64,000 nucleotides of DNA, taken from the IMG/VR virus record IMGVR_UViG_3300027754_000037. The stretch is one strand, 5' to 3'. The stretch is from a virus. Lineage: Duplodnaviria > Caudoviricetes. Within the stretch, counting starts at the first letter, position 1. Each line of letters opens with the position of its first letter. The notes beneath the pieces are model-generated. The model did no database searches, was not told the DNA's origin, and worked only from the letters and a program-made list of their open reading frames with translations. A program made the position numbers and the translations under genes. Positions 1-64,000 of the stretch are shown one piece after another.

Positions 1-2
1 CT

Positions 3-1490
3 ACAATTGGTTTTGGTCCGTTCCCGACTTTCCCAACTAAATTCACATTTGGTAGCTTCCCGACTTTCCCAACTAAGTTTACATTTGGTCCGTTCCCGAC
101 TTATCCAACTCAATTTAGTTTCGGTGATTTTCCAAGCTTTCCAACAAATATCGGATTCGATCCACTTTTCATTCCAACAAGCATTGGTTTTGATAATGTT
201 CCGAACTTTCCGACTTCTATTCCTATTTCTTTTCCTAAAATACCAACTATTCCTGTTGCTCCAATCAATGTGCCAGAGATTAAGGTTGATTTTGGACCTG
301 CACCAAAATTTGATCCAATCGAAATCACCAGCAAAATTACAATACCAACTATAGAATTCGGTCCAGCGCCAACATTCCCGGCATCGATTCCCTTCGTAAA
401 TCCTCCGTGTTTGCCTGCCGTGATCGTTATCACGGCTGCTGGTATTCCTACTATTCCAGACACTATTACAATTACAGGACCTAATATTCCAAATAGTATC
501 AAATTTGAAAATCCACCGGCATTTCCGAAGATCAAATTTGACAATCCTCCGGTATTTCCGAAAATTCAATTCGATAATGCTCCAAAAATTCCAGACAAGA
601 TCACATTCGATAATGCTCCAAAAATTCCTACTACTATCGGCTTCGGACCCGCTCCTAAGTTTCCAGATACAATTAACTTCGGGCCGAATCCTTTACCTAG
701 TCAAATTACCTTTGGTCCCAACCCTCTGCCTACTACAATCGGTTTTGGCCCAGCGCCAAAACTTGGTCCTGTAGAATTTGGTCCACACAACTTACCAGCA
801 CAGATCAACTTTGGAACCGCTCCAACCATTTCGGTTTCATGGGGTACGCCTCCTACTGTATCATGTGTCGTATCGGTGCAATGTCCGTCCAACACTCCTT
901 TCTACAAGCCTGCAAGTTTGTTTGAGGAGGAGAAAGCATATGCTCCTCTTGAACCTCTTGAAGTTCAAATGTCAGATTTGGGAATCCCTTCAGAAATATT
1001 GGTCAAGGTTCCAGAAATACCGGACATCAAAATTCTGCACGATATGCCTGCTGTCATTCGTATAGAAATTCCAAATATTCCAGATATCAGAATTATCGGT
1101 CCTGCGACTCCAATTCCAAGTATTATCAGGATTGACGCAGAAGGACTGCCCTTGGCCATAGAGCTAATTGCAATCAATCTTCCTTCAGCAATCAAGCTGG
1201 ACACTACAGGATTGCCATCTACGATTAAATTGGATATCCCAGATCAATTTCCGATGATTAAATTGGACACATCTGGGATTCCAGACAAAATTCAAGTTGT
1301 TGGAATTCCATCGGTAATCGAATTGATTGGCGCACCAAGTGAAATCAAGTTGGTCCTGCCCGACAAGCCAGAAATTGAACTGGTTTACAGGGGAGCTCCG
1401 ATTGATGTGAAAATCAATCTTGATATCAGCAAACTTACTGGCGAAAACTCCAACGCCCAATGCGTGGCTATCGTGCCCTGCTCAAATTAA
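3..1490 (+). CDS. Pro-rich repeat protein, 5'-truncated by window edge; possible virion fibre
   Basis: Frame open from base 3 (TIGFGPFPTFPTKFTFGSFPTFPTK...) through the 270..1490 ORF; about 11-aa FGPxPxFPTxI repeats, then IKLDxxGxP repeats. Confidence 0.75.
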   Translation, partial: TIGFGPFPTFPTKFTFGSFPTFPTKFTFGPFPTYPTQFSFGDFPSFPTNIGFDPLFIPTSIGFDNVPNFPTSIPISFPKIPTIPVAPINVPEIKVDFGPAPKFDPIEITSKITIPTIEFGPAPTFPASIPFVNPPCLPAVIVITAAGIPTIPDTITITGPNIPNSIKFENPPAFPKIKFDNPPVFPKIQFDNAPKIPDKITFDNAPKIPTTIGFGPAPKFPDTINFGPNPLPSQITFGPNPLPTTIGFGPAPKLGPVEFGPHNLPAQINFGTAPTISVSWGTPPTVSCVVSVQCPSNTPFYKPASLFEEEKAYAPLEPLEVQMSDLGIPSEILVKVPEIPDIKILHDMPAVIRIEIPNIPDIRIIGPATPIPSIIRIDAEGLPLAIELIAINLPSAIKLDTTGLPSTIKLDIPDQFPMIKLDTSGIPDKIQVVGIPSVIELIGAPSEIKLVLPDKPEIELVYRGAPIDVKINLDISKLTGENSNAQCVAIVPCSN

Positions 1491-1591
1491 TCTACAAAGT
1501 AAATCATAGCAACAAATTGCTAGTTTACTCGGAGTTAGTCTGAGCGCAATTTATATGACTAAGACAAATAAGTTTTAAACTATGATATTTC

Positions 1592-2455
1592 ATGGAACCA
1601 ATTATCAAGAAAACGAATGATGGCAACCAATATTATTTGACTCCCCAGAATCTGTGGGTCAGAAATTTCTGTTTGGAGCAAGTGCCATTTGTTGACATCA
1701 ACAAGACAATCAGACCAGAAGATCATTTTACTTTTCTTGAAAATGAAGTGAGAAACGCACAGAACAAATATGTTTGGATTGATACAGAAGAATTCAGTAT
1801 GACGAATGTCGTCATCGTGTCGGACGGATATGAATTTGAAAAAAAACAACAACTGTTGGCCAAATTGCCAAAAGATGTAACGATCATAGCTGTTAACGGA
1901 GCTTTGTCGAAATGGAATCTGCCGAATAGAATTCCATCTTGGTACATAGCCAACAATCCTTACGAAGAATGTATGAGATTTTTTCCCAGAAGGCTTAGAA
2001 TTCTGCCTAGGGTTGTCGCATCAATTAGAACTAATCACAAATTCATGACCCTTTATCGTGGACAAAAATTCAGATACTATCCAGTCAATGAAAAACAATA
2101 TGCGAGTATTGGCCAAAAAGATGTTGCTTGGCAGGTTGATGATTATAGAAATCCAATTTGTGCAGCAATACATATCGCTGTCAAATTTGGAGCATTAAAT
2201 ATTCTTTTGTTTTGTTGCGATAACAGCTTTGAACTTGAAAGGCCGGGTGCGGAAAAGCTCGAAAACGGTTTGTATCAGTATCCTCAGCAAAACATAGTAA
2301 ATGGTTTAATTGACGGTCAATTTTTCTGGTTGAAAAGCCACCCTTATTTTGATTATGAGATCGGCAATTGTTCAAGTGGTAAAGATTATGAGTTTGCTGA
2401 ATATATATCTGAGGAAAAAATGTTTTCCTTTTTTCAACAAGGCGGTGAAAAATGA
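1592..2455 (+). CDS. Hypothetical, DUF115/MptE-like (glycosyltransferase-associated Rossmann) protein
   Basis: IVSDG...IIAVNGAL and AAIHIAVKFGALNILLFCCDNSF resemble the DUF115 IxGxGPS / IAVN / AxxxAxxxGxxxIxLxGxD pattern; weak match. Confidence 0.4.
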   Translation: MEPIIKKTNDGNQYYLTPQNLWVRNFCLEQVPFVDINKTIRPEDHFTFLENEVRNAQNKYVWIDTEEFSMTNVVIVSDGYEFEKKQQLLAKLPKDVTIIAVNGALSKWNLPNRIPSWYIANNPYEECMRFFPRRLRILPRVVASIRTNHKFMTLYRGQKFRYYPVNEKQYASIGQKDVAWQVDDYRNPICAAIHIAVKFGALNILLFCCDNSFELERPGAEKLENGLYQYPQQNIVNGLIDGQFFWLKSHPYFDYEIGNCSSGKDYEFAEYISEEKMFSFFQQGGEK

Positions 2456-2757
2456 ACACAAGGAATGACACGGACCCATTTGGTCCTTTTAATTTTAGTG
2501 ATTTCAAAAAATGGATGTCTCACCAAAACGATGCTCGCAAGAACAGCATGATTGGTGTAAAAGTCGAATCCAAAATACCCATCAAAAAACTTCTTTCAAG
2601 AATTGAAGCACAAGAAGGGGATATCACAGAAGTTGCCAAAGACTTCAAAAAACATGGTGGTACTATAACAGAAGAAAATGGGTATTACATGTATGTCTCT
2701 GTCGATAGTGGAAACTTCATGATCCATAAAATGCACATCAAGCGTGCAGACGACTAG
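2452..2757 (+). CDS. Hypothetical protein
   Basis: 101-aa ORF, ATGA overlap with upstream stop. Confidence 0.7.
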   Translation: MNTRNDTDPFGPFNFSDFKKWMSHQNDARKNSMIGVKVESKIPIKKLLSRIEAQEGDITEVAKDFKKHGGTITEENGYYMYVSVDSGNFMIHKMHIKRADD

Positions 2758-3119
2758 CCCTTCTGAACCATAATTATTCTGGTTGGAAGATTCGCAACAT
2801 TAACGACTGGCGTAGGAAAATTGCTTGCCACAAACTCAGGCTGTTCGCTCATGGGCAGATTGGAATAACCTCTGTTCCTGAGCGATGCCTTAAGCAAATC
2901 ATAGGTATCAGCAGCTTCCAGCCATAATTCCCAAAGCATCCTGTTATCGTAAACAATTTGTTTGATTTCACTCGTCCAGTTAACTGGCAGATTCAAAATA
3001 TCCAGATTTTCAACACGACTAGCCAAAATGGGCCTGCCGAATAACTTTGCAAAAATACGAATTCCAGCCTTGTCTCTTCGTCCCAAATATAGGTAAAGAT
3101 TCACATTCGTAGTAGCCAC
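2754..3119 (-). CDS. Hypothetical protein
   Basis: 121-aa ORF, GTG start overlapping the upstream stop. Confidence 0.65.
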   Translation of the reverse strand: MATTNVNLYLYLGRRDKAGIRIFAKLFGRPILASRVENLDILNLPVNWTSEIKQIVYDNRMLWELWLEAADTYDLLKASLRNRGYSNLPMSEQPEFVASNFPTPVVNVANLPTRIIMVQKG

Positions 3120-3280
3120 TATTGTTTCTCACTCTTATAATTTTCTGGGTTCTGATTGAAAAGTTCTTCAAGAACTATTTCCATTACTAAGCGAGTAAAA
3201 GAATCGTCAGAACCAAACTGCGATGCAAAAGCTTGCAAAGCCTCTACTCCTGAGTTTGCGTCATCTTGGTGTTTTTTCAT
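3119..3280 (-). CDS. Small hypothetical protein (start uncertain, 3280 or 3316)
   Basis: ORF whose stop overlaps the start of the 2754..3119 gene. Confidence 0.5.
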   Translation of the reverse strand: MKKHQDDANSGVEALQAFASQFGSDDSFTRLVMEIVLEELFNQNPENYKSEKQ

Positions 3281-3902
3281 GATTCCACTTCCTGAATATG
3301 TAAAAATCAAAGACAATTATTGCATTGTTTACTTTGGAAATTGCAAAGAATATATCGTGCAACTTCGTTTGCTGCGACCAATCATGGAAAAGACCTTTGC
3401 AGGATTGCAAGTTTATCTAGCCTGCAAAGATGAATATATGTACTTGCTGAACAATGAGTCAAAAACTCTCTCGGCATCGTCTCTCAAGACACAGAAACAA
3501 AAATTCGCTTATATTCGTGAAATTTATACGGAAATCAACAAACATCCAGTTGAAGAACTGATGTTGGAATCTGAAATAACTTTTCAACCAATTTGCAATA
3601 ACATAATCCATCCTGAACTCATTAAGGGGTCGTGCCTGTTGTTAACTACAGCTAATCTTCCGACAAGAAGTCTGAATGCAAATCAAATCACACACGCTTT
3701 GGATTACATCAGAAAACAAGGTTGTCAGGCGCACTTCAATAAAAAAATAGATGATTTTGATTGGGTTGTTGGTGTCGAGAACGAAAATCTTTACGAGGCT
3801 GCGTCTCAGGGCAAAAAAGTTACTCTTATTCCCACAGGATTTGGTGAAAATCTTTTTAAGAAGATGTTTCCTGCTTCTGGAATTCTTCGCATTCCTGCCT
3901 GA
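3279..3902 (+). CDS. Hypothetical protein
   Basis: Track ORF 3156..3902; likely start MIPLPEY at 3279. Confidence 0.65.
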   Translation: MIPLPEYVKIKDNYCIVYFGNCKEYIVQLRLLRPIMEKTFAGLQVYLACKDEYMYLLNNESKTLSASSLKTQKQKFAYIREIYTEINKHPVEELMLESEITFQPICNNIIHPELIKGSCLLLTTANLPTRSLNANQITHALDYIRKQGCQAHFNKKIDDFDWVVGVENENLYEAASQGKKVTLIPTGFGENLFKKMFPASGILRIPA

Positions 3903-3906
3903 ACTG

Positions 3907-3914
3907 CATAAATA
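3907..3914 (+). promoter_or_regulatory. T4-late-like promoter CATAAATA
   Basis: One mismatch to T4 late TATAAATA; intergenic, upstream of 3963 gene. Confidence 0.55.
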
Positions 3915-3962
3915 CACTTGTGAGGTAGCAATTTTTGCTTATAAAAAACTCCAAGGAGAAAA

Positions 3963-4541
3963 ATGAGCGTATTTACAGTAAAGTTAAACAACAGCACTCA
4001 AGGTGGCTTGGATATGAATCCCCAATCTTTGGGCCAGTTTACTACAAGCGTCCAGCGCACTATTTTCGTGACTGGACCAAAAAGAATTTATCGCAAACTT
4101 TTCGATGGCGAAACATTCACGGACTGCAATTACTGGAAGAAATTTGCGGTGCCTAATCTTCCCGCCGATCAAGCTTTCATCGAAGTAACTACCGATGATG
4201 GTTCCATTTACAGCGAAGTGGATGAAGAAAATAACTATCCTAAGGTCTATTCTTTGACCGTGGACGATGGATCGGATTTTGTCGATAATGTATGCGATAT
4301 TGTTGGAGATACAGGTTCCACAGCAAATTTTGTACAGATCAACTCCACCAATTCTTCTGGCGGCGATGTGAGAGTAAAACTCAACGGCATGACCGGAGCG
4401 ATTTTTGACCTCAAAGCTGGTGATACTCAAGTTTTCAACTATGGCGACCTTGCCGTAACCAAGTTGGCATTCGACAACTCCAGCGGAACCGATGCCGAAA
4501 TTCAAGTCATCGTATCCGTCAAGAGTTCCTGCCTTAGCTAA
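3963..4541 (+). CDS. Putative virion structural protein (beta-rich)
   Basis: 192 aa, AGGAG SD, late-like promoter, S/T/N/D/G-rich; N-terminal part similar to 50535..50768. Confidence 0.6.
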   Translation: MSVFTVKLNNSTQGGLDMNPQSLGQFTTSVQRTIFVTGPKRIYRKLFDGETFTDCNYWKKFAVPNLPADQAFIEVTTDDGSIYSEVDEENNYPKVYSLTVDDGSDFVDNVCDIVGDTGSTANFVQINSTNSSGGDVRVKLNGMTGAIFDLKAGDTQVFNYGDLAVTKLAFDNSSGTDAEIQVIVSVKSSCLS

Positions 4542-4559
4542 ATTAAAAATCAATTAAAG

Positions 4560-4590
4560 AAACCCAGCCTTTATTGGCTGGGTTTTTTAT
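4560..4590 (+). terminator. Rho-independent terminator
   Basis: AACCCAGCC-TTTATT-GGCTGGGTT followed by T-run. Confidence 0.85.
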
Positions 4591-4670
4591 TTTGTCGAGA
4601 AAAATAGCGCTATTTTTAATATTGTAGAACTAACTATATTGAATGTGGAGCAAGTATTTCAGGTGTAAAT

Positions 4671-4907
4671 TTGGCAAATTTAATCAGACCAAACAGCGTC
4701 AAAGTTGTGACTCAGGATGGTGAAGTTCAAGTAACTATTGCACTTGAACTTACTATCAACCTGAACGCAAACGGTCTTGATGTATCTGCAAATACACAAG
4801 ATACAAATTATGTCCCTACGGTCAAAAAACCAAAAGAGGACAAGGTTGAGTGGGAAATTCCAGATTTTAGCGCATTTCCCAAGGTGGATTTTGGGAAAAA
4901 AGAGTGA
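4671..4907 (+). CDS. Small hypothetical protein upstream of actin-like ATPase
   Basis: 78-aa ORF, TTG start, same strand and 44 bp before the actin gene. Confidence 0.65.
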   Translation: MANLIRPNSVKVVTQDGEVQVTIALELTINLNANGLDVSANTQDTNYVPTVKKPKEDKVEWEIPDFSAFPKVDFGKKE

Positions 4908-4951
4908 TGTGAAATGATTGGTATATACAGCATAAAAAAAGGAGAGTCCAA

Positions 4952-5956
4952 ATGTTAGGTTTCGATTGCGGGACTTACAACTTGGTTTGTTGTTCCAGAG
5001 ACAAAGAAAGAAATTTTTCCTACAAGAGGGAAGTCAATGCCTTCTTGGAGCTTCCTTTGGAAAACCGATTTGTTTTCAACATGATGAAAACCGCTGGTGT
5101 TCCTTTGATTGAAAGGGAAAAAGTAGCTTATGCCCTAGGTGAGGCGGCGGTTAATATGACCTACACCATGAGCGCACTCGAACTTAAGCGCCCTATGATT
5201 CACGGCTGTGTAAATCCCAAGGAAAAAGACGCTTTCCAGATCATGAGCATCATGATGCATAGTTTGATCGACAATGTCAAAAAAGACGGTGAAGTCCTAT
5301 ATTATTGCGTTCCATCCAACGCCATCAATCAAGACACAGACGCAGACTATCACCAAAGAATCCTCGATGCCATTTTCAAGGCGTATAGGAACGAGACTGG
5401 TTACAAGGTTGATGCGCATCCAATCAATGAAGCTCTTGCTTTGGTCTATGCAGAATTGGCTCAAAAAGCATTTACTGGAATCGCCATGTCATTTGGTGGT
5501 GGCATGATCAATGTCTGCTACGCCATGTATGGCAATCCTGCCTTTAAGTTTGCAATCGTGAATTCCGGCGACTGGATTGATCGTCAAGCTGCCAAGGCTA
5601 CTGGCGAAAGTATCAGCTTTATCAATAAAGAAAAAACAAAGATTGATCTTACAAAGCAACCTACAAACCTTGTTGAAAGAGCAATCCACACGCAATACAG
5701 GCTTATGATTGAACACACCGTGACTGGGCTCAAGCAAGGATTCTCAGATGTTACCAAGACCGTCAGAACTGACGCTCCAGTTGATGTCGTAATTGCAGGA
5801 GGCACAAGCTCTCCTAACGGTTTCGGAGAACTGTTTAGGGAGACAATTTCTCAGGCAGACCTACCAATCAAAATTGGCACAATCATTAAACCATCAGACC
5901 CTCTGTACTCTGTAAGCCGTGGGTGCCTTTTGGCAGCAGAAGCTGCTGTTGGATAA
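4952..5956 (+). CDS. Actin-fold ATPase (volactin/MreB/ParM superfamily)
   Basis: Phosphate-1 GFDCGT, connect INEALA, phosphate-2 SFGGGM, adenosine IAGGTS, C-terminal PLYSVSRG; GGAG SD. Confidence 0.9.
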   Translation: MLGFDCGTYNLVCCSRDKERNFSYKREVNAFLELPLENRFVFNMMKTAGVPLIEREKVAYALGEAAVNMTYTMSALELKRPMIHGCVNPKEKDAFQIMSIMMHSLIDNVKKDGEVLYYCVPSNAINQDTDADYHQRILDAIFKAYRNETGYKVDAHPINEALALVYAELAQKAFTGIAMSFGGGMINVCYAMYGNPAFKFAIVNSGDWIDRQAAKATGESISFINKEKTKIDLTKQPTNLVERAIHTQYRLMIEHTVTGLKQGFSDVTKTVRTDAPVDVVIAGGTSSPNGFGELFRETISQADLPIKIGTIIKPSDPLYSVSRGCLLAAEAAVG

Positions 5957-5978
5957 CACAAAGAAAGAAGGAAAAAGA

Positions 5979-6437
5979 ATGAAGTGTAATCAAAAAAGCG
6001 TCAGCGACCTAGGGGCTGCTGCATATCTTCTCATGCATGATATAAAAGTCACAGGGAGAAAAAGTAAAGAAATTTATTTTTTACTTAATGCAAATTGCAC
6101 TTCAGAACAGTTTGATCAATTGACTCTTGATTATCTTTCCAGCGAATTTCATAGATTTGATGCCTGCATCATGAGCCTCAAGAAAATCGGTGAATACTCC
6201 TTCCAAGCCAAAAATTTCAGGTTTGTAACCGATCTGGGAGCAGCAGCATATCTGCTCATGCACAAGTACAAAGTGGTTGGCAAAAGAGGTAAATCGATCT
6301 ATTTCGAGGTTGATAACACAGCTTCGGACAGGTTTGATGAGACCGCTCTTGAATACATTTCCAGCGATTTTCACCGTTTCGACTCGTGTCTGATGTCTTT
6401 GAAAAAGATTGGCGAATACATCAGCGAACAATATTGA
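5979..6437 (+). CDS. Tandem two-domain protein (DUF5659-like)
   Basis: Two copies of DLGAAAYLLMH...IYF...FD...Y.SS.FHRFD.C.MSLKKIGEY; likely start MKCNQK at 5979. Confidence 0.7.
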   Translation: MKCNQKSVSDLGAAAYLLMHDIKVTGRKSKEIYFLLNANCTSEQFDQLTLDYLSSEFHRFDACIMSLKKIGEYSFQAKNFRFVTDLGAAAYLLMHKYKVVGKRGKSIYFEVDNTASDRFDETALEYISSDFHRFDSCLMSLKKIGEYISEQY

Positions 6438-6468
6438 AAAAATCAATATATAATCACAAGGAGATTAT

Positions 6469-7950
6469 ATGTTGAGATTTAGAGATTATCGCAACAACTC
6501 GAGGGGCGTTGAGCTCTACGAGGCAGAAGTCGCTTCTGATCCGGCAATAAATGCAGCAATTGAAAAAATTGTTGATGACTGGATCGGTGAATTAAAGAGC
6601 GAACTTCTAAGTGGAGAAGGACTTAAAACACCCGGATTGTGGGATCGTTTCAAAAATTCTCTTGCCAATTTCTGGCATGGTGCCTATAGCGACAAAAATC
6701 CCTACCGTCATAGGAATATGTACGGCAATCTCGGTGCAACTACGGAATCTGTTGACAATAGGCTGTCTCTGGATGAATATAAAATTCTAAGAGAATGCTG
6801 TGATCTGCTCGAAGAGGAAGTCAAAACAGCAGCGCCAGCAACAGACCAGAATTCAAAGCTGAAGCTTGTTCAGATCATTAACAAACACGCCAAAAACTTG
6901 AAAGACAGATTGATCAAGGTTTTGACGGGAGCATATGTTCCTGCTCTAAAAAAATTCCATATGCCTTCTTTGAGCTCCTTCCCCCGAAAGATAGAACCCA
7001 TCACTCCTCCCTCAGATACAGTAGACCCAAGCGCAAAGCCCGACACAGAGGTAGAAAAAGAACCTACTGAAGAACCAAAAGAATTTAGTTACACCGAACC
7101 ACCAACCCAAGGAATTGCATGGGCTTCTTTAAATGCTCGTCAAAAAATGGCTTGGAATAAATATGGTGGTGGTGCAGTATCAAGAAGTGAACGCCATAAA
7201 GGAAAATTCCCGTTGCAAGGAAGATTCCCGTTGCCTTGGATTCTTCGTCTAGGAGATCCTAGAAAAGATATGCTTTCTTTGAATACTTCAAGATCGCTTA
7301 TTCGAGATAAGAGACTCGAACTCGATTCGGATTTGATTAACTCCAAAGAAAAACTAGAATCTCGTGTTGAACATTCCAAGACTATTTTTGCAAATAGGAA
7401 GAAGCGTTCTGCCAAGCCAGATGCAGAAATGCCTTCAGAGCCACTTGCTGACACGCCCTCTCCAGAAAACAAAAAGCGTAAACAGCCTCGTCCAGATGTT
7501 GAAACCCCATCTTCCGATGCTGAAAAAATATCTGCTGATTTAGGTCGCCCAGAAGACTCAGAATCAGAAGCTCCCGATGTTGCTACGACTTCTGATTTCA
7601 GAGATGAATCTGAAGAGACCGAAGAAGATAAAGCAACAAATACGCTAAATCGTCTTGTAACCGACTGGTCTGTTGAAGAAGAAAGAAAAAAATTAATCGA
7701 GACTGCAAGAAAAATGAATCTTGACAATTTAAAGGATGAAATAATTAAAATGCTTCAAGCCCATGTTGATGCAGAGCCAGAAGGCGACAGTAAAACTTAT
7801 CATCAAAATGAATTAGATAAAGTAAAAGTACAAAATATTGGAAAAATTGAGGAATTAGACAAGACAGCACGCCTTCTTCTTGGCATTCTGCCTACTTTTG
7901 AAGCCAGAAAGTATTTTGTCAATAAATTCAGACAATTAGTTCATGGCTGA
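6469..7950 (+). CDS. Hypothetical, possible internal virion protein
   Basis: 493 aa, AAGGAG SD, N-terminus MLRFRDY, GLWDRFK motif, P/E/D-rich linkers. Confidence 0.7.
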   Translation: MLRFRDYRNNSRGVELYEAEVASDPAINAAIEKIVDDWIGELKSELLSGEGLKTPGLWDRFKNSLANFWHGAYSDKNPYRHRNMYGNLGATTESVDNRLSLDEYKILRECCDLLEEEVKTAAPATDQNSKLKLVQIINKHAKNLKDRLIKVLTGAYVPALKKFHMPSLSSFPRKIEPITPPSDTVDPSAKPDTEVEKEPTEEPKEFSYTEPPTQGIAWASLNARQKMAWNKYGGGAVSRSERHKGKFPLQGRFPLPWILRLGDPRKDMLSLNTSRSLIRDKRLELDSDLINSKEKLESRVEHSKTIFANRKKRSAKPDAEMPSEPLADTPSPENKKRKQPRPDVETPSSDAEKISADLGRPEDSESEAPDVATTSDFRDESEETEEDKATNTLNRLVTDWSVEEERKKLIETARKMNLDNLKDEIIKMLQAHVDAEPEGDSKTYHQNELDKVKVQNIGKIEELDKTARLLLGILPTFEARKYFVNKFRQLVHG

Positions 7951-8351
7951 TTTTTTTGAAGCATTTTCCCCATGTTTTGCTGTGCCTGCTTTTGTAAAGC
8001 AGCAAGCATGGAAGGATCAACAAACTGCATCGGTGGTTGCGCTGCTGGAGCAGGAGCTTGTTGAGGAGCCTTCTTCACCTCTTCAATAATTTTCTGGTAA
8101 TTAGGATCATCTTCAGTAATCATTTGTTCTTCTACGATTCCAACAATGTATTGCATGGAATAAAAGTTTTTACAATTTGTTAAGTGATGTTTCGTGAAAA
8201 CACCATCTTGGTCAATTGCTTCAACAATTCCTGTGAAGAACTCAGCAAATTGTTGGTCAGGAAAACCTCCCTTGTTAACGCCAACCGTTAATATTGTGCA
8301 AATTTTACCCACAAATGTGCTACGAAGATTTTCCAATGATGAAGAAAGCAT
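7941..8351 (-). CDS. Hypothetical protein
   Basis: 136 aa, Q/P/A-rich C-terminus, GAGG SD. Confidence 0.7.
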   Translation of the reverse strand: MLSSSLENLRSTFVGKICTILTVGVNKGGFPDQQFAEFFTGIVEAIDQDGVFTKHHLTNCKNFYSMQYIVGIVEEQMITEDDPNYQKIIEEVKKAPQQAPAPAAQPPMQFVDPSMLAALQKQAQQNMGKMLQKNQP

Positions 8352-8398
8352 TTTATACCTCGGGACATAAATATTGAGTCATTTTAAAGGAGCGATGG

Positions 8399-8614
8399 AT
8401 GTCTAGCAATTATAGTGAAGTTGCGCCTCCCGGTTGGAGCGGTACTGTCAAGGCCATGAAAAAAAATAAAGAGATCGATAATCCCTACGCTCTCGCATGG
8501 TACATGAAGAACAAAGGCTACAAGCACCATCACAAACCAGAGAAGAAGAAAAAAGACGAGAGCGTTTTTCAGCACAAGTCTTTCATCGAATGGATTAGCG
8601 CCAAATATCGCTGA
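8399..8614 (+). CDS. Small basic hypothetical protein
   Basis: 71 aa, AAGGAG SD, CATAAATA at 8366..8373; NPYALAWYM motif. Confidence 0.7.
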   Translation: MSSNYSEVAPPGWSGTVKAMKKNKEIDNPYALAWYMKNKGYKHHHKPEKKKKDESVFQHKSFIEWISAKYR

Positions 8615-9659
8615 ATCCGAAAAAATCACCAACTGTGCCGTGTGGGCCTGAATAGTCCAACGGACTTTGGTTTTTTTTGATGTAATAATGCAGCATAACT
8701 GCTGAGTTCTTTTGTAAAAACTCGTTCCAGTCGTTGTAGCCTTTTGGTGGCACAACATACATCAATTTTTCGCCTGTCTTTTTACTTGTCTCTAGCGCAG
8801 CAATCATACTGCTCATTTTTGTGGTTCCGGCTTTTCCAGCCTTATCTCTGTCAAGACAAATGCATATTCTATAATCCGACAACAGAATGGCCTGTTTTTC
8901 ACCCATGTTTTTGCCACCGCAGGCAGCAGCATTCAGTTCCGCCTGCTTAAGACTCATGGCGTTGAACTCGCCTTCACAAACATAAACCAAGTCGCCTGAA
9001 TCTGGCCATCTTCCAGCCATAAAAATCACATCTTCTTTTCCAACGCCAACTTCTTTTTCTGGACCTCGGTACTTCATTTTGCTCTGACCAAGAGCTCTAC
9101 CATTGAAATAAATTAATTTACCATGACGGTCATAGTAAGGAATGATGATTCTATTTTTATATTTCATCCCATCTGTGCAAATGTAAAGCCCATCTATCGG
9201 AATCTTTCTTTCATTAAGGTATAATTCAGCCCTCTTTCTCCACCAGTTATTTGTGCCTAAATCCGAAATTAAAAGACAATCAGCAGGCAAACTTAAATCA
9301 GACTTGGGCTGCTCAACCACAACCTCTTCGTCTTGGGCTGCAAATATTTTCTCAAGCTGTCTTTCCAATTCACGAATGCTTGTATGCCCTTGCAACTTGG
9401 CAAGGGCATCATCACGGGAACAAAAATCCACCAGCATAATCAATTTGACAAGTGAGCCTTTTTTGTCTGTTTTCCAACAATGATATGTGCCAAATTTTCT
9501 TTGCTTTTTCCCCCCGGATGGATTGCACCACAGGTGAAAACCATTATCATCAGGCTCAAATATGCTATTTATTTTAACTTCTTTGCCAGCAACAACTACA
9601 TTGTCATCACCAAAACGGCCTTTTGCCCACTTTACAAAATTTTTGAACGAAACTGCCAT
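8595..9659 (-). CDS. DNA primase, DnaG/T4 gp61-like (Toprim)
   Basis: YHCWK zinc-binding remnant, RIIIPYYD...YFNGR, KY.GP, YVCEGEFNA, CLDRDKAG. Confidence 0.85.
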   Translation of the reverse strand: MAVSFKNFVKWAKGRFGDDNVVVAGKEVKINSIFEPDDNGFHLWCNPSGGKKQRKFGTYHCWKTDKKGSLVKLIMLVDFCSRDDALAKLQGHTSIRELERQLEKIFAAQDEEVVVEQPKSDLSLPADCLLISDLGTNNWWRKRAELYLNERKIPIDGLYICTDGMKYKNRIIIPYYDRHGKLIYFNGRALGQSKMKYRGPEKEVGVGKEDVIFMAGRWPDSGDLVYVCEGEFNAMSLKQAELNAAACGGKNMGEKQAILLSDYRICICLDRDKAGKAGTTKMSSMIAALETSKKTGEKLMYVVPPKGYNDWNEFLQKNSAVMLHYYIKKNQSPLDYSGPHGTVGDFFGFSDIWR

Positions 9660-9718
9660 TTCGTAATACCTTTTGTTAAATAAACTCTTTAGAATAGCAT
9701 AACATAATTTGGTGAAAA

Positions 9719-10495
9719 ATGGAACAAGACAGACTTATTTGCGAACACATATCTGTTTCCAGAAAGCAGACATGGAACGAATGTCAACAAAAGTATAAAT
9801 TTAGATATCATTTAAAAATGATTCCAGAAGGTCCTGAACAACCCTACTTCACCTACGGAAAAGTTGTTCATAAAATAGCAGAAGTTTTTGTGCAGGAACA
9901 AGGTCAAAGAACAATTGATGAAATCGCATCAGATGTGCTTGCCGGAAGAATTGAATATCAAGAAGGTATTGGCAAACCAAGTCTTGGTCGTGAATACATG
10001 AGTAAATTGCCTAGCCACATCAGAAACATCAAAGAAATTACTGAAAAAATCGGTTTCGATGGAGAAACAGAATGGCAATTCAAGTTTGACTTACAACCTC
10101 CTGACAACCATATTATCACAGGTTTCATAGACCGTTTGATTGTTCGGGGCGAAAAATATTTCATTCTCGACTACAAAACCACCAAAAAAGGCGGATGGCG
10201 AAAAAACGCCAACACCATCAAGAAAGACCTGCAACTCAGGTGTTATGCAAGGGTTGTACAAAAAAAATTCGGTGCTAAAGCAGAAAATATCAACTGCGCC
10301 CTGTATTATCTTGAAGGTGGTGATCTTGTAAGTGCGAAGTTTTCAGAAGAATCCTTAATTGCAGCAGAGCAAGAAATGCACGATACCTATAAGCACATCA
10401 TTTCCACGCATCCAGATGATGTTTACGGCATGGTTGGCAATCATTGCCACCGATGTGACTATATGCAAGTTTGTCCATCACGCAAGCTTATTTGA
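9719..10495 (+). CDS. PD-(D/E)XK exonuclease (RecB/AddB/Cas4-like)
   Basis: SVS...ECQQKY, GKVVH, GFIDRL, ILDYKT, QLRCY, C-terminal CHRCDY..VC (four Cys, possible Fe-S). Confidence 0.85.
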   Translation: MEQDRLICEHISVSRKQTWNECQQKYKFRYHLKMIPEGPEQPYFTYGKVVHKIAEVFVQEQGQRTIDEIASDVLAGRIEYQEGIGKPSLGREYMSKLPSHIRNIKEITEKIGFDGETEWQFKFDLQPPDNHIITGFIDRLIVRGEKYFILDYKTTKKGGWRKNANTIKKDLQLRCYARVVQKKFGAKAENINCALYYLEGGDLVSAKFSEESLIAAEQEMHDTYKHIISTHPDDVYGMVGNHCHRCDYMQVCPSRKLI

Positions 10496-11384
10496 TAGGA
10501 AATAAAATCAAACCCTGAGTAGGCAAATCTGTTCCTCTGTTGATAATCGGCAGTTTATCTGCAATTCCAATCAACACCTTTTGCTCTAACAAAAAGACAT
10601 AGTCTTTTTGTTTCTTCCAGAAACTGTGAATTGCAAATAGAGGTGTGAAAAATCCCTTACCAGTACCATCACGATATTGAGTTCCCCAACAAGTACCGAT
10701 ATACTGACCTTCGTCGTTCATCAAACCGCCACCAGACCTGCCGGGACGAGGGCTATTCTTGATGGTGACCAAATCATTACCAATGATACCAACCATTTCG
10801 ATGTCATAGTGAGCGACTTCAGAACCGGCATCACATCCGCATGAATGAGAGTGCTGTCTACGCACATACTCATAATTTTCAGGACCAATAGGAAAACAAT
10901 TTGGAACCCAATCTGGAGTGAATGTCACGAGCCCAGTATCTTCCTCTGCCCCTTCAATAAACCTGTAGAATATGACATTTGCATCGTAACTTCTTGGAGC
11001 ATCAAGTTTTAGGTCATTGTGATACCAAACAATTATCTTACATTTCAATTTCTTTTTTTTACCCTCTTCTGCGGTCATCACACCATTCCAAAGGTGGCCA
11101 CAAGTTGCAACATACGCAAGATTCTTCTTTGCATCGTAGTGGACTATGGTTCCAGAGCCTGAACCAGCAGCTACTGCTATTTTGACCGAAGGGGCGAGGA
11201 ATTTCCGAAACTCTATGCCACGCTTGGCTATAGGTGCGGGACTTTCGTTGCCGACTGGAATACTCTCCAGAATCGGCATGTTGTCTAGCGGGTCTTTGTC
11301 CAAAAACTTCAAAGTGTTCTGAGAATTCAAGTTTCCTGTCAGGCACAGGCAGGCAAAAAGACTGTAAATAAGTTTTTTTAACAT
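10488..11384 (-). CDS. Exported trypsin-like (S1) serine protease
   Basis: N-terminal hydrophobic signal; ATCGH (His), EDTGL (Asp), GRSGGGL (Ser). Confidence 0.85.
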   Translation of the reverse strand: MLKKLIYSLFACLCLTGNLNSQNTLKFLDKDPLDNMPILESIPVGNESPAPIAKRGIEFRKFLAPSVKIAVAAGSGSGTIVHYDAKKNLAYVATCGHLWNGVMTAEEGKKKKLKCKIIVWYHNDLKLDAPRSYDANVIFYRFIEGAEEDTGLVTFTPDWVPNCFPIGPENYEYVRRQHSHSCGCDAGSEVAHYDIEMVGIIGNDLVTIKNSPRPGRSGGGLMNDEGQYIGTCWGTQYRDGTGKGFFTPLFAIHSFWKKQKDYVFLLEQKVLIGIADKLPIINRGTDLPTQGLILFPIK

Positions 11385-11415
11385 ATAAGCCCCAAAAATT
11401 AACTATAATTTATGT

Positions 11416-11883
11416 ATGTCTAAGGAAAAAAGAATCATGCCCACACTCACGGTTTGTCACTATTTGTATTTGACTCGTGAACAAAGATATGCGCTGCATG
11501 AAGGGCAGGAGCTTGAAGTCACAGGCATCACAGTTCCTGTCTGGTTTCATAAAGGAAACACCTCAGAACCCGCTCAGGAAATTTTCTGCAAATACAAGCT
11601 CACAAATGACAGACAAGGCACACGAGTTCTCAATAATGCCGAAGGCTATGAAATCAATATGCCTTCAGTAGAAGTTAAAAGCGAAGATATTGATTCTGAA
11701 CTAATTAAAAGCGTTCAAAACAAGCTAGGAACAACCGAAAGGCTGCTGGACCAAGAGGATGGTGGACTGGAATGGTGTGAATTTAAATTTTTTCAAAAAA
11801 TGCAAATCGAAAACAAACAATACTATAACATTCATTTCGTAGAAATTAAACCCTTGCAGATTTTAACCGACACTCTCGGTTAA
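11416..11883 (+). CDS. Hypothetical protein
   Basis: 155-aa ORF filling the space between divergent and convergent neighbours. Confidence 0.65.
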   Translation: MSKEKRIMPTLTVCHYLYLTREQRYALHEGQELEVTGITVPVWFHKGNTSEPAQEIFCKYKLTNDRQGTRVLNNAEGYEINMPSVEVKSEDIDSELIKSVQNKLGTTERLLDQEDGGLEWCEFKFFQKMQIENKQYYNIHFVEIKPLQILTDTLG

Positions 11884-12401
11884 ACATCGTGTAACTGGAC
11901 TGACATCTTCACATTGATGGAATCTCCGCTGACCAAGCTCAGCGCCTGCGTCAAAGGAACAGATGCAATAAGAATACCAGAACCCGCAACAGAACTGGTA
12001 CACATGAAAAGATTTAAAACCGTCAATCCAAAGTTGCCTGTCGCCGTAAATGTGATGACTTGACTATTCGCACGATAAATGGATGGGGAAGTGCCAGTAG
12101 TTTCAAAAACAAAACCGTTCTCAGAACTTACGGCCTGCCTTGCATAACCACCAGAGTTGGGTTCCTGACCACTTAAACTATTGACAGTATCAGCATAGGC
12201 TAAAGTGGACCTACCATCCAAGCCGAAATAGTAACTTCCGGGGGGAGTATCCAGCGTTCCTTTGGCAAAAGCGCATTTCAGAATAAACTGTTCACCTAAT
12301 GTGTGAAGCATATTGGTGAGATTCTCTGCTTTCCAAATCACCTCGCCGTTACGAACATGATTTACTTCCAAGATTTTTAGAATGCCGTGCCAGTCGCTCA
12401 T
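11880..12401 (-). CDS. Putative tail/baseplate-associated structural protein
   Basis: N....G...IL..F...YxGL...GGYARQAV...ITFTA..FG....F......G.L pattern typical of small phage tail proteins. Confidence 0.55.
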   Translation of the reverse strand: MSDWHGILKILEVNHVRNGEVIWKAENLTNMLHTLGEQFILKCAFAKGTLDTPPGSYYFGLDGRSTLAYADTVNSLSGQEPNSGGYARQAVSSENGFVFETTGTSPSIYRANSQVITFTATGNFGLTVLNLFMCTSSVAGSGILIASVPLTQALSLVSGDSINVKMSVQLHDV

Positions 12402-12928
12402 GTTTTCCCCAGCTTATATTTGTTTTTTTGTCCTGTTTTAATGGAGTATACCAGCGCATCAATTGGAAATTTGCGCCCACAAAATTGCTGATTTTCCACA
12501 AATTCTTTACCGCAACCTTTTTTCAAATAAGCAATTGTGATATGAGGAATATACTTTGGAAAATCTGGTTTATTTATGATATTTTTAAAAAGTTGTTTAT
12601 TCAAATTAAGAATTTCATCATCAACAACCTCTATCATCAATACATCAAATTTTGAATTCTGAGTAAATAATTTTATTTTACCAAGTTGACAGGATGTATT
12701 TTTACAACTCGATATCGTTTCCGATACATTTTTTTCAGTATCTTCTATGCAACCCAAAACTGTTAAATGCACATATTCTTCACGACCAAATGAATGGTCT
12801 TCAGAATCGTAGTAAATATCACTTTCCTGCACATAGTCATAACACCATGATATTATGTCATCTGCAAGTGTTTCTGACACTTCTGCTATGATGTAAGATT
12901 TTTCAAATATTGGCTTACCCGAACACAT
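12398..12928 (-). CDS. 2H phosphoesterase, Acb1/T4 57B-like
   Basis: Two HxT motifs (GREEYVHLTV, YIPHITIAY); likely start 12928 within track ORF 12398..12991. Confidence 0.8.
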   Translation of the reverse strand: MCSGKPIFEKSYIIAEVSETLADDIISWCYDYVQESDIYYDSEDHSFGREEYVHLTVLGCIEDTEKNVSETISSCKNTSCQLGKIKLFTQNSKFDVLMIEVVDDEILNLNKQLFKNIINKPDFPKYIPHITIAYLKKGCGKEFVENQQFCGRKFPIDALVYSIKTGQKNKYKLGKT

Positions 12929-13244
12929 TTTGCATCTCTTGGTTATCAGGCAAATCAAAACTCTGTGACTTTTTCTTCTGAATATCTTCAAGTTTGCGCT
13001 TTTCGTTCATGAGCTCATTTTCGATATTCTGTAATACATTTACAGAGCTTTGCGAAGATACAAGCTTGTTTTCTTTTCTCTCCAGCCTTTGCTTTTGCCT
13101 GCTGCCTCTCTTGCTCTCCACATTTTCGACAACCTGCAAAGCCTTGCTCAATAAACCTCTGACTTCTTGCAAAGCAAAATCTTCAGGGATGTTTTTTAAG
13201 GCTTGTAAAATACAAATTTTTAATCCAGCCGTGTTATTTTTCAT
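12915..13244 (-). CDS. Hypothetical coiled-coil protein
   Basis: Likely start MKNNTAG with AAGG SD. Confidence 0.65.
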   Translation of the reverse strand: MKNNTAGLKICILQALKNIPEDFALQEVRGLLSKALQVVENVESKRGSRQKQRLERKENKLVSSQSSVNVLQNIENELMNEKRKLEDIQKKKSQSFDLPDNQEMQNVFG

Positions 13245-14214
13245 TTTGCCCTTTCTTAACCAGTTCAAGCCAACGAACTGGTGCATCTTCTACTAAATGA
13301 TAACTCAACATATCGCCTTCGTGTAACGAACTGATGAGATACTCCTTAGGCAATTTAACACGCCAATAGTCAATATTTTCATCAATAATCATATTGGTCA
13401 GAGTAGTTCCTTCTGGGAGCATGGTTTTATATCCCAAAGCTATTTCCTTCTTTTTTTGCTCAAACAATCTTCTCTTTGCAGTAGGTTGAGGCATGTACAA
13501 AGAAATAATTTGTTTATAGTTTGGATTTTCCTGCAATTTTTTCATCAAAATTTGGTACTGAGTGCTGACTCTATCGGGTAAATTATTGCTTACAAAATTC
13601 TCAGCTTTAAATCCTTGATGCGTATGAGTTAATGTAAAAAGGGCAGGATAAATTCCATTAATTTTGACCAACATGGAATCTACAATCAAGCCATCCTCTG
13701 GCAGAATTGCTTCTAACTCAATTGAATTGCTTAATTCCAATTGCTCGGTAATCATTTCGAGCTTTGCCACAACCTGATTAAAAAGAATATTGCATTCTGT
13801 AACAAGACTGTTTACCACTATATCGACATCTATAGGACCAAAACTTTCTCCGAGATGTTTGGCTTCAAAGTTTTGAATCAACTCTTCAACTACAGCTAAA
13901 TTTGCTGAATTTATTCCATGAATTTTGACCCATGATCTACAACGAGTCATATTCTTCTCTAAACTGTTTATGCTTCCAGATTTAGCAGCTATGCAAAATG
14001 CTTCTATATACGGATAGGCAATTGATTCAAGGTTTTTCTTGATTTTATTTACATCGAGAATATTTTTGACCATATCCGTTGCATCTTGGTTCTTAAGAAT
14101 CAAGGACGAAAAGTTTGCCAAAATGTTTTCTCGATAATTTTGACAACAGCATCTTATTTTGCACCGAGATTCTTGTTTTTCACGAAGGAAATCTGCAAGT
14201 TTTTTTATTGGCAT
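13234..14214 (-). CDS. Hypothetical protein
   Basis: Likely start MPIKKLADFL; follows terminase on the same strand. Confidence 0.65.
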   Translation of the reverse strand: MPIKKLADFLREKQESRCKIRCCCQNYRENILANFSSLILKNQDATDMVKNILDVNKIKKNLESIAYPYIEAFCIAAKSGSINSLEKNMTRCRSWVKIHGINSANLAVVEELIQNFEAKHLGESFGPIDVDIVVNSLVTECNILFNQVVAKLEMITEQLELSNSIELEAILPEDGLIVDSMLVKINGIYPALFTLTHTHQGFKAENFVSNNLPDRVSTQYQILMKKLQENPNYKQIISLYMPQPTAKRRLFEQKKKEIALGYKTMLPEGTTLTNMIIDENIDYWRVKLPKEYLISSLHEGDMLSYHLVEDAPVRWLELVKKGQNEK

Positions 14215-14215
14215 T

Positions 14216-16066
14216 TTACCACCCGAACTCTTTGAGTATTTTATGAGCACGCCTCTGTTGAGTCATAACGACCCCAGACATATAGTTTTCATTATCTGGT
14301 GCTAAAATATCTAACTCGCTATCCATTAAAATTTCCTCTGGCCTACCTTCAAGCAATTCTCTTTTTATATCTTCATACACCTGAGCTTTGACTATCGGCA
14401 TAGGCAATGTAGCTTGACCTCCCACGGGCAAATCTCTCAACATAGAATCACGAACAAACAATCCAATGCACATCGCCATGATAGCATCATCGTGCTTGCC
14501 CTTTTGTGCCTGAGCTTTTCTTGCAACCTTATTGAATTCAAAGGTTTGCAACTCGGTCACAAATCTCATGCTATTGATGCGAAGAGTGCCATTCAAAAGT
14601 CTGCTTTGCAAACTTTCCAAATACAAAGAGCGATTTACCTGACCAATTTTTACTCCGGGTTTAGCATTTGCTTTATTTGATTCAAAATAAAGATTGTCAT
14701 ATTGTAAGCTATGCTGCAAAGCACTTAGGACTGCACCTCCGGGACCCATATTCTCTACAACAACTAGAGAATTGTAGTAGTAAATTGCAACTTCTTTTAC
14801 TACCTGAGCAAATTCATAAGGCACAATTATATTGCTGTAAAATTCAGCAACCTGCTCTAGAGTTGCCGTATCAACTATGTGAAATACGCTGCTATCATTA
14901 TTTTCGCCCTGACCTTCAGCGCAGTCGGCACTCAAGATATATTCGTGTCCATCAACTGGTTCTTTCCAAACCCACAAAGCGCCTTTATTTAAATCATCGT
15001 CCAACTGTGAAATACGACCTATTGGATTGCTCCATTTGGCAAACATCTTTCTGCTGGGATTATTGCTCCTACATTGTTCAGTCAAAGATGTGATTACACT
15101 TGTGGGAAAATATGTTTCACCCGAACCTTGAAACTCACGCAAAACCTCTTGACGAAAACCCTTCTCGCCAAGCTGCGCCTTTTGTTCTGCTACCCAATCT
15201 TCATCGTTGTAGTCTGGATGTTGCCAATAATCCAAATCAATAATATTGAAACGATTGTTGCCTTCTCTTGCATCGTGATATGTTTGTTCATACCAGTTTC
15301 CCAAACCATTGACCGTCGAAACCAAGGTGCAAGAACCACCTGTTGACAGGATAGGCCACATAGCCTTCCAATGCTTCTCCATGTCGTCGATGAACGCTGC
15401 TTCATCAACTATAAGAAATGTAACGGACTTACCACGAGCAGCTTCGGGTGAATAAAACTTGCAGACAGAACCAGTATCCGTAAACATTTTCAAGTGGTCG
15501 TTCCACTTGGCATCTTTTCTAGGCTTCAGCCATTCGGGCATGTTTTCACATGATCTGTCAACCATCATGCCAATATCTGTAGCTTCACGGTCGGTCTTTG
15601 AGATCAACATGATCTGCTGATCTAACTGAAACATGCAACGCCACAAACCCCACAACAAAGTAACTGTTGTCAGACCTCCCTGCCGGAATTTAGAAATGAT
15701 GTTGAACCTATTTTTCTCATAATCATGAATGGTTTTTTTCTGATATTTGAATAAAATAAATGGAATCAAACCCCGCATGGGATGCAAAATCTTGACATAC
15801 TTATGACAAAAATATGAAAAACTTTCAGTACACTTGATGATTTCCTTTTTTCTGCGTGCTGTATCATAATTTTCAACGGCATCCATCGGCTCATCTGGAT
15901 CGATTTCAAGCTCACATTTGTTGAATTCGTAGTATCGTGGATCAAATTCATAACGACCAGTATTTGGGTACATGTTTCCACCCAACTGGTAATATTCTTT
16001 CAAAGATTTGAAATTGCCACGCCAAACTGATTCCTTGACGCTTTTAAAAAATGTTGGCTGATCCAC
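14216..16066 (-). CDS. terL: Terminase large subunit, T4 gp17-like
   Basis: PFILFKYQ, KFRQGGLTT (Walker A), LIVDEAAF (Walker B), STVNG, ADCAEG, HDDAIMA nuclease motifs; no intein. Confidence 0.95.
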   Translation of the reverse strand: MDQPTFFKSVKESVWRGNFKSLKEYYQLGGNMYPNTGRYEFDPRYYEFNKCELEIDPDEPMDAVENYDTARRKKEIIKCTESFSYFCHKYVKILHPMRGLIPFILFKYQKKTIHDYEKNRFNIISKFRQGGLTTVTLLWGLWRCMFQLDQQIMLISKTDREATDIGMMVDRSCENMPEWLKPRKDAKWNDHLKMFTDTGSVCKFYSPEAARGKSVTFLIVDEAAFIDDMEKHWKAMWPILSTGGSCTLVSTVNGLGNWYEQTYHDAREGNNRFNIIDLDYWQHPDYNDEDWVAEQKAQLGEKGFRQEVLREFQGSGETYFPTSVITSLTEQCRSNNPSRKMFAKWSNPIGRISQLDDDLNKGALWVWKEPVDGHEYILSADCAEGQGENNDSSVFHIVDTATLEQVAEFYSNIIVPYEFAQVVKEVAIYYYNSLVVVENMGPGGAVLSALQHSLQYDNLYFESNKANAKPGVKIGQVNRSLYLESLQSRLLNGTLRINSMRFVTELQTFEFNKVARKAQAQKGKHDDAIMAMCIGLFVRDSMLRDLPVGGQATLPMPIVKAQVYEDIKRELLEGRPEEILMDSELDILAPDNENYMSGVVMTQQRRAHKILKEFGW

Positions 16067-16119
16067 GGTCCACCTTACTCTATATAAAGAGCCATCTTAT
16101 ATATCAAAACGGGAGCAAT

Positions 16120-17253
16120 ATGCGCAAATTACAGATAACCGCCCTTGTTTTAGCAATAGTATTTCTTGTTGTTTTACTAAGTAAACCAAGCAACAAGCAT
16201 GAGCCAGTCGAGCGGATTCAAAAGCCAGAAACCAAAAAAGAACTACCTCCAGAGGAGAAAAAGCCTCCAGTTGCCACCGTTGAGGAAGCTGTAAAAAAAA
16301 TTGAAAGACAACCTTTAAAAGAGAATGTTGAACTTCTAGCATCGGATAAATTTGAAGGCAGAATGTCTGGCAAGAATGGTAATAAGCTGGCAGCATCACA
16401 TGTCAAAAAGAATTTTGAATCAATAGGACTGCCCACAGAATATCACAAATTCCCAATTCGCAGAACTAACCCCGGACCCAATAACGAAGTTGGCGATGCG
16501 TTCTCACAAAATGTATATGCTTGGATCGAAGGAAATGATGAGAATCTAAAAGATGAAGTTGTGGTTGTTGGTGCGCACATGGATCACATCGGTTATGGAC
16601 CATCCATGAGCCGTTGGGGAGGAGGCAAAATACATCCCGGTGCCGACGACAACGCAACCGGAACAGCAGCACTCGTGGAAATTGCCCGTGCCTTCAAATA
16701 TCTTGAAGGACAAAACAAGAGAACTGTGGTTTTTATGGCTTTTTCTGGTGAAGAAATGGGCTTGTTAGGCAGTTATCACTATGTCAACAATCCCCTTTTC
16801 CCCAAGGGAAATCCAGATATTACTAAGCATGTATTTATGCTGAACATGGATATGATTGGATATTTAAATCAAGGTAAAACAGTTGCTTTTGAATCAAATG
16901 AAAGTTCACCGGATATCGGTTCAGCAATAAATGAATTGTCAAAAAAATATGCGTTTGCAAAAACCGTAACACTTAGAGGCGCAAGTGGAAGTGATCATGC
17001 GCCTTTCTATAATAAAAAAGTACCAGTAGCTTTCTTACACACAGGACTTCACCCTTACTACCACACTCCCAAAGATACACCGGATAAAATTAACTACGAA
17101 GGTCTTGAGAAAGTTGCAAAATATGGCTTTGAATTGGCTTGGAATGTTTCTAATGCCGATAAAAAACCAGCATTTGACTACGGTTCATTCAAAGAAATGG
17201 ACTACAGTCACGACCACGGCCAGAAAGACATGCAATTTGGAGATAAGCCATGA
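16120..17253 (+). CDS. Membrane-anchored M28 family aminopeptidase
   Basis: N-terminal TM; GAHMDH, GADDNATG, SGEEMGLLGS, NMDMIG, SDHAPF, YHTPKD. Confidence 0.92.
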   Translation: MRKLQITALVLAIVFLVVLLSKPSNKHEPVERIQKPETKKELPPEEKKPPVATVEEAVKKIERQPLKENVELLASDKFEGRMSGKNGNKLAASHVKKNFESIGLPTEYHKFPIRRTNPGPNNEVGDAFSQNVYAWIEGNDENLKDEVVVVGAHMDHIGYGPSMSRWGGGKIHPGADDNATGTAALVEIARAFKYLEGQNKRTVVFMAFSGEEMGLLGSYHYVNNPLFPKGNPDITKHVFMLNMDMIGYLNQGKTVAFESNESSPDIGSAINELSKKYAFAKTVTLRGASGSDHAPFYNKKVPVAFLHTGLHPYYHTPKDTPDKINYEGLEKVAKYGFELAWNVSNADKKPAFDYGSFKEMDYSHDHGQKDMQFGDKP

Positions 17254-17684
17254 ACCTTGAAACTATGCTCAAACTTATGAATGAAGACCTCCATCGTGAA
17301 TGGTCACACATGAGGTTTTACTTGTATCACGCCAGCAAGGTTGTGGGATTGCATTGCCATGAATACAAGGAACTTTTCCTTAAAGAATCGGCAAACGAAA
17401 TGGGCCATGTCACAGAATTTTCAGATATGATTGTCGGTTTAGGCGGTTCAATCGTTAATGGTTGGGGAGATGAGCAAATTCCTGACCTTGCTACTGCCAA
17501 AGATATTATTCAGCACGCTCTGAAGATGGAATCTGAAGTTGTTGACAATTATGTCAAAAGAATGGATCAGGCTGTTGAGTTGGGTGGCACGGATGGCACT
17601 TGGATTGAAATATTTTATGAAAAGCAGGTTGAACACAGCAGGGAAGATGTCGATCACTTCCGGCAAATATTGCGTGGCGTTTGA
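17250..17684 (+). CDS. Ferritin-like / bacterioferritin-like protein
   Basis: E(18)..FY..H, ESANEMGH, E.EVV..Y, EHSREDVDH di-iron pattern; ATGA coupling to M28 gene. Confidence 0.8.
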   Translation: MNLETMLKLMNEDLHREWSHMRFYLYHASKVVGLHCHEYKELFLKESANEMGHVTEFSDMIVGLGGSIVNGWGDEQIPDLATAKDIIQHALKMESEVVDNYVKRMDQAVELGGTDGTWIEIFYEKQVEHSREDVDHFRQILRGV

Positions 17685-17709
17685 CCTTATTCAGATACGA
17701 TCTTAAAAT
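17681..17709 (+). promoter_or_regulatory. Sigma70-type promoter TTGACC-N17-TAAAAT
   Basis: Near-consensus -35/-10 with 17-bp spacer upstream of 17746. Confidence 0.6.
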
Positions 17710-17745
17710 AACTTGTTCATTTAAATTAACAAGAAAGGATTGACT

Positions 17746-18048
17746 ATGAACCGTAAGATCGTTTCTAATTTGCCGGTTGCCCGTTTCTGGTACAAAGGCA
17801 CCCATACTCATCCTGTGCGTAGGACTGTGATCATCACGGCTCAAACCGATGAATCATTCACAGGTTATGAGTTGCGTGAGGGCAATGCTGTCCGTACAGA
17901 AAACACCGCTCCTCTAAAGACTTACTGCCGTAAGAAGATTGCCCGAACCCATAGCCTCAGACTCGACAATCCTCTTCGTAAAAGTAAGACTAACCGCAGC
18001 ACTCTTGTGAGGCGTTCCTATAACGACCTTACCAAGAGCGGAATCTAA
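17746..18048 (+). CDS. Small basic protein, possibly WYL/Sm-like
   Basis: RFWYKG...RRTV...GYELR...KTY..KKI resembles WYL layout; AAGGA SD. Confidence 0.5.
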   Translation: MNRKIVSNLPVARFWYKGTHTHPVRRTVIITAQTDESFTGYELREGNAVRTENTAPLKTYCRKKIARTHSLRLDNPLRKSKTNRSTLVRRSYNDLTKSGI

Positions 18049-18064
18049 GTCAATAAATTTGACA

Positions 18065-18110
18065 AAAAAGCCTATTCACACGCTACATAAAATGTGTGAA
18101 TAGGCTTTTT
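18065..18110. terminator. Bidirectional terminator-like hairpin
   Basis: Perfect 17-bp arms AAAAAGCCTATTCACAC / GTGTGAATAGGCTTTTT. Confidence 0.8.
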
Positions 18111-18133
18111 GCATTAAGAATGGAAGGCAAAAA

Positions 18134-19159
18134 ATGGCATTTTATCAAAATCTTTTCAACGAATATCTCGGCAACTATGTTGTGGGCGATTCCAGAGCTT
18201 TCACGCTGACCTTTAAGGTTCCGCAAAATCGCAACCACGGTGAGTTTTTTATCTGCTGGAATTCTGGTCCTTTTGACTTATCAAGCGTAGGCCCCGATTT
18301 AACCTTTAATTACGCTTTTGGGCCAGACTTTAAAAATTGGTCTAGCTTTACCGTAAGTTTAGGCACAATGTCTTCTGTTACAGCCTATGATCTGGTTGCA
18401 GCTTTAAACAGCGATACTGTATTTGAACAATTCTTTTCGGCATCTCTCTACAACGGCAAACAAATTGGAATTCGACAGTTAAAACCAGCTTCTGTCATGA
18501 AAAGCTATGTTTCAAACAGTAATACGGAATTAGTCTTCGGATTCAACAAGTATGCTGGATATGCTGATATACCCTCTTACTTTGACAAAGATACAATCAA
18601 TAACAGATTTGCAACGCCTGAATCTAACGGACAACTCGTCAGAATCGGCAAAAATATTGTTGGAAATAATGTAGACAACCCAACTGAGGTATTGTGTCCG
18701 GGGCATGGTTTTGCTAATGGAGATGAAGTATACTTTGCCAATAGCAACTCAACTCCATCATTGGATGGATTGCAAATCGTAACGGTAGTTGATGATGATG
18801 CTTTTACTGTAGCTGTCAATGTCACAATCGCTGGAAATACTGGCGATGTTTTCACAGATAGTGAAGTTACAGTTCTTGCCAACGCCGGTTTGAACTACGA
18901 AGATGTTAAACAAGATTATAAACACCTCGGTGGACGCTGCGGAGCTTTTCTTTGCACCATCAACATCGTTGACGGCTCTGATCGTATCACAAACCAATTG
19001 ATTTATCAGACAGGTGCAAAAACAGGCATGTTGGGTACAAAAATTTGCTACACTTACACCAATTCAAACAAAAATCCCGATTCAATATTCTCGCAGCCTT
19101 ATGTTCTTACTGAAAATGATCTGCTAGGCCCGTGCACCGAGCTTGAGCCTGAGCTTTAG
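18134..19159 (+). CDS. Putative virion structural protein
   Basis: Contains GHGFANGDEVYF...G...VTVVDDDAFTV module common in phage tail/structural proteins. Confidence 0.6.
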   Translation: MAFYQNLFNEYLGNYVVGDSRAFTLTFKVPQNRNHGEFFICWNSGPFDLSSVGPDLTFNYAFGPDFKNWSSFTVSLGTMSSVTAYDLVAALNSDTVFEQFFSASLYNGKQIGIRQLKPASVMKSYVSNSNTELVFGFNKYAGYADIPSYFDKDTINNRFATPESNGQLVRIGKNIVGNNVDNPTEVLCPGHGFANGDEVYFANSNSTPSLDGLQIVTVVDDDAFTVAVNVTIAGNTGDVFTDSEVTVLANAGLNYEDVKQDYKHLGGRCGAFLCTINIVDGSDRITNQLIYQTGAKTGMLGTKICYTYTNSNKNPDSIFSQPYVLTENDLLGPCTELEPEL

Positions 19160-19319
19160 CCTGCTTAAAATCAAAATAACTCCAAGTTTCTGCTGATAAA
19201 CCCATATCATACACAGGAACAACAATTGTAGATTTAAACGAAAAAGGCAAGTTGTGTATCTTTACACAGCTTGCCCAATCGTTTGATAGTAATTTTTTCC
19301 ATGCTTCATATGAGGGCAT
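19107..19319 (-). CDS. Small hypothetical protein
   Basis: GAGGA SD; N-terminus MPSYEAWKKL; 53-bp convergent overlap. Confidence 0.55.
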   Translation of the reverse strand: MPSYEAWKKLLSNDWASCVKIHNLPFSFKSTIVVPVYDMGLSAETWSYFDFKQAKAQAQARCTGLADHFQ

Positions 19320-19334
19320 GACATTCCTCTTGTA

Positions 19335-19853
19335 TTACATGAAAAAGAGAATATAGCCCAAACCAATAATTTGAGCAGCAATAACAACCAAAAGCAATTT
19401 GTCCATCATGGACATACCATCCTTTTGTGGTTTTGTCATGTTTTCAAGTTCCTCCGCTAAACCTAAACTTTTAACAACTTTTTTGGGAGATTCAGTTTTA
19501 GCTGCTGCCAAAACTTTGACTTCCTCCTTGTTCTTAAAGGAGCCCAAAACTGCAAGGAGCTCTTCTTTGGTCACAAAGTTGCTCTCTCCACCCTTGGTTC
19601 CAACAAGTGCTTCAATCTTTTCCTCCACGACATTGCCGCTCACAGGGTCAACGACCTCAATCTTGCGCTCATACAACATCGGCTTGGTGCGCTCGATGAT
19701 GCGTTGTTGCAATTTCAAAGGACGCTCGTCCTCAACATGCAACTCAACAATTTTTTCTCCTTGCCCATCGGCATTTTTGATCTCAACGACTCTGCGCTCG
19801 GCTCTTCTGCCGTCTTCCAAAGTCCACTTTTCTACCTTCAGATTATCATCCAT
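19335..19853 (-). CDS. C-terminally anchored membrane protein
   Basis: Likely start MDDNLK; C-terminal TM LLLVVIAAQIIGLGYILFFM. Confidence 0.7.
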   Translation of the reverse strand: MDDNLKVEKWTLEDGRRAERRVVEIKNADGQGEKIVELHVEDERPLKLQQRIIERTKPMLYERKIEVVDPVSGNVVEEKIEALVGTKGGESNFVTKEELLAVLGSFKNKEEVKVLAAAKTESPKKVVKSLGLAEELENMTKPQKDGMSMMDKLLLVVIAAQIIGLGYILFFM

Positions 19854-19887
19854 TTTTACTCCCTTTGACTCGTAGGATGTGCTACAC

Positions 19888-20265
19888 TTATTTATCCCGC
19901 TTGTCGTCAATTTTGGGTTGTACTTTCACACCAGAAATCATGACTTTTTGCTTATTAAAATGATTTTCCGCTAAAATTTCAGCATTTTGCAAAGCAATTT
20001 CTTTTGATGAAGCAATTACATCACTTAAATTCTTATATTCTACACCAAGTCCACGGTTGTAACGCACAGTCACAGCCCAAGTTGCTTCTCTGGGAGTCTT
20101 CAATAGTTGCGAAGCCAACTCTATGGCCTCTGCATATGAATCACACTCATGAGGTTCTATTCGATAATGACTCGATGGAACTGATTCCTTTTTTACTATA
20201 AACTTTCCAGCAGAAGGATAAATCATGAAACCGCTTAATAAGAGGTCTCGAATTTCGTTGCCCAT
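19888..20265 (-). CDS. Hypothetical protein
   Basis: AAGGAG SD before MGNEIR. Confidence 0.65.
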   Translation of the reverse strand: MGNEIRDLLLSGFMIYPSAGKFIVKKESVPSSHYRIEPHECDSYAEAIELASQLLKTPREATWAVTVRYNRGLGVEYKNLSDVIASSKEIALQNAEILAENHFNKQKVMISGVKVQPKIDDKRDK

Positions 20266-20294
20266 ATAACACTCCTTCGATGGTTTCCTACATT

Positions 20295-20816
20295 TTAAGT
20301 AAGTCCCCATTTAGATTTGAATTCATCAAAAATTTCCTTTCTTTTCTTATCTGCTTCTTCAATCATTTTCTTGCGTTCAAGTGGTTTCTGCCGCCTCTCA
20401 ATCAACTTGGCCGACTTGTAAAACGATTCTGCGCTTTCTTCCCAGACACCCGGAGCAAATCTCTCCAGTTCTCCAGCGATTTCTCGATATACTTTTCTCC
20501 CTTCAAATTCTACTACAATTTCTTTGTTGTAATGATGAACAAATATGGAAAGATTCGTTCCACGAGATAACCCGTCAAAATGCAAACCTATCTCATAACT
20601 GTTGTCGTCCTCCTCTAAAGTCGGTAAACTTTCATCCATAAATTCGGCAGCAAAAGGGTCTTCCAAAAAAGTTTGTTTATAACAACTACTGCCCTGCTGC
20701 AACACAGACTCTCCCAATCTTCGTGCTATGGCTGAAAACTTGCCCTCCATGCCCGTGTAGCCCTTCTTCATGGCTTCGGTAGTCCTCGCCTCTCTCAACC
20801 TGTCTTCACGATTCAT
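20295..20816 (-). CDS. Hypothetical protein
   Basis: 173 aa, GAGG SD. Confidence 0.7.
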   Translation of the reverse strand: MNREDRLREARTTEAMKKGYTGMEGKFSAIARRLGESVLQQGSSCYKQTFLEDPFAAEFMDESLPTLEEDDNSYEIGLHFDGLSRGTNLSIFVHHYNKEIVVEFEGRKVYREIAGELERFAPGVWEESAESFYKSAKLIERRQKPLERKKMIEEADKKRKEIFDEFKSKWGLT

Positions 20817-20872
20817 GTTTCAACCTCTGACCACTATATACATATGCGTCTTTCACTTTATAAAGGAGCAAT

Positions 20873-22573
20873 ATGATAAAAGGATTGATCAATTGGCTGA
20901 TAAGAAAAAAAGACCAAGTAGTGCAAGGATTGGCAATCGCTACGCCCAAAGCGTCTCCAAAACCAGTTGTAGCAACAAATAAAACATACCTTGTTGATGC
21001 ATCAGAGCCTCTATATGTAATCAACGAAACGATTACCGCAAACATTCTCCCTATGCGTGCCATTGGCGAAACTACAGGTGGACAAACCTTGGGCAGCATA
21101 CCCCAGCAGGCTTTGGCACTTCGTCAAATTGTCAACAATGCACTTTCCTACATGAAGTCCAAAAGCCCAAAAACAATCAATAAATGGGCTTCAACTTCCG
21201 CATTAAATCTCTATCCCAGAGCAGGCCAAGACATCAACGCATACTACGACAGAAGCTCACTCAAATTCTTTTATTTTAAAGACACAGTCAGAAATAAAAA
21301 TATTTTCGCATGTGATTCCAGAAGCGTTGTCGCCCACGAATTTGGCCACGCTTTTCTCGATATTATAAGACCAGACCTGTGGAGCCTCGCAGCACCAGAA
21401 GTCTGGGCTTTTCATGAGGCTTTTGGTGACATCACAGCACTTATTAGCGGCTTGCAATTTCCACAACTCATAGACAAGGCACTTGCCGACACAGGTTCTG
21501 ATCTCACTAAATCGAATGTGATCAGTAAATTGGCCATAGACATGGGTGTAGGGCTCTACAACCTCACCAATGGCACAGATGGCGAACTCAGCAACTGTCT
21601 TCGTGATCTTTCCATCAAGTTTAAATATGTAAAGCCAGAAACCCTTCCTACACATGGACCTGACAATATTCTCATCAACGAATCACACAACTTTAGCCGT
21701 GTTTTCAGCAGCATGTTTTACGATCTGCTTCTACGCATAATGAACAAAAACATCACCACAGGACAAACTGCTAAAGTTGCCCTTACAGCAGCCCGTGACA
21801 CAATCACGAGCTACTTCCTGCAAGCTTGCACAAAAGCAGCGGCTTCAACAAGATTTTTCAAATCTGTCTGCCAAGAAATGCTTCTCGCAGATCAAAGAAA
21901 TGGCAACAAATATCAGCAAATTATGACTCAATGTTTTACCGATAGCAAAATTACTACCGCTCCAATAGCCATGCTCAGAACCATGTCTCTTGAAGATGTT
22001 TTGAACAACATTAAAGACGAATATGAAATCGATGACGAAGATATGATCGTTGTCAGAACCACTTCTTCAAAAACAATCAAACTTGTTGATGAAGCAGGAA
22101 TTTTAGCCCTTCACTACAATCCTCTTCTCAGCGTTGAAGTCGAAATTGCTGCACAATCAGCCTACTTTTTTTCTCCCGAAGGACAGCTTGAGCATGTAGA
22201 AGAAACAACACATGCTGAAGTTGTTGAAGCGGCACTCAACTGTCTCAATCAACTGAATATAAAAAATTTGGTTGGAAATCACGACAAGGCTATTTTTGAA
22301 GTGATCAACAACAAACTTGTTCGCAAACAAATAGCATGTAGTTGCAACAAACCAAATTACTGCATTCCCGGTTCACCTGAATACCAAAAACCTTGGAAAC
22401 CCAAGAACAACTCAGGCTGCATCAAGTGCGGAAAAGGATGCGAACCCAAACCCTGTGACTGCGCTTCTCCTCCTGCTCCAACCCCTCCTAAAATTGGCTG
22501 TTACACCAAGGTAAGCACAGGGGGAATTACAAAATATTCAGTCGGAAGCAGCATTTCGAGGAAGGTCTGCTGA
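20873..22573 (+). CDS. M4/M36-type zinc metalloprotease with Cys-rich tail
   Basis: INAYY, VVAHEFGH (HExxH), FHEAFGD third ligand, ESH; Cys-rich last ~75 aa. Confidence 0.85.
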   Translation: MIKGLINWLIRKKDQVVQGLAIATPKASPKPVVATNKTYLVDASEPLYVINETITANILPMRAIGETTGGQTLGSIPQQALALRQIVNNALSYMKSKSPKTINKWASTSALNLYPRAGQDINAYYDRSSLKFFYFKDTVRNKNIFACDSRSVVAHEFGHAFLDIIRPDLWSLAAPEVWAFHEAFGDITALISGLQFPQLIDKALADTGSDLTKSNVISKLAIDMGVGLYNLTNGTDGELSNCLRDLSIKFKYVKPETLPTHGPDNILINESHNFSRVFSSMFYDLLLRIMNKNITTGQTAKVALTAARDTITSYFLQACTKAAASTRFFKSVCQEMLLADQRNGNKYQQIMTQCFTDSKITTAPIAMLRTMSLEDVLNNIKDEYEIDDEDMIVVRTTSSKTIKLVDEAGILALHYNPLLSVEVEIAAQSAYFFSPEGQLEHVEETTHAEVVEAALNCLNQLNIKNLVGNHDKAIFEVINNKLVRKQIACSCNKPNYCIPGSPEYQKPWKPKNNSGCIKCGKGCEPKPCDCASPPAPTPPKIGCYTKVSTGGITKYSVGSSISRKVC

Positions 22574-23005
22574 TTTGCGAAGCCTGTTCTTTAGACGAAC
22601 AGGCCTGCCCTCATCGTCATAATTAATTGTGTTTGTATTCGCATCAATCTGATGGTAGATAAGTTCTGCATAAGGCTTGTTACCCATAAAATTGATGCGG
22701 ATTTTTACTTCCGTGATGTGTGGTTTGGCTTCTCTAATCCTGATTTTAAATTTATCACCATCGCCAGCAACTATGTAATATCCATATGATGTTTCTTCTT
22801 CTTTCACAATCGGATAATTCAGTTCCTTTAGTGAATTCTTTGTGGCTCGATACATATTTTTAACTTCTTCGTTGTAATACTTGTGAGCCTCGCCATCTTT
22901 CCACATGATATATCCAGTTACTATTGGACCATAGATAAAAGAAGCGAAACTACAACCTGTTAAAGAAATAATTAAAAAATATAAAAATAAAACTATTTTT
23001 TTCAT
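22538..23005 (-). CDS. Lipoprotein, DUF3568-like
   Basis: Lipobox LTGC; Y.AT...LKEL...KIRI...TEVKIRI...G layout. Confidence 0.65.
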   Translation of the reverse strand: MKKIVLFLYFLIISLTGCSFASFIYGPIVTGYIMWKDGEAHKYYNEEVKNMYRATKNSLKELNYPIVKEEETSYGYYIVAGDGDKFKIRIREAKPHITEVKIRINFMGNKPYAELIYHQIDANTNTINYDDEGRPVRLKNRLRKSADLPRNAASD

Positions 23006-23057
23006 GACATCCTCCTATATTATTTATTATTCATCCCGTAACAAAAGGAGAATATCC

Positions 23058-23342
<285 letters not shown>

Positions 23343-23363
23343 TTTTCGTCATTATTTTCATCA

Positions 23364-23393
23364 AAGCCCAGCTTTTCGCTGGGCTTATTTTTT
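23364..23393 (+). terminator. Rho-independent terminator
   Basis: AAGCCCAGC-TTTTC-GCTGGGCTT then ATTTTTT. Confidence 0.8.
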
Positions 23394-23489
23394 CGATATT
23401 CAAAAATCAACTCATATATATTTTAGTATTATATCAAGATAAATATTATGACAACATCGAACAATACTCTTAACATGACAAGGAGGTTC

Positions 23490-24206
23490 ATGAAAAGATT
23501 TTTTGCGTTTTTTGCTGCTGTTGCGACAGTTTTGCCTGCAATAGCACAAGCGCCATCAGTTGACGATATAAGAAATCGTCAATACCCAAATGTTTATCTG
23601 GCAGCAGACACTAATCCCATCGCAGCCATCGAAGGCGCTGTCGATGAAGATCTTGCTGATGTCATGGTCCCAGTTCCCATAAAGGATAGGGTCTTCAATA
23701 AAACCGGCATTCAATGCGTCTGGGCTTCTACAGAACTACTCGGCAGATATGCCGAAGAGCCTAAACTGATCGGACTTACCAACGATTCTGAATGCAAAAG
23801 CTACGCAAACACATACAGTTTTTCACGCAAAATGAAACAACTCAATGTCAAATTTGAAACAACCACGGACCCCCGTGACCGTAGCCTTATCATCAAAAGC
23901 GTTGTCAAAGAACGCCGTGGTTGCCTGTTCTGCATCCCCGGCCACGCTATGGTCTTAGTCCACTATGATGAAAAAAAAGGCATCGTTAAATATATCAACA
24001 ACAGCGATAGAAGCCTCGCTATCAGAACTTGGACTATGGCAGAATTCAACCGCCACTTCGATGGATGGGTTTCAGCAGTTTACGCTGATAACGACATCGT
24101 CCCCTTAAAATACACTCCTAAAATTCCAGACCTACCCATCATCGACCGTGGACAGGAAAAACAAGCTTACGACAAGGAATACATCCTGCAACCTTTGAAG
24201 CAATAA
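23490..24206 (+). CDS. Exported papain-like (C39-type) cysteine peptidase
   Basis: AGGAGG SD, signal peptide (..AIA), QCVWAS (Cys), GHAMVL (His), INNSD. Confidence 0.7.
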   Translation: MKRFFAFFAAVATVLPAIAQAPSVDDIRNRQYPNVYLAADTNPIAAIEGAVDEDLADVMVPVPIKDRVFNKTGIQCVWASTELLGRYAEEPKLIGLTNDSECKSYANTYSFSRKMKQLNVKFETTTDPRDRSLIIKSVVKERRGCLFCIPGHAMVLVHYDEKKGIVKYINNSDRSLAIRTWTMAEFNRHFDGWVSAVYADNDIVPLKYTPKIPDLPIIDRGQEKQAYDKEYILQPLKQ

Positions 24207-24209
24207 ACT

Positions 24210-24244
24210 AAACCCGCCCTAAAAAGGCGGGTTTTTATTTTTTC
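24210..24244. terminator. Terminator between convergent genes
   Basis: AAACCCGCC-CTAAAAA-GGCGGGTTT followed by T-rich run. Confidence 0.8.
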
Positions 24245-24468
24245 TTGTCGCAATTACAGTCTTTTTTCATATAGCGAATCTTGTTTTTGCGGTTTTTTGC
24301 TGTAATTGGGAGTTCATTGTCCGAATATGTGGGAAATGCTCCCGGTGCAATCATTCTCTTGGCAACTCCATCGCCACCATCGCCCTCGTCCTCCACACTA
24401 GAAGGATCGTTGGCGCTCCCGCCAAACCACTCTTTTTTGTTCAGATAATCAAGGAAAGATTGCTTCAT
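24235..24468 (-). CDS. Small protein with CTS-like N-terminus
   Basis: MKQSFLDYLNKKE; basic C-terminus with CNC. Confidence 0.6.
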   Translation of the reverse strand: MKQSFLDYLNKKEWFGGSANDPSSVEDEGDGGDGVAKRMIAPGAFPTYSDNELPITAKNRKNKIRYMKKDCNCDKKK

Positions 24469-24509
24469 AATGAATATATAGTTTGCCGACATATTTTACA
24501 AGGAGGGTC

Positions 24510-25580
24510 ATGAAAAACGATTTTTCAAAACTGATGCTGATTGGAATCTTATCCCTTGCCTTAGTCTTAATATTTAATCTAAAAACAAAGTCTTACCCTG
24601 AGCCTAAAGTTGCTCAGGTTCCAAAAAAAATAGTTCCTGAAGCAGGACCGCAAACATATCCAGAACCAAAATCTCCACAGATTTCCAACCCTATTCCAAA
24701 ACACCTCTCCTATCCTCAAACCGTCGAACAACTTAAAAATTGGAATAAAGAAGCTCCAGAACTCACAGAAGTTGGCATATACGGCCAATCTAAAAAGGGC
24801 ACAGACCTGTTTTATATTCGAGTCAATAATAAATTAGATAAAAATACCAAACCAGTCATTCTTATTACAGCTTGCATTCACGGAAATGAATCATGGAGCG
24901 CAGGTATCACTATGGGATACTTGGGCAATTTACTCAAGAATTATTCTACCGATCCCAAAATAAAAGCACTCATAAATTCTCGTGATATTTATTTTATTCC
25001 AGTTGTTTCTCCCGACAGTTATACCCAGCAGAGATTTGTTGATGGAGTTGATCCCAACCGTGACTTCCCCACTCCTAAAAACAAAACACACCAAAGCACT
25101 CCCAGCGTTGCTGCACTCCGTGAATTCTACTGGAAAATTAAACCACACGCAGTTTTGTCAGGACACACATACGGCAGGCTTTTTCTCATTCCTTACGGCG
25201 ATCAATATGGGAAAAATTCCAACCAATCTGATTATGATGCGATTGTTGGCAAAATGGCTAAAATGGCCAATTACAAAATGATTCATTGCGTTGAACTTTA
25301 CAAATCACCAATCGACGGTACTGAAGTTGACTGGTTCTATCGAAACGGCAGCTTTGCTGCTGTTATCGAATACGGCACCCACCAACACAAACCCAGTCTG
25401 CAAGAAATTAAAGACGAACTTAAGTGCACCCAAGATGCAATTACATATTTCATAGAAAAATCACCAGATATCAAAATTACTACGGTAGATAATGAAATTG
25501 ACTTTAGCCAGAACACAGGAATTGCAAAAGAATATCACCGCAACTCCGATGGTGCTCTAAAATCAATTAATCCTCACTAA
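24510..25580 (+). CDS. Membrane-anchored M14 zinc carboxypeptidase
   Basis: AGGAGG SD, N-terminal TM, CIHGNE (HxxE), VDPNRDF, SGHTYG, IEYG. Confidence 0.92.
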   Translation: MKNDFSKLMLIGILSLALVLIFNLKTKSYPEPKVAQVPKKIVPEAGPQTYPEPKSPQISNPIPKHLSYPQTVEQLKNWNKEAPELTEVGIYGQSKKGTDLFYIRVNNKLDKNTKPVILITACIHGNESWSAGITMGYLGNLLKNYSTDPKIKALINSRDIYFIPVVSPDSYTQQRFVDGVDPNRDFPTPKNKTHQSTPSVAALREFYWKIKPHAVLSGHTYGRLFLIPYGDQYGKNSNQSDYDAIVGKMAKMANYKMIHCVELYKSPIDGTEVDWFYRNGSFAAVIEYGTHQHKPSLQEIKDELKCTQDAITYFIEKSPDIKITTVDNEIDFSQNTGIAKEYHRNSDGALKSINPH

Positions 25581-26165
25581 ATTCTGAGTCATAAGATAAA
25601 GATAACGCTCATAGGAATCCCTCAAAACATTCATCTCCTTGGGCGTTATCGCATCTAAATTGAATGTTCTCTGAAAAGGAATCAATAAATTTGGATCAAA
25701 ATTGATACTTGTTTTTAGTCCTAAATATTTCTCAAGCAAACCAATACCACGACTACTTGCCAAATCATCATATGTCAATAACAATGACCCCGATGATTTT
25801 TTTGACATTTCATAAAGTCTGCGTAACCTAAAACTGTAATACCTGCAAGCAAATGATGGATTTCTTTTTTCGTTGCCAATCATATAGCCCATCACAGCTT
25901 CCGGTTCTCTCAACACAAATATTAACTTGCAGTAATCATAAGCCGATTTGGTACTAATTTGATGATTCCTTACAACCTCGTCCAAAAAAATTGCTGATTT
26001 ATTGCCTAATTTATGATGATTTTTTGTTAGATAATAGAAATTCAAGGGGCTTTCATATCTGTTTTTGTTTCTAAAACCCTGAATCCTAATATGATCATTC
26101 AACGACTCATATAAGGCTGTCGATCCTGAATACTCATGACTGCAAATTAAAACTATTTTTTTCAT
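25563..26165 (-). CDS. Sulfotransferase-like P-loop protein
   Basis: HEYSGSTAL (5'-PSB-like), IFVLREP, LLTYDDL; likely start MKKIVL. Confidence 0.6.
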   Translation of the reverse strand: MKKIVLICSHEYSGSTALYESLNDHIRIQGFRNKNRYESPLNFYYLTKNHHKLGNKSAIFLDEVVRNHQISTKSAYDYCKLIFVLREPEAVMGYMIGNEKRNPSFACRYYSFRLRRLYEMSKKSSGSLLLTYDDLASSRGIGLLEKYLGLKTSINFDPNLLIPFQRTFNLDAITPKEMNVLRDSYERYLYLMTQNLVRIN

Positions 26166-26236
26166 AATGTCCTTTGGAAGAAAAATACCTTTACTTTGAT
26201 AACTAAAACAAGCGTGATTATGCAAGGGAACTAAAA

Positions 26237-29200
26237 ATGGCTCCGTTATGGTCTGATTTTTTCAAGCTTTTTTCCTACTCCAGCGAAGCCGATCCGCTCG
26301 CTCGCCGTAAAGATCCCCGTCAATTCAGTTCCGCAGGCATCAGCCAACCAGAAGCTATCGGCGCAGATATCAACAATCCGCAGAATGTAAGCGGAGGACT
26401 CAGCAGCTACCGCCAAACAAATGACATGATTGACACCACTACGCTGTCAAATCGTGCTATGCGTTATAAAGAGTATGAAAGACTTCGTAATGTTCCAGAA
26501 ATCGAAGCTGCCATGACCGTCTTTGCAGACGAATCTTGTGTTGCCGGTAACACTAAAATTGCCACTCCCTTTGGATTTATCACCATCAAGGAGCTCACAG
26601 AAAAAAGAGCCGACGAAAGATTTCTTGTTTATTGCTATGATTTTGAGAAAAAAGACTACACCTTGGGCTGGGCATACTCTCCACGAATCGTAAAGCGTGC
26701 CCCCACCATCACAGTCGTCCTCGATGATGGATCAACATTCACAGCCACAGAAGACCACCGTGTTCTGAAAAAAGACGGTACTTGGTGCGAAACAGGAGAC
26801 CTTGAAGTCGAAGATGAACTCATGCCCTTTTACCGTGTGAAAGCCAGCCAAAATCACACCAGACTGAGAACAGCACAATACCCCAGAATCTACACCAAAA
26901 ATAAAGGCTGGATTCACGAAAGACAATTTGTAGACGACTGGAGAACAGGCAAAATAACTCCAAAAATGCAAGCCGTAAATCTGGGATGTAGACTATACGC
27001 AGATGGACTTAAAACTGTACAAGTCGCTGAAAGACTTGGACACGATTGGAGAACAGTTGGAGAATGGCTCGCACGAGAGGGATTTACTACCAAGGAAATT
27101 AAAAGACTCAATCGATTTGAAAAAGAAAGAAGAATCATAGGCATCGAACCCGGACCAGTTCAGGATGTCTACGACCTCTCCGTCGAAAAACACATGTGCT
27201 TTGCCACCGATAGCGTCATTCTCCACAACTGCCAGAAAGACGAAAATGGCAATATTATCAAAATTACCACGGAAAACCAAGATATAAAAGATGAGATTGA
27301 TTTTCTGCTCATGAACCGCAAAATGCTCAACCTCAACAGAAATGCATGGGTTTGGTTCAAAAATCTCTGCATTTCAGGTGACTATTTTGTTGAACTCGTA
27401 ATCAATCCAGAAAATCCCAAAGAAGGCATATACAGAACCATGCCTCTCCCATGCGAAACAATGTATCGCATCGAAACAGTCAAAGGCAAAATTATTGAAT
27501 ATCAACAAAGCAAAGAAGGACCAGATTATCAAGCCATCGTGCGTGGCTCCGTAAACGATATGACCGATACAGAACTCAACCAAACAACAGCTATACGCTT
27601 TGCACCAAGCCAAATCGTTCACTTCCGAATCGGTGATGATCGCAAAACCTTCTATCCCTACGGCCAATCCCTAATCGAACCAGCCCGTGGACCAGCACAT
27701 AGTCTCAGAATGCTAGAAGATGCTATGGTTGTGTATCGACTTTGCCTTGTTGGCGATACAGTCATAAGTTTACAAAACGGAACAAAAAATATTCGTGATA
27801 TCAAGGTTGGCGACACAGTCCTATCCTACGATTGCGACGGAAAATTGATTCCAACCAAAGTCGTTTGTCATGTTAACAACGGAATTCAAAATGTTTTCTC
27901 AGTCAATAGCAAGCACATTGAAATCGTTGGAACAGCAACACATCCCTTACTCGTTAATCGTCAAGGCGTATTGCAATATGTCGATATTCAAGATTTGATT
28001 CCAAAAACCGACAAGCTCATTTGCGTTACAAGAAATGACAATGTATTGACGCAAATACCCAAGTCTACTAAAGAACCTTGGGCCAAACTTTCCTCAGAAA
28101 TGCGAACCGCATTTAGAAATGGAAATTATGAAAATATTTCCAAACTTCTCAAAAATTGCAAAGTAAAAGATAACAGAGCCAAACAGTTTTTGTATGCCGA
28201 AAGCAAAGCCTTGCCTATCAATTTAGCCAAAAATGTTTGCGATATTTTTGAACTCGATCACTCAAAACTCATCATCACTAAAAAAAGTCAAGTTTATTCT
28301 GAAAAAATCAATCTTCCAAAATTTGTTGATGAAGAATTTGCAAGATTGTTTGGATTCTTGATTGGGGATGGTTCCATTTCAAGAAAATTATGCAGAATTG
28401 TTTTTTCTGCTGGCGAAAAGCAAGAAGTCAATCAAAAGTATGCAGGCCTGCTGCAAAAGTATTTTGGTAAGGTATCATACAACCCAGATAAACGAGGAAA
28501 ATTTGGTAATTACTGCGTCTCATCCGCAAGAGGCGCTGAAATTTTCTTGGAATTGGGCTACATCCCCGGAGCAAAAAACAAAAGAATTCCACAATGGGTG
28601 TTTACATCCAACCCCGAAATTCGCAAAGCTTTTGTAGAAGGAATTAGTGATGCTCATGGTTGCCAAAGAACAACATTCAAGGGAACTTGGTTTTCCACGA
28701 TTGAAATTTGCAACAAAGAACTTGTGAAAGACATCAAAAGCGTTTGGGCATCAATCGGTCTTTCTTCTGGTAAAATTAAAGAAAGACAAAGAAAAGGTGG
28801 TCACGAAATCACCAAAAATAGTTTGATGAAATCTACCACATCACATTCCATAACAATAAGCGAAAAAGAATTGCCTCAGTATGAAAATGTTTGTAGCATC
28901 ACGCCCTGTGGTCAAGAAGAAGTTTATGACATCACGGTAGACAATGAACTACACAATTTCATAGCAAACGGTACACCTACCCATAACACACGGGCACCTG
29001 AAAGAAGGGTTTTTTATATTGATGTTGGCCAATTGCCTCCTTTCAAAGCTGAAGCTTTTATGGACCGCATCAAGGATCAATTCCGCAAAAGAAAAGTCAC
29101 TAGCAACAGCGGAAGTCCCGGAGCAAACCAAGTTGAAGAAAAATGGATGCCTCCAGCACAAGACGAAGACTACTGGTTGCCAATTCGTCCAAATAGCAAC

Positions 29201-30013
29201 ACAAGAATCGATACACTACCCGGTGCTGAAAATCTGGGAGAAATCGATGATGCAGTTTATTTCCGAAATAAACTCCTCACGGCTCTCAACTTTCCCAAGA
29301 ATTACTTCAACAATGAAGACCCCGGCGCTACAAGAATTACCCTCTCAGCACAAGATGTTAAATTTGCTCGCATGATCGAGAGACTTCAAAGCTACTTTGA
29401 AGACGGAATCATGGAAATAGCAGAAAGACACCTTCAACTCAGAGGATACCCAGAAGATAGCTACAAGGACCTCCGTATCAAAATGACCCCTCCAAGCGAT
29501 TGGAGAGAACTCTCAAGAGCAGAAGTTGTAAATGCCCGATACGGCAATGCCGGAACACTCAAAGGCAGTCAGTTAATGTCAGATTTTGACATCATGACAA
29601 AAATCCTCAAATATAACCAAGATGATGCCGACGAAATGCTGGCACGCCTCAAAATCCAAAAGCTTGAAGACCTCAAACTGCAAGTATTGGCCCAAAATCC
29701 ACAACTTCTGGGTGTTGGAATCCCAAGTGCCGAAGGCCAAGACCAAGAACTTGGTGCAGAAGCAGGTGGACCTAACTCTATGCCAGAACCCGGAGGCGAA
29801 GGAACTCCACCTGAAGGAGAACTTCCTCCTGAAGCACCGCCCGAGGGCTTGCCAGTACCATCCGAAGGACCGCCATCAGAAAAGGCTGGTACGGCAGAAC
29901 CAGTCAGCATCGCTGAACCCACAGATGATGATATCAAGAAATATGATCTGGAATTACAAGGTTTCGATATTGAATCCGACCTTGAAGACATCGACTTCAG
30001 CGTGAGGAGCTAA
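26237..30013 (+). CDS. gp20: Portal vertex protein (T4 gp20-like) with two inteins; about 612 aa after splicing
   Basis: EDAMVVYR-RAPERRVFYIDVG, EDYWLPIR, IDTLPGAENL..IDD..YFRNKL...L.FP, E.KFARMIERLQ. Confidence 0.95.
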   Translation: MAPLWSDFFKLFSYSSEADPLARRKDPRQFSSAGISQPEAIGADINNPQNVSGGLSSYRQTNDMIDTTTLSNRAMRYKEYERLRNVPEIEAAMTVFADESCVAGNTKIATPFGFITIKELTEKRADERFLVYCYDFEKKDYTLGWAYSPRIVKRAPTITVVLDDGSTFTATEDHRVLKKDGTWCETGDLEVEDELMPFYRVKASQNHTRLRTAQYPRIYTKNKGWIHERQFVDDWRTGKITPKMQAVNLGCRLYADGLKTVQVAERLGHDWRTVGEWLAREGFTTKEIKRLNRFEKERRIIGIEPGPVQDVYDLSVEKHMCFATDSVILHNCQKDENGNIIKITTENQDIKDEIDFLLMNRKMLNLNRNAWVWFKNLCISGDYFVELVINPENPKEGIYRTMPLPCETMYRIETVKGKIIEYQQSKEGPDYQAIVRGSVNDMTDTELNQTTAIRFAPSQIVHFRIGDDRKTFYPYGQSLIEPARGPAHSLRMLEDAMVVYRLCLVGDTVISLQNGTKNIRDIKVGDTVLSYDCDGKLIPTKVVCHVNNGIQNVFSVNSKHIEIVGTATHPLLVNRQGVLQYVDIQDLIPKTDKLICVTRNDNVLTQIPKSTKEPWAKLSSEMRTAFRNGNYENISKLLKNCKVKDNRAKQFLYAESKALPINLAKNVCDIFELDHSKLIITKKSQVYSEKINLPKFVDEEFARLFGFLIGDGSISRKLCRIVFSAGEKQEVNQKYAGLLQKYFGKVSYNPDKRGKFGNYCVSSARGAEIFLELGYIPGAKNKRIPQWVFTSNPEIRKAFVEGISDAHGCQRTTFKGTWFSTIEICNKELVKDIKSVWASIGLSSGKIKERQRKGGHEITKNSLMKSTTSHSITISEKELPQYENVCSITPCGQEEVYDITVDNELHNFIANGTPTHNTRAPERRVFYIDVGQLPPFKAEAFMDRIKDQFRKRKVTSNSGSPGANQVEEKWMPPAQDEDYWLPIRPNSNTRIDTLPGAENLGEIDDAVYFRNKLLTALNFPKNYFNNEDPGATRITLSAQDVKFARMIERLQSYFEDGIMEIAERHLQLRGYPEDSYKDLRIKMTPPSDWRELSRAEVVNARYGNAGTLKGSQLMSDFDIMTKILKYNQDDADEMLARLKIQKLEDLKLQVLAQNPQLLGVGIPSAEGQDQELGAEAGGPNSMPEPGGEGTPPEGELPPEAPPEGLPVPSEGPPSEKAGTAEPVSIAEPTDDDIKKYDLELQGFDIESDLEDIDFSVRS
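26537..27229 (+). mobile_element. Intein 1 (231 aa) in portal
   Basis: S|CVAGNTKI block A, T.DHRVL block B, VYDLSVE..H..F...VILHN|C; no LAGLIDADG. Confidence 0.92.
27743..28987 (+). mobile_element. Intein 2 (415 aa) with LAGLIDADG domain
   Basis: L|CLVGDT, TATHPLL, GFLIGDGS and EGISDAHG, VYDITV...HNFIANG..THN|T. Confidence 0.95.
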
Positions 30014-30267
30014 TGGATCAGACACCCTTGCAACAACTCATGAGCCTTGTATTTAAAAACAAAAGACTCGTCCAGCAGTCAACACAAGCTGGATGTATCT
30101 TTTGTTGCAAGGTATACGAAAGCAAAGACATCACAAAATACACGGATAATGATCAAACATGCCTATGTCCAAACTGCGGTACTGATGCCGTGCTGGGAGA
30201 CATGGGAGGCTACACAATCAACGAGGAAAATCTAAAAAAAGCCAATCAATACTGGTTCAAATACTAA
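30013..30267 (+). CDS. Small zinc-binding protein
   Basis: GCIFC...TCLCPNCGTDAVL. Confidence 0.65.
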   Translation: MDQTPLQQLMSLVFKNKRLVQQSTQAGCIFCCKVYESKDITKYTDNDQTCLCPNCGTDAVLGDMGGYTINEENLKKANQYWFKY

Positions 30268-30623
30268 TTTGTATCGCTAGAGTAACCGTCCGCTGAATGA
30301 GGGGCCAAAGCATCAGGCTCCTGACCAGTCTTGTCTCCAAGTCCCTTCTCCGTGAAGTGAGGATTCATTTTTGGACGCATATCCTGAAAACTATCCAACT
30401 TGTGACGAGTCAATATGGCCTTGATATCGGGATCGTTGCGGTATTGGTTCAGAAAACTTATAATAATTTCAGGCCTTGTGTCGATAATTCTTTTCAAAGC
30501 ATCCATAGCTATATCTAAGTTCTGTTTCGACTGAGGATCATAACCATTGTGGTCCTTGGAGCTTGACTCACCGTCATATGCTGCCACTTCCTTCTGGACA
30601 ACAAACTCCTCAAATGTTTTCAT
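30264..30623 (-). CDS. Hypothetical with CTS-like N-terminus
   Basis: MKTFEEFVVQKE after GAGG SD. Confidence 0.7.
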   Translation of the reverse strand: MKTFEEFVVQKEVAAYDGESSSKDHNGYDPQSKQNLDIAMDALKRIIDTRPEIIISFLNQYRNDPDIKAILTRHKLDSFQDMRPKMNPHFTEKGLGDKTGQEPDALAPHSADGYSSDTN

Positions 30624-30823
30624 ATTTTTCCTCAAATTTAAGTCCAATTGCATACTTATATACTAGAAGGATTTAAAAATAACGATTATTGGTGCGAATT
30701 TGACTCTTGAGGTATACATACTGTCATTAAGAAAGCAATTGTGTTTCTTTGGAACATAAGCAAGTAAGCGCCGTAACGCATGAGTATTCAGACTTTAACA
30801 AGCATAGAGGGAGTCAATTGATT

Positions 30824-32659
30824 ATGAAAAGAACACTAATCAGCTTCGATAACTTCAAGAAAATCGAAGAAAATTCACTAACAAAAGCTCAACAGGAATT
30901 GATTGAAGCAGCAGAAACGCTTGCAAAAACCTTGGGACTCGAAAGTCTCGAACTTCATACATTCGGTGAGTCTGATGTTACCTACCAGTCCAACGATGGT
31001 AATTTTATCCACGCCACATACACCATGACTGACAACGAAGTTTTTCTGGAAAACATCCAGATGCTCGTTATCGAAGAGGAGTCCGAGAAGAGCTTCGCTC
31101 GTGAAACAATCAGTAATATGATCGACAATATCCTTGAAAATAAGGATCACGAAGCAAATAGCATGTTCGAGACCTACATGAGTATGCCCTTCGTTCGTCG
31201 TGAATTGATGGTCAACGAGGCATTCAAGGTCACAATTTCCAAGCCAACAGGCAAGAAGTCTCCCCTCAAGGGTCGCAAGCAAGACCGCTCACTCGTTGCA
31301 AAGCGTGCCCGTGCTCGCAAAGCAACCATTGCTGCAATGAGCCCAAGCGAGCGCAAGAAGCTTGGCCGTCACCGTGATCAAGCTTCCGGCAAACTTAGCG
31401 GTAGCACTAACCCCCGCTGGAGAGTCTACGCTCGCAAGATCAAGCCAAAGACCATGAAAGAATGGTGCACGATGTGCGAGAATGTACTCGGATACATCGA
31501 CTTCAAGACCACAGGCGCTGTCTTGAACGAGTCCGCTATCAAAACCGACGAGCGTGGAAATGTCGTAGCAATCGCCCTGCCCACCCAAAACAAGCGCAAC
31601 GAGGGCAAGATTATCTCCATGAACTTCAAGACGATGGACACCGAACTCAAAGTCCTTCGCTCCAGCATGAAGAAAATCAGCGAAGACCAAATTTTCGTCA
31701 AGGCTATGGCCGACCTCAAGCGTTATAACAACATCTCTGACAACACCGCTCTTGAGGAAACCCTCGAAGCTATCGTTAGCCGTTGGCCCAACCTGCTGTA
31801 CATAACCGAGACAGAACTGGCCGAGCAAATCACACTCGCACTCGAGTCCGCAAGCCTCAGCAACTATGACGATGCAACCTGCTCCTTCATGGCCGAAGCC
31901 ATCCTCCGCACGGCCCACAACGCCTTCACAGACAAGGTCCGCAAGATCGGACAACTCGCTGGAGCCCAAAGCGATGTGAGCTCCGAATGCAGAGATTGCG
32001 AAGATTCCTACAAGGAATTCTCCAACGCTGCCCAACACTTGTTCAACCAGCTTGACGAAAGTGCTACAAACGAACTGAATATCTTCTCCGACCTGTACAA
32101 GGCCCTACACGAGGTTCACCGCATCGCTGCCGAAACCGGCGACGAGGCAACCCGCATCGAAGTCGCTGACTTCATGCGTGAGTGCTCATCCATCCTGAAC
32201 GGCAACAGCGAAACCGACATGGAACTAGCCGAGGCAATCGCTGATTACCTCGCTGACATGCTCGAAGCTTCCGAAGAGCACGAAGAAGGATGGGGACACG
32301 GAGTTGAGGTTTCCGCCACAGGCGAACACCCCATGACCAAGTGGAACGCAAAACAAAACGCAGTCGCCAGCAACAACACAGGTGGCTGGAAGGACGCTGC
32401 TCCAGCCAGCGATGGCAAGAACTACAACAAGGGACACGCCGATGAAATGGGGTACAGCGCCCTGTCAAACTTGGCAAACGATGACACTTGGCCCAACATG
32501 AGCAATCCTTATGTGCCCAAGGCAGTCAACGCAAAGATGAAGGAAAAGAATGTTGTTGACGACAGCGAGGGTCTTGGCGACGACCGCTTCAGCAACACTT
32601 GGCCCGGTCTGAATAACCCAATGTCACTCAAGCCAGTTATGCCCAAACCTGTTGTTTAA
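30824..32659 (+). CDS. Putative prohead core protein
   Basis: Between portal and protease (T4 gp67/gp68 position); Glu-rich helical with a basic RARARK segment; C-ending codon bias; start MKRTLISF. Confidence 0.55.
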   Translation: MKRTLISFDNFKKIEENSLTKAQQELIEAAETLAKTLGLESLELHTFGESDVTYQSNDGNFIHATYTMTDNEVFLENIQMLVIEEESEKSFARETISNMIDNILENKDHEANSMFETYMSMPFVRRELMVNEAFKVTISKPTGKKSPLKGRKQDRSLVAKRARARKATIAAMSPSERKKLGRHRDQASGKLSGSTNPRWRVYARKIKPKTMKEWCTMCENVLGYIDFKTTGAVLNESAIKTDERGNVVAIALPTQNKRNEGKIISMNFKTMDTELKVLRSSMKKISEDQIFVKAMADLKRYNNISDNTALEETLEAIVSRWPNLLYITETELAEQITLALESASLSNYDDATCSFMAEAILRTAHNAFTDKVRKIGQLAGAQSDVSSECRDCEDSYKEFSNAAQHLFNQLDESATNELNIFSDLYKALHEVHRIAAETGDEATRIEVADFMRECSSILNGNSETDMELAEAIADYLADMLEASEEHEEGWGHGVEVSATGEHPMTKWNAKQNAVASNNTGGWKDAAPASDGKNYNKGHADEMGYSALSNLANDDTWPNMSNPYVPKAVNAKMKEKNVVDDSEGLGDDRFSNTWPGLNNPMSLKPVMPKPVV

Positions 32660-32677
32660 CAAAATAAAGGAGTAAAA

Positions 32678-33337
32678 ATGGACAATCAGGTACTGTTTGT
32701 TGACTGCTGCGGAGGCCTCTGCATGAGCCTCAACGAGTCGGTTTCCGATAGGGGACTGACTCGCTTCCGAGGGAAATTCCAAGAAGCCGAAGCCATCAAC
32801 AAAAACAAGAGAATCTATCCCTACGCTGTTCTAGACGAGAATTTCAAGAAACTCACGCCCATCATCGAAGCCCGTGGCCTCATCGGTGAGCTCGACCACC
32901 CTACAGACAGCATTATCCACTTCGAGAAGGCATCCCACATCATCACTAAGCTGTGGTGGGATGGAAACAGCCTGATGGGAGAAGGAGAAATCCTCAATAC
33001 CCCACATGGAAAAATCCTCAAGAGCCTCCTCAATGACGGAGTACGCATCGGTATCAGCAGCCGTGGAGTAGGAAACGGAAGAAGCGATGAGAACGGCATC
33101 CTCGTCATCGGTGAAAGCTACAAGCTCATCACCTTCGACGCTGTAGCCGATCCCAGCACCCACTCCGCTTTCCAAGAGAAAGTAGCAGGAGCCAAAAAGG
33201 AAAGCTACAATCCTACACCCTCAGCAGCAGCATCAACAAACACGACTGCTCGCAAAACCGTCAACAAGGATGCCCTCCTAGCTTGCTTGGGTGGTATCAT
33301 CGAAAGCAAGACCAAGAAAATCACAAGCAGACTGTGA
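32678..33337 (+). CDS. gp21: Prohead core scaffolding protease, T4 gp21-like
   Basis: NKNKRIYP, GELDHP, IGISSRGVG, FDAVADPS. Confidence 0.95.
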   Translation: MDNQVLFVDCCGGLCMSLNESVSDRGLTRFRGKFQEAEAINKNKRIYPYAVLDENFKKLTPIIEARGLIGELDHPTDSIIHFEKASHIITKLWWDGNSLMGEGEILNTPHGKILKSLLNDGVRIGISSRGVGNGRSDENGILVIGESYKLITFDAVADPSTHSAFQEKVAGAKKESYNPTPSAAASTNTTARKTVNKDALLACLGGIIESKTKKITSRL

Positions 33338-33359
33338 AATTAATCTAATCCCCACCTTT

Positions 33360-33398
33360 AAAAAGAAACCGTGACCAAAAATCACGGTTTCTTTTTTT
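33360..33398. terminator. Bidirectional terminator
   Basis: 15-bp arms AAAAAGAAACCGTGA / TCACGGTTTCTTTTT. Confidence 0.85.
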
Positions 33399-33403
33399 AA
33401 CAC

Positions 33404-34306
33404 CTAAGGAAACTTACGACCCTCCACCAGCTTTTCCATCAAAAAACGAGCCCTCGCTCCACATATCTCATGCTCCCATTCCGATCCCTCATTGCAACGC
33501 AAATTCCTTAATTTCTTGTTTAATTCTGGATACCAAGAATCAAACCAACCCTTAACCCATGTCAAAAGATCACGACTACCATACAACTTCAAAACCACAC
33601 CAACACAACCCTGACCATCCACCAGTCCAGCTATGAAAGCCAAAGATTTGTCCTCATCAAGAATCGATACATCACCATAATTCAAACGCAAATCCTCAAC
33701 CCAACTCTCAACTCCATGCAAAACCAACATCAACCTGCCACTACTCACCCTCTGAAGCAATCCAGTATGACATATAAAATCTTGAAAAGATCTTAATACG
33801 CCCTCTTGACCCACAGGAACCCTCAGGAAAAATGAACCTCGACCATCAATCCTGTAATGATGACCACACAAATAACCAGCCCAATAACTGTTCACCAAAC
33901 CCGCAACCCGAAAGAAATCCTTGTCAAAAAAATACCTCCTGCCACGACCACGACAAGCAATACTCATCACCTTCGACCTGTTTCCCCGAAGTCCTAACAC
34001 GGCAGCACGAGACTTAACAGAACCGTATGTCTTGTTTTTTAATCGAGATAATATCTCCGAACGACCCACACGACCATAACATTCTCGCAATATATAATCC
34101 TCATCCTTTGTCCACAATCCAACACAATCCTTGCAGCACTCACCACGACGGACTCTCTGTCTAAACTTGTCCAGACTTATTTTTCCAACTACACCACATG
34201 TGCAACGATAATCCACAGGTGTGCTAAAACCACTATATTCCCCGAGCAATTCGCAAGCATACGATGCAAACTCAGCCTTCACAGAATCTTGAGATAATTT
34301 TTTCAC
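33404..34306 (-). mobile_element. Free-standing degenerate LAGLIDADG homing endonuclease
   Basis: YRCTCG Zn motif, WTKDED..L HTH, SYWAGYLCG and AFIAGLVDGQG motifs; antisense within head operon; GTG start. Confidence 0.7.
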
Positions 34307-34428
34307 TTTAAGTCCAAAAAAATAGATATTGATGCATACTTATATTATGTGTCGCCACCAAAGAACCTGCGAAATTAAGTTGCTTTTTTGAGCGGAATAG
34401 TTTTTTGGTTAAAAAATTCATTGTTCAG

Positions 34429-34436
34429 CATATATA
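34429..34436 (+). promoter_or_regulatory. Late-like promoter CATATATA for scaffold-capsid unit
   Basis: Same octamer class as other late genes; 21 bp before scaffold ATG. Confidence 0.55.
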
Positions 34437-34457
34437 AAACAAAGCGAGGATAGGCTA

Positions 34458-35357
34458 ATGGAAAAGATTGTAAATGCATTAAAGAAGCTTCTTCCCGAGA
34501 ATGAGGTCAACGAAGTTGCCGAGTCGGTCAACAGTTTGCTCGAGCAAGCCAAGCAAAATCTCGAAACCGAATACAACCAGAAACTCGAAGAGGCTTATGC
34601 CGAACTGACCAACGAGCTTGCAGATGCAGAGAAGACTGCCGAGCAAGGCTATGAAGAAGCATACGCCATCATCGGTGACCTCCGCACCCGCCTCGAAGTC
34701 CAAGGCGAAGAGTACAAGTCCGCTCTAGAAGAGGGATACGAGGAAGCCTATCAGATGCTTAAGGGCGAGCGTGAAAAGAACAACAACTTGGAAGTCGATA
34801 TGTACGAAGAGTACGATCACAAGCTGGCCGAGATGAAGGAATACATCGTTGACAAGGTTGATCAATTCCTGCAAATCAAGGGCTCTGAAATCTACGAGCA
34901 AGCCCGTCAAGATATCCTTAAAGACCCCCGCATGGCAGAGCATAGAGTTGCTCTCGACCGCATCATCGACATCACATCAAACTACCTGTCCGACGACGAC
35001 TTTGCAGGTGTCAACAGCGCCAAGCTGCAAGAAACCTCAAAGCAAGTCGAGGAACTCAGGGGCCAACTGCGTATTCTCGAAGCACGCAATATTCGCATCA
35101 ACACAGAGAATACAAAGCTCAACGAAGCCGTCCGTCAGGCTCAGGAACTCATTACTGAAAGCCGTAAGGTCGTCTCTAAAGAGAGGAAGTACGCTGTTAT
35201 CAGCGAACAGAAAGAAAGATTACAGAAAGCAGAGAAAGTAACGGGGAGAGGTACAACCGCTAATGACAATGTAGTCATCAGCGAGTACGCAGCTTCGGCT
35301 GCAAATACCGACCATGACCAATTGTTGGTCCTGTCGGGTCTGAAGAAACAACAGTAA
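34458..35357 (+). CDS. Prohead scaffold protein, T4 gp22-like
   Basis: Glu-rich coiled coil directly upstream of MCP; IVDKVDQFL. Confidence 0.85.
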   Translation: MEKIVNALKKLLPENEVNEVAESVNSLLEQAKQNLETEYNQKLEEAYAELTNELADAEKTAEQGYEEAYAIIGDLRTRLEVQGEEYKSALEEGYEEAYQMLKGEREKNNNLEVDMYEEYDHKLAEMKEYIVDKVDQFLQIKGSEIYEQARQDILKDPRMAEHRVALDRIIDITSNYLSDDDFAGVNSAKLQETSKQVEELRGQLRILEARNIRINTENTKLNEAVRQAQELITESRKVVSKERKYAVISEQKERLQKAEKVTGRGTTANDNVVISEYAASAANTDHDQLLVLSGLKKQQ

Positions 35358-35387
35358 TTCCCTTAACCTAAAGAATAGGAAAAACAG

Positions 35388-36824
35388 ATGAACGCAAATT
35401 CAAGATTTTTGAACGAAGCTAGGGAGTTAGAAACTCGCTGGAAGAAGACCGGACTCCTCGAAGGTATCCAAGACCGCCACATTCGCTCTGCTACCGCAGT
35501 TCTACTCGAAAACCAAAGGCTGATGAACGAAGTCAGCACCGACACAGGTGATGTTGCTCAATTCAAACGCATCAGCATTCCCCTTGTTCGTCGTATTTAC
35601 CCCCAGTTGATCGCTAACAAAGTCGTCAGCGTTCAACCCCTGCTCGGACCAACCGGCTTGGTGTACTATCTCCGCTTCCGCTACTCCACTAACAAGGGTG
35701 CTACCCGTGGTGCTGATAACAACGGCGGTTTCCCCGGTGACGATGCAAACTCATTGATGCAGAAGGCTGATGGTACTGCAAATTTGGATATCTTCTACTC
35801 CAGCCAATTCGTTCAAAACGAAAGCACCAATACTGATGCTGGCTTGGGAGTTGTGTCCACCTATGCTCCTCTTGAACACACACCAGTCCTCGCCGGAACT
35901 ATGACCGGAACTGTCTATGACGGCGCTACCGCTGTCCAGACATTCACCGTTTCCGCTGCTAACTCTTTCACCTTCACCACCATTGGCACTCCCGACCCTT
36001 CAGTATCTAGCGGTAGCCTGAACACCACCACCGGCCAACTGGTACTCAACTGGAGCGGCGCTCCCGGTCCTAACCGTGTTGTAGTCTCCTACGAGTACAA
36101 TATGGAGTGCAATCAAGACCTCCCCGAAATCAATCTCGTCATTGAGTCGGAAGAGATCGCTGCCAAAACCCGCAAGCTGAAAGCCGTATGGAGCTACGAG
36201 GCCCAACAGGACCTCCGCAGCCAACACAACCTCGACGCAGAGGCCGAATTGACTGCTGTTCTCGCTCAAGAAATCAACCTCGAAATCGACCGTGAAGTTC
36301 TGACCGACCTCCGTAACAACGCCGGTACTGTCAGCGCATGGGACTTCAACACCGCACTCGGTGAGACCATCAAGGAAAAGTACGAGAGCCTCTATGTTAA
36401 GGTTGTCGAGATTTCCAATGTCATCCACAGGAAGACCCTGCGTGGTGGCGCTAACTGGATCGTGACCAGCCCCGAAGTCGCTTCGATCTTCGAGACTGCA
36501 ACCGCCGGTTTCGCTCCCGCTCCTTCCGAGACATTCACCAGCAGCTTGGGCATCCAATATGTCGGTACTGTCAACAACCGTTGGAGGCTCTACAAGGACC
36601 CCCTGTTCCCAAGCAACCAATTGCTCATGGGATACAAGGGCGACTCCTACATGGACAGCGGATATTTCTACTGCCCCTATGTGCCTCTCACCCAGACCCC
36701 CGTTGTGCTTGACCCAGAGAGCTTTTGCCCACGCAAGGGAATTCTCACAAGATATGGAAAAAAGTTATTACGGGAAGGTGCCAAGTTCTATGCCCGCATG
36801 AGTATCGCAAATTTTGTGATTTGA
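35388..36824 (+). CDS. gp23: Major capsid protein, T4 gp23-like
   Basis: IPLVRR, VSVQPLLGPTGLVY.LR, AKTRKLKA.WSYE.QQDL...H.LDAEAEL...EI..EIDREV, FYCPYVPL, TRYG. Confidence 0.98.
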   Translation: MNANSRFLNEARELETRWKKTGLLEGIQDRHIRSATAVLLENQRLMNEVSTDTGDVAQFKRISIPLVRRIYPQLIANKVVSVQPLLGPTGLVYYLRFRYSTNKGATRGADNNGGFPGDDANSLMQKADGTANLDIFYSSQFVQNESTNTDAGLGVVSTYAPLEHTPVLAGTMTGTVYDGATAVQTFTVSAANSFTFTTIGTPDPSVSSGSLNTTTGQLVLNWSGAPGPNRVVVSYEYNMECNQDLPEINLVIESEEIAAKTRKLKAVWSYEAQQDLRSQHNLDAEAELTAVLAQEINLEIDREVLTDLRNNAGTVSAWDFNTALGETIKEKYESLYVKVVEISNVIHRKTLRGGANWIVTSPEVASIFETATAGFAPAPSETFTSSLGIQYVGTVNNRWRLYKDPLFPSNQLLMGYKGDSYMDSGYFYCPYVPLTQTPVVLDPESFCPRKGILTRYGKKLLREGAKFYARMSIANFVI

Positions 36825-36852
36825 CGGAAGTAGCATAAAACAAGGAAAAAAC

Positions 36853-36896
36853 AAACAAAAACCTCCTGCGAAAGTAGGAGGTTTTTGTTTTTTATT
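36853..36896 (+). terminator. Terminator after MCP
   Basis: AAACAAAAACCTCCTGC-GAAA-GTAGGAGGTTTTTGTTT. Confidence 0.88.
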
Positions 36897-36911
36897 TTTT
36901 TGTCCCTCTAG

Positions 36912-36940
36912 TTGTTTTTTGACTAGATATGTGCTATAAT
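36912..36940 (+). promoter_or_regulatory. Sigma70-type promoter TTGTTT-N17-TATAAT with extended -10 (TGc)
   Basis: Perfect -10 with TG extension upstream of 36969. Confidence 0.65.
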
Positions 36941-36968
36941 GAAGTTATCCAACATAAAGGAGGCTTCG

Positions 36969-37763
36969 ATGTCCACGAATAAGTACACACGCAAGCATTA
37001 CTACGAAACCAAAAAAGCTGCTGCTCCCGTTCATGCGGAGTCCTCATATGAATTACGAGCCGTAGTTCTGATCGATGATAACGACGACATTGTATTCTTT
37101 GAGGACCATCAAAGTTTCATAGCAAGTAGCGGTCAAAAAAGACTGTTTGATTTTTTGGTCACTTTGAGAAATGGCGATAAAAAAATAATCGAGATCAAAC
37201 CAAAAAAAAGACTCGGTCAATTTACGGAACAAATCAGAGACAATCGTGAATATGCTGCCTCCAAGGGCTGGCTGTTTGAGCTTTGGACTGAAGAAGAACT
37301 TGGATTTAGAGATAGCAAACAAATCACAAGCTGGGCTGATGAATTCATCAAACAGAGAACTGGAATAGATTATGGTGAAGTCCGTAGGCAAAAAACAAAT
37401 TTAAAAGCCAAGAGGCATTATCGTTCAAAAATAGCCAACGACACGGTGACGGTCTTCTGTGCATTCTGTAATGAGGAGCATCATCCCTTGAGGCTCACGC
37501 ATGGCCGTAATATCGCCAGAAATGGCCATTACATCTGCGAACGAGAGGGTGGCCACATAGCTGGGAGCAAGCCTAAAACCAGCCGTATAAAGGAAAATCC
37601 CTATGCTTCTGAGGGAAAGAAGAAGTGTGCTGGTGAGTGTGGTCAGATATTGGAGTTTGAGTGTTTTTCACCTGACAACAGCAAGCGTGATGGTTATTGC
37701 TCATCCTGTAAAGTTTGCAGGAGCGCCAAGGGCAAAAAGAGATATCACGAGAATAAACGGTAG
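36969..37763 (+). CDS. TnsA-like PD-(D/E)XK endonuclease with C-terminal Zn finger (probable mobile endonuclease)
   Basis: ESSYE, FDFLV...IEIKP, F.LWTE; C-terminal KKC..CG.....F.....DGY.S.CK.C; AAGGAGG SD. Confidence 0.75.
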   Translation: MSTNKYTRKHYYETKKAAAPVHAESSYELRAVVLIDDNDDIVFFEDHQSFIASSGQKRLFDFLVTLRNGDKKIIEIKPKKRLGQFTEQIRDNREYAASKGWLFELWTEEELGFRDSKQITSWADEFIKQRTGIDYGEVRRQKTNLKAKRHYRSKIANDTVTVFCAFCNEEHHPLRLTHGRNIARNGHYICEREGGHIAGSKPKTSRIKENPYASEGKKKCAGECGQILEFECFSPDNSKRDGYCSSCKVCRSAKGKKRYHENKR

Positions 37764-37790
37764 ATAATAAAGTCCGAGCATGACTAATGA

Positions 37791-37824
37791 AAAAAACCGG
37801 GGTTTTTTAGGCCCCGGTTTTTTA
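37791..37824. terminator. Bidirectional terminator
   Basis: AAAAAACCGGGG / CCCCGGTTTTTT. Confidence 0.85.
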
Positions 37825-37880
37825 TAAATGGCTATATTTTTTCCATTTTAGATTTTTAAACTGGCTGGGTTTATTGTTTT

Positions 37881-38771
37881 TTATGACTGTTGAACTATCT
37901 GCTGCTGTGACTGCATCTGTGGCATCTGTTGTTTGTTAGCGCCTGTTGCTTGAGGCTGCGACTGCATCTGTGGCACCCCAGAAACCTGTTGTTGGTTCAT
38001 TCCCGCTCCTTGAGGTGGTGTCCAAGTGACACCTTGAAGTCTTGGGAAGTGGTCAGCACCTAGGAAAAGCAAGCCGCCATTTTTTTTAGCAAATGGCACA
38101 ATCTGATCCTCTCTATTTTTTTCTGCTGCGTCTCCAAGTACGCTGAGTGTATTTCCCTTTTCTTCCCACATTTTATTTTCTGCTTGCAGAAGCCATTGTT
38201 TGAATTCAGCAGCTTTATCTCCTTTGAATTCCTGCTGCTCGAAATCTGGGAATACTTCTCGCACAACATCAAATATTTGTTTTATTTCTGCATCGCTTAG
38301 TTTTTTATTTACACCTTTATTTGCGAAAGTTCCAGCGCCGTTTGCTAGTGCGCTTCTGAGAGCATCGCCTATTGTATTTGAATTTTGGAAGTCGATCTTT
38401 GGTGAGTTCGTATCCCAATTAGCTTTAACGCTGGAGAAGACTGGTACACCGGCATGAAATCCGGGCATAGTGACATCGTCATCGTAGGAGCCGTTGTTTT
38501 TGGGGTTTTGGACACCCAGAACTTTTTCTAAATACGATTTTTCGGGACCGTTACCAAATTGTCCCTCTTCGCCTATGCCCTCATACCGATATCCATACTT
38601 CTCGCAGATATTTTTTGCATATTCTTTTGCGATGTTATCGGATGGTGGTGCAATTTTTGTGGTGCCGGGTTTATCTCCATGTGCTGATGGAATGATAATC
38701 GCATTGCCGACATAGGCGAAACCGTTTCCGGCTTGTTCGATCAAATATAGCCATTCTTTGAAATTCAGCAT
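37881..38771 (-). CDS. Hypothetical with CTS-like N-terminus and Q-rich tail
   Basis: MLNFKEWLYLIE; no SD; CATAGATA 4 nt upstream. Confidence 0.75.
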   Translation of the reverse strand: MLNFKEWLYLIEQAGNGFAYVGNAIIIPSAHGDKPGTTKIAPPSDNIAKEYAKNICEKYGYRYEGIGEEGQFGNGPEKSYLEKVLGVQNPKNNGSYDDDVTMPGFHAGVPVFSSVKANWDTNSPKIDFQNSNTIGDALRSALANGAGTFANKGVNKKLSDAEIKQIFDVVREVFPDFEQQEFKGDKAAEFKQWLLQAENKMWEEKGNTLSVLGDAAEKNREDQIVPFAKKNGGLLFLGADHFPRLQGVTWTPPQGAGMNQQQVSGVPQMQSQPQATGANKQQMPQMQSQQQIVQQS

Positions 38772-38775
38772 AAAT

Positions 38776-38783
38776 TATCTATG
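38776..38783 (-). promoter_or_regulatory. Late-like promoter CATAGATA 4 nt before ATG, inside a 12-bp hairpin
   Basis: Arms 38761..38772 and 38780..38791 are perfect inverted repeats. Confidence 0.65.
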
Positions 38784-38789
38784 CTGAAT

Positions 38790-39443
38790 TTATTTTTTTT
38801 TTCTGATTTCAGAGATGAGATTTTTGAGCAGGTTGGAGGCTTCGTTTATAAGTTGGCTTTTGCGCACATCGATATTGTTTTGGCTGTAGGGTTTTTTGTA
38901 GCCGAAAACAGCGCCTTGGATGCAATTATCGGGAACGAAGATGCCTGAGTAGCGGCATTGGTTAACGATGGGCATGATAGCTTCTTTGGGGCTGATATTG
39001 TCTTGTGTTTTGTAATCAGCCATAGCTAAGGGCAATTTACGGTTATTGTAGTCATTAGCTCCGTCATCGCCGTGTATGAAAAACGCTCCTACTTTGCCTT
39101 CGTAGTGATTTTTGAGCAGTTCCTTGTATTTTCCTGACTGTTCTAATTTGGTGGTTTTATTGGGGTCTTTGATATCTTTTCCCATGAGTTCTTTGGCATC
39201 TTCACGGGTAAGTGTGAGGTTGATGCAGACGAGGCGGTCAAATAGTGCTTTGACTTGGCTGGATGGTGCGGACCAATGTACTGGGGTAAATACGGCAAAG
39301 CCGTGTGCTTTTTCAAGTCTTTCGTAGACATTTTCTTGGTGCATGAGGTCATCTGTGCCATCATTTTTGTCATAGCAACTGCAAGGGTAGTGGCAATGGA
39401 AGCCGTTAGCAGAAGAACTACACAAAAGTTGCATTGTCGGCAA
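38790..39443 (-). pseudogene. NAD(P)H-dependent FMN reductase/flavodoxin-like, apparently N-terminally truncated
   Basis: CH.PCSCY, VFTPVHW.APSSQVKALFDRL present; N-terminal GSxR FMN-phosphate loop absent, in-frame stop about 11 codons upstream. Confidence 0.6.
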
Positions 39444-39454
39444 ACAGGCTTCAC

Positions 39455-39664
39455 ATGACAGATGTAGAAAATGTCAAGAACAAAAAGGCTATAGAAAGAA
39501 TTTTGAAGAGAACGGATAGTGGAAAAGCATTTCCGACTGACTTTAAGACTTTAGAAGATTTAGAAAAAAAAGATAGAGATATTGAAATGAAATTAGCGCA
39601 AGCCAAGAGAAATCATCAGGCAGCTTTGCAGAGGAGGCGTGGTGGTTGGGAGGTGGTTCAATGA
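39455..39664 (+). CDS. Small hypothetical protein or gene remnant
   Basis: Charged coiled-coil ORF, no clear SD. Confidence 0.45.
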   Translation: MTDVENVKNKKAIERILKRTDSGKAFPTDFKTLEDLEKKDRDIEMKLAQAKRNHQAALQRRRGGWEVVQ

Positions 39665-39744
39665 ATTTCAGGGAATACGCTATACAGGGTGTTGTTTCGG
39701 TGTTAAGTTAGTTCTGGGTGCAAATTTCATATAGTTATAAATTA

Positions 39745-39987
39745 ATGAATAAAGCTATGAAATACAAGCATGTGTTATATCCTGTGACCAGCCAAGGTAA
39801 GTTGAGGCAGCTTCTCAGATTTTATCAGTCTGATTTAGCATTTGGTAAAACTTCTAGAGACCCTAAAGAGGTAGCTGAGGTTTTGTTGTGGTTTGATAAT
39901 GAAAGTGCCAAATTCAAAAATTCAACTAAAAGGGTGTCGAGTCTTATTGCTGCTCTCTGGTCGCAGTATTGTCGGAGCAATGGTTAA
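39745..39987 (+). CDS. Hypothetical protein
   Basis: Track ORF 39718..39987; ATG candidates 39745 or 39757. Confidence 0.55.
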   Translation: MNKAMKYKHVLYPVTSQGKLRQLLRFYQSDLAFGKTSRDPKEVAEVLLWFDNESAKFKNSTKRVSSLIAALWSQYCRSNG

Positions 39988-41138
39988 TAGCCGCTTGACA
40001 GAAGACCTCGCACCCGCCAACCAGAAAGGTATCTCTTCACAACTATTTTGCCTAGGTCAGCGATAGCTTGGTTTACAACTTTCAAATACCTCTCCACAAG
40101 GACTTTCTTGCTGATATCTACAGATTTTTCTTTGTATAGCATATACATTGCCAGTACGGTATTGAAAGCTCCTATAGCCAGCAAAGTACCTCCCGACAAA
40201 GCTCCAGCAACTGCTGAGAAAGCAGCGCCAGCGACTCCGGCGTACTTCTCGATGCTTGTGAGGGCACTTGAGCTTTGAGGCTTATCTATAATCTCCTGAA
40301 TTTCTCCAGCAAGCAACCTAAACTTAGGATGTTCTTGGTCGATAAATCCTACTAACTCCTCTGTGCTCATATTGTTGATATTGCGCATGATGATTTGAGC
40401 TTCCCTCAAGTTGGCAGAGGGATTGCGTTGTTTGAGGAGCAAGTTTAAAAATTGTTCCAAGCCTTGAAGGGTGGGCTCACCGCTTGAAATTTGTTTCATT
40501 TGGCCTTGTTTCAAATCCATTTTTTTCTTGTCACCAAGGGCACGAAGATCATTCTTGATAGTATCCAAATCGCCGTCAAATTTCTTGGAAATTTTGTCGG
40601 TGCCAGTACGCTTTTCTGGTGTTGCCAACCAATTCTTATAAAAAATGGCAGCTTTATCGTACATTAAATTACGATAATCATTCAGATTGTAGGTCTCATC
40701 GAGTGCTTCTACGCTTTCAAATTTTCTGCCGAACCAGTTAGCAAGAATCCAATTCTTATAGCGAGCTCCCAAGGCTTTTTTATAGTTGTCTAGAGTTAAA
40801 GCAGCACGATAGTAAGCATCGCTTTCCTTATTTTTTTTGGAGTATGCACCGAGTGTTATGCTAATCATCTTGGCCAGCATGTCGTTAAGACCGCCGAGAA
40901 ACCTATTGGCGAGAAATTTCATGTCGGATTGTTTAAGTTTTGAATCAATTTTTGAAGGTGGAGGTGGTTCTGGCATGGGGACATCTTTAATTCCAGAGGC
41001 ATTTAGGGATGCTGCCTTATCATCGCCTTTGGCGTTAATGTCTTCTAATTGCAGTATTTGAATCTTTGACTCTCTTAGGTCAAAGTCATTGATGCTGAAG
41101 CATTCTTCGGTGTTGAGCCATTCTTTAAGATTAAGCAT
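39984..41138 (-). CDS. CTS-like protein with C-terminal Gly/Ala hydrophobic segment
   Basis: MLNLKEWLNTEE; TATAGATA 4 nt upstream; AGVAGAAFSAVAGALSGGTLLAIGAF. Confidence 0.75.
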   Translation of the reverse strand: MLNLKEWLNTEECFSINDFDLRESKIQILQLEDINAKGDDKAASLNASGIKDVPMPEPPPPSKIDSKLKQSDMKFLANRFLGGLNDMLAKMISITLGAYSKKNKESDAYYRAALTLDNYKKALGARYKNWILANWFGRKFESVEALDETYNLNDYRNLMYDKAAIFYKNWLATPEKRTGTDKISKKFDGDLDTIKNDLRALGDKKKMDLKQGQMKQISSGEPTLQGLEQFLNLLLKQRNPSANLREAQIIMRNINNMSTEELVGFIDQEHPKFRLLAGEIQEIIDKPQSSSALTSIEKYAGVAGAAFSAVAGALSGGTLLAIGAFNTVLAMYMLYKEKSVDISKKVLVERYLKVVNQAIADLGKIVVKRYLSGWRVRGLLSSGY

Positions 41139-41166
41139 AATGTATCTATATTTTTGGTCTCTGGTT

Positions 41167-41607
41167 TTAAGAGATTTGTTGGTCTGATGTTTTAGGTTTT
41201 CTGATCATGGTATCTTGGTCATCTCTCCGCAGGGAGTTGAAGCCGAATGATTTATAAAAGTTTTTCAATTTCCTTGAGGGAATTCTCTCATCAGTTTTTA
41301 GAGGAACTGCGTTGAGTTCCAGCCAAGTATTTGTCTCATCTGCCATCCTTGTGATTTTTTCCATGAATCTTTGGCCTGCGCCTGTTTTGGTTGGTACGGT
41401 GTGAATTTCTTCGATATGGATGCCACCGGGTTTCATTACCGATGAATTGATTTTGAACATTACAACGGTTTCGCCGTCTGTGTAGTAGTAATTGTGGCCA
41501 AAGGGATTCATTTGTGCATTTACGCTTGCAAAGAATCTACTGATAAATTGTTGGGAATTTGCGGGATTTACTGTTTCAACTGTTAGCCAATCTTTGAAAT
41601 TTAACAT
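41167..41607 (-). CDS. GNAT-fold acetyltransferase with CTS-like N-terminus
   Basis: IEEIHT..TKTGAGQRFM (motif A), LELNA, L.NFYKSFGF. Confidence 0.75.
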   Translation of the reverse strand: MLNFKDWLTVETVNPANSQQFISRFFASVNAQMNPFGHNYYYTDGETVVMFKINSSVMKPGGIHIEEIHTVPTKTGAGQRFMEKITRMADETNTWLELNAVPLKTDERIPSRKLKNFYKSFGFNSLRRDDQDTMIRKPKTSDQQIS

Positions 41608-41611
41608 AAAT

Positions 41612-41619
41612 TATTTATG
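41612..41619 (-). promoter_or_regulatory. Late-like promoter CATAAATA 4 nt before ATG, inside a 13-bp hairpin
   Basis: Arms 41598..41610 and 41614..41626, one G-U pair on the minus-strand RNA. Confidence 0.65.
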
Positions 41620-41704
41620 TCAAATTATGTTTTTTTTATTGGGCTCATTTGAAACGAGAAACAAAAGTAAAAAAAATTTTAAATCAATCATTCTTTGTTA
41701 AGTC

Positions 41705-42295
41705 ATGGACAGAATTCAGATTATCAACAAGATCATATCGACACTTAATTTTAAGAGATATCTTGAGATAGGAGTTGAGGATGGCGAGTGTTTAAGGAAT
41801 GTGGTGTGTGGGGAGAAGGTAGGTGTTGATCCAGAACCTATAGATGGCGTGATTGGATTGACGAGTGACGAGTTTTTTGCGAGTTATCGTGGTCTTGCAT
41901 TTGATTTAATTTTCATAGATGGATTGCATCATTCTGAGCAGGTCATAAGCGACATTGAAAATGCTTTCATGAATTTGTCTGAGCGTGGGGTGGTGATTTG
42001 TCATGATTGTTTGCCACCGAGTGAGTTGTTGCAGAGGAGGCCGAGGCCACAGAGGTTGTGGAATGGTGATGTATGGAAGGCTATTCATCACATTCGAGCG
42101 AATCGTGGTGATTTGCGGTTATTTACTTTGGATTGTGACTGGGGATGTACGGTCATAGAGCGTGGTGAATCTAAAAAGTATATTGGTCCTTGTGAGGAAG
42201 TGGATTGGGAATATTTCAAGAGTCATGGGCGTGAGTTTATGAATATTGTTCAGCCTGAATATTTAGATGAATTTTTAAATGGGAGATTGTCATGA
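41705..42295 (+). CDS. Class I SAM-dependent methyltransferase (Methyltransf_24-like)
   Basis: YLEIGV, GVDP, FDLIFIDGLH, HDCLP. Confidence 0.85.
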   Translation: MDRIQIINKIISTLNFKRYLEIGVEDGECLRNVVCGEKVGVDPEPIDGVIGLTSDEFFASYRGLAFDLIFIDGLHHSEQVISDIENAFMNLSERGVVICHDCLPPSELLQRRPRPQRLWNGDVWKAIHHIRANRGDLRLFTLDCDWGCTVIERGESKKYIGPCEEVDWEYFKSHGREFMNIVQPEYLDEFLNGRLS

Positions 42296-42753
42296 ATTTG
42301 AGACAGTTGTTGAGTCATTTGGCGGCTAATTTTTTGTTACCGGTATCGATTCGTTTGCCGGATGGCAGCATGGTTCCACCGCATTTTCACATCACGGAGG
42401 TGGGTGTAGTTGCGAAGAATTCCAAGGATTGTGGTGGCGAGAACATGAGTTCTGCCAAGGCTTACATGCAGATTTGGGTGGCGAATGATGTAGAGCACAG
42501 GCTTTTATGCAAGAAATTTTTTGATATTATTGGAAAGTGCGTCAATCAGATTATTGTTGACACGATGGAAGTTGATTTCGAGTATCAAAATGGGACTATC
42601 AACACATTCAAGCTTGATGGTTTGAGTGTTGAGAGTGATACTATTGTTTTGATTTTGGGTAATTACTATACAGCCTGCATGTCGCCTGACAAGTGCGGTA
42701 TTGAGGTGTTGATGGCATCGAAGTATTGTTCAGAGGGAAGTGGTTGTTGTTAA
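42292..42753 (+). CDS. DUF6428-like protein
   Basis: VPPHFHITEVG...DCGG...QIWVA.D..HRL, C-terminal Cys motif. Confidence 0.7.
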   Translation: MNLRQLLSHLAANFLLPVSIRLPDGSMVPPHFHITEVGVVAKNSKDCGGENMSSAKAYMQIWVANDVEHRLLCKKFFDIIGKCVNQIIVDTMEVDFEYQNGTINTFKLDGLSVESDTIVLILGNYYTACMSPDKCGIEVLMASKYCSEGSGCC

Positions 42754-42758
42754 AAAGA

Positions 42759-42791
42759 AAAAGAGACCAGAATTGCTTCTGATCTCTTTTT
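42759..42791. terminator. Bidirectional terminator-like hairpin
   Basis: AAAAGAGACCAGAA-TTGC-TTCTGATCTCTTTT (one mismatch). Confidence 0.7.
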
Positions 42792-42808
42792 AGATTTTGT
42801 GTTTAAAA

Positions 42809-43285
42809 TCAATAAGTGTTAAAGCTTTTACCGCCACCTGTTTTCAGAACGACATAAGCGAACTTACGGGGGTAGCCGGAATCGGTTCCATCATCGTCTC
42901 CTGTGTGGAGGATGAAGCCACCGAAGGTCACGCCTTGCTCCCATTTGTAGGTGGTTTCATCTCCTGAGTCATCGTCGGTAAAATCCGAATCGTCGAAGTT
43001 ATTGCCATTGCTGTCAATCTTTTCGATGTGAGGAGGATTGTCTCCACGACCATCAGAGTTGGTCCAGTCGGATTGGGTGACGAGTACGACCACATCATCG
43101 GGGTTCTCGTTGATACCGGGAATACGGACTTCGAGTTGCCAAACATCTTCGTAGTCCCAAACTTCTCCAGCAGCGAGAATAGCTGCGCCGTTTGCGGGTT
43201 GATAGATAGTTCTCTTGTTTCCGGGTCCTTTATTGAGGCCATCGGAGGAACCATTTCCTGTTCCAGTAACGCTAGTAGCTGACAT
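42809..43285 (-). CDS. Putative virion protein, xATxxxGTGxG family
   Basis: MSATSVTGTGNGS N-terminus; AGGAG SD. Confidence 0.6.
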   Translation of the reverse strand: MSATSVTGTGNGSSDGLNKGPGNKRTIYQPANGAAILAAGEVWDYEDVWQLEVRIPGINENPDDVVVLVTQSDWTNSDGRGDNPPHIEKIDSNGNNFDDSDFTDDDSGDETTYKWEQGVTFGGFILHTGDDDGTDSGYPRKFAYVVLKTGGGKSFNTY

Positions 43286-43311
43286 ATTTTTTTTCTCCTG
43301 TTAAAAAATGA

Positions 43312-43599
43312 TTAAGCAAGCTTGACGACGACATAATCTTCAGAGTTGTGTTCGGCGCTAACAACAGCTTTGCCGTTCACGACGACTTCTAAACTGCCAG
43401 AAGCACCGGCATCGACCTTACCAAGAACTTCGAGAGCGTTGACAACGGTATCAACATGCTTCTTTTTCATATCGGCAACTGTGACTTTGACGAGGTTGTC
43501 AGCGACAACAGCTTCGGTCATTTTGTTTTTAACGCCCATGACAACAAACTTGTCTTCCTTATGTGCGTTGAGAACTTCGAGAAGTGCATTCAGGTTCAT
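43312..43599 (-). CDS. Hypothetical protein, highly-expressed codon style
   Basis: GGGAG SD; V/K/A-rich, C-ending codons. Confidence 0.7.
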   Translation of the reverse strand: MNLNALLEVLNAHKEDKFVVMGVKNKMTEAVVADNLVKVTVADMKKKHVDTVVNALEVLGKVDAGASGSLEVVVNGKAVVSAEHNSEDYVVVKLA

Positions 43600-43755
43600 A
43601 ATAATCTCCCATAAAAAGATGAGTCGAAAGTATTTATGGTTTTGCTTTTAACAATGCGTTTTATACAGATGTTGTTTCGCAAAATTATTTTATTTTTACA
43701 TTTTTGCATTTATTGTCATGGCAAAAACTAAATATTTCTTGAAAGGGCAAAAAAA

Positions 43756-44028
43756 ATGAAGTCATTTGATGAATATCTGGTTGAGACTGCTGCAAAAAAG
43801 GGTGAGAAGAAGAAGTCTGACAAGAGCAGCAGCAATAAAATCATGGCTATGCAGGACATAGCGAACCATCTAAAGTCAATCTTGGCCGATTATGATATTT
43901 CGGTGCGAAGGTTTGTTTGGGATAGGTTGACGAGTGCCAAGGGGCATGAGTTGATGGAAAAGATTTTGCGTAATCCCAAGACTTATTTAAGCATGAGTGA
44001 GTTTACTCAACTGGTAACCAAGAAGTGA
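43756..44028 (+). CDS. Small protein with CTS-like N-terminus
   Basis: MKSFDEYLVE. Confidence 0.75.
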   Translation: MKSFDEYLVETAAKKGEKKKSDKSSSNKIMAMQDIANHLKSILADYDISVRRFVWDRLTSAKGHELMEKILRNPKTYLSMSEFTQLVTKK

Positions 44029-44038
44029 GGACATTGAA

Positions 44039-44349
44039 ATGAGAGCATTTTTAGTATTTGTTTTTGGGATATTATTGGTGGCAGAGGTTCAAGGTGGTCC
44101 TTTTGGCAGGCTTTTCAAGCGCAATCAACCACAGGTTAATCCTCCTGCCGAAAAGGTTGAGCCTAAGAAGGAGAATCCTAAAGTTGATTCCAAGAAAGAG
44201 CAGCCGAAGAAGGCAGAGCCAAAGTTGGAGGGTCGTCCTAAGAAGGAGGAGCCTAAGAAGGCAGAACCAAAGCCAAAGTTGGAGGGTCGTCCCAAGACCG
44301 AGGTTGCATCTCAGGCTATTCGCAAGGTTCCTGCGCCAAATTTCAGGGA

Positions 44350-44353
<4 letters not shown>
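44039..44353 (+). CDS. Exported Lys/Pro/Glu-rich protein
   Basis: Signal peptide; duplicated KKAEPK(PK)LEGRPK; GAGG SD. Confidence 0.65.
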
Positions 44354-44706
<353 letters not shown>

Positions 44707-44721
44707 AGACTTATAGAGTAG

Positions 44722-45060
44722 TTAGCATCGACATTTCCATACTCTTAGTGCCGCATTGATTTTACTCTTTGGGTCATTGGCTGTTTTGGCAGATGTATTG
44801 TGTTTTCGCATTCCGCACATGCGACTGCAAAATGATTTGCGGCGACTTTTCGTTTTGTCGGACATCTTGCTTACGCCACCTTTGCGTTCTGCCTCACGCT
44901 TGGTTTCAATACCAGCGTGGATGCCGAGTTTTTTAGCGTAGGCTGGTTTAAGCCCGCCTTCTGGGTGATTCTTTTTGGGGTTATAGCCTTTATATGGCTT
45001 CTTTCCTTCATGTAGGAAATCTTCATCTCGTTCTTGCAGCCATTCGGAAAAAGATTGCAT
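44722..45060 (-). CDS. DUF6321-like basic protein with CTS-like N-terminus
   Basis: MQSFSEWLQE; RRKSFCSRM.GM...DPKSKINAALRVWKC; CATAAATA at 45083..45090. Confidence 0.7.
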   Translation of the reverse strand: MQSFSEWLQERDEDFLHEGKKPYKGYNPKKNHPEGGLKPAYAKKLGIHAGIETKREAERKGGVSKMSDKTKSRRKSFCSRMCGMRKHNTSAKTANDPKSKINAALRVWKCRC

Positions 45061-45100
45061 AATTCACCTCAATTGATGAATTTATTTATGGTTCGTCCTG

Positions 45101-45108
45101 TATAAATA
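45101..45108 (+). promoter_or_regulatory. Exact T4 late promoter TATAAATA, 5 nt before ATG
   Basis: Exact match; no SD between it and ATG 45114. Confidence 0.65.
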
Positions 45109-45113
45109 TCATT

Positions 45114-45317
45114 ATGAAATTTGCAGACTGGTTATCAAGATTGAACGAGATGATGTCCTCTAAAGGCAAGGGTCATCCATTCAAACCCGGACCTAGGGAT
45201 GTAAAGCCAAAGCCACATGATTTAAAATTGTGTGGTCAGGGAGGAGGGCCGGGGCCTTGTGAGGGTGGTGGAGGTGGAGGTGGAGGTGCTATGCCTGCTG
45301 CGCCTCCTGCTGGTTAA
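45114..45317 (+). CDS. Small Gly/Pro-rich protein with CTS-like N-terminus
   Basis: MKFADWLSRLNE; poly-Gly. Confidence 0.65.
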   Translation: MKFADWLSRLNEMMSSKGKGHPFKPGPRDVKPKPHDLKLCGQGGGPGPCEGGGGGGGGAMPAAPPAG

Positions 45318-45679
45318 ATAATATCAACTTCAAGAGATCTGACTTCTACTGATGCATAGCATATATCACAATCTTGTGTGAAAGAAGAAGCGATCACGAC
45401 TGCATCGTGGACTAAATATTTATTATTATTTGTTTTAAAAATCATACAAATTTTATGATTCAATGGTTCATTTCTGGTTCTTGTGAATACAAACTTGCTG
45501 AGTTCTTCTGATTCATCACAATAAAAGCTAAATTCAACTTTTGCGGATCGAAAGGCGACATCGAGAGTTACATTTTTGACTGGAATATTTTCAACATGTG
45601 GAATCCAAGAATTGGAGTCCACGATTGTTAACAAAAAAATGTTTTCTGCGAATAATTCTTTTTGTATGATTGCATTCAT
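45314..45679 (-). CDS. Hypothetical protein
   Basis: 121-aa ORF. Confidence 0.6.
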   Translation of the reverse strand: MNAIIQKELFAENIFLLTIVDSNSWIPHVENIPVKNVTLDVAFRSAKVEFSFYCDESEELSKFVFTRTRNEPLNHKICMIFKTNNNKYLVHDAVVIASSFTQDCDICYASVEVRSLEVDII

Positions 45680-45696
45680 TTTTGAAAAATAATCTT

Positions 45697-46269
45697 TTAT
45701 TCAAAAAAAGTCAACATGCAATTTGGTATTTTTGGCCCTACTATTTTTAAGAATTCTTGAGCACCTTGATTGCTGAATACGATTTCGTGGCGATTGCGAC
45801 ATTGGTGTGTAGTACAATCGCAATCTAGGCTGTTGAAGTAATCTGCTATAATTTTCGTGCCTTCCTCGCCAAACTTATGTGTTCTGAGGTAAGCTTTTCT
45901 TACGCCTTTTCTTCCAGCGTCGATGAACCAAGTCATCCAAGCCTCATCGGTGAGTATTTCCAGAATTTCACGGGTAATTATTTTATCATTATCTTGGTAA
46001 AAAGTTTTGTAGACATCGTTAAAGACTGGGAAGGCGATGCTGTAGCATCGAAATGTGTTTTTGTCTTGTTTGATGGTATTTTGGTCAATTTTGAAGAAAT
46101 CTTGGAGGACTTGGACCTTGTATTGGAGCCAAGTGTGGTTGTTGTCACGCATGGCTAGGTAGCAATTCTTGCCACGGTCTGGTCGAATTATGGACGAACC
46201 GCCGAGAATGGTGCCATACAGGATTTGCCTCTGGCAGTCTTTGAGGCTTGGACCGCATTGATATGTCAT
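45697..46269 (-). CDS. Degenerate double-motif LAGLIDADG (I-SceI-like) protein
   Basis: QILYGTILGGSSI and WMTWFIDAG; GAGG SD; CATATATA at 46286..46293. Confidence 0.75.
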   Translation of the reverse strand: MTYQCGPSLKDCQRQILYGTILGGSSIIRPDRGKNCYLAMRDNNHTWLQYKVQVLQDFFKIDQNTIKQDKNTFRCYSIAFPVFNDVYKTFYQDNDKIITREILEILTDEAWMTWFIDAGRKGVRKAYLRTHKFGEEGTKIIADYFNSLDCDCTTHQCRNRHEIVFSNQGAQEFLKIVGPKIPNCMLTFFE

Positions 46270-46392
46270 TGTTTACCTCTTGATTTATATATGATTTTTC
46301 GCAAAATTTTGTCCGATATGTGGCAAATTGATTTGAATTGTTTGATTGATTTTAATAAATACCTGAGTTCTTTTCTTTAAAGGAGAAATAAA

Positions 46393-46941
46393 ATGGGAGC
46401 TACAACAACGCAAGGAACTGGACCCGGTTCTACATATAACATTAAGCCTTTGGTTTTCAACGGAATTGTTAAGACTGGCAACTTGGGGCCTATGGCTGTT
46501 CAAGACAATCTGTCTGGCGAGAGCAAGCTGTTGGCTTTGTCCAATGCAACTGTTACTTTGACCGAAGCTGATCATGCTGGCAAGATTTTGGTTCTGAATA
46601 TTGCTGATGGAGTGACTGTCACCCTGCCTGCCACTAGTGGCAATGGCGCAAAGTATACTTTTGTTGTAAAAACAACTGTCACCAGCAACAACTACATCAT
46701 CAAGGTTGCTAATACTACTGACAGCCTTGTTGGTCGTGCTTTGGCATGTGCTGACGGTGGCAACACCGTTAACGGCTGGGAAGTTACTGGTGGCGATGAC
46801 ACCATCACCCTGAATGGTGGCACTAAGGGTGGATATGCTGGAGACACTATTGAATTGATCGACATCGGTGGCAAGTTTGTTGTGAACGCTTTCTTGAATC
46901 AAACCGCCAGCGAAGCAACTCCTTTCAGCGCAACCGTCTAA
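46393..46941 (+). CDS. Putative virion decoration/fibre protein
   Basis: MGATTTQGTGPG; VTLTEADHAGKILV...VTVTLPA.SG.G..YTF pattern typical of capsid-decoration/fibre proteins. Confidence 0.7.
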   Translation: MGATTTQGTGPGSTYNIKPLVFNGIVKTGNLGPMAVQDNLSGESKLLALSNATVTLTEADHAGKILVLNIADGVTVTLPATSGNGAKYTFVVKTTVTSNNYIIKVANTTDSLVGRALACADGGNTVNGWEVTGGDDTITLNGGTKGGYAGDTIELIDIGGKFVVNAFLNQTASEATPFSATV

Positions 46942-46956
46942 ATTTAGGAATTTATC

Positions 46957-47307
46957 ATGGGAGCCACAACCACACAAGGAACTGGACCCGGAATGGCTCA
47001 CCCCAAACCGGGACTTCAAAACAAGAAGATTAATGAAGCTGCGCAAGTTAGTTTATCTTTGAATAATTTTTTTGGTCCTAGGGTTGTGGCTGCTGGAATT
47101 ATCAAATTGCAGGGCGAAACCGGTAAGGTTTGTTTTGCAGCGCAAGTTGGCAACATCAAGGATTACTGTGTGCTGTTGACGAACAACAGCCCCAGTAATC
47201 CTTTTCTTTCATATCCTCTATCTGAGGAATCCCAGTTTTGGTCATTTGAGGTGACGGCTGGCATCAACGATGTAGTTTCCTATGTTGTTTTGAGGTCAGG
47301 AAGCTGA
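46957..47307 (+). CDS. Protein sharing the N-terminus of 46393 gene
   Basis: Identical first 12 aa MGATTTQGTGPG. Confidence 0.7.
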   Translation: MGATTTQGTGPGMAHPKPGLQNKKINEAAQVSLSLNNFFGPRVVAAGIIKLQGETGKVCFAAQVGNIKDYCVLLTNNSPSNPFLSYPLSEESQFWSFEVTAGINDVVSYVVLRSGS

Positions 47308-47308
47308 C

Positions 47309-47869
47309 TTATTCTTCCTTGGGTTTATAAAACTTGATATTTTTGTCGGCCCATTCGATGGCCATATGCGAGCCTCTGGTGAGTAGTCCCACGAGTTGAG
47401 TTGGGTTTCCGCTGCCTTCGATGGCGATATTGTCTCGTTCCGTGTTTTCGATCCAGACGAGTGCAAAGGTTAATCCGCTTCTTTGTTTGAGTTCGGTTGC
47501 CATTTGACGGATGGTGACGAGAGAGAGGTCTGGAAGTCCGAGTTCTGACTGTTTGGCTTTCTTGTCATCGCCTCCAGCGGACAGCATATTGTCGAGTTTT
47601 TTAGTGAGAAGGATGATGGCGTTAAGGGTGTTGTGGTCTTCGATGACGAGTTGGTAGGAGGTGTCTTTGGATTTGGAATTACCAGCAAGCACTATTAGGT
47701 TGCAGGCGTATTGTTCTTTAACTTCTTTGATCTGACTTGATATGGTAGCCAGAGTGTTTTCGTTATCTGTTTTGAAATGAATCCAGTTGTATTCTGTACT
47801 TTTGTCAATGATTTCAAGCCCCTCGAATTGGACGAGGGTTTTTGCGAGTTTTTCAAATTCCTTTTCCAT
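47309..47869 (-). CDS. Hypothetical protein
   Basis: 186 aa, GGAGG SD. Confidence 0.7.
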   Translation of the reverse strand: MEKEFEKLAKTLVQFEGLEIIDKSTEYNWIHFKTDNENTLATISSQIKEVKEQYACNLIVLAGNSKSKDTSYQLVIEDHNTLNAIILLTKKLDNMLSAGGDDKKAKQSELGLPDLSLVTIRQMATELKQRSGLTFALVWIENTERDNIAIEGSGNPTQLVGLLTRGSHMAIEWADKNIKFYKPKEE

Positions 47870-47872
47870 TTT

Positions 47873-48409
47873 TTAATCCTCCAAGATACCGGCATCGTTG
47901 AGTGAGCGTGCAAGTTTTATTAGGTGCTTGCACATACCCGGAAGTTCGAGCGGATTGCTTGAACCCGGATTTGTTTTCGCCTCGTACTTCTTCCTGACTG
48001 TGCCGTACAGCGACTTATCTTTTTTGTCTTCAAAATTGAAACGATAATAAAAATCGCTACAGTTACAACGAAGGGCTACTTCGTTGTTGGCATTAAGTTT
48101 GTCGAAAAAGTAATTGCGTCCATCGCTTGCGACTATTTCCACCCAATTCCGATTATCTTTGGAGTTGTGATAATTCACTTTTTTGAAGAGAATTATTGGG
48201 TTGTATTCCTTACCATTTCCTTCGTTCTTCGCCAGACCTTTGACGAATAATGTTCTGACACCCTTGTAGGGTAGCCAATTCATTTGTTTGATAACAATTT
48301 CATCGATTGAGTGTTGTCTTTTAGCTGTTTTGGGAAAAGCCTGTACTGTAGATTTGTATAAATCGTACAGGTTGGATTCCTTGATCAACAGATAATCGTT
48401 GAAATTCAT
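47873..48409 (-). CDS. SWIM zinc-finger protein with CTS-like N-terminus
   Basis: MNFNDYLLIKE; RCNCSDF...MCKH; TGTAAATA 4 nt upstream. Confidence 0.75.
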   Translation of the reverse strand: MNFNDYLLIKESNLYDLYKSTVQAFPKTAKRQHSIDEIVIKQMNWLPYKGVRTLFVKGLAKNEGNGKEYNPIILFKKVNYHNSKDNRNWVEIVASDGRNYFFDKLNANNEVALRCNCSDFYYRFNFEDKKDKSLYGTVRKKYEAKTNPGSSNPLELPGMCKHLIKLARSLNDAGILED

Positions 48410-48495
48410 GTAGTATTTACACATTTCCTGATTATTTCGTAAACAGCATACTTAATTATCGTTGATAATGGTGAAATTAATGTTTGAGGTGCATC

Positions 48496-48792
48496 GTGAG
48501 TGAAGAGCAGCCTGAATTGACACCTGAACAGTTGGGCAAGAAAAGTTTTGAAGTGCGTTATGGGATGGGCAAGAATAGCACGATTGAGAAGGCTATTTTC
48601 ATAGATGGTGAGTTATTGGATTGGCGTGTGGACATGAGCACTTACTTGGATGCAATGAAAATGGGTCCAATGTACATGAGGGAAATTCAAAAAGACATTG
48701 AGAAACACTTTATTGAGTCTGTATCCGACTTTTTGGGTCGGAATGTGACTGTAGAGGACATCAAGCAGGCCACGAAGAGTGGCTGGATTTGA
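48496..48792 (+). CDS. Hypothetical protein
   Basis: GAGGTG SD before GTG 48496. Confidence 0.65.
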   Translation: MSEEQPELTPEQLGKKSFEVRYGMGKNSTIEKAIFIDGELLDWRVDMSTYLDAMKMGPMYMREIQKDIEKHFIESVSDFLGRNVTVEDIKQATKSGWI

Positions 48793-48795
48793 GAC

Positions 48796-48895
48796 ATTTC
48801 CCTGTAATTGTTTACTAGTATGTTTTTGAAACCGAATGGGGGTGATTTCTTTATATACATCCTGCGAAGGGAAATAGACGCAGCTTAGTAAACAA
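48796..48895 (+). ncRNA. Candidate structured RNA (unclassified)
   Basis: 10-bp closing stem 48808..48817/48886..48895, inner hairpins, 8-bp loop-to-5' pairing; no family recognised. Confidence 0.3.
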
Positions 48896-48899
48896 AGTA

Positions 48900-48938
48900 A
48901 GGCTGGCTGATTTATTTCAGCCAGCCTCTTCTTTTTTA
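48900..48938. terminator. Terminator hairpin
   Basis: AGGCTGGCTGA-TTTATT-TCAGCCAGCCT then T-rich run. Confidence 0.85.
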
Positions 48939-50432
48939 TTCGTGGAACATCCAACTGGTCTTTTTTCTATAAGCTCCGTAAATCGACTCCATGAAAGCCT
49001 CATCATCATCGTATTTTGTCCAACTTTTATCGGTTGGTGTTGTTTCAGGCGGTTCAAAAGCAGGAGCTTTAGGAGGTGTTACACCTGTGACATATTGTCT
49101 AAATAGGGCTTTTTCATGATCGGATAATTTTATCCATGTATAGCTTTTTCGGAGATCTATAAATTCTCCTAATTTACGAGGGTCTCTGAATTCTATTGTG
49201 CCATAGTTTATAGCCATACCATTTTCGGGTTCCTTACGAAGACTTTCATAAATTTCCCTAAGTTTATCGTCTGTTATATCGGGTACTGGCTGTTTTCCAC
49301 CTTCAGGTTGACCTTTGGGAGCCATTACACCTGTGACATATTGTCTGAATAGTGCATGTTGATCAGAACTCAGATTGCCCCAGACATTTGCTTTGTTTTC
49401 ATCGATGAACTTTTCGGCCTCTGGTGAAGTATCTTTGAGTACGATATTTTTATTGTTATATGTTGGTTGTTGGCCTTGTCTTACTTTCTCCCAAATATTT
49501 GCGAGCTCTGTTTCTGAAATGCTTTCAGGCGCAATTTCTCCTCCGGGTTGTTCTCCTCCGGGTTGTTCTGCGGGAGCTTGCTGTTGTTGTTGTTTAATGT
49601 TTTTAAGAGTAAATTTTATAAAATGTGCATATTTTGCGAAATCTCGATGAGGTGCGCTGCCGGAAAATTGCAAAGTTTTTTCCATAGCATCGATTTTTGC
49701 GAGCACATTATCGATTGATTTGCGTGCATTTTCTTGGTCGATTTGTGTGCCTTTTTCTTGCCAACCAGTATGAAAACCTTTATTGCCCATCCAACTCATA
49801 ACTCCAGAGCCTAATTGGCGTGCGTAGTCCCACAATCCTTCGTTGAGTTCTTTGCCTTGAAGATTTGCGATATAGAACTCATAAACTATTTCTGGGGACA
49901 TGCCAAATCTTGTAATATCTTTGAGTGTTTGGCGAATTTCATTCTTGATTTTTGCTTTGCTTGATACCGATTCAGGTAGATATGGGTTATTATGGACGGT
50001 GTGATCCTTAACCTCTTCTTTCTCAGCGCCGAAAATTTTGAGACTGTTGATCAGTCCCATGATTGTATCGTTGAATCTGGGGTTATTGATTTGTTGTTGG
50101 AGTGTAGACGACCTTTGAAATCTTGCTGAAAAATCGCTGAGTGCAGATTGAAGTTCCGAGGATGCTTTTTGGACATTATTTTGGCCGAATCCGAATAACT
50201 CAGAGAAAACATCGTTGGGATTGATATTCTTTTGTACAAAATGGAGTTGATGTTGAAGCCACTTTTGTGCAGATTCTTGGAGTTCATTTCTTTGCTGATA
50301 GTGGATTCCATTTGAGAAGTACCATTCAACAAATTTTTTGGGGCTTACGCCAGCTTGCTCCATGAGATCAAGACAATTTTGCAAATTTTTTATATGGTTT
50401 GTAAAACGAAGACTTTCAGAAAATGTTTTCAT
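48936..50432 (-). CDS. Modular hypothetical protein with internal duplications
   Basis: MKTFSESL; two ALFRQYVTGV repeats 82 aa apart; GAGG SD. Confidence 0.75.
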   Translation of the reverse strand: MKTFSESLRFTNHIKNLQNCLDLMEQAGVSPKKFVEWYFSNGIHYQQRNELQESAQKWLQHQLHFVQKNINPNDVFSELFGFGQNNVQKASSELQSALSDFSARFQRSSTLQQQINNPRFNDTIMGLINSLKIFGAEKEEVKDHTVHNNPYLPESVSSKAKIKNEIRQTLKDITRFGMSPEIVYEFYIANLQGKELNEGLWDYARQLGSGVMSWMGNKGFHTGWQEKGTQIDQENARKSIDNVLAKIDAMEKTLQFSGSAPHRDFAKYAHFIKFTLKNIKQQQQQAPAEQPGGEQPGGEIAPESISETELANIWEKVRQGQQPTYNNKNIVLKDTSPEAEKFIDENKANVWGNLSSDQHALFRQYVTGVMAPKGQPEGGKQPVPDITDDKLREIYESLRKEPENGMAINYGTIEFRDPRKLGEFIDLRKSYTWIKLSDHEKALFRQYVTGVTPPKAPAFEPPETTPTDKSWTKYDDDEAFMESIYGAYRKKTSWMFHE

Positions 50433-50479
50433 GCTTCCTCACCTAGAACTGTCGTTATTTTATATATTTAGTGAGGCTT

Positions 50480-50519
50480 AAAATAAAACACCCGTTCTTT
50501 GGGAACGGGTATTTTATTT
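50480..50519. terminator. Terminator-like hairpin
   Basis: ACCCGTTC / GAACGGGT core with A- and T-rich flanks. Confidence 0.7.
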
Positions 50520-50534
50520 AATTTTGAATTAAAC

Positions 50535-50768
50535 TTAGACGATCCAGTTTCCACCAGCGCCATTGCTGTAGTCGGTGGGATCTTCAGGAGTGTCGGTGAA
50601 AGCCTCTCCGTCGAGCAGTTCGAGGACCTTACGGCCACCGTCAGAGTCAACGGTCTCGAGGTAAGCGGTGCGTTGAATGGAAACGCCACTCACGACTGCT
50701 GTGTCGAGAGAGCCTTCGCTGGCCAGATTGACCAAAGAAGGGGTGAGTTGAATAGTGTAACTTGCCAT
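50535..50768 (-). CDS. Small putative virion protein, related to N-terminus of 3963 gene
   Basis: AAGGA SD, CATATATA at 50805..50812, C-ending codons, SIQRT...L.DGE.FTD. Confidence 0.65.
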   Translation of the reverse strand: MASYTIQLTPSLVNLASEGSLDTAVVSGVSIQRTAYLETVDSDGGRKVLELLDGEAFTDTPEDPTDYSNGAGGNWIV

Positions 50769-50829
50769 GTTTGTGTTCCTTTTTGCAAAAAGATTTTAAC
50801 AGATTATATATGCTTATTATCTCAAATTC

Positions 50830-51378
50830 TTAACTAAGGGGTTTCAGAGTAAAATTAAATTGTCTTTCACCCGGTTTTTTCGCACTTGCATTCGTATACA
50901 GGGTCACGCAGACATTCTTGCTTACCGGATCAAATGCCACTATTTTCCAATCTGGACTGGTTAGCAGCATCCTACGGGGCATGATTTCCTCGTAGTAAAT
51001 CCAAGTCTTGTTATTTATGTACTTGTAGATATTATTATACATCAAATACTTTGCTGTTGATGTATTTTTGATTAATTTTACGGTTTTAATGGAAACATTA
51101 TTGACGATCATTTTAGTTTTATTGATATCAACGACTTCGCCTTGGTTTGTCAATTTGAAGGATGGCCTGAGGTATGAATCGGCGTAGCTCCATGCGTTAG
51201 AATCGACTTTTTCTTGTAAAACTTGATTATATGCTGCTGCTGCTATGGGGCTTAGATCTATGATTTTTCCCGTGTTTACTACGATAGTTTTACTGCGATC
51301 TAGTTTGGAATCCAGCATGGCCAAAAGTGTTTCTTTGGCAAGTTTTTCGTAGGTTGTACAAGGTTGTTTGTAAATCAT
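50830..51378 (-). CDS. Hypothetical protein
   Basis: 182-aa ORF. Confidence 0.6.
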   Translation of the reverse strand: MIYKQPCTTYEKLAKETLLAMLDSKLDRSKTIVVNTGKIIDLSPIAAAAYNQVLQEKVDSNAWSYADSYLRPSFKLTNQGEVVDINKTKMIVNNVSIKTVKLIKNTSTAKYLMYNNIYKYINNKTWIYYEEIMPRRMLLTSPDWKIVAFDPVSKNVCVTLYTNASAKKPGERQFNFTLKPLS

Positions 51379-51413
51379 AAGGTTTTTTCTCTACTACTAC
51401 AGGTATTTAGGCT

Positions 51414-51629
51414 ATGACCGAACAAAACGAAGACTGCTATTTTTGGGTTGACATTTCTCTGCCTGAGGCGGAGCGTGTCGTAAATGCCATGTGCGTCAAT
51501 TGTCATGACACCAATCCAACCAAGGGCTGGCTTTGGGAAGGATCGAATAGGGGTTACGGCCCCCACGAAATGACTTGTGATGTTTGTGGTCACATCATAT
51601 ATCAACCACCAGTTCTGAGGCCACAATGA
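51414..51629 (+). CDS. Small zinc-ribbon protein
   Basis: MCVNCH and TCDVCG. Confidence 0.65.
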   Translation: MTEQNEDCYFWVDISLPEAERVVNAMCVNCHDTNPTKGWLWEGSNRGYGPHEMTCDVCGHIIYQPPVLRPQ

Positions 51630-52381
51630 AGCAATTGCGTCCCATCATAAAATTAAACAACGAGAAGTATGCCTTGCGTGATTGGATTTTGTCGCAATTT
51701 CCAGAAAATTACGAGGCAATGACATATGTCGAACCCTACGGTGGCAGCGCAGACATTCTTTTTTGCAAAAACAGGTCCACCACAGAAATCATCAATGATA
51801 GAGATGTAGAAATCGTCAATATTCTGCGAGCGGTCAGAGATGAATCCAGCGAATTAGTCAAAAGGTTGAGCGCTTTTAAAACTGTTGCAGATGTCTTTGA
51901 AAAAGTAAATAAAAAGAAGAATTTTGATGACTATCTGGACCACGCCACTCACGACCTATACCTAAGAAAAATCAGCAGAAATGGAAATAAAAGCCAATTT
52001 TCTAAACCGAGTAGTCCTACAATTTGGAAGAATAACATCAAATCAATTAATGATTATAGCATAAGATTGCAAGATGTTTATCTTTTTTGTAAACCTGCTT
52101 TAGAAGTTATCTATGCTTTTAACTGTGAGGACACATTTTTGTATTGTGATCCATCGTATTTGATAGACAACAAGGTATCGAAGACGGTTTACACATCAGA
52201 TATGCCACCTGAAGATCATATTGAGTTGAGCAGGTTTTTGAATGACTTTTCTGGCAAGGTTGTTTTAAGTGGTGTGATGTCACCTTTATACGCCAGACTT
52301 TACAAGAATTGGAACATGTCGAAGAAGCGTATTGCGACAGGCAAAGAGAAAAGAACAGAGATTATCTGGAAGAATTTTTAG
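51626..52381 (+). CDS. Dam-like (D12) DNA adenine methyltransferase, variant catalytic motif
   Basis: YVEPYGGSA, EIIND.D, LYCDPSY, H.EL...L....GKVVLS, KRTE.IW.NF. Confidence 0.85.
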   Translation: MKQLRPIIKLNNEKYALRDWILSQFPENYEAMTYVEPYGGSADILFCKNRSTTEIINDRDVEIVNILRAVRDESSELVKRLSAFKTVADVFEKVNKKKNFDDYLDHATHDLYLRKISRNGNKSQFSKPSSPTIWKNNIKSINDYSIRLQDVYLFCKPALEVIYAFNCEDTFLYCDPSYLIDNKVSKTVYTSDMPPEDHIELSRFLNDFSGKVVLSGVMSPLYARLYKNWNMSKKRIATGKEKRTEIIWKNF

Positions 52382-52429
52382 TCGCCCAACTTGCATAGAT
52401 AAATCTCACAAAAAGTGGGAGGTCGATGC

Positions 52430-52990
52430 GTGTTAAGTTTTTTTCAAATGTGCGAAGTTTTAGAAAACTACATCGGCTACACAATTTACTGTGATTTAGA
52501 TGGAGTATTGGTCGATCTAGAAAGAGGCGTAAGAGAAAATCTTGGCATGGGAAGTCCCATGAGTAGACTTGAGATGGTGAGATCTTTGGCGAGGATGAGG
52601 CGCAATAGTGATGAAGAGTTGGTGGAATTTTTCGCAAATTTGCCTTGGACTGAGGATGGGGAAAGATTATGGACATATCTAACGCCTTACGAGCCTTTGA
52701 TTTTGACAGGCGGAGCGGAAGAAGCCAATGCGATTGGAGCAGGCAAAAACAGATGGGTACAGAGAAATCTTGGAATATCTGCAAGTAAAATTATTCACGA
52801 GAGTAACAAATCTAAGTTTGCGGGTCCAAATAAAATTATAATTGATGATTATGACAAGAATGCCCGAGATTTCACTTCTGCTGGTGGCATAGGAATTTTA
52901 CATACCAATACAGGTAACACGATTTCGCAGCTTAAAAACATTATTGTTGGTCAAATAAAGCCTAATCTTAGTGTGAGGGGGTTATCATGA
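52430..52990 (+). CDS. HAD-family 5'(3')-deoxyribonucleotidase-like
   Basis: IYCDLDGVLVD, ILTG, GK..W, IIDDY..N, GGIGILH; GTG 52430 is 7 nt after GGAGG. Confidence 0.85.
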   Translation: MLSFFQMCEVLENYIGYTIYCDLDGVLVDLERGVRENLGMGSPMSRLEMVRSLARMRRNSDEELVEFFANLPWTEDGERLWTYLTPYEPLILTGGAEEANAIGAGKNRWVQRNLGISASKIIHESNKSKFAGPNKIIIDDYDKNARDFTSAGGIGILHTNTGNTISQLKNIIVGQIKPNLSVRGLS

Positions 52991-53205
52991 AGTGTGACAT
53001 GCCGGACTGTTGTAACGATTTTGTTAAAACTTATAAATTACATGGAATTTATGCGGGAGTGGCGCAAAAAGTCGAAGTGTATTTTTGCAATAATCACAAG
53101 ATCAATGAAATCAACAAAAGAATTGATGAAATATGCGATAACAAGATTTGTACTTTGCAGAATGTGAATCCATTTAAAGATGTGAAAATGCACATCAATT
53201 CATAG
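52987..53205 (+). CDS. Small Cys-containing protein
   Basis: CDMPDC, FCNNH; ATGA overlap. Confidence 0.6.
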   Translation: MKCDMPDCCNDFVKTYKLHGIYAGVAQKVEVYFCNNHKINEINKRIDEICDNKICTLQNVNPFKDVKMHINS

Positions 53206-53212
53206 ATAAAGC

Positions 53213-53419
53213 ATGAGGTCTTTTAAAGAATATCTATCAGACAAGCTTTCACATGACCAGCCTCCTAGTGCTGGCGATTTGGGAGACAATCACTCCAATG
53301 CTGACAGGAATTTTGGTCGTAGTGGCGCTAAGTCGAAGAATGTGATGTCCGGGGGGTCTAAGTCGATTAGTGATTTGAATCCAGATCGTTTATTTGGCAA
53401 AAAAAGGTTTAAAAAATGA
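53213..53419 (+). CDS. Small protein with CTS-like N-terminus
   Basis: MRSFKEYLSD; CATAGATA at 53201..53208. Confidence 0.7.
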   Translation: MRSFKEYLSDKLSHDQPPSAGDLGDNHSNADRNFGRSGAKSKNVMSGGSKSISDLNPDRLFGKKRFKK

Positions 53420-53721
53420 ATTTTCAAAGATTGTGGGAAAACATGAAGTTGGGGGAAGAGAAAAAGCAGTCTCCCGATGACAAGGCCATGTCTGCAATCA
53501 GAACTGGTTTGGGTTTGCGTGAAGACTTTTGGGATGATTTCAATCTGATTGTGAATAACGCAGAGGGGTTATCAGCCCTGTTGGACATACCTGTGGAGAA
53601 GATATCCACATGGCGCAGCAAAGTTGAAGAGGTTCTTGACAAGGTTCGTGAGGCAGATGGCCAAAGCGAAGTGGGCAAGAACAAGAAAATTGTTAAAACT
53701 GGAATATCGGTGGGAGAATAA
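53416..53721 (+). CDS. Hypothetical protein
   Basis: 101 aa, coupled by ATGA. Confidence 0.7.
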   Translation: MNFQRLWENMKLGEEKKQSPDDKAMSAIRTGLGLREDFWDDFNLIVNNAEGLSALLDIPVEKISTWRSKVEEVLDKVREADGQSEVGKNKKIVKTGISVGE

Positions 53722-54104
53722 TGAAAAATTTCCTTGAATTTATGCAGATGAAAGAAGACGATAACCAATCCCAAATTGCACCGGGGGGTCAAACTCCCTT
53801 GGGTCACGCATCTGGCGCTGGAGCACTACCTCAGACTGCTCCCGGTTCTCAACACGAGGAAAAAATCATAGAGGAATTGGGCAATTCTTTGCGCCGTGTT
53901 CTGGAAGAGAAATTATTTCCAGCTTTGGAAAAAAGCCATTTAAGCAAGACTAGTGCCATGAAACTGCTGCAAACAATAGTGAGTGAGGTTGCCAACAAGT
54001 TTGGATTGAGCGCATCGGCAGTTCAACAGACAGGCAAGAATGCTATGACTACGAATTCTGAGCCTCGGATGCCTGCTCCGAATCAACCAACGGCTGCTGG
54101 CTGA
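53721..54104 (+). CDS. Protein with CTS-like N-terminus
   Basis: MKNFLEFMQMKE; TAATG overlap. Confidence 0.7.
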   Translation: MKNFLEFMQMKEDDNQSQIAPGGQTPLGHASGAGALPQTAPGSQHEEKIIEELGNSLRRVLEEKLFPALEKSHLSKTSAMKLLQTIVSEVANKFGLSASAVQQTGKNAMTTNSEPRMPAPNQPTAAG

Positions 54105-54840
54105 GAAAATCCTTGATTTCTTCGTAATTGGCTATTTTTTGATATAGATTTTCATCATTGAGTTTATTGCTTGGACCCATGATGTCCTCAAGATGTTGCC
54201 AATTAATTATTTTGCAATTTAGGAAATCAAATATTCTTTGTATTTCTGCTTTCCAATTATCTGAATATAAGTCCTCGTAATAGACTTGGATGCCATTTTT
54301 GATTTTATCTTCGTAAATTTTTATGAGTTCAAAATTTTTTTTTGTGATTTCTAGGTTGACAAGAGGAACTGAACCCATTCTTTCGTACAAAAGCTGTAAG
54401 TCTCTATCTCTGTTGTCTTGTCTGATTGAGCCATTTTTATTTCTTTTTGTGGCGTGCCAAATTTCACTAATTTTAGCAACATGGAATGATAGGGCAGCAA
54501 GAGCTAAATCTTTTCTGGTGAGAAAAATTACAGGGTATTTTTCAAGAATTATTTCATTATTGATTTGACTCAATTGCAAGAAAATATGTTTAAAAACTTG
54601 GCATTTTTGAAAAATTTGATTGAAAACTTCAGTTGGTTTTTCAGTTTGGATTAATTTTGTGAATATGTTATCGAATTTGTCATCGTTATTTAAACAATTA
54701 GCACGATTGAATGGTTCATCGAATACTGATATTCCCTGTGATCTAAGTGCTTCTAGAAGACTTCTGCTCCCTGCCCTGTAATGTGTAAAAATAACAAAAT
54801 TTTTACGATTTACATATAACATAATTGTTTGTCGATCCAT
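54049..54840 (-). CDS. Stf0-like sulfotransferase
   Basis: THYRAGS..L, DEPFN, IFLTRKD....LSF..A...W, VYYEDL. Confidence 0.75.
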   Translation of the reverse strand: MDRQTIMLYVNRKNFVIFTHYRAGSRSLLEALRSQGISVFDEPFNRANCLNNDDKFDNIFTKLIQTEKPTEVFNQIFQKCQVFKHIFLQLSQINNEIILEKYPVIFLTRKDLALAALSFHVAKISEIWHATKRNKNGSIRQDNRDRDLQLLYERMGSVPLVNLEITKKNFELIKIYEDKIKNGIQVYYEDLYSDNWKAEIQRIFDFLNCKIINWQHLEDIMGPSNKLNDENLYQKIANYEEIKDFLSQQPLVDSEQASEAQNS

Positions 54841-54882
54841 TTAAACATGCCACAATCATATATAACTAAACATGGAGGTTTT

Positions 54883-55302
54883 ATGCAAAAATCATTGACA
54901 ACAGATGAAGTGCAGGAAGTTTTAAAAAGATTACAGAATTTTTTAGAAGATGCCAAGGGGCAATGGGCGACTGAAAATCCAACATCTAGCTCTTGGGTTC
55001 AGATCAACAAAACCAACTTGGTGAATGTGACTGTCTTTTTGCTGAATAAGACTGACGATTTGATTCAGTATGTTGAAACATTTATTTCATATGGCCCTGA
55101 CAAGAAAGCTGCGGCTCTTCTTATTCTTGCCAAATTATTCGATTCAATAGCAGGTTCTGCTTTTCCTATTTGGATCAAACCTTTTGTACCTACTATCAAA
55201 CAAATATTGATCAATATTGTTCTGGGCAATTTGATTGACTTTATCGTTTCCAAGTACAAGGGTGGTTTTTGGAAAATGGAGCAAAATGACGCAACAAAAT
55301 AA
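54883..55302 (+). CDS. Hypothetical, possibly membrane-associated
   Basis: GGAGG SD, CATATATA at 54857..54864; amphipathic C-terminal helices. Confidence 0.65.
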   Translation: MQKSLTTDEVQEVLKRLQNFLEDAKGQWATENPTSSSWVQINKTNLVNVTVFLLNKTDDLIQYVETFISYGPDKKAAALLILAKLFDSIAGSAFPIWIKPFVPTIKQILINIVLGNLIDFIVSKYKGGFWKMEQNDATK

Positions 55303-56236
55303 CACCATAGGGCTTTTGCCTTTTATTCGTGAAGATGTCTTGAGTGTTCAAGATGTTCAGCAAAAATCTGGATGGGAGATCACGGCGTTTGATCTACCTA
55401 ACGCTTGGAATTTCACCGAGGGCGAAGGCGTTAAGGTTGCAGTTCTTGATACTGGAGCGGATTTAAATCATCCCGATTTGAAAGACAATTTGCTTCCGGG
55501 GAAGAACTTTGTCGATACGAATAATCCACCGCAAGATGATAACGGCCACGGCAGTCATGTATCGGGAATTATTTGTGCACTTAACAATGATTTAGGAATT
55601 GTTGGCGTTGCTCCTAAGGCTAAAGTCGTGCCTGTTAAAGTATTGGACAGCAACGGAAACGGGACCTTACAAACAGTAGCTGCGGGCATTCGTTGGGCTG
55701 CTGATGCTGGAGTTGATTTTATCACGATGTCTTTAGGATCTCCCGAACCGACTCCTTCGATACATAGTGCGATTGTTTATGCTGCATCCAAGGGAATTGT
55801 GACATTTTGCGCTGCTGGCAACGCTGGCCAGACTAGACAAATTTTTTATCCCGCAGCTTATCCAGAAGCTGTTGGTATTGGAGCGATTGATGAAAATTTT
55901 AATCGTGCGAATTTTTCATGTACTGGCCCCGACCTAGACTTCTTGGCTCCCGGTGTGAAAATTTTGAGCACAGTTCCCGTCAATTGGTACTCTGTATTGT
56001 CTGGTACGAGCATGGCGAATCCATTTGCGGTGGGCATTGCATGTTTGATGCTTTCTCACAAGCGCAAGCACAATTTGAAAATTAAGCTTGAAACAGCACA
56101 AGATTATATCGAAATGCTAAAAAGCTACACGATTCCCACCAGCGATCCTGAATTTGCTGGAAAACACTTCTTTGAGGGTTTTGGAATTATTGATGCACGC
56201 AAAATGAATGAGTGGATCAAAACCAACAAAGACTGA
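55286..56236 (+). CDS. S8 subtilisin-like serine protease
   Basis: VAVLDTG, HGSHVSG, AAGN, GTSMANP; no signal peptide. Confidence 0.95.
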   Translation: MTQQNNTIGLLPFIREDVLSVQDVQQKSGWEITAFDLPNAWNFTEGEGVKVAVLDTGADLNHPDLKDNLLPGKNFVDTNNPPQDDNGHGSHVSGIICALNNDLGIVGVAPKAKVVPVKVLDSNGNGTLQTVAAGIRWAADAGVDFITMSLGSPEPTPSIHSAIVYAASKGIVTFCAAGNAGQTRQIFYPAAYPEAVGIGAIDENFNRANFSCTGPDLDFLAPGVKILSTVPVNWYSVLSGTSMANPFAVGIACLMLSHKRKHNLKIKLETAQDYIEMLKSYTIPTSDPEFAGKHFFEGFGIIDARKMNEWIKTNKD

Positions 56237-56254
56237 TTTTGTTCCCAAGGGAAA

Positions 56255-56803
56255 TTAAATTTCGTAGTTTCCCTTGGGGTTTTCCAATTCTTGGATCATT
56301 TTTTTAAGTTCAGCAGCAACTTCGTAGTTTTCAACAGCTACGACTTTTTTAATTTTTTCTCTTAATTTTCTGATTTTTTCCACGGTTGCCTCATTAAGAA
56401 CTGTGCATCCCCAAGTGTTCGGCTTTTTTCCGATATGTTTAACACCATCTTGGCAACGATAAAAAAGATCAATTGCCAGATTTTCAAATGTCGAATAGCA
56501 ATTTGCGCATCCAAATCTAGAATTTTCAATGATTTTTTTATAATTGATGCCACAAGTGCATTTTTTGGTATAAATATCCGTATCCAAGTTGGCTATCTTG
56601 TCAATCAAATTGATTAATGAATCAATATTTGGTGTAGTGGGAATCTTGATAAGTGACAATTTTTGTGAATATTCAATTCCACACTCATCACAGAGTTGTA
56701 AATCAATTATTTGTTCTTTTTTAATATCAGTAACATTAATGCTTTTGTGTTTCGAGCATGCTTTGCCAGACAGAGGGCATTTATCCACAGTATCAATCCT
56801 CAA
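56255..56803 (-). CDS. mcsA: McsA-like zinc-finger/UVR-domain protein
   Basis: LCDECG, CTCG...RFGCANCY..F, Q.G..HIGK.P, UVR motif L...V..ENYE.AA..K..I. Confidence 0.8.
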   Translation of the reverse strand: MRIDTVDKCPLSGKACSKHKSINVTDIKKEQIIDLQLCDECGIEYSQKLSLIKIPTTPNIDSLINLIDKIANLDTDIYTKKCTCGINYKKIIENSRFGCANCYSTFENLAIDLFYRCQDGVKHIGKKPNTWGCTVLNEATVEKIRKLREKIKKVVAVENYEVAAELKKMIQELENPKGNYEI

Positions 56804-57626
56804 AAAGTGTTCCTGCGACTCTCAGGATAAATCCATCTGTTTCGATTGCGCCAGAACCAGCGGGAATGGTTCTTCTAATCCAAATCGGAATAATATCCAA
56901 ACCTTTCATTTCACCAAGCACCGCATCGGTTGCATCGAATGTTACATTGTTTGGTGCTGTTGTGTCTATATCAATTGAATCGGCTTCGCTGTTTACTGGA
57001 GAGCCATTACTGGTTTTTTGTACTGTAGCCGTGGGTTGTGGATTTGATGGATTTGAAAGTGTAATGTTAAGAGTTTCCATGATATCGTGAAATCTATTAC
57101 CAGCTTTGGTTACAAAGTCTACTTGGAAAGTCAAGGGGTTGCCGGGAATTTGACTGCCTGTAACTGTCACATTTCCTGCTCCTAATGCACTTTCCATACC
57201 GCTCAATACTGAAGCTGTCATGTTCGTGATAGTGTCTGCGTTTACCGTGAAGGTGCTGTTGCCTTGTGCATTTGTGTATTTGACATCAAAACTTCCGGTT
57301 GTAGTTCCTTCTGTAAAATTGCCGACAAAAATATATTGCCTTTCGTTTTGAAAAATAAACCCGAAATCTACAGTCACATCCCCCGGCGCATCGTAATACA
57401 TGGAAACTGTAGTTGCAAATAAAGAATCTGATGCATTTTCGTTTACCAAGTAAACGCAACGATAGTCTACTCTGCCAACTAATGCTTGATTAGCGGACAC
57501 ATTGTTAAATAGATTTGTGCCAATTACATACTGGAGAGATGGCGTTCCTCCAATTGATAGTTGAGGTGAAGTCGGACTTCCGTCGCCGCTGTACACATAT
57601 CTAATTTTTGTTTTGTCGATTGGCAT
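56793..57626 (-). CDS. Putative tail/structural protein
   Basis: S.GG.PS.....NLF.NVS......G..DYRC.Y..N pattern; T/N/G-rich; CATAGATA at 57643..57650. Confidence 0.6.
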   Translation of the reverse strand: MPIDKTKIRYVYSGDGSPTSPQLSIGGTPSLQYVIGTNLFNNVSANQALVGRVDYRCVYLVNENASDSLFATTVSMYYDAPGDVTVDFGFIFQNERQYIFVGNFTEGTTTGSFDVKYTNAQGNSTFTVNADTITNMTASVLSGMESALGAGNVTVTGSQIPGNPLTFQVDFVTKAGNRFHDIMETLNITLSNPSNPQPTATVQKTSNGSPVNSEADSIDIDTTAPNNVTFDATDAVLGEMKGLDIIPIWIRRTIPAGSGAIETDGFILRVAGTLFED

Positions 57627-57651
57627 AATTTACCTCGGAAAATATCTATGT

Positions 57652-57680
57652 TTGACTCTTATAAGTTAGAAATATAAAAT
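57652..57680 (+). promoter_or_regulatory. Sigma70-type promoter TTGACT-N17-TAAAAT
   Basis: Near-consensus, upstream of the 57714 two-gene unit. Confidence 0.65.
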
Positions 57681-57713
57681 TAATTGTTGCGTTTATTTAA
57701 ATAACGAGGCGAA

Positions 57714-58550
57714 ATGCGAACTACAGCAAAACATGCTGGTGTGATGGATTTTCCTCGTGCGAAAGCATACAAGCGTCATATTGTCTGGAAGGCAAGTGAA
57801 GCTACGCCTTCTTTCTTGCAGATCTACACCAAAGGTTTAGAATACGCTCTGGTTTCAGACAATTACGAGCAAGTCCATGAATTCGTTTTATGCAAGGATT
57901 TCTTGCACGATGTGATATTTTCTTGTACAAACAACTTGCCGTTTCAAATTTACAAATTTTCATATAGTCCTGATTTATCACCAAAATGCAGCTTTAAGAA
58001 GTTAAAACTTTTAGTTACGAATTCTCAGGACAAAAAGTTTTCATCTAAAGTTAAAACTGCTTTGGAATTTATAAATCAATTTGAAGATATGCTTAAAATG
58101 CCTCGCAGCAGGTTTCGAGAGTGTTCTAATCTACCGGCAAAGTATGGACACTCTGGAATTTACTTGTTTGAAGCTCATCGAAGGTGGTTACAGGCACCTC
58201 CTTTGATTTCTCTTTATACGCTTTTGTTGCGGATAGGTTTTGTTCATGTGAGTGGCGAAAATTTCTGGTGTACTATTGAAAAAGTCAACAACAAATTAGT
58301 GAGTCCCTATCAAAAAAAAGATGCCAAGTGGTTGCGGGTTGTAGATTCTGCAATTCGCAAAATTGCAAAATACGGTGACAGGAAAATATTTTACAAAGAT
58401 ATTTCTTACAATTATCCCAGAAATTTGCATATGGAAACCGTGCATAATCGTCTGGGTATATTGAATTTTTCACACGACATGATTTGTGCTGAAAAAGGTC
58501 AACATGTAATCATGCAGTATTGGCATCGTTCAATTAAGGGGGCTTTATGA
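57714..58550 (+). CDS. Hypothetical protein coupled to amidoligase
   Basis: 278 aa, GAGG SD, ATGA overlap with the next gene. Confidence 0.7.
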   Translation: MRTTAKHAGVMDFPRAKAYKRHIVWKASEATPSFLQIYTKGLEYALVSDNYEQVHEFVLCKDFLHDVIFSCTNNLPFQIYKFSYSPDLSPKCSFKKLKLLVTNSQDKKFSSKVKTALEFINQFEDMLKMPRSRFRECSNLPAKYGHSGIYLFEAHRRWLQAPPLISLYTLLLRIGFVHVSGENFWCTIEKVNNKLVSPYQKKDAKWLRVVDSAIRKIAKYGDRKIFYKDISYNYPRNLHMETVHNRLGILNFSHDMICAEKGQHVIMQYWHRSIKGAL

Positions 58551-59461
58551 ACTTTACATTTGGTAGCGATCCTGAGTTTATGGTTGGCAAGAACGAGGAA
58601 ATTGTCTCAGCAATTCCGCACTTGCCAAGAAAAGAATCAGCGTTAAATCGCAATGGGCACAAGTTTTACTACGACAATGTATTGGCAGAAATCGCCATTA
58701 AGCCAGCCTCCACAAGAAATCAAGCTGTCGAACATACTCAACAAGCGTTGGGGCAACTTTCAAAGTTGATAAAGCCATATAAACTTCTGATTAGATCATC
58801 TGCAAAATATCCGATTAAGCAATTAACACACAAGGAAGCGAGAATTGCAGGATGCAATCCTGAATGGAATGTTTATACCTTGAAGTGTGTGTTGCCTCCA
58901 GAAGATACGATTTCAAACACCTCATTCCGCACGGCTGGAGGTCATATCCATGTTGGGGCAGAGGGTTTGAACAATCCCGTAAAAGCTTTTGATGTTATAA
59001 GAATGATGGATTTGTTTATTGGAATACCTGCCCTATTTTTGGACAAAGATGAAACTTCCAAGGAACGCAGAAAAATTTATGGTCATGCTGGCAGTCACAG
59101 AGCAACTAATTATGGTTTTGAATACCGAAGTCTGGGTAATTTTTGGTTTCAATCACCGGATCATGTTAAATTAATTTACGATTTGGTCAATTTTGTATTG
59201 GAATTTATTGAAGAAGATGGTCATAAAAAGTTTTGGATTGTGAACGAAGCTTTGTTGGAAAGTAACGACCCGAGCAAGGCCTACAAATGTACAGGCTATG
59301 ATTCTAAACTTTTGTGTAAAACAATCAACGGATGCGATATGCAACAGGCAGAAAAGTTTTTGATGTTTATAAACAATTATCTGCCTGATGATTTGTCTAA
59401 TAAGATTGATTCGCTTTCTAATCAAGAGATGAGTGATCCTTACGAGACTTGGTGTTTGTGA
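58547..59461 (+). CDS. phiEco32-like COOH-NH2 ligase (amidoligase)
   Basis: FGSDPEF, DNVLAE....PA, GCNPEWN, RTAGGHIHVG, RR.IYG.AG..R...YG.EYRSL.NFW. Confidence 0.88.
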   Translation: MNFTFGSDPEFMVGKNEEIVSAIPHLPRKESALNRNGHKFYYDNVLAEIAIKPASTRNQAVEHTQQALGQLSKLIKPYKLLIRSSAKYPIKQLTHKEARIAGCNPEWNVYTLKCVLPPEDTISNTSFRTAGGHIHVGAEGLNNPVKAFDVIRMMDLFIGIPALFLDKDETSKERRKIYGHAGSHRATNYGFEYRSLGNFWFQSPDHVKLIYDLVNFVLEFIEEDGHKKFWIVNEALLESNDPSKAYKCTGYDSKLLCKTINGCDMQQAEKFLMFINNYLPDDLSNKIDSLSNQEMSDPYETWCL

Positions 59462-60158
59462 TTTTACGGAACTCACGACAATCTTCACGAATATCGATTG
59501 TCCTGCAATCCTTGCACATCCAAAGCATCTTGTAATTTCTGAAAACCTGTACTTCTAGTCGCAATCTAGTATCGTGAATATAATACTTATTTTTGCAGCG
59601 ATTACATTGTGTTTTACGGTGATGTTTTTTTTGTTTTCTCGGTTTGTTGGCGTGTTTTGTTTTACTTTGTTGTGAGTCTCTTGTCTTTTTATTTTTAAAA
59701 TAAAACTCCTTCAGTTCCTCTGGCATTGGAGGAATGGGGAATTTGCTTCCTGCCAACCAAGCATATTCTGTTCCAGACTCGTGTTTGCTAGGAGGAAAAA
59801 CTGATTGATGCAGATATCCTCGAAATTCGATTCCTGAAACTACCAGCCTTTGCAAAGTTGGGTCTGGATTGATAAAAAGATTGTGGATGGATTTGTAGCT
59901 TCTGAATTTAGGCCTTTCAATTCCATCAATCATGCGTTCCAGACGGTCGTTTGCCTCTTCTGAATCAGCCTCAACATCTACAATGTCTCCCAACAAAACA
60001 CCCATGTTCATGGTGGGATCGTTGAAAAAAAATCTCCATTTTTCCACAGACCAATTTTGGTTCCAACCTACGCCAATAGGCAATTTGTTCTGTGGATAAA
60101 TTGCAATCGGTTTAAAACCCAATTGCACATATTTGTCAAAGAATCTTAAGAGGCGCAT
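59418..60158 (-). CDS. Bifunctional primase-polymerase (Prim-Pol) N-terminal domain protein
   Basis: KPIAI....KLP...W, NMGVLLG..VD.E.D, H.LF, EFRG...Q.V.PPS.H..G..Y.W; C-terminal CxxC pair. Confidence 0.8.
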   Translation of the reverse strand: MRLLRFFDKYVQLGFKPIAIYPQNKLPIGVGWNQNWSVEKWRFFFNDPTMNMGVLLGDIVDVEADSEEANDRLERMIDGIERPKFRSYKSIHNLFINPDPTLQRLVVSGIEFRGYLHQSVFPPSKHESGTEYAWLAGSKFPIPPMPEELKEFYFKNKKTRDSQQSKTKHANKPRKQKKHHRKTQCNRCKNKYYIHDTRLRLEVQVFRNYKMLWMCKDCRTIDIREDCREFRKITNTKSRKDHSSLD

Positions 60159-60213
60159 TTTTTTCTCTTGGTGATTTTTTAACATAATAACAAAAAAAAT
60201 TCTTAGGACAAAT

Positions 60214-60246
60214 AAAAAAAAGGGACGAGAATAATTCTCGTCCCTT
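60214..60246 (-). terminator. Terminator of 60268 gene
   Basis: 12-bp stem AAGGGACGAGAA / TTCTCGTCCCTT with T-run on minus strand. Confidence 0.8.
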
Positions 60247-60267
60247 AAAATTGTTTTTTTAAATTTT

Positions 60268-61365
60268 TTACCAGTCAGAACGAATAGCTTGAGTCAAATT
60301 GTTTACATCGACGGGTGTGAACAATCCATCGCTGTACTTGGTGTCTGCATTGCCAACCATGCTGTGGACGCTGTCCCACCAAGCTTGCTCTTCATTCTTG
60401 GATTCAGCCTTCTTGTGCTTCTTGCCCTTGTGCTTCTTGTTTCTCAGCATCGCAAAGTCGCCTGCGTCAATCTTGCCGTTTTTGTTCATATCCATTTTGC
60501 TTTGACCGCCCTTGAGCATCTTTTTCTTGCTCTTCTTTGCAAATTTAAGCTTGTTTTCATCCTCATCCTCATCCTCATCCTCATCCTCATCCTCATCCTC
60601 ATCCTCATCCTCATCCTCATCCTCATCCTCATCCTCATCCTCATCCTCATCCTCATCCTCATCATCGTCTTGCTGATCATCATCATCGGACCAAGCTTCG
60701 GCCTTCATCTTCTTTGTGCCGTATTTCTTTGACTTCTTTTTGCTCATCATTTTAGGAGATTCTTCATCATGATCTTCTTCATCATGATCTTCTTCATCAT
60801 GATCTTCTTCATCATGATCTTCTTCATCGTGATCTTCTTCATCATGGTCCTCGTGACCCTCTTCGTCATGATCTTCTTCGTCATGATCTTCTTCGTCATG
60901 ATCTTCTTCGTCGTGAACTGGTTTACCGACACCCTTCATGCCTTTATTTTGTTTTACACTATCCATGTCCTCATGTTCTTCATCATCATGATGATCTTCT
61001 TCTCCTTGTCCCATGTCCATCTTCTTCTTGGATTTCATGTGAGATTTCTTGCTGGACATAGCACCGCACTTAGAGCACTTCTTTTTAGACATTGAGCCAC
61101 ACTTAGAGCAGACGCTGATGTCGCCATCATCGTCGTGGCCGACAACATCGACATCTGCATCGTCAGAAGGTTTATCTTTGGCAGAGGAGGGCTTCACGAT
61201 CTCTCCATCACCTGTAACCATCTTCTTTTTCTTCTTCTTTTCAGACTTGACTTCTTCAAATCCATACTGAGATTGAATGCCAAGATTGCTGACCCTGCCC
61301 AATCCAAGGTTAAAGCTGGGAAGAATGGACTCATTCAAAGTCTTCCATTTTGTGTACGATAACAT
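60268..61365 (-). CDS. Acidic/basic low-complexity protein with CTS-like start and EF-hand-like loop
   Basis: MLSYTKWKTLNE; CSKCG x2; (DHDEE)n; (ED)17; DMNKNGKIDAGDF. Confidence 0.75.
   Translation of the reverse strand: MLSYTKWKTLNESILPSFNLGLGRVSNLGIQSQYGFEEVKSEKKKKKKMVTGDGEIVKPSSAKDKPSDDADVDVVGHDDDGDISVCSKCGSMSKKKCSKCGAMSSKKSHMKSKKKMDMGQGEEDHHDDEEHEDMDSVKQNKGMKGVGKPVHDEEDHDEEDHDEEDHDEEGHEDHDEEDHDEEDHDEEDHDEEDHDEEDHDEESPKMMSKKKSKKYGTKKMKAEAWSDDDDQQDDDEDEDEDEDEDEDEDEDEDEDEDEDEDEDEDEDEDENKLKFAKKSKKKMLKGGQSKMDMNKNGKIDAGDFAMLRNKKHKGKKHKKAESKNEEQAWWDSVHSMVGNADTKYSDGLFTPVDVNNLTQAIRSDW
60557..60658. repeat. (TCATCC)17 perfect tandem repeat
   Basis: 102 bp, encodes alternating Asp/Glu on minus strand. 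Confidence 0.95.
60761..60915. repeat. 15-bp tandem repeat (about 10 imperfect copies)
   Basis: TCATGATCTTCTTC(A/G) units encoding DHDEE on minus strand. Confidence 0.9.
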
Positions 61366-61454
61366 GATTGTCCTCTTAATAAAGAATATGAAACATAAGG
61401 AGAGTATATCAAAACTATATATGTCGAATAAAAATATTTTAGCAAGGAAATAAG

Positions 61455-62258
61455 ATGAATAAGGTGGTTCTGGCAACAGTCGCTTTAGTAGGTTTTTTAA
61501 TTTTTTTTTGGTATGCAAAGAACAACAGCATTCATGTTTCAGAATATGTAGATGAATCGATAATATCTCCTGAATCAAAAAACAGGGACAAGAACATCAT
61601 AAAAATAGTCGAAAAAATCAATCAAAAAAATCAAAACATCAAAACTTTAGCCGTAGACTACATGCCTATGCGTGTTTCGACAGGCGGTGCAACATATAAG
61701 CTGAACGGGAATCTACTCTACGAAAAAGAAAAAAATTTCAGGCTAAAAGTTCATCATCGTCTAACTGGATTGGAAATGGATATTGGCTCAAATAAGTCAG
61801 AATTTTGGTTTTGGTCCAAAAGAATGCAGCCCCCAGCCCTATATTTTAGTCCTCACGACAAGCTAGGCATTACCAACTTAAAGACACCTCTGAATCCTGA
61901 TTGGATGATTGAATCCTTGAATATTGGACTCGTGGACACAAAAAATATTGCTCAAACCTCACAAAAGGGAAATTTGTGTTTCACCTACGAACCAAGAACT
62001 AGTGCTTTGGGAGATCCCGTGACCATGATTACTGTTTATAATCTTAAAAATCTCTGTGTTGTCGGCAGAAATTTGATTGATGAAGACGGCAATAAAATCA
62101 TAACAACTTCATATGAAGGCGACACCATGAACACCTTGTGGCACAACGAAGGTATCATAATGGAATGGAATCTAGCTACAAAACAAGTAAATCCAGATGT
62201 GGACAGAAAAATGTTTGTGTTGCCAGATTACAAGAAGAAAATAGACCTGTCTAAATAA
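61455..62258 (+). CDS. Membrane-anchored LolA-fold-like protein
   Basis: N-terminal TM; MDIGSN..EFWFW....PP.LYF..H motif. Confidence 0.55.
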   Translation: MNKVVLATVALVGFLIFFWYAKNNSIHVSEYVDESIISPESKNRDKNIIKIVEKINQKNQNIKTLAVDYMPMRVSTGGATYKLNGNLLYEKEKNFRLKVHHRLTGLEMDIGSNKSEFWFWSKRMQPPALYFSPHDKLGITNLKTPLNPDWMIESLNIGLVDTKNIAQTSQKGNLCFTYEPRTSALGDPVTMITVYNLKNLCVVGRNLIDEDGNKIITTSYEGDTMNTLWHNEGIIMEWNLATKQVNPDVDRKMFVLPDYKKKIDLSK

Positions 62259-62261
62259 AAA

Positions 62262-62290
62262 TTGCCGCCCTTTCGGACGGCAAGTTTTTT
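62262..62290. terminator. Bidirectional terminator-like hairpin
   Basis: TTGCCGCCC-TTTC-GGACGGCAA between convergent genes. Confidence 0.65.
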
Positions 62291-62310
62291 TGTTGTAAAA
62301 CTTGACAACC

Positions 62311-62550
62311 TTATTTGTTGAGAGCTCTTCTAATCGCATCTCTTCGTAAAGCCTGCGTCTTCCTTTGTTCAGAAGTAACACCGCCGGAATTTCTGACGGG
62401 AGCAGGAGTCATTGAATTGTTGGTTTGTGCAGGATTCATGGCTGCTGTTACCGATCCTTGGATTCCACGAACATTGCCCGTGGGCCTGAGCATAGGTCTG
62501 CTACGGTAACTGCCGCCTGCCCCGCCTCCTTTACTGCATCCACAAGCCAT
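62311..62550 (-). CDS. Small basic protein (MACGC start)
   Basis: GGAGG SD; Gly/Arg-rich. Confidence 0.7.
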   Translation of the reverse strand: MACGCSKGGGAGGSYRSRPMLRPTGNVRGIQGSVTAAMNPAQTNNSMTPAPVRNSGGVTSEQRKTQALRRDAIRRALNK

Positions 62551-62563
62551 TTTGCCTCCGTAA

Positions 62564-62722
62564 TTATAAATATTTGATTCTGGCTATCTTGCTTTTTCTC
62601 TCTTCTACGGCCTTGATGCGATCTGCCAAATCCTTTTGACTTACCGTAAGAGGCCTAAAACCAAAATTTTTGGGTAGTGCTGATTTAGCTCCACAACCAC
62701 AACCTTTTTGATTTTTCTCCAT
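62564..62722 (-). CDS. Small basic protein (GCGCG), not in ORF track
   Basis: 52 aa MEKNQKGCGCGAKS...; CATAAATA at 62727..62734, 4 nt before ATG. Confidence 0.6.
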   Translation of the reverse strand: MEKNQKGCGCGAKSALPKNFGFRPLTVSQKDLADRIKAVEERKSKIARIKYL

Positions 62723-62750
62723 ACTCTATTTATGCTAGGAGATTTGCATT

Positions 62751-64000
62751 ATGGTAGATGAAGCTGAAATTGAGAGTCTTATCAAACAAGCTATTGATGC
62801 ATCCTACAAAAAACTTACCGAAGAGCAGTATGAAGCAGTCTGCGTCATCACTAAACAGGTTTTAAAAATCTTTCCAGAAAATACTCACGCTCTTCACATG
62901 CTCGGAGTTGCGCTCCACGCCTTGGGTGAATTCAAGGATGCATTGCAAATTATTGAGAAATTACATCAATTGGAGCCCAAAAATTATGAAAACATCAACA
63001 ACATGGCGCTGACGCTGTCTAGTTTGGGCCAACATGAAAAAAGCGTGGAACTACTTATACAAGCAATCGAGGTAAAGTGTGATTTGCCAAGCCTTTACAA
63101 CAATTTGGCCCTCAGCTACCGAAGCTTGGATCAGCACGAAAATGCCATCAATGTTCTCCTCAAGTCGTTGAATCTCACACAAGAACCAAAAACATATGGT
63201 TTGTTGGGTGCTTGTCATGGTGAAATGCAAAATTTAGAGAAAGCCAAGGACTTTTTCATGAAAGCCTTAGAGCTTGATCCTGAGTATTATCCCGCAAGAG
63301 TTGACCTCGCTGCGGTATATCATTTAATGGGTGATTATGATGCAGGATTCAGGGAATATGAACATCGTTTCAAGGTTTATGAACAACTAAGTTTATGGAT
63401 GCGTGTTTACAAATCTGAAAAAAGATGGCAGGGGCAAAGTCTTGATGGAAAAACAATTATAATACACACGGAACAAGGTTTAGGCGACAATATTCATTTT
63501 GTAAGATATGTCCCGCTTTTAAGGCGATGGAATGTGAAGATAATCATTCATTGCAGCGAGTCTTTAAGAGAATTATTTTCGCCATTTGCAGATGAGATTT
63601 ACACAGAAGACCCCAAAAAAATTGAGCAAAATCCCGAAGAGTTCAAAACTCCAGAACATGATTATGCCTGCTCAGTTGTGAGTTTATTGCATCTTTTGGA
63701 CAATCCTCCGATACCATCTTGTTCTTACATTCATTTAAAAACCGCTGTGGACATGTCTGCATATGAGGGTCTTTTCAAGATAGGAATAGTGTGGGCTGGT
63801 AATCCCCAGCACCCGAATGATCGCAAGAGATCATGCCATTTGAAGATGTTTAGGGATATTCAGAACTTGCCGGGAGTAAAACTATTCAGCCTTATGAAGG
63901 ACACAAGGCTTAGGTTTTATAGCGATAAAGACTCTCCAATTGACTTGACGGCAGGCACAGAGGACATGAAAATCGTTGATATGTCGGAGAAAATGAATTC
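62751..64000 (+). CDS. TPR-repeat glycosyltransferase (GT9-like), 3'-truncated by window edge; not in ORF track
   Basis: AGGAG SD; several TPRs, then WQGQSLDGKTIIIHTEQGLGDNIHFVRY and IGIVWAGNP.HPNDR.RS. Confidence 0.88.
   Translation, partial: MVDEAEIESLIKQAIDASYKKLTEEQYEAVCVITKQVLKIFPENTHALHMLGVALHALGEFKDALQIIEKLHQLEPKNYENINNMALTLSSLGQHEKSVELLIQAIEVKCDLPSLYNNLALSYRSLDQHENAINVLLKSLNLTQEPKTYGLLGACHGEMQNLEKAKDFFMKALELDPEYYPARVDLAAVYHLMGDYDAGFREYEHRFKVYEQLSLWMRVYKSEKRWQGQSLDGKTIIIHTEQGLGDNIHFVRYVPLLRRWNVKIIIHCSESLRELFSPFADEIYTEDPKKIEQNPEEFKTPEHDYACSVVSLLHLLDNPPIPSCSYIHLKTAVDMSAYEGLFKIGIVWAGNPQHPNDRKRSCHLKMFRDIQNLPGVKLFSLMKDTRLRFYSDKDSPIDLTAGTEDMKIVDMSEKMN

Follow-up and report, generated by a model that had tools for sequence, protein, structure and literature searches.

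Several genes in the phage sequence described here lack an SD sequence and instead carry a box resembling the T4 late promoter only a few nucleotides before the ATG (leaderless-type sites), which raises the question of what such a box does so close to a start codon. The sequence analyzed, referred to as the window, is a 64,000-nucleotide (64-kb) stretch of the Caudoviricetes record IMGVR_UViG_3300027754_000037. Profile searches and tblastn located a T4-superfamily head module in the window, which consists of a gp20 portal, a gp21-type protease, a gp23 capsid protein, and TerL. The window comes from a widespread clade of T4-superfamily phages that have genomes of roughly 0.5 Mb and occur in fresh water. 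Comparisons were made with LR756511 (595 kb), the IMG/VR genome G001 (533 kb, 53% GC), and 80 other related loci. The features discussed are collected in Table 1.

Results

The box has a T4 core and additional flanking signals

The first-pass annotation had reported that YATADATA (D, A/G/T) recurs in the window and had likened it to the box recognized by T4 gp55. Both observations held: the window contains 26 matches as compared to 9.05 ± 3.4 in dinucleotide shuffles, none of 100 of which reached 26, and the core of the box equals that of the T4 late box. The invariant core is the hexamer TA[AGT]ATA, which corresponds to the six bases at the 3' end of T4's TATAAATA. The hexamer usually has CA or TA directly 5' in this genome, and the first two positions of the 8-mer vary in relatives, a variation already known from phage Aeh1 (PMC2988020). 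In LR756511 and G001 (237 hexamers in total in the latter), an A/T-rich, C-poor patch lies 15 to 20 nt upstream of the hexamer before both leaderless-type and SD-led genes, and in G001 the two also have in common G/C just upstream of the box. An A-rich, C-depleted patch at −20 to −15 from the hexamer is absent in T4. Since these flanks are common to leaderless-type and SD-led boxes, they argue for one promoter class and not for a translation signal.

The box is found at a fixed distance from ATG starts

The core hexamer ends 4 to 6 nt before the ATG of eight SD-less genes in the window. All eight had been listed previously and all exist, although 24468 and 48409 had to be reassigned to the minus strand and the spacer at 24468 corrected to 6 nt. 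Six exact 8-mers end 4 nt (53213+, 62722−, 41607−, 41138−, 38771−) or 5 nt (45114+) before the ATG, where about 0.56 sites would be expected. No 8-mer in the window lies 6 to 15 nt from the ATG of an ORF of at least 50 aa, and the remainder are found at 16 to 36 nt, before SD-led genes. This gap suggests that the box is placed either 4 to 5 nt from the start or far enough away to leave room for an SD. The SD-led boxes reported earlier were largely as described, with an AGGAG-like SD and then an ATG following those at 3907, 8366, 34429, 45083, 46286, 50805, 54857, and 57643; at 52394 the downstream start is ambiguous. The box at 34429 precedes the gene immediately upstream of the major capsid gene.

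Positional enrichment at 4 to 5 nt had been set beforehand as a test of the proposal. Counting from the hexamer to the ATG of every ORF of at least 50 aa revealed a peak in every set: 6 and 2 ORFs at 4 and 5 nt in the window, 28 and 38 (66 sites) in LR756511 versus about 5 per other offset, 11 and 25 (36 sites) in G001 versus about 2.5, and 41 and 54 in the 80 related loci versus about 12. The Poisson p for the peak is about 3e-5 in the window and 2e-26 and 2e-18 in the relatives. No such peak occurs in T4 or in five other T4-like phages. The peak is also restricted to ATG, with no spacing peak for GTG or TTG starts, which fits the known dependence of leaderless translation on start-codon identity, in addition to leader length (PMC8459731).

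The nucleotides around the ATG resemble those of a transcription start. A pyrimidine precedes the ATG at 83 to 94% of the 4-5-nt sites as compared to 44 to 48% of SD-led genes (LR756511, 55/66 versus 212/477, p 2e-9; G001, 34/36 versus 190/398, p 9e-9), and at 9/9 sites in the window. By T4 numbering, the TATAAATA box occupies −13 to −6 (PMC2988020), so that with a 5-nt spacer the A of the ATG is +1. SD-led boxes of G001 have a purine at the sixth nucleotide after the box in 25/32 cases. The commonest spacer in the window is 4 nt, for which strict T4 geometry would place +1 on the U of AUG; for a start on the A, the distance from the box would have to be 1 nt shorter than in T4. That the start codons are real is indicated by paralogues in which the peptide MLN[FL]K[ED]WL is preserved while codon 2 changes synonymously (CTG, CTT, TTA). 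Two genes have a further in-frame ATG a few codons upstream, at 24492 for gene 24235-24468, where it is an alternative start, and at 48424, overlapping the box, for gene 47873-48409.

Inverted repeats at genes 38771 and 41607 gave fold z values of −6.9 and −5.3. A hairpin of this kind across the box and AUG is not general in relatives, where the mean z is about 0. On the plus strand, the repeat at 38761..38791 also scores as terminator-like.

The box at the ATG could instead act in the RNA, as an A/U-rich translation enhancer, a repressor operator, or an endoribonuclease cleavage site, with transcription starting further upstream. A translational repressor, RegA, is found in T4. Genes without an SD need some other initiation aid, the hairpins at two genes imply that longer RNAs exist, and LR756511 encodes IF1, IF3, and S21, which suggests that such phages interfere with translation. 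We nevertheless consider this explanation unlikely, since the same hexamer, A/T patch, and flanks are found 13 to 40 nt before SD-led genes, and the element ∼30 nt upstream of the ATG is in register with the box, which fits DNA recognition by a sigma factor. In addition, a pyrimidine at −1 directly before an A is the dinucleotide classically seen at start sites, and G001 has the full box pattern yet no IF1, IF3, or S21 was found there. From the sequence evidence, the SD-less genes with a box 4 to 5 nt before the ATG are probably transcribed as leaderless messages.

Relatives encode a gp55-like sigma factor with a conserved neighbor

No gp55 homologue was found within the 64-kb window. Among the large relatives searched, 5/6 (LR756511 and 4/5 large IMG/VR relatives) encode gp55-like ORFs of 179 to 203 aa, and that of G001 passes Pfam Sigma70_r2 at 31.4 bits. 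The sigma is highly conserved and contains region 2 only. A conserved ORF of 77 to 92 aa directly follows the sigma gene in all five sigma-bearing relatives, and about 20 of the 24 best matches to a model of its product are to sigma region 4 (Z 5.0–6.4). This model suggests a split sigma, with region 2 and a region-4-like part encoded by separate genes. The promoter thus appears not to be purely T4-like, given the extra upstream A/T-rich element and the apparently split sigma. A search with PF02916 (gp45 clamp) returned no match anywhere, controls included.

It is conceivable that no phage sigma is needed and that the host's own sigma reads the leaderless promoters as ordinary −10 elements, in which case they would not be late. 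There is precedent, as leaderless genes in many bacteria have a −10-like TANNNT box some 10 nt ahead of the start (PMC3160421). However, whenever TA[AGT]ATA is aligned to the sigma-70 −10 hexamer with A at position 2, the invariant final T is missing, whereas the T4 late core fits. The boxes stand before head-module genes and genes with a capsid targeting sequence (CTS), a gp55-like sigma is highly conserved in the relatives, and a scan with the sigma-70 consensus gave no promoter excess (38 versus 35.7 expected). Reading by the host sigma is therefore improbable, and a phage gp55-like sigma is the preferred candidate.

Many leaderless-type genes begin with a CTS-like peptide

The first-pass annotation had attributed CTS-like starts to seven of the eight genes, which agrees with our findings: 38771, 41138, 41607, 45114, 48409, 53213, and 24468 start with M-x(0-3)-[FL]-x-x-[WY]-L and have an acidic residue at position 9 to 13, with 62722 the exception. 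An N-terminal peptide resembling MKTYQEFIAE is present in 11 window genes, seven leaderless-type and four SD-led. The gp21-type cleavage site rule is [LIM]-x-E ending the peptide, and by eye [LIM]-x-E occurs at residues 8 to 12 in 7/11 of these genes. CTS-like genes at leaderless-type starts alone number at least 36 in LR756511 and at least 17 in G001. The two sets do not coincide, contrary to what had been proposed, as about half of the leaderless-type genes in relatives have no CTS-like start, and the four SD-led genes show that CTS genes are not all leaderless-type. Judged from sequence, the link of the leaderless-type layout to capsid cargo is strong but not exclusive. We infer that CTS-bearing proteins are packaged and cleaved here, and the gp21-type protease is the enzyme expected to remove the peptides. 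One leaderless-type gene in G001 encodes a DnaB-like helicase, not an expected late gene.

Genes 38771, 41138, and 41607 are recent DNA-level paralogues, and three of the eight sites are thus not independent. This could indicate that the pattern has no function of its own and that one ancestral 5' end (box, ATG, and CTS) was duplicated and carried along, all the more as the CTS genes of T-even phages are a shuffled, fast-evolving set with only the CTS in common (PMC3012670). Such an origin is very unlikely to account for the whole, because spacers and flanks differ from site to site and a CTS is missing from about half of the leaderless-type genes. Moreover, selection is required to explain why clade genomes of 40 to 53% GC retain the exact 4-5-nt spacing, the restriction to ATG, and a pyrimidine at −1.

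Table 1. Late boxes, the genes that they precede, and head-module genes in the window
Feature	Position	Strand	Details
Other SD-led-class boxes	3907, 8366, 23413, 52394, 54857; 43631(-), 46286(-), 50805(-), 57643(-)		
Gene of ATG 24468	24235-24468	-	77 aa, MKQSFLDYLNKKE...
Variant box ACTATATA	24475-24482	-	6-nt spacer ttcatt, ATG at 24468
gp20-type portal gene	26237..30013	+	Split by intein bearing LAGLIDADG endonuclease; tblastn
T4 gp21-type prohead (head maturation) protease	32678..33337	+	phrog_207, E 2e-46
Late box CATATATA	34429..34436	+	21 nt before SD-led ATG 34458
gp23-type major capsid protein	35388..36824	+	Pfam Gp23, E 1e-86
Gene of ATG 38771	37881-38771	-	296 aa, MLNFKEWLYLIE...; no Pfam or PHROG family matched
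12-bp inverted repeat	38761..38791	-	Pairs box region with AUG and first codons of gene 38771
Late box CATAGATA	38776-38783	-	4-nt spacer, ATG at 38771, no SD
Gene of ATG 41138	39984-41138	-	384 aa, MLNLKEWLNTEE...
Late box TATAGATA	41143-41150	-	4-nt spacer, ATG at 41138
Gene of ATG 41607	41167-41607	-	146 aa, MLNFKDWLTVE...
Similar inverted repeat	41598-41626		At gene 41607
Late box CATAAATA	41612-41619	-	4-nt spacer, ATG at 41607
CTS-like gene	43756..44028	+	MKSFDEYLVE...; SD-led, not leaderless-type
CTS-like gene	44722-45060	-	MQSFSEWLQE...; SD-led; DUF6321 match below cut-off, PHROG matches
Box CATAAATA	45083-45090	-	22 nt upstream of gene 44722-45060, GAGGTG SD between; ordinary T4-like layout
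Late box TATAAATA	45101-45108	+	5-nt spacer, ATG at 45114
Gene of ATG 45114	45114-45317	+	67 aa, MKFADWLSRLNE...
Gene of ATG 48409	47873-48409	-	178 aa, MNFNDYLLIKE...
Variant box TGTAAATA	48414-48421	-	4-nt spacer, ATG at 48409
Late box CATAGATA	53201-53208	+	4-nt spacer, ATG at 53213
Gene of ATG 53213	53213-53419	+	68 aa, MRSFKEYLSD...
CTS-like gene	53721..54104	+	MKNFLEFMQMKE...; SD-led
CTS-like gene	60268-61365	-	MLSYTKWKTLNE...; SD-led
Box CATATATA	61416-61423	-	50 nt upstream of gene 60268-61365
Gene of ATG 62722	62564-62722	-	52 aa, MEKNQKGCGCG...; leaderless-type, no CTS-like start
Late box CATAAATA	62727-62734	-	4-nt spacer, ATG at 62722

Discussion

The explanation that we favor, and hold to be quite probable as a whole, is that these late promoters are read by a gp55-like sigma and serve two gene classes, of which the 4-5-nt class is leaderless. 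A region-2-only sigma of the type seen in the relatives would direct host RNA polymerase to the boxes, and the small region-4-like protein encoded beside it probably works with the sigma. For most genes, the box would stand 13 to 40 nt before the ATG with an SD in the leader, as in T4. For the second class, with only 4 to 5 nt between box and ATG, the A of the start codon would be the first transcribed nucleotide, and the resulting mRNA, without leader or SD, would be translated from the AUG at its 5' end. Translation would then be confined to transcripts initiated at the late promoter, because read-through RNA would have no SD and its AUG would not be at a free 5' end; at two genes, the AUG on such RNA would additionally be buried in a hairpin.

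As more than half of the leaderless-type genes begin with a CTS that ends in a likely prohead-protease site, box, ATG, and CTS may make up one compact unit, about 45 bp long, by which a gene is marked as capsid cargo to be expressed late. A broader version of this idea, which we offer tentatively and rate at somewhat below an even chance, is that the unit (A/T patch, box, 4 to 5 nt, AUG, and CTS) is portable and would make the product of dozens of genes per genome late-only, leaderless, packaged, and trimmed, with a two-gene split sigma reading the promoter and the missing leader acting as a temporal gate.

The pattern provides a simple sequence rule by which the correct start could be assigned to many ORFan genes of huge phages, and it would allow likely capsid-internal (ejected) proteins to be listed from sequence alone. 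In T-even phages, such proteins are often anti-defense factors. The pattern also suggests that the promoter is bipartite and recognized by a split sigma, and that phages whose hosts are ordinary SD users can employ leaderless translation for timing.

Late transcription in T4 is the textbook system, and the clade would be using the same box to remove the leader. Placement of a late box to abolish the leader was not reported for T4-type phages in the literature searched. The T4 late promoters (gp55, gp33, gp45) share the core (TAAATA within TATAAATA) with the clade, agree with it in the implied distance from box to start, likewise rely on a small region-2-only sigma, seen here in relatives, and front head and virion genes. 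In contrast to the clade, the T4 box lies 13 to 34 nt before the ATG with an SD at every such gene and none at 4 to 5 nt, T4 promoters have no upstream element comparable to the A/T-rich patch 15 to 20 nt upstream, and the neighbor of the clade sigma gene resembles sigma region 4 and not T4 gp33.

The CTS of T4 (internal proteins IPI-III and gp67) is a ∼10-residue N-terminal peptide with the same pattern, for example MKTYQEFIAE, MKTFKEFIKE, and MLLEFKQFLYE, to which MLNFKEWL...E in the window and MKTFKEFAALKE in LR756511 may be compared. Further likenesses are the acidic residue in an L/I-x-E-like context and the gp21-type protease in the same module. However, T4 has a handful of CTS genes, all SD-led, whereas LR756511 has at least 36 and G001 at least 17 at leaderless-type starts alone, with a cargo role predicted from sequence. 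In T4, genes e, soc, and I-TevI are hairpin-locked on early read-through RNA and freed on late transcripts. Similarly, at 38771 and 41607 the sequence that pairs with the start codon in the stem would be missing from a late transcript, but only these two genes are concerned, and it is the bare AUG and not an SD that is buried.

The Thermus phages phiYS40 and Lalka27a likewise have a temporal class, the middle/late mRNAs, that starts on the initiator codon. These phages are unrelated, use other boxes (e.g., TAGGGT), and have hosts from a lineage rich in leaderless mRNAs, whereas the promoter of the clade described here is of the gp55 type and leaderless messages would make up only a subset of its late genes.

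Late boxes and start codons in the window

Its genes show the window to be a head and packaging region from a phage of the T4 superfamily, with genes for portal, capsid, terminase and protease listed in the feature table. In the phage collection, LR756511.1 comes closest; this uncultured phage of 595 kb shares ∼57% identity with the window across the portal. The capsid protein has 382 relatives in IMG/VR, and 80 capsid-gene loci with 83-94% identity to the window capsid protein were retained; one of these, G001, is a contig of 532,729 bp whose completeness is rated at 100%. An exact 42-mer matched a 20-kb IMG/VR fragment alone and no metagenome contig, whereas the DNA runs in which the stretch occurs come from freshwater or lake metagenomes. 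The lake metatranscriptome run X18 yielded a few short intragenic contigs (38563-38718, 42801-43604, 46397-47170, 48028-48262), which, as contigs, cannot mark starts. Separately, several metagenomes cover a short stretch (∼44548-44594) at a summed contig depth of 100-400x; numerous loose ends flank it on either side, and it resembles a repeat or low-complexity coding segment that is widely shared.

The 8-mer YATADATA, a box of the T4 late-promoter type, occurs 26 times in the window versus 9.05 ± 3.4 in shuffles. Gene calls and the pattern for the T4 capsid targeting sequence (CTS) were home-made heuristics, and background rates accompany each use. When every motif match was printed with its context and the downstream ORFs were listed, the sites of the first-pass annotation were reproduced. 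Six exact 8-mers end 4 to 5 nt before an ORF-opening ATG that lacks a Shine-Dalgarno (SD) sequence, and variant boxes precede two more. We refer to such genes as leaderless-type, a term that describes their layout. No 8-mer in the window lies 6-15 nt from a start, and the remaining intergenic copies are located 16-36 nt before ATGs with AGGAG-like SDs. The core hexamer, TA[AGT]ATA, is enriched outside called genes: in G001 and the window, non-coding DNA makes up 14-18% of the sequence but contains 44-46% of the copies.

Gene 41138 follows only 29 nt after the stop of 41607, yet each has its own box; if the mechanism served the first cistron alone, every leaderless-type gene would need a box of its own, as is seen here even where genes are closely spaced. 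Among the paralogues 38771, 41138 and 41607, the residue-2 codon is CTG, CTT or TTA while the peptide is kept, which argues that these ATGs are translated.

Features of the window and its relatives (window coordinates unless a relative is named)
Feature	Position	Strand	Remark
Large terminase	14216-16066
gp20-type portal gene	26237-30013	+	interrupted by intein with LAGLIDADG homing endonuclease domain; Pfam Intein_splicing, LAGLIDADG_3, Hom_end
gp21-type head maturation protease	32678-33337		phrog_207, E 2e-46
gp23 capsid gene	35388-36824
Gene after capsid gene	36939-37763	+	head-closure-like N-terminal part, endonuclease VII-like C-terminal part
Free-standing LAGLIDADG homing endonuclease gene	45697-46269	-	phrog_11023, E 4e-13; SD-led, late box 16 nt upstream
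Tetratricopeptide-repeat protein	62751-63998	+	continues past window end
ORF with two hexamers	30264-30653	-	3 nt before first ATG (30653); 5 nt before in-frame internal ATG (30506); either may be the start
Exact box, 4-nt spacer	ATG 53213	+
Exact box, 4-nt spacer	ATG 62722, 41607, 41138, 38771	-
Exact box, 5-nt spacer	ATG 45114	+
Variant box TGTAAATA, 4-nt spacer	ATG 48409	-
Variant box ACTATATA, 6-nt spacer	ATG 24468	-
SD-led genes, CTS-like start	43756, 53721	+
SD-led genes, CTS-like start	45060, 61365	-
Inverted repeat at 38771	38761-38791		fold z -6.9; also scores as intrinsic terminator on + strand
Inverted repeat at 41607	41598-41626		fold z -5.3
Sigma-adjacent ORF, relative L127	1173-1409	-	also in L125, L126, L128
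Sigma-adjacent ORF, relative L004	1865-2098	+
IF3-C, LR756511	325993-326250	-
IF1, LR756511	180009-180197	-
S21, LR756511	332226-332384	-
S21, relative G004	326-457	-
S21, relative G004	88286-88447	+

The 4-5 nt spacing in relatives and in T4-like phages

For the spacing test, ATG-initiated ORFs of at least 50 aa were counted at each distance from the invariant hexamer, with LR756511 and G001 taken as whole sequences. The positional enrichment proposed for the window was found as a peak at 4-5 nt there, in both large relatives and across the 80 loci, with Poisson tails of 3e-5 (window), 2e-26 (LR756511) and 2e-18 (G001). Compared to a backwards control, the pattern was also in excess (8 versus 2 in the window, 78 versus 30 in LR756511, and 39 versus 4 in G001). 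T4 has no peak, and no excess over the backwards control was detected in five T4-like phages (Flavobacterium immuto, P-SSM3, Syn19, Xanthomonas XbC2, and a Vibrio phage). We therefore conclude that the feature is genuine, that it is under selection, and that this clade alone has it.

Number of ORFs by distance from hexamer to ATG
Sequence	4 nt	5 nt	Other offsets
Window	6	2	0-2 (below 15 nt)
LR756511 (42% GC)	28	38	∼5 each (15 at 6 nt)
G001 (52.7% GC; 237 hexamers in 1.07 Mb, both strands)	11	25	∼2.5 each
80 capsid-gene loci (1.05 Mb)	41	54	∼12 each
T4	2	4	∼3 each

Signatures of a probable transcription start at the ATG

Transcription starts usually prefer a pyrimidine at -1 and a purine at +1. 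A pyrimidine precedes the ATG in 55 of 66 leaderless-type versus 212 of 477 SD-led genes of LR756511 (p 2e-9), in 34 of 36 versus 190 of 398 in G001 (p 9e-9), and at 9/9 sites in the window. Read from sequence, the pyrimidine before the A of the ATG is this usual start-site dinucleotide preference. The T4 late box is numbered -13 to -6 ("A(-13) in place of T", PMC2988020), and a 5-nt spacer therefore places the A of the ATG exactly at +1. The modal spacer is 5 nt in LR756511 and G001 and 4 nt in the window, where the start needs to lie one base nearer the box than the T4 numbering gives. At the SD-led boxes of G001, the sixth base past the box is a purine in 25/32 cases and the fifth a pyrimidine in 19/32.

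The two box classes have flanks in common. In G001, G or C stands immediately upstream of the box, and an A-rich, almost C-free patch occupies -20 to -15 from the hexamer genome-wide in LR756511 and G001. This patch is discernible in the window too and is absent in T4. Located ∼30 nt before the ATG and in register with the box, it is readily explained as part of a promoter, whereas a role in translation would hardly account for it.

Leaderless translation depends on which start codon is used, on a leader of zero length and on accessibility (PMC8459731). The peak is confined to ATG, with GTG and TTG at background, and less structure at the 5′ end was found in G001 alone (p 0.005), the AT-richer genomes giving no difference. 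At genes 38771 and 41607 of the window, inverted repeats let the box region base-pair with the AUG and the codons that open the gene. As a general rule, hairpin locking was rejected, since the mean z is ∼0 in LR756511 and G001 and equals that of the SD-led controls. Phage-encoded initiation factors were likewise unsupported as an enabling mechanism: LR756511 encodes IF3-C, IF1 and S21 and the relative G004 two S21 genes, but IF1, IF3 and S21 are all absent from G001, which places them outside the core mechanism.

Association with capsid targeting

The first-pass annotation had credited seven of the eight leaderless-type genes with CTS-like starts, and indeed 7/8 begin with M-x(0-3)-[FL]-x-x-[WY]-L and then have an acidic residue. 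The CTS genes in the T4 genome start with MKTYQEFIAE (two genes), MKTFKEFIKE and MLLEFKQFLYE, so the resemblance is real. CTS-like starts are present in 36 of 66 leaderless-type versus 62 of 743 SD-called genes of LR756511, and in 17 of 36 leaderless-type genes of G001. The proposal that leaderless mRNAs serve a cargo class is upheld in part: at the sequence level the association is strong, but it is exclusive in neither direction, as four further window genes with CTS-like starts are SD-led and other leaderless-type genes have no CTS.

Pfam and PHROG searches with ten CTS-type proteins returned essentially ORFans, and a 384-aa CTS protein had no relatives in IMG/VR. This fits the T-even phages, in which CTS proteins are a diverse, fast-evolving set that shares the CTS alone (PMC3012670). 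PHROG matches of nine non-CTS leaderless-type proteins from relatives comprised a head-tail adaptor, a tail lysin and a DnaB-like helicase, the rest being of unknown function; with functions this mixed, the label "late" is weakly supported by function.

A gp55-like sigma factor and its neighbor

In T4, the late box is read by the sigma factor gp55. The window contains no gp55 relative. In LR756511, a 186-aa ORF was assigned to the PHROG "late sigma transcription factor" (E 3e-7), and there is also a shorter paralogue; the PHROG profile alone succeeded, as T4 gp55 used directly as a protein query against LR756511 gave no match. A search with the phrog_12791 profile gave no match. Counterparts of 179-203 aa occur in four of five large IMG/VR relatives, the fifth being only 31% complete. 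The G001 protein scores 31.4 bits to Pfam Sigma70_r2 (cut-off 24) and lacks any further sigma region. Against the PDB, phmmer with the gp55-like protein gave weak sigma region-2 matches only (best E 0.02), and T4 gp55 itself was not among them. A search for the gp45 clamp (PF02916) gave zero matches anywhere, controls included.

Directly after the sigma gene, an ORF of 77-92 aa with 74-80% identity is found in all five relatives that have the sigma. It belongs to no Pfam or PHROG family, and its AlphaFold model (pLDDT 85) had no significant Foldseek match. An exhaustive structural scan with this model placed sigma region-4 or -35-binding domains in ∼20 of its 24 best rows, with Z of 5.0-6.4 and an rmsd of 2.4-3.8 across 57-70 residues. 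For a helical protein of this small size such Z values are modest, and we regard the assignment to sigma region 4 as a lead. Such a neighbor would fit the extra A-rich promoter element upstream of the box, and together with the gp55-like protein it may constitute a natural split sigma.

Comparison with known systems

Textbooks cover both the late promoters and the CTS cargo of T4, and late leaderless phage mRNAs are already known from Thermus phages. What appears to be new is the combination of gp55-type boxes at dozens of genes, in positions that suit leaderless transcripts, the coupling of this layout to the CTS, a bipartite late promoter, and possibly a split sigma; no description of this combination was found in open-access papers and preprints. 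T4 has full TATAAATA boxes 13-34 nt from its ATGs and SDs on its CTS genes, whereas in this clade a subset of the boxes lies 4-5 nt from ATGs that have no SD.
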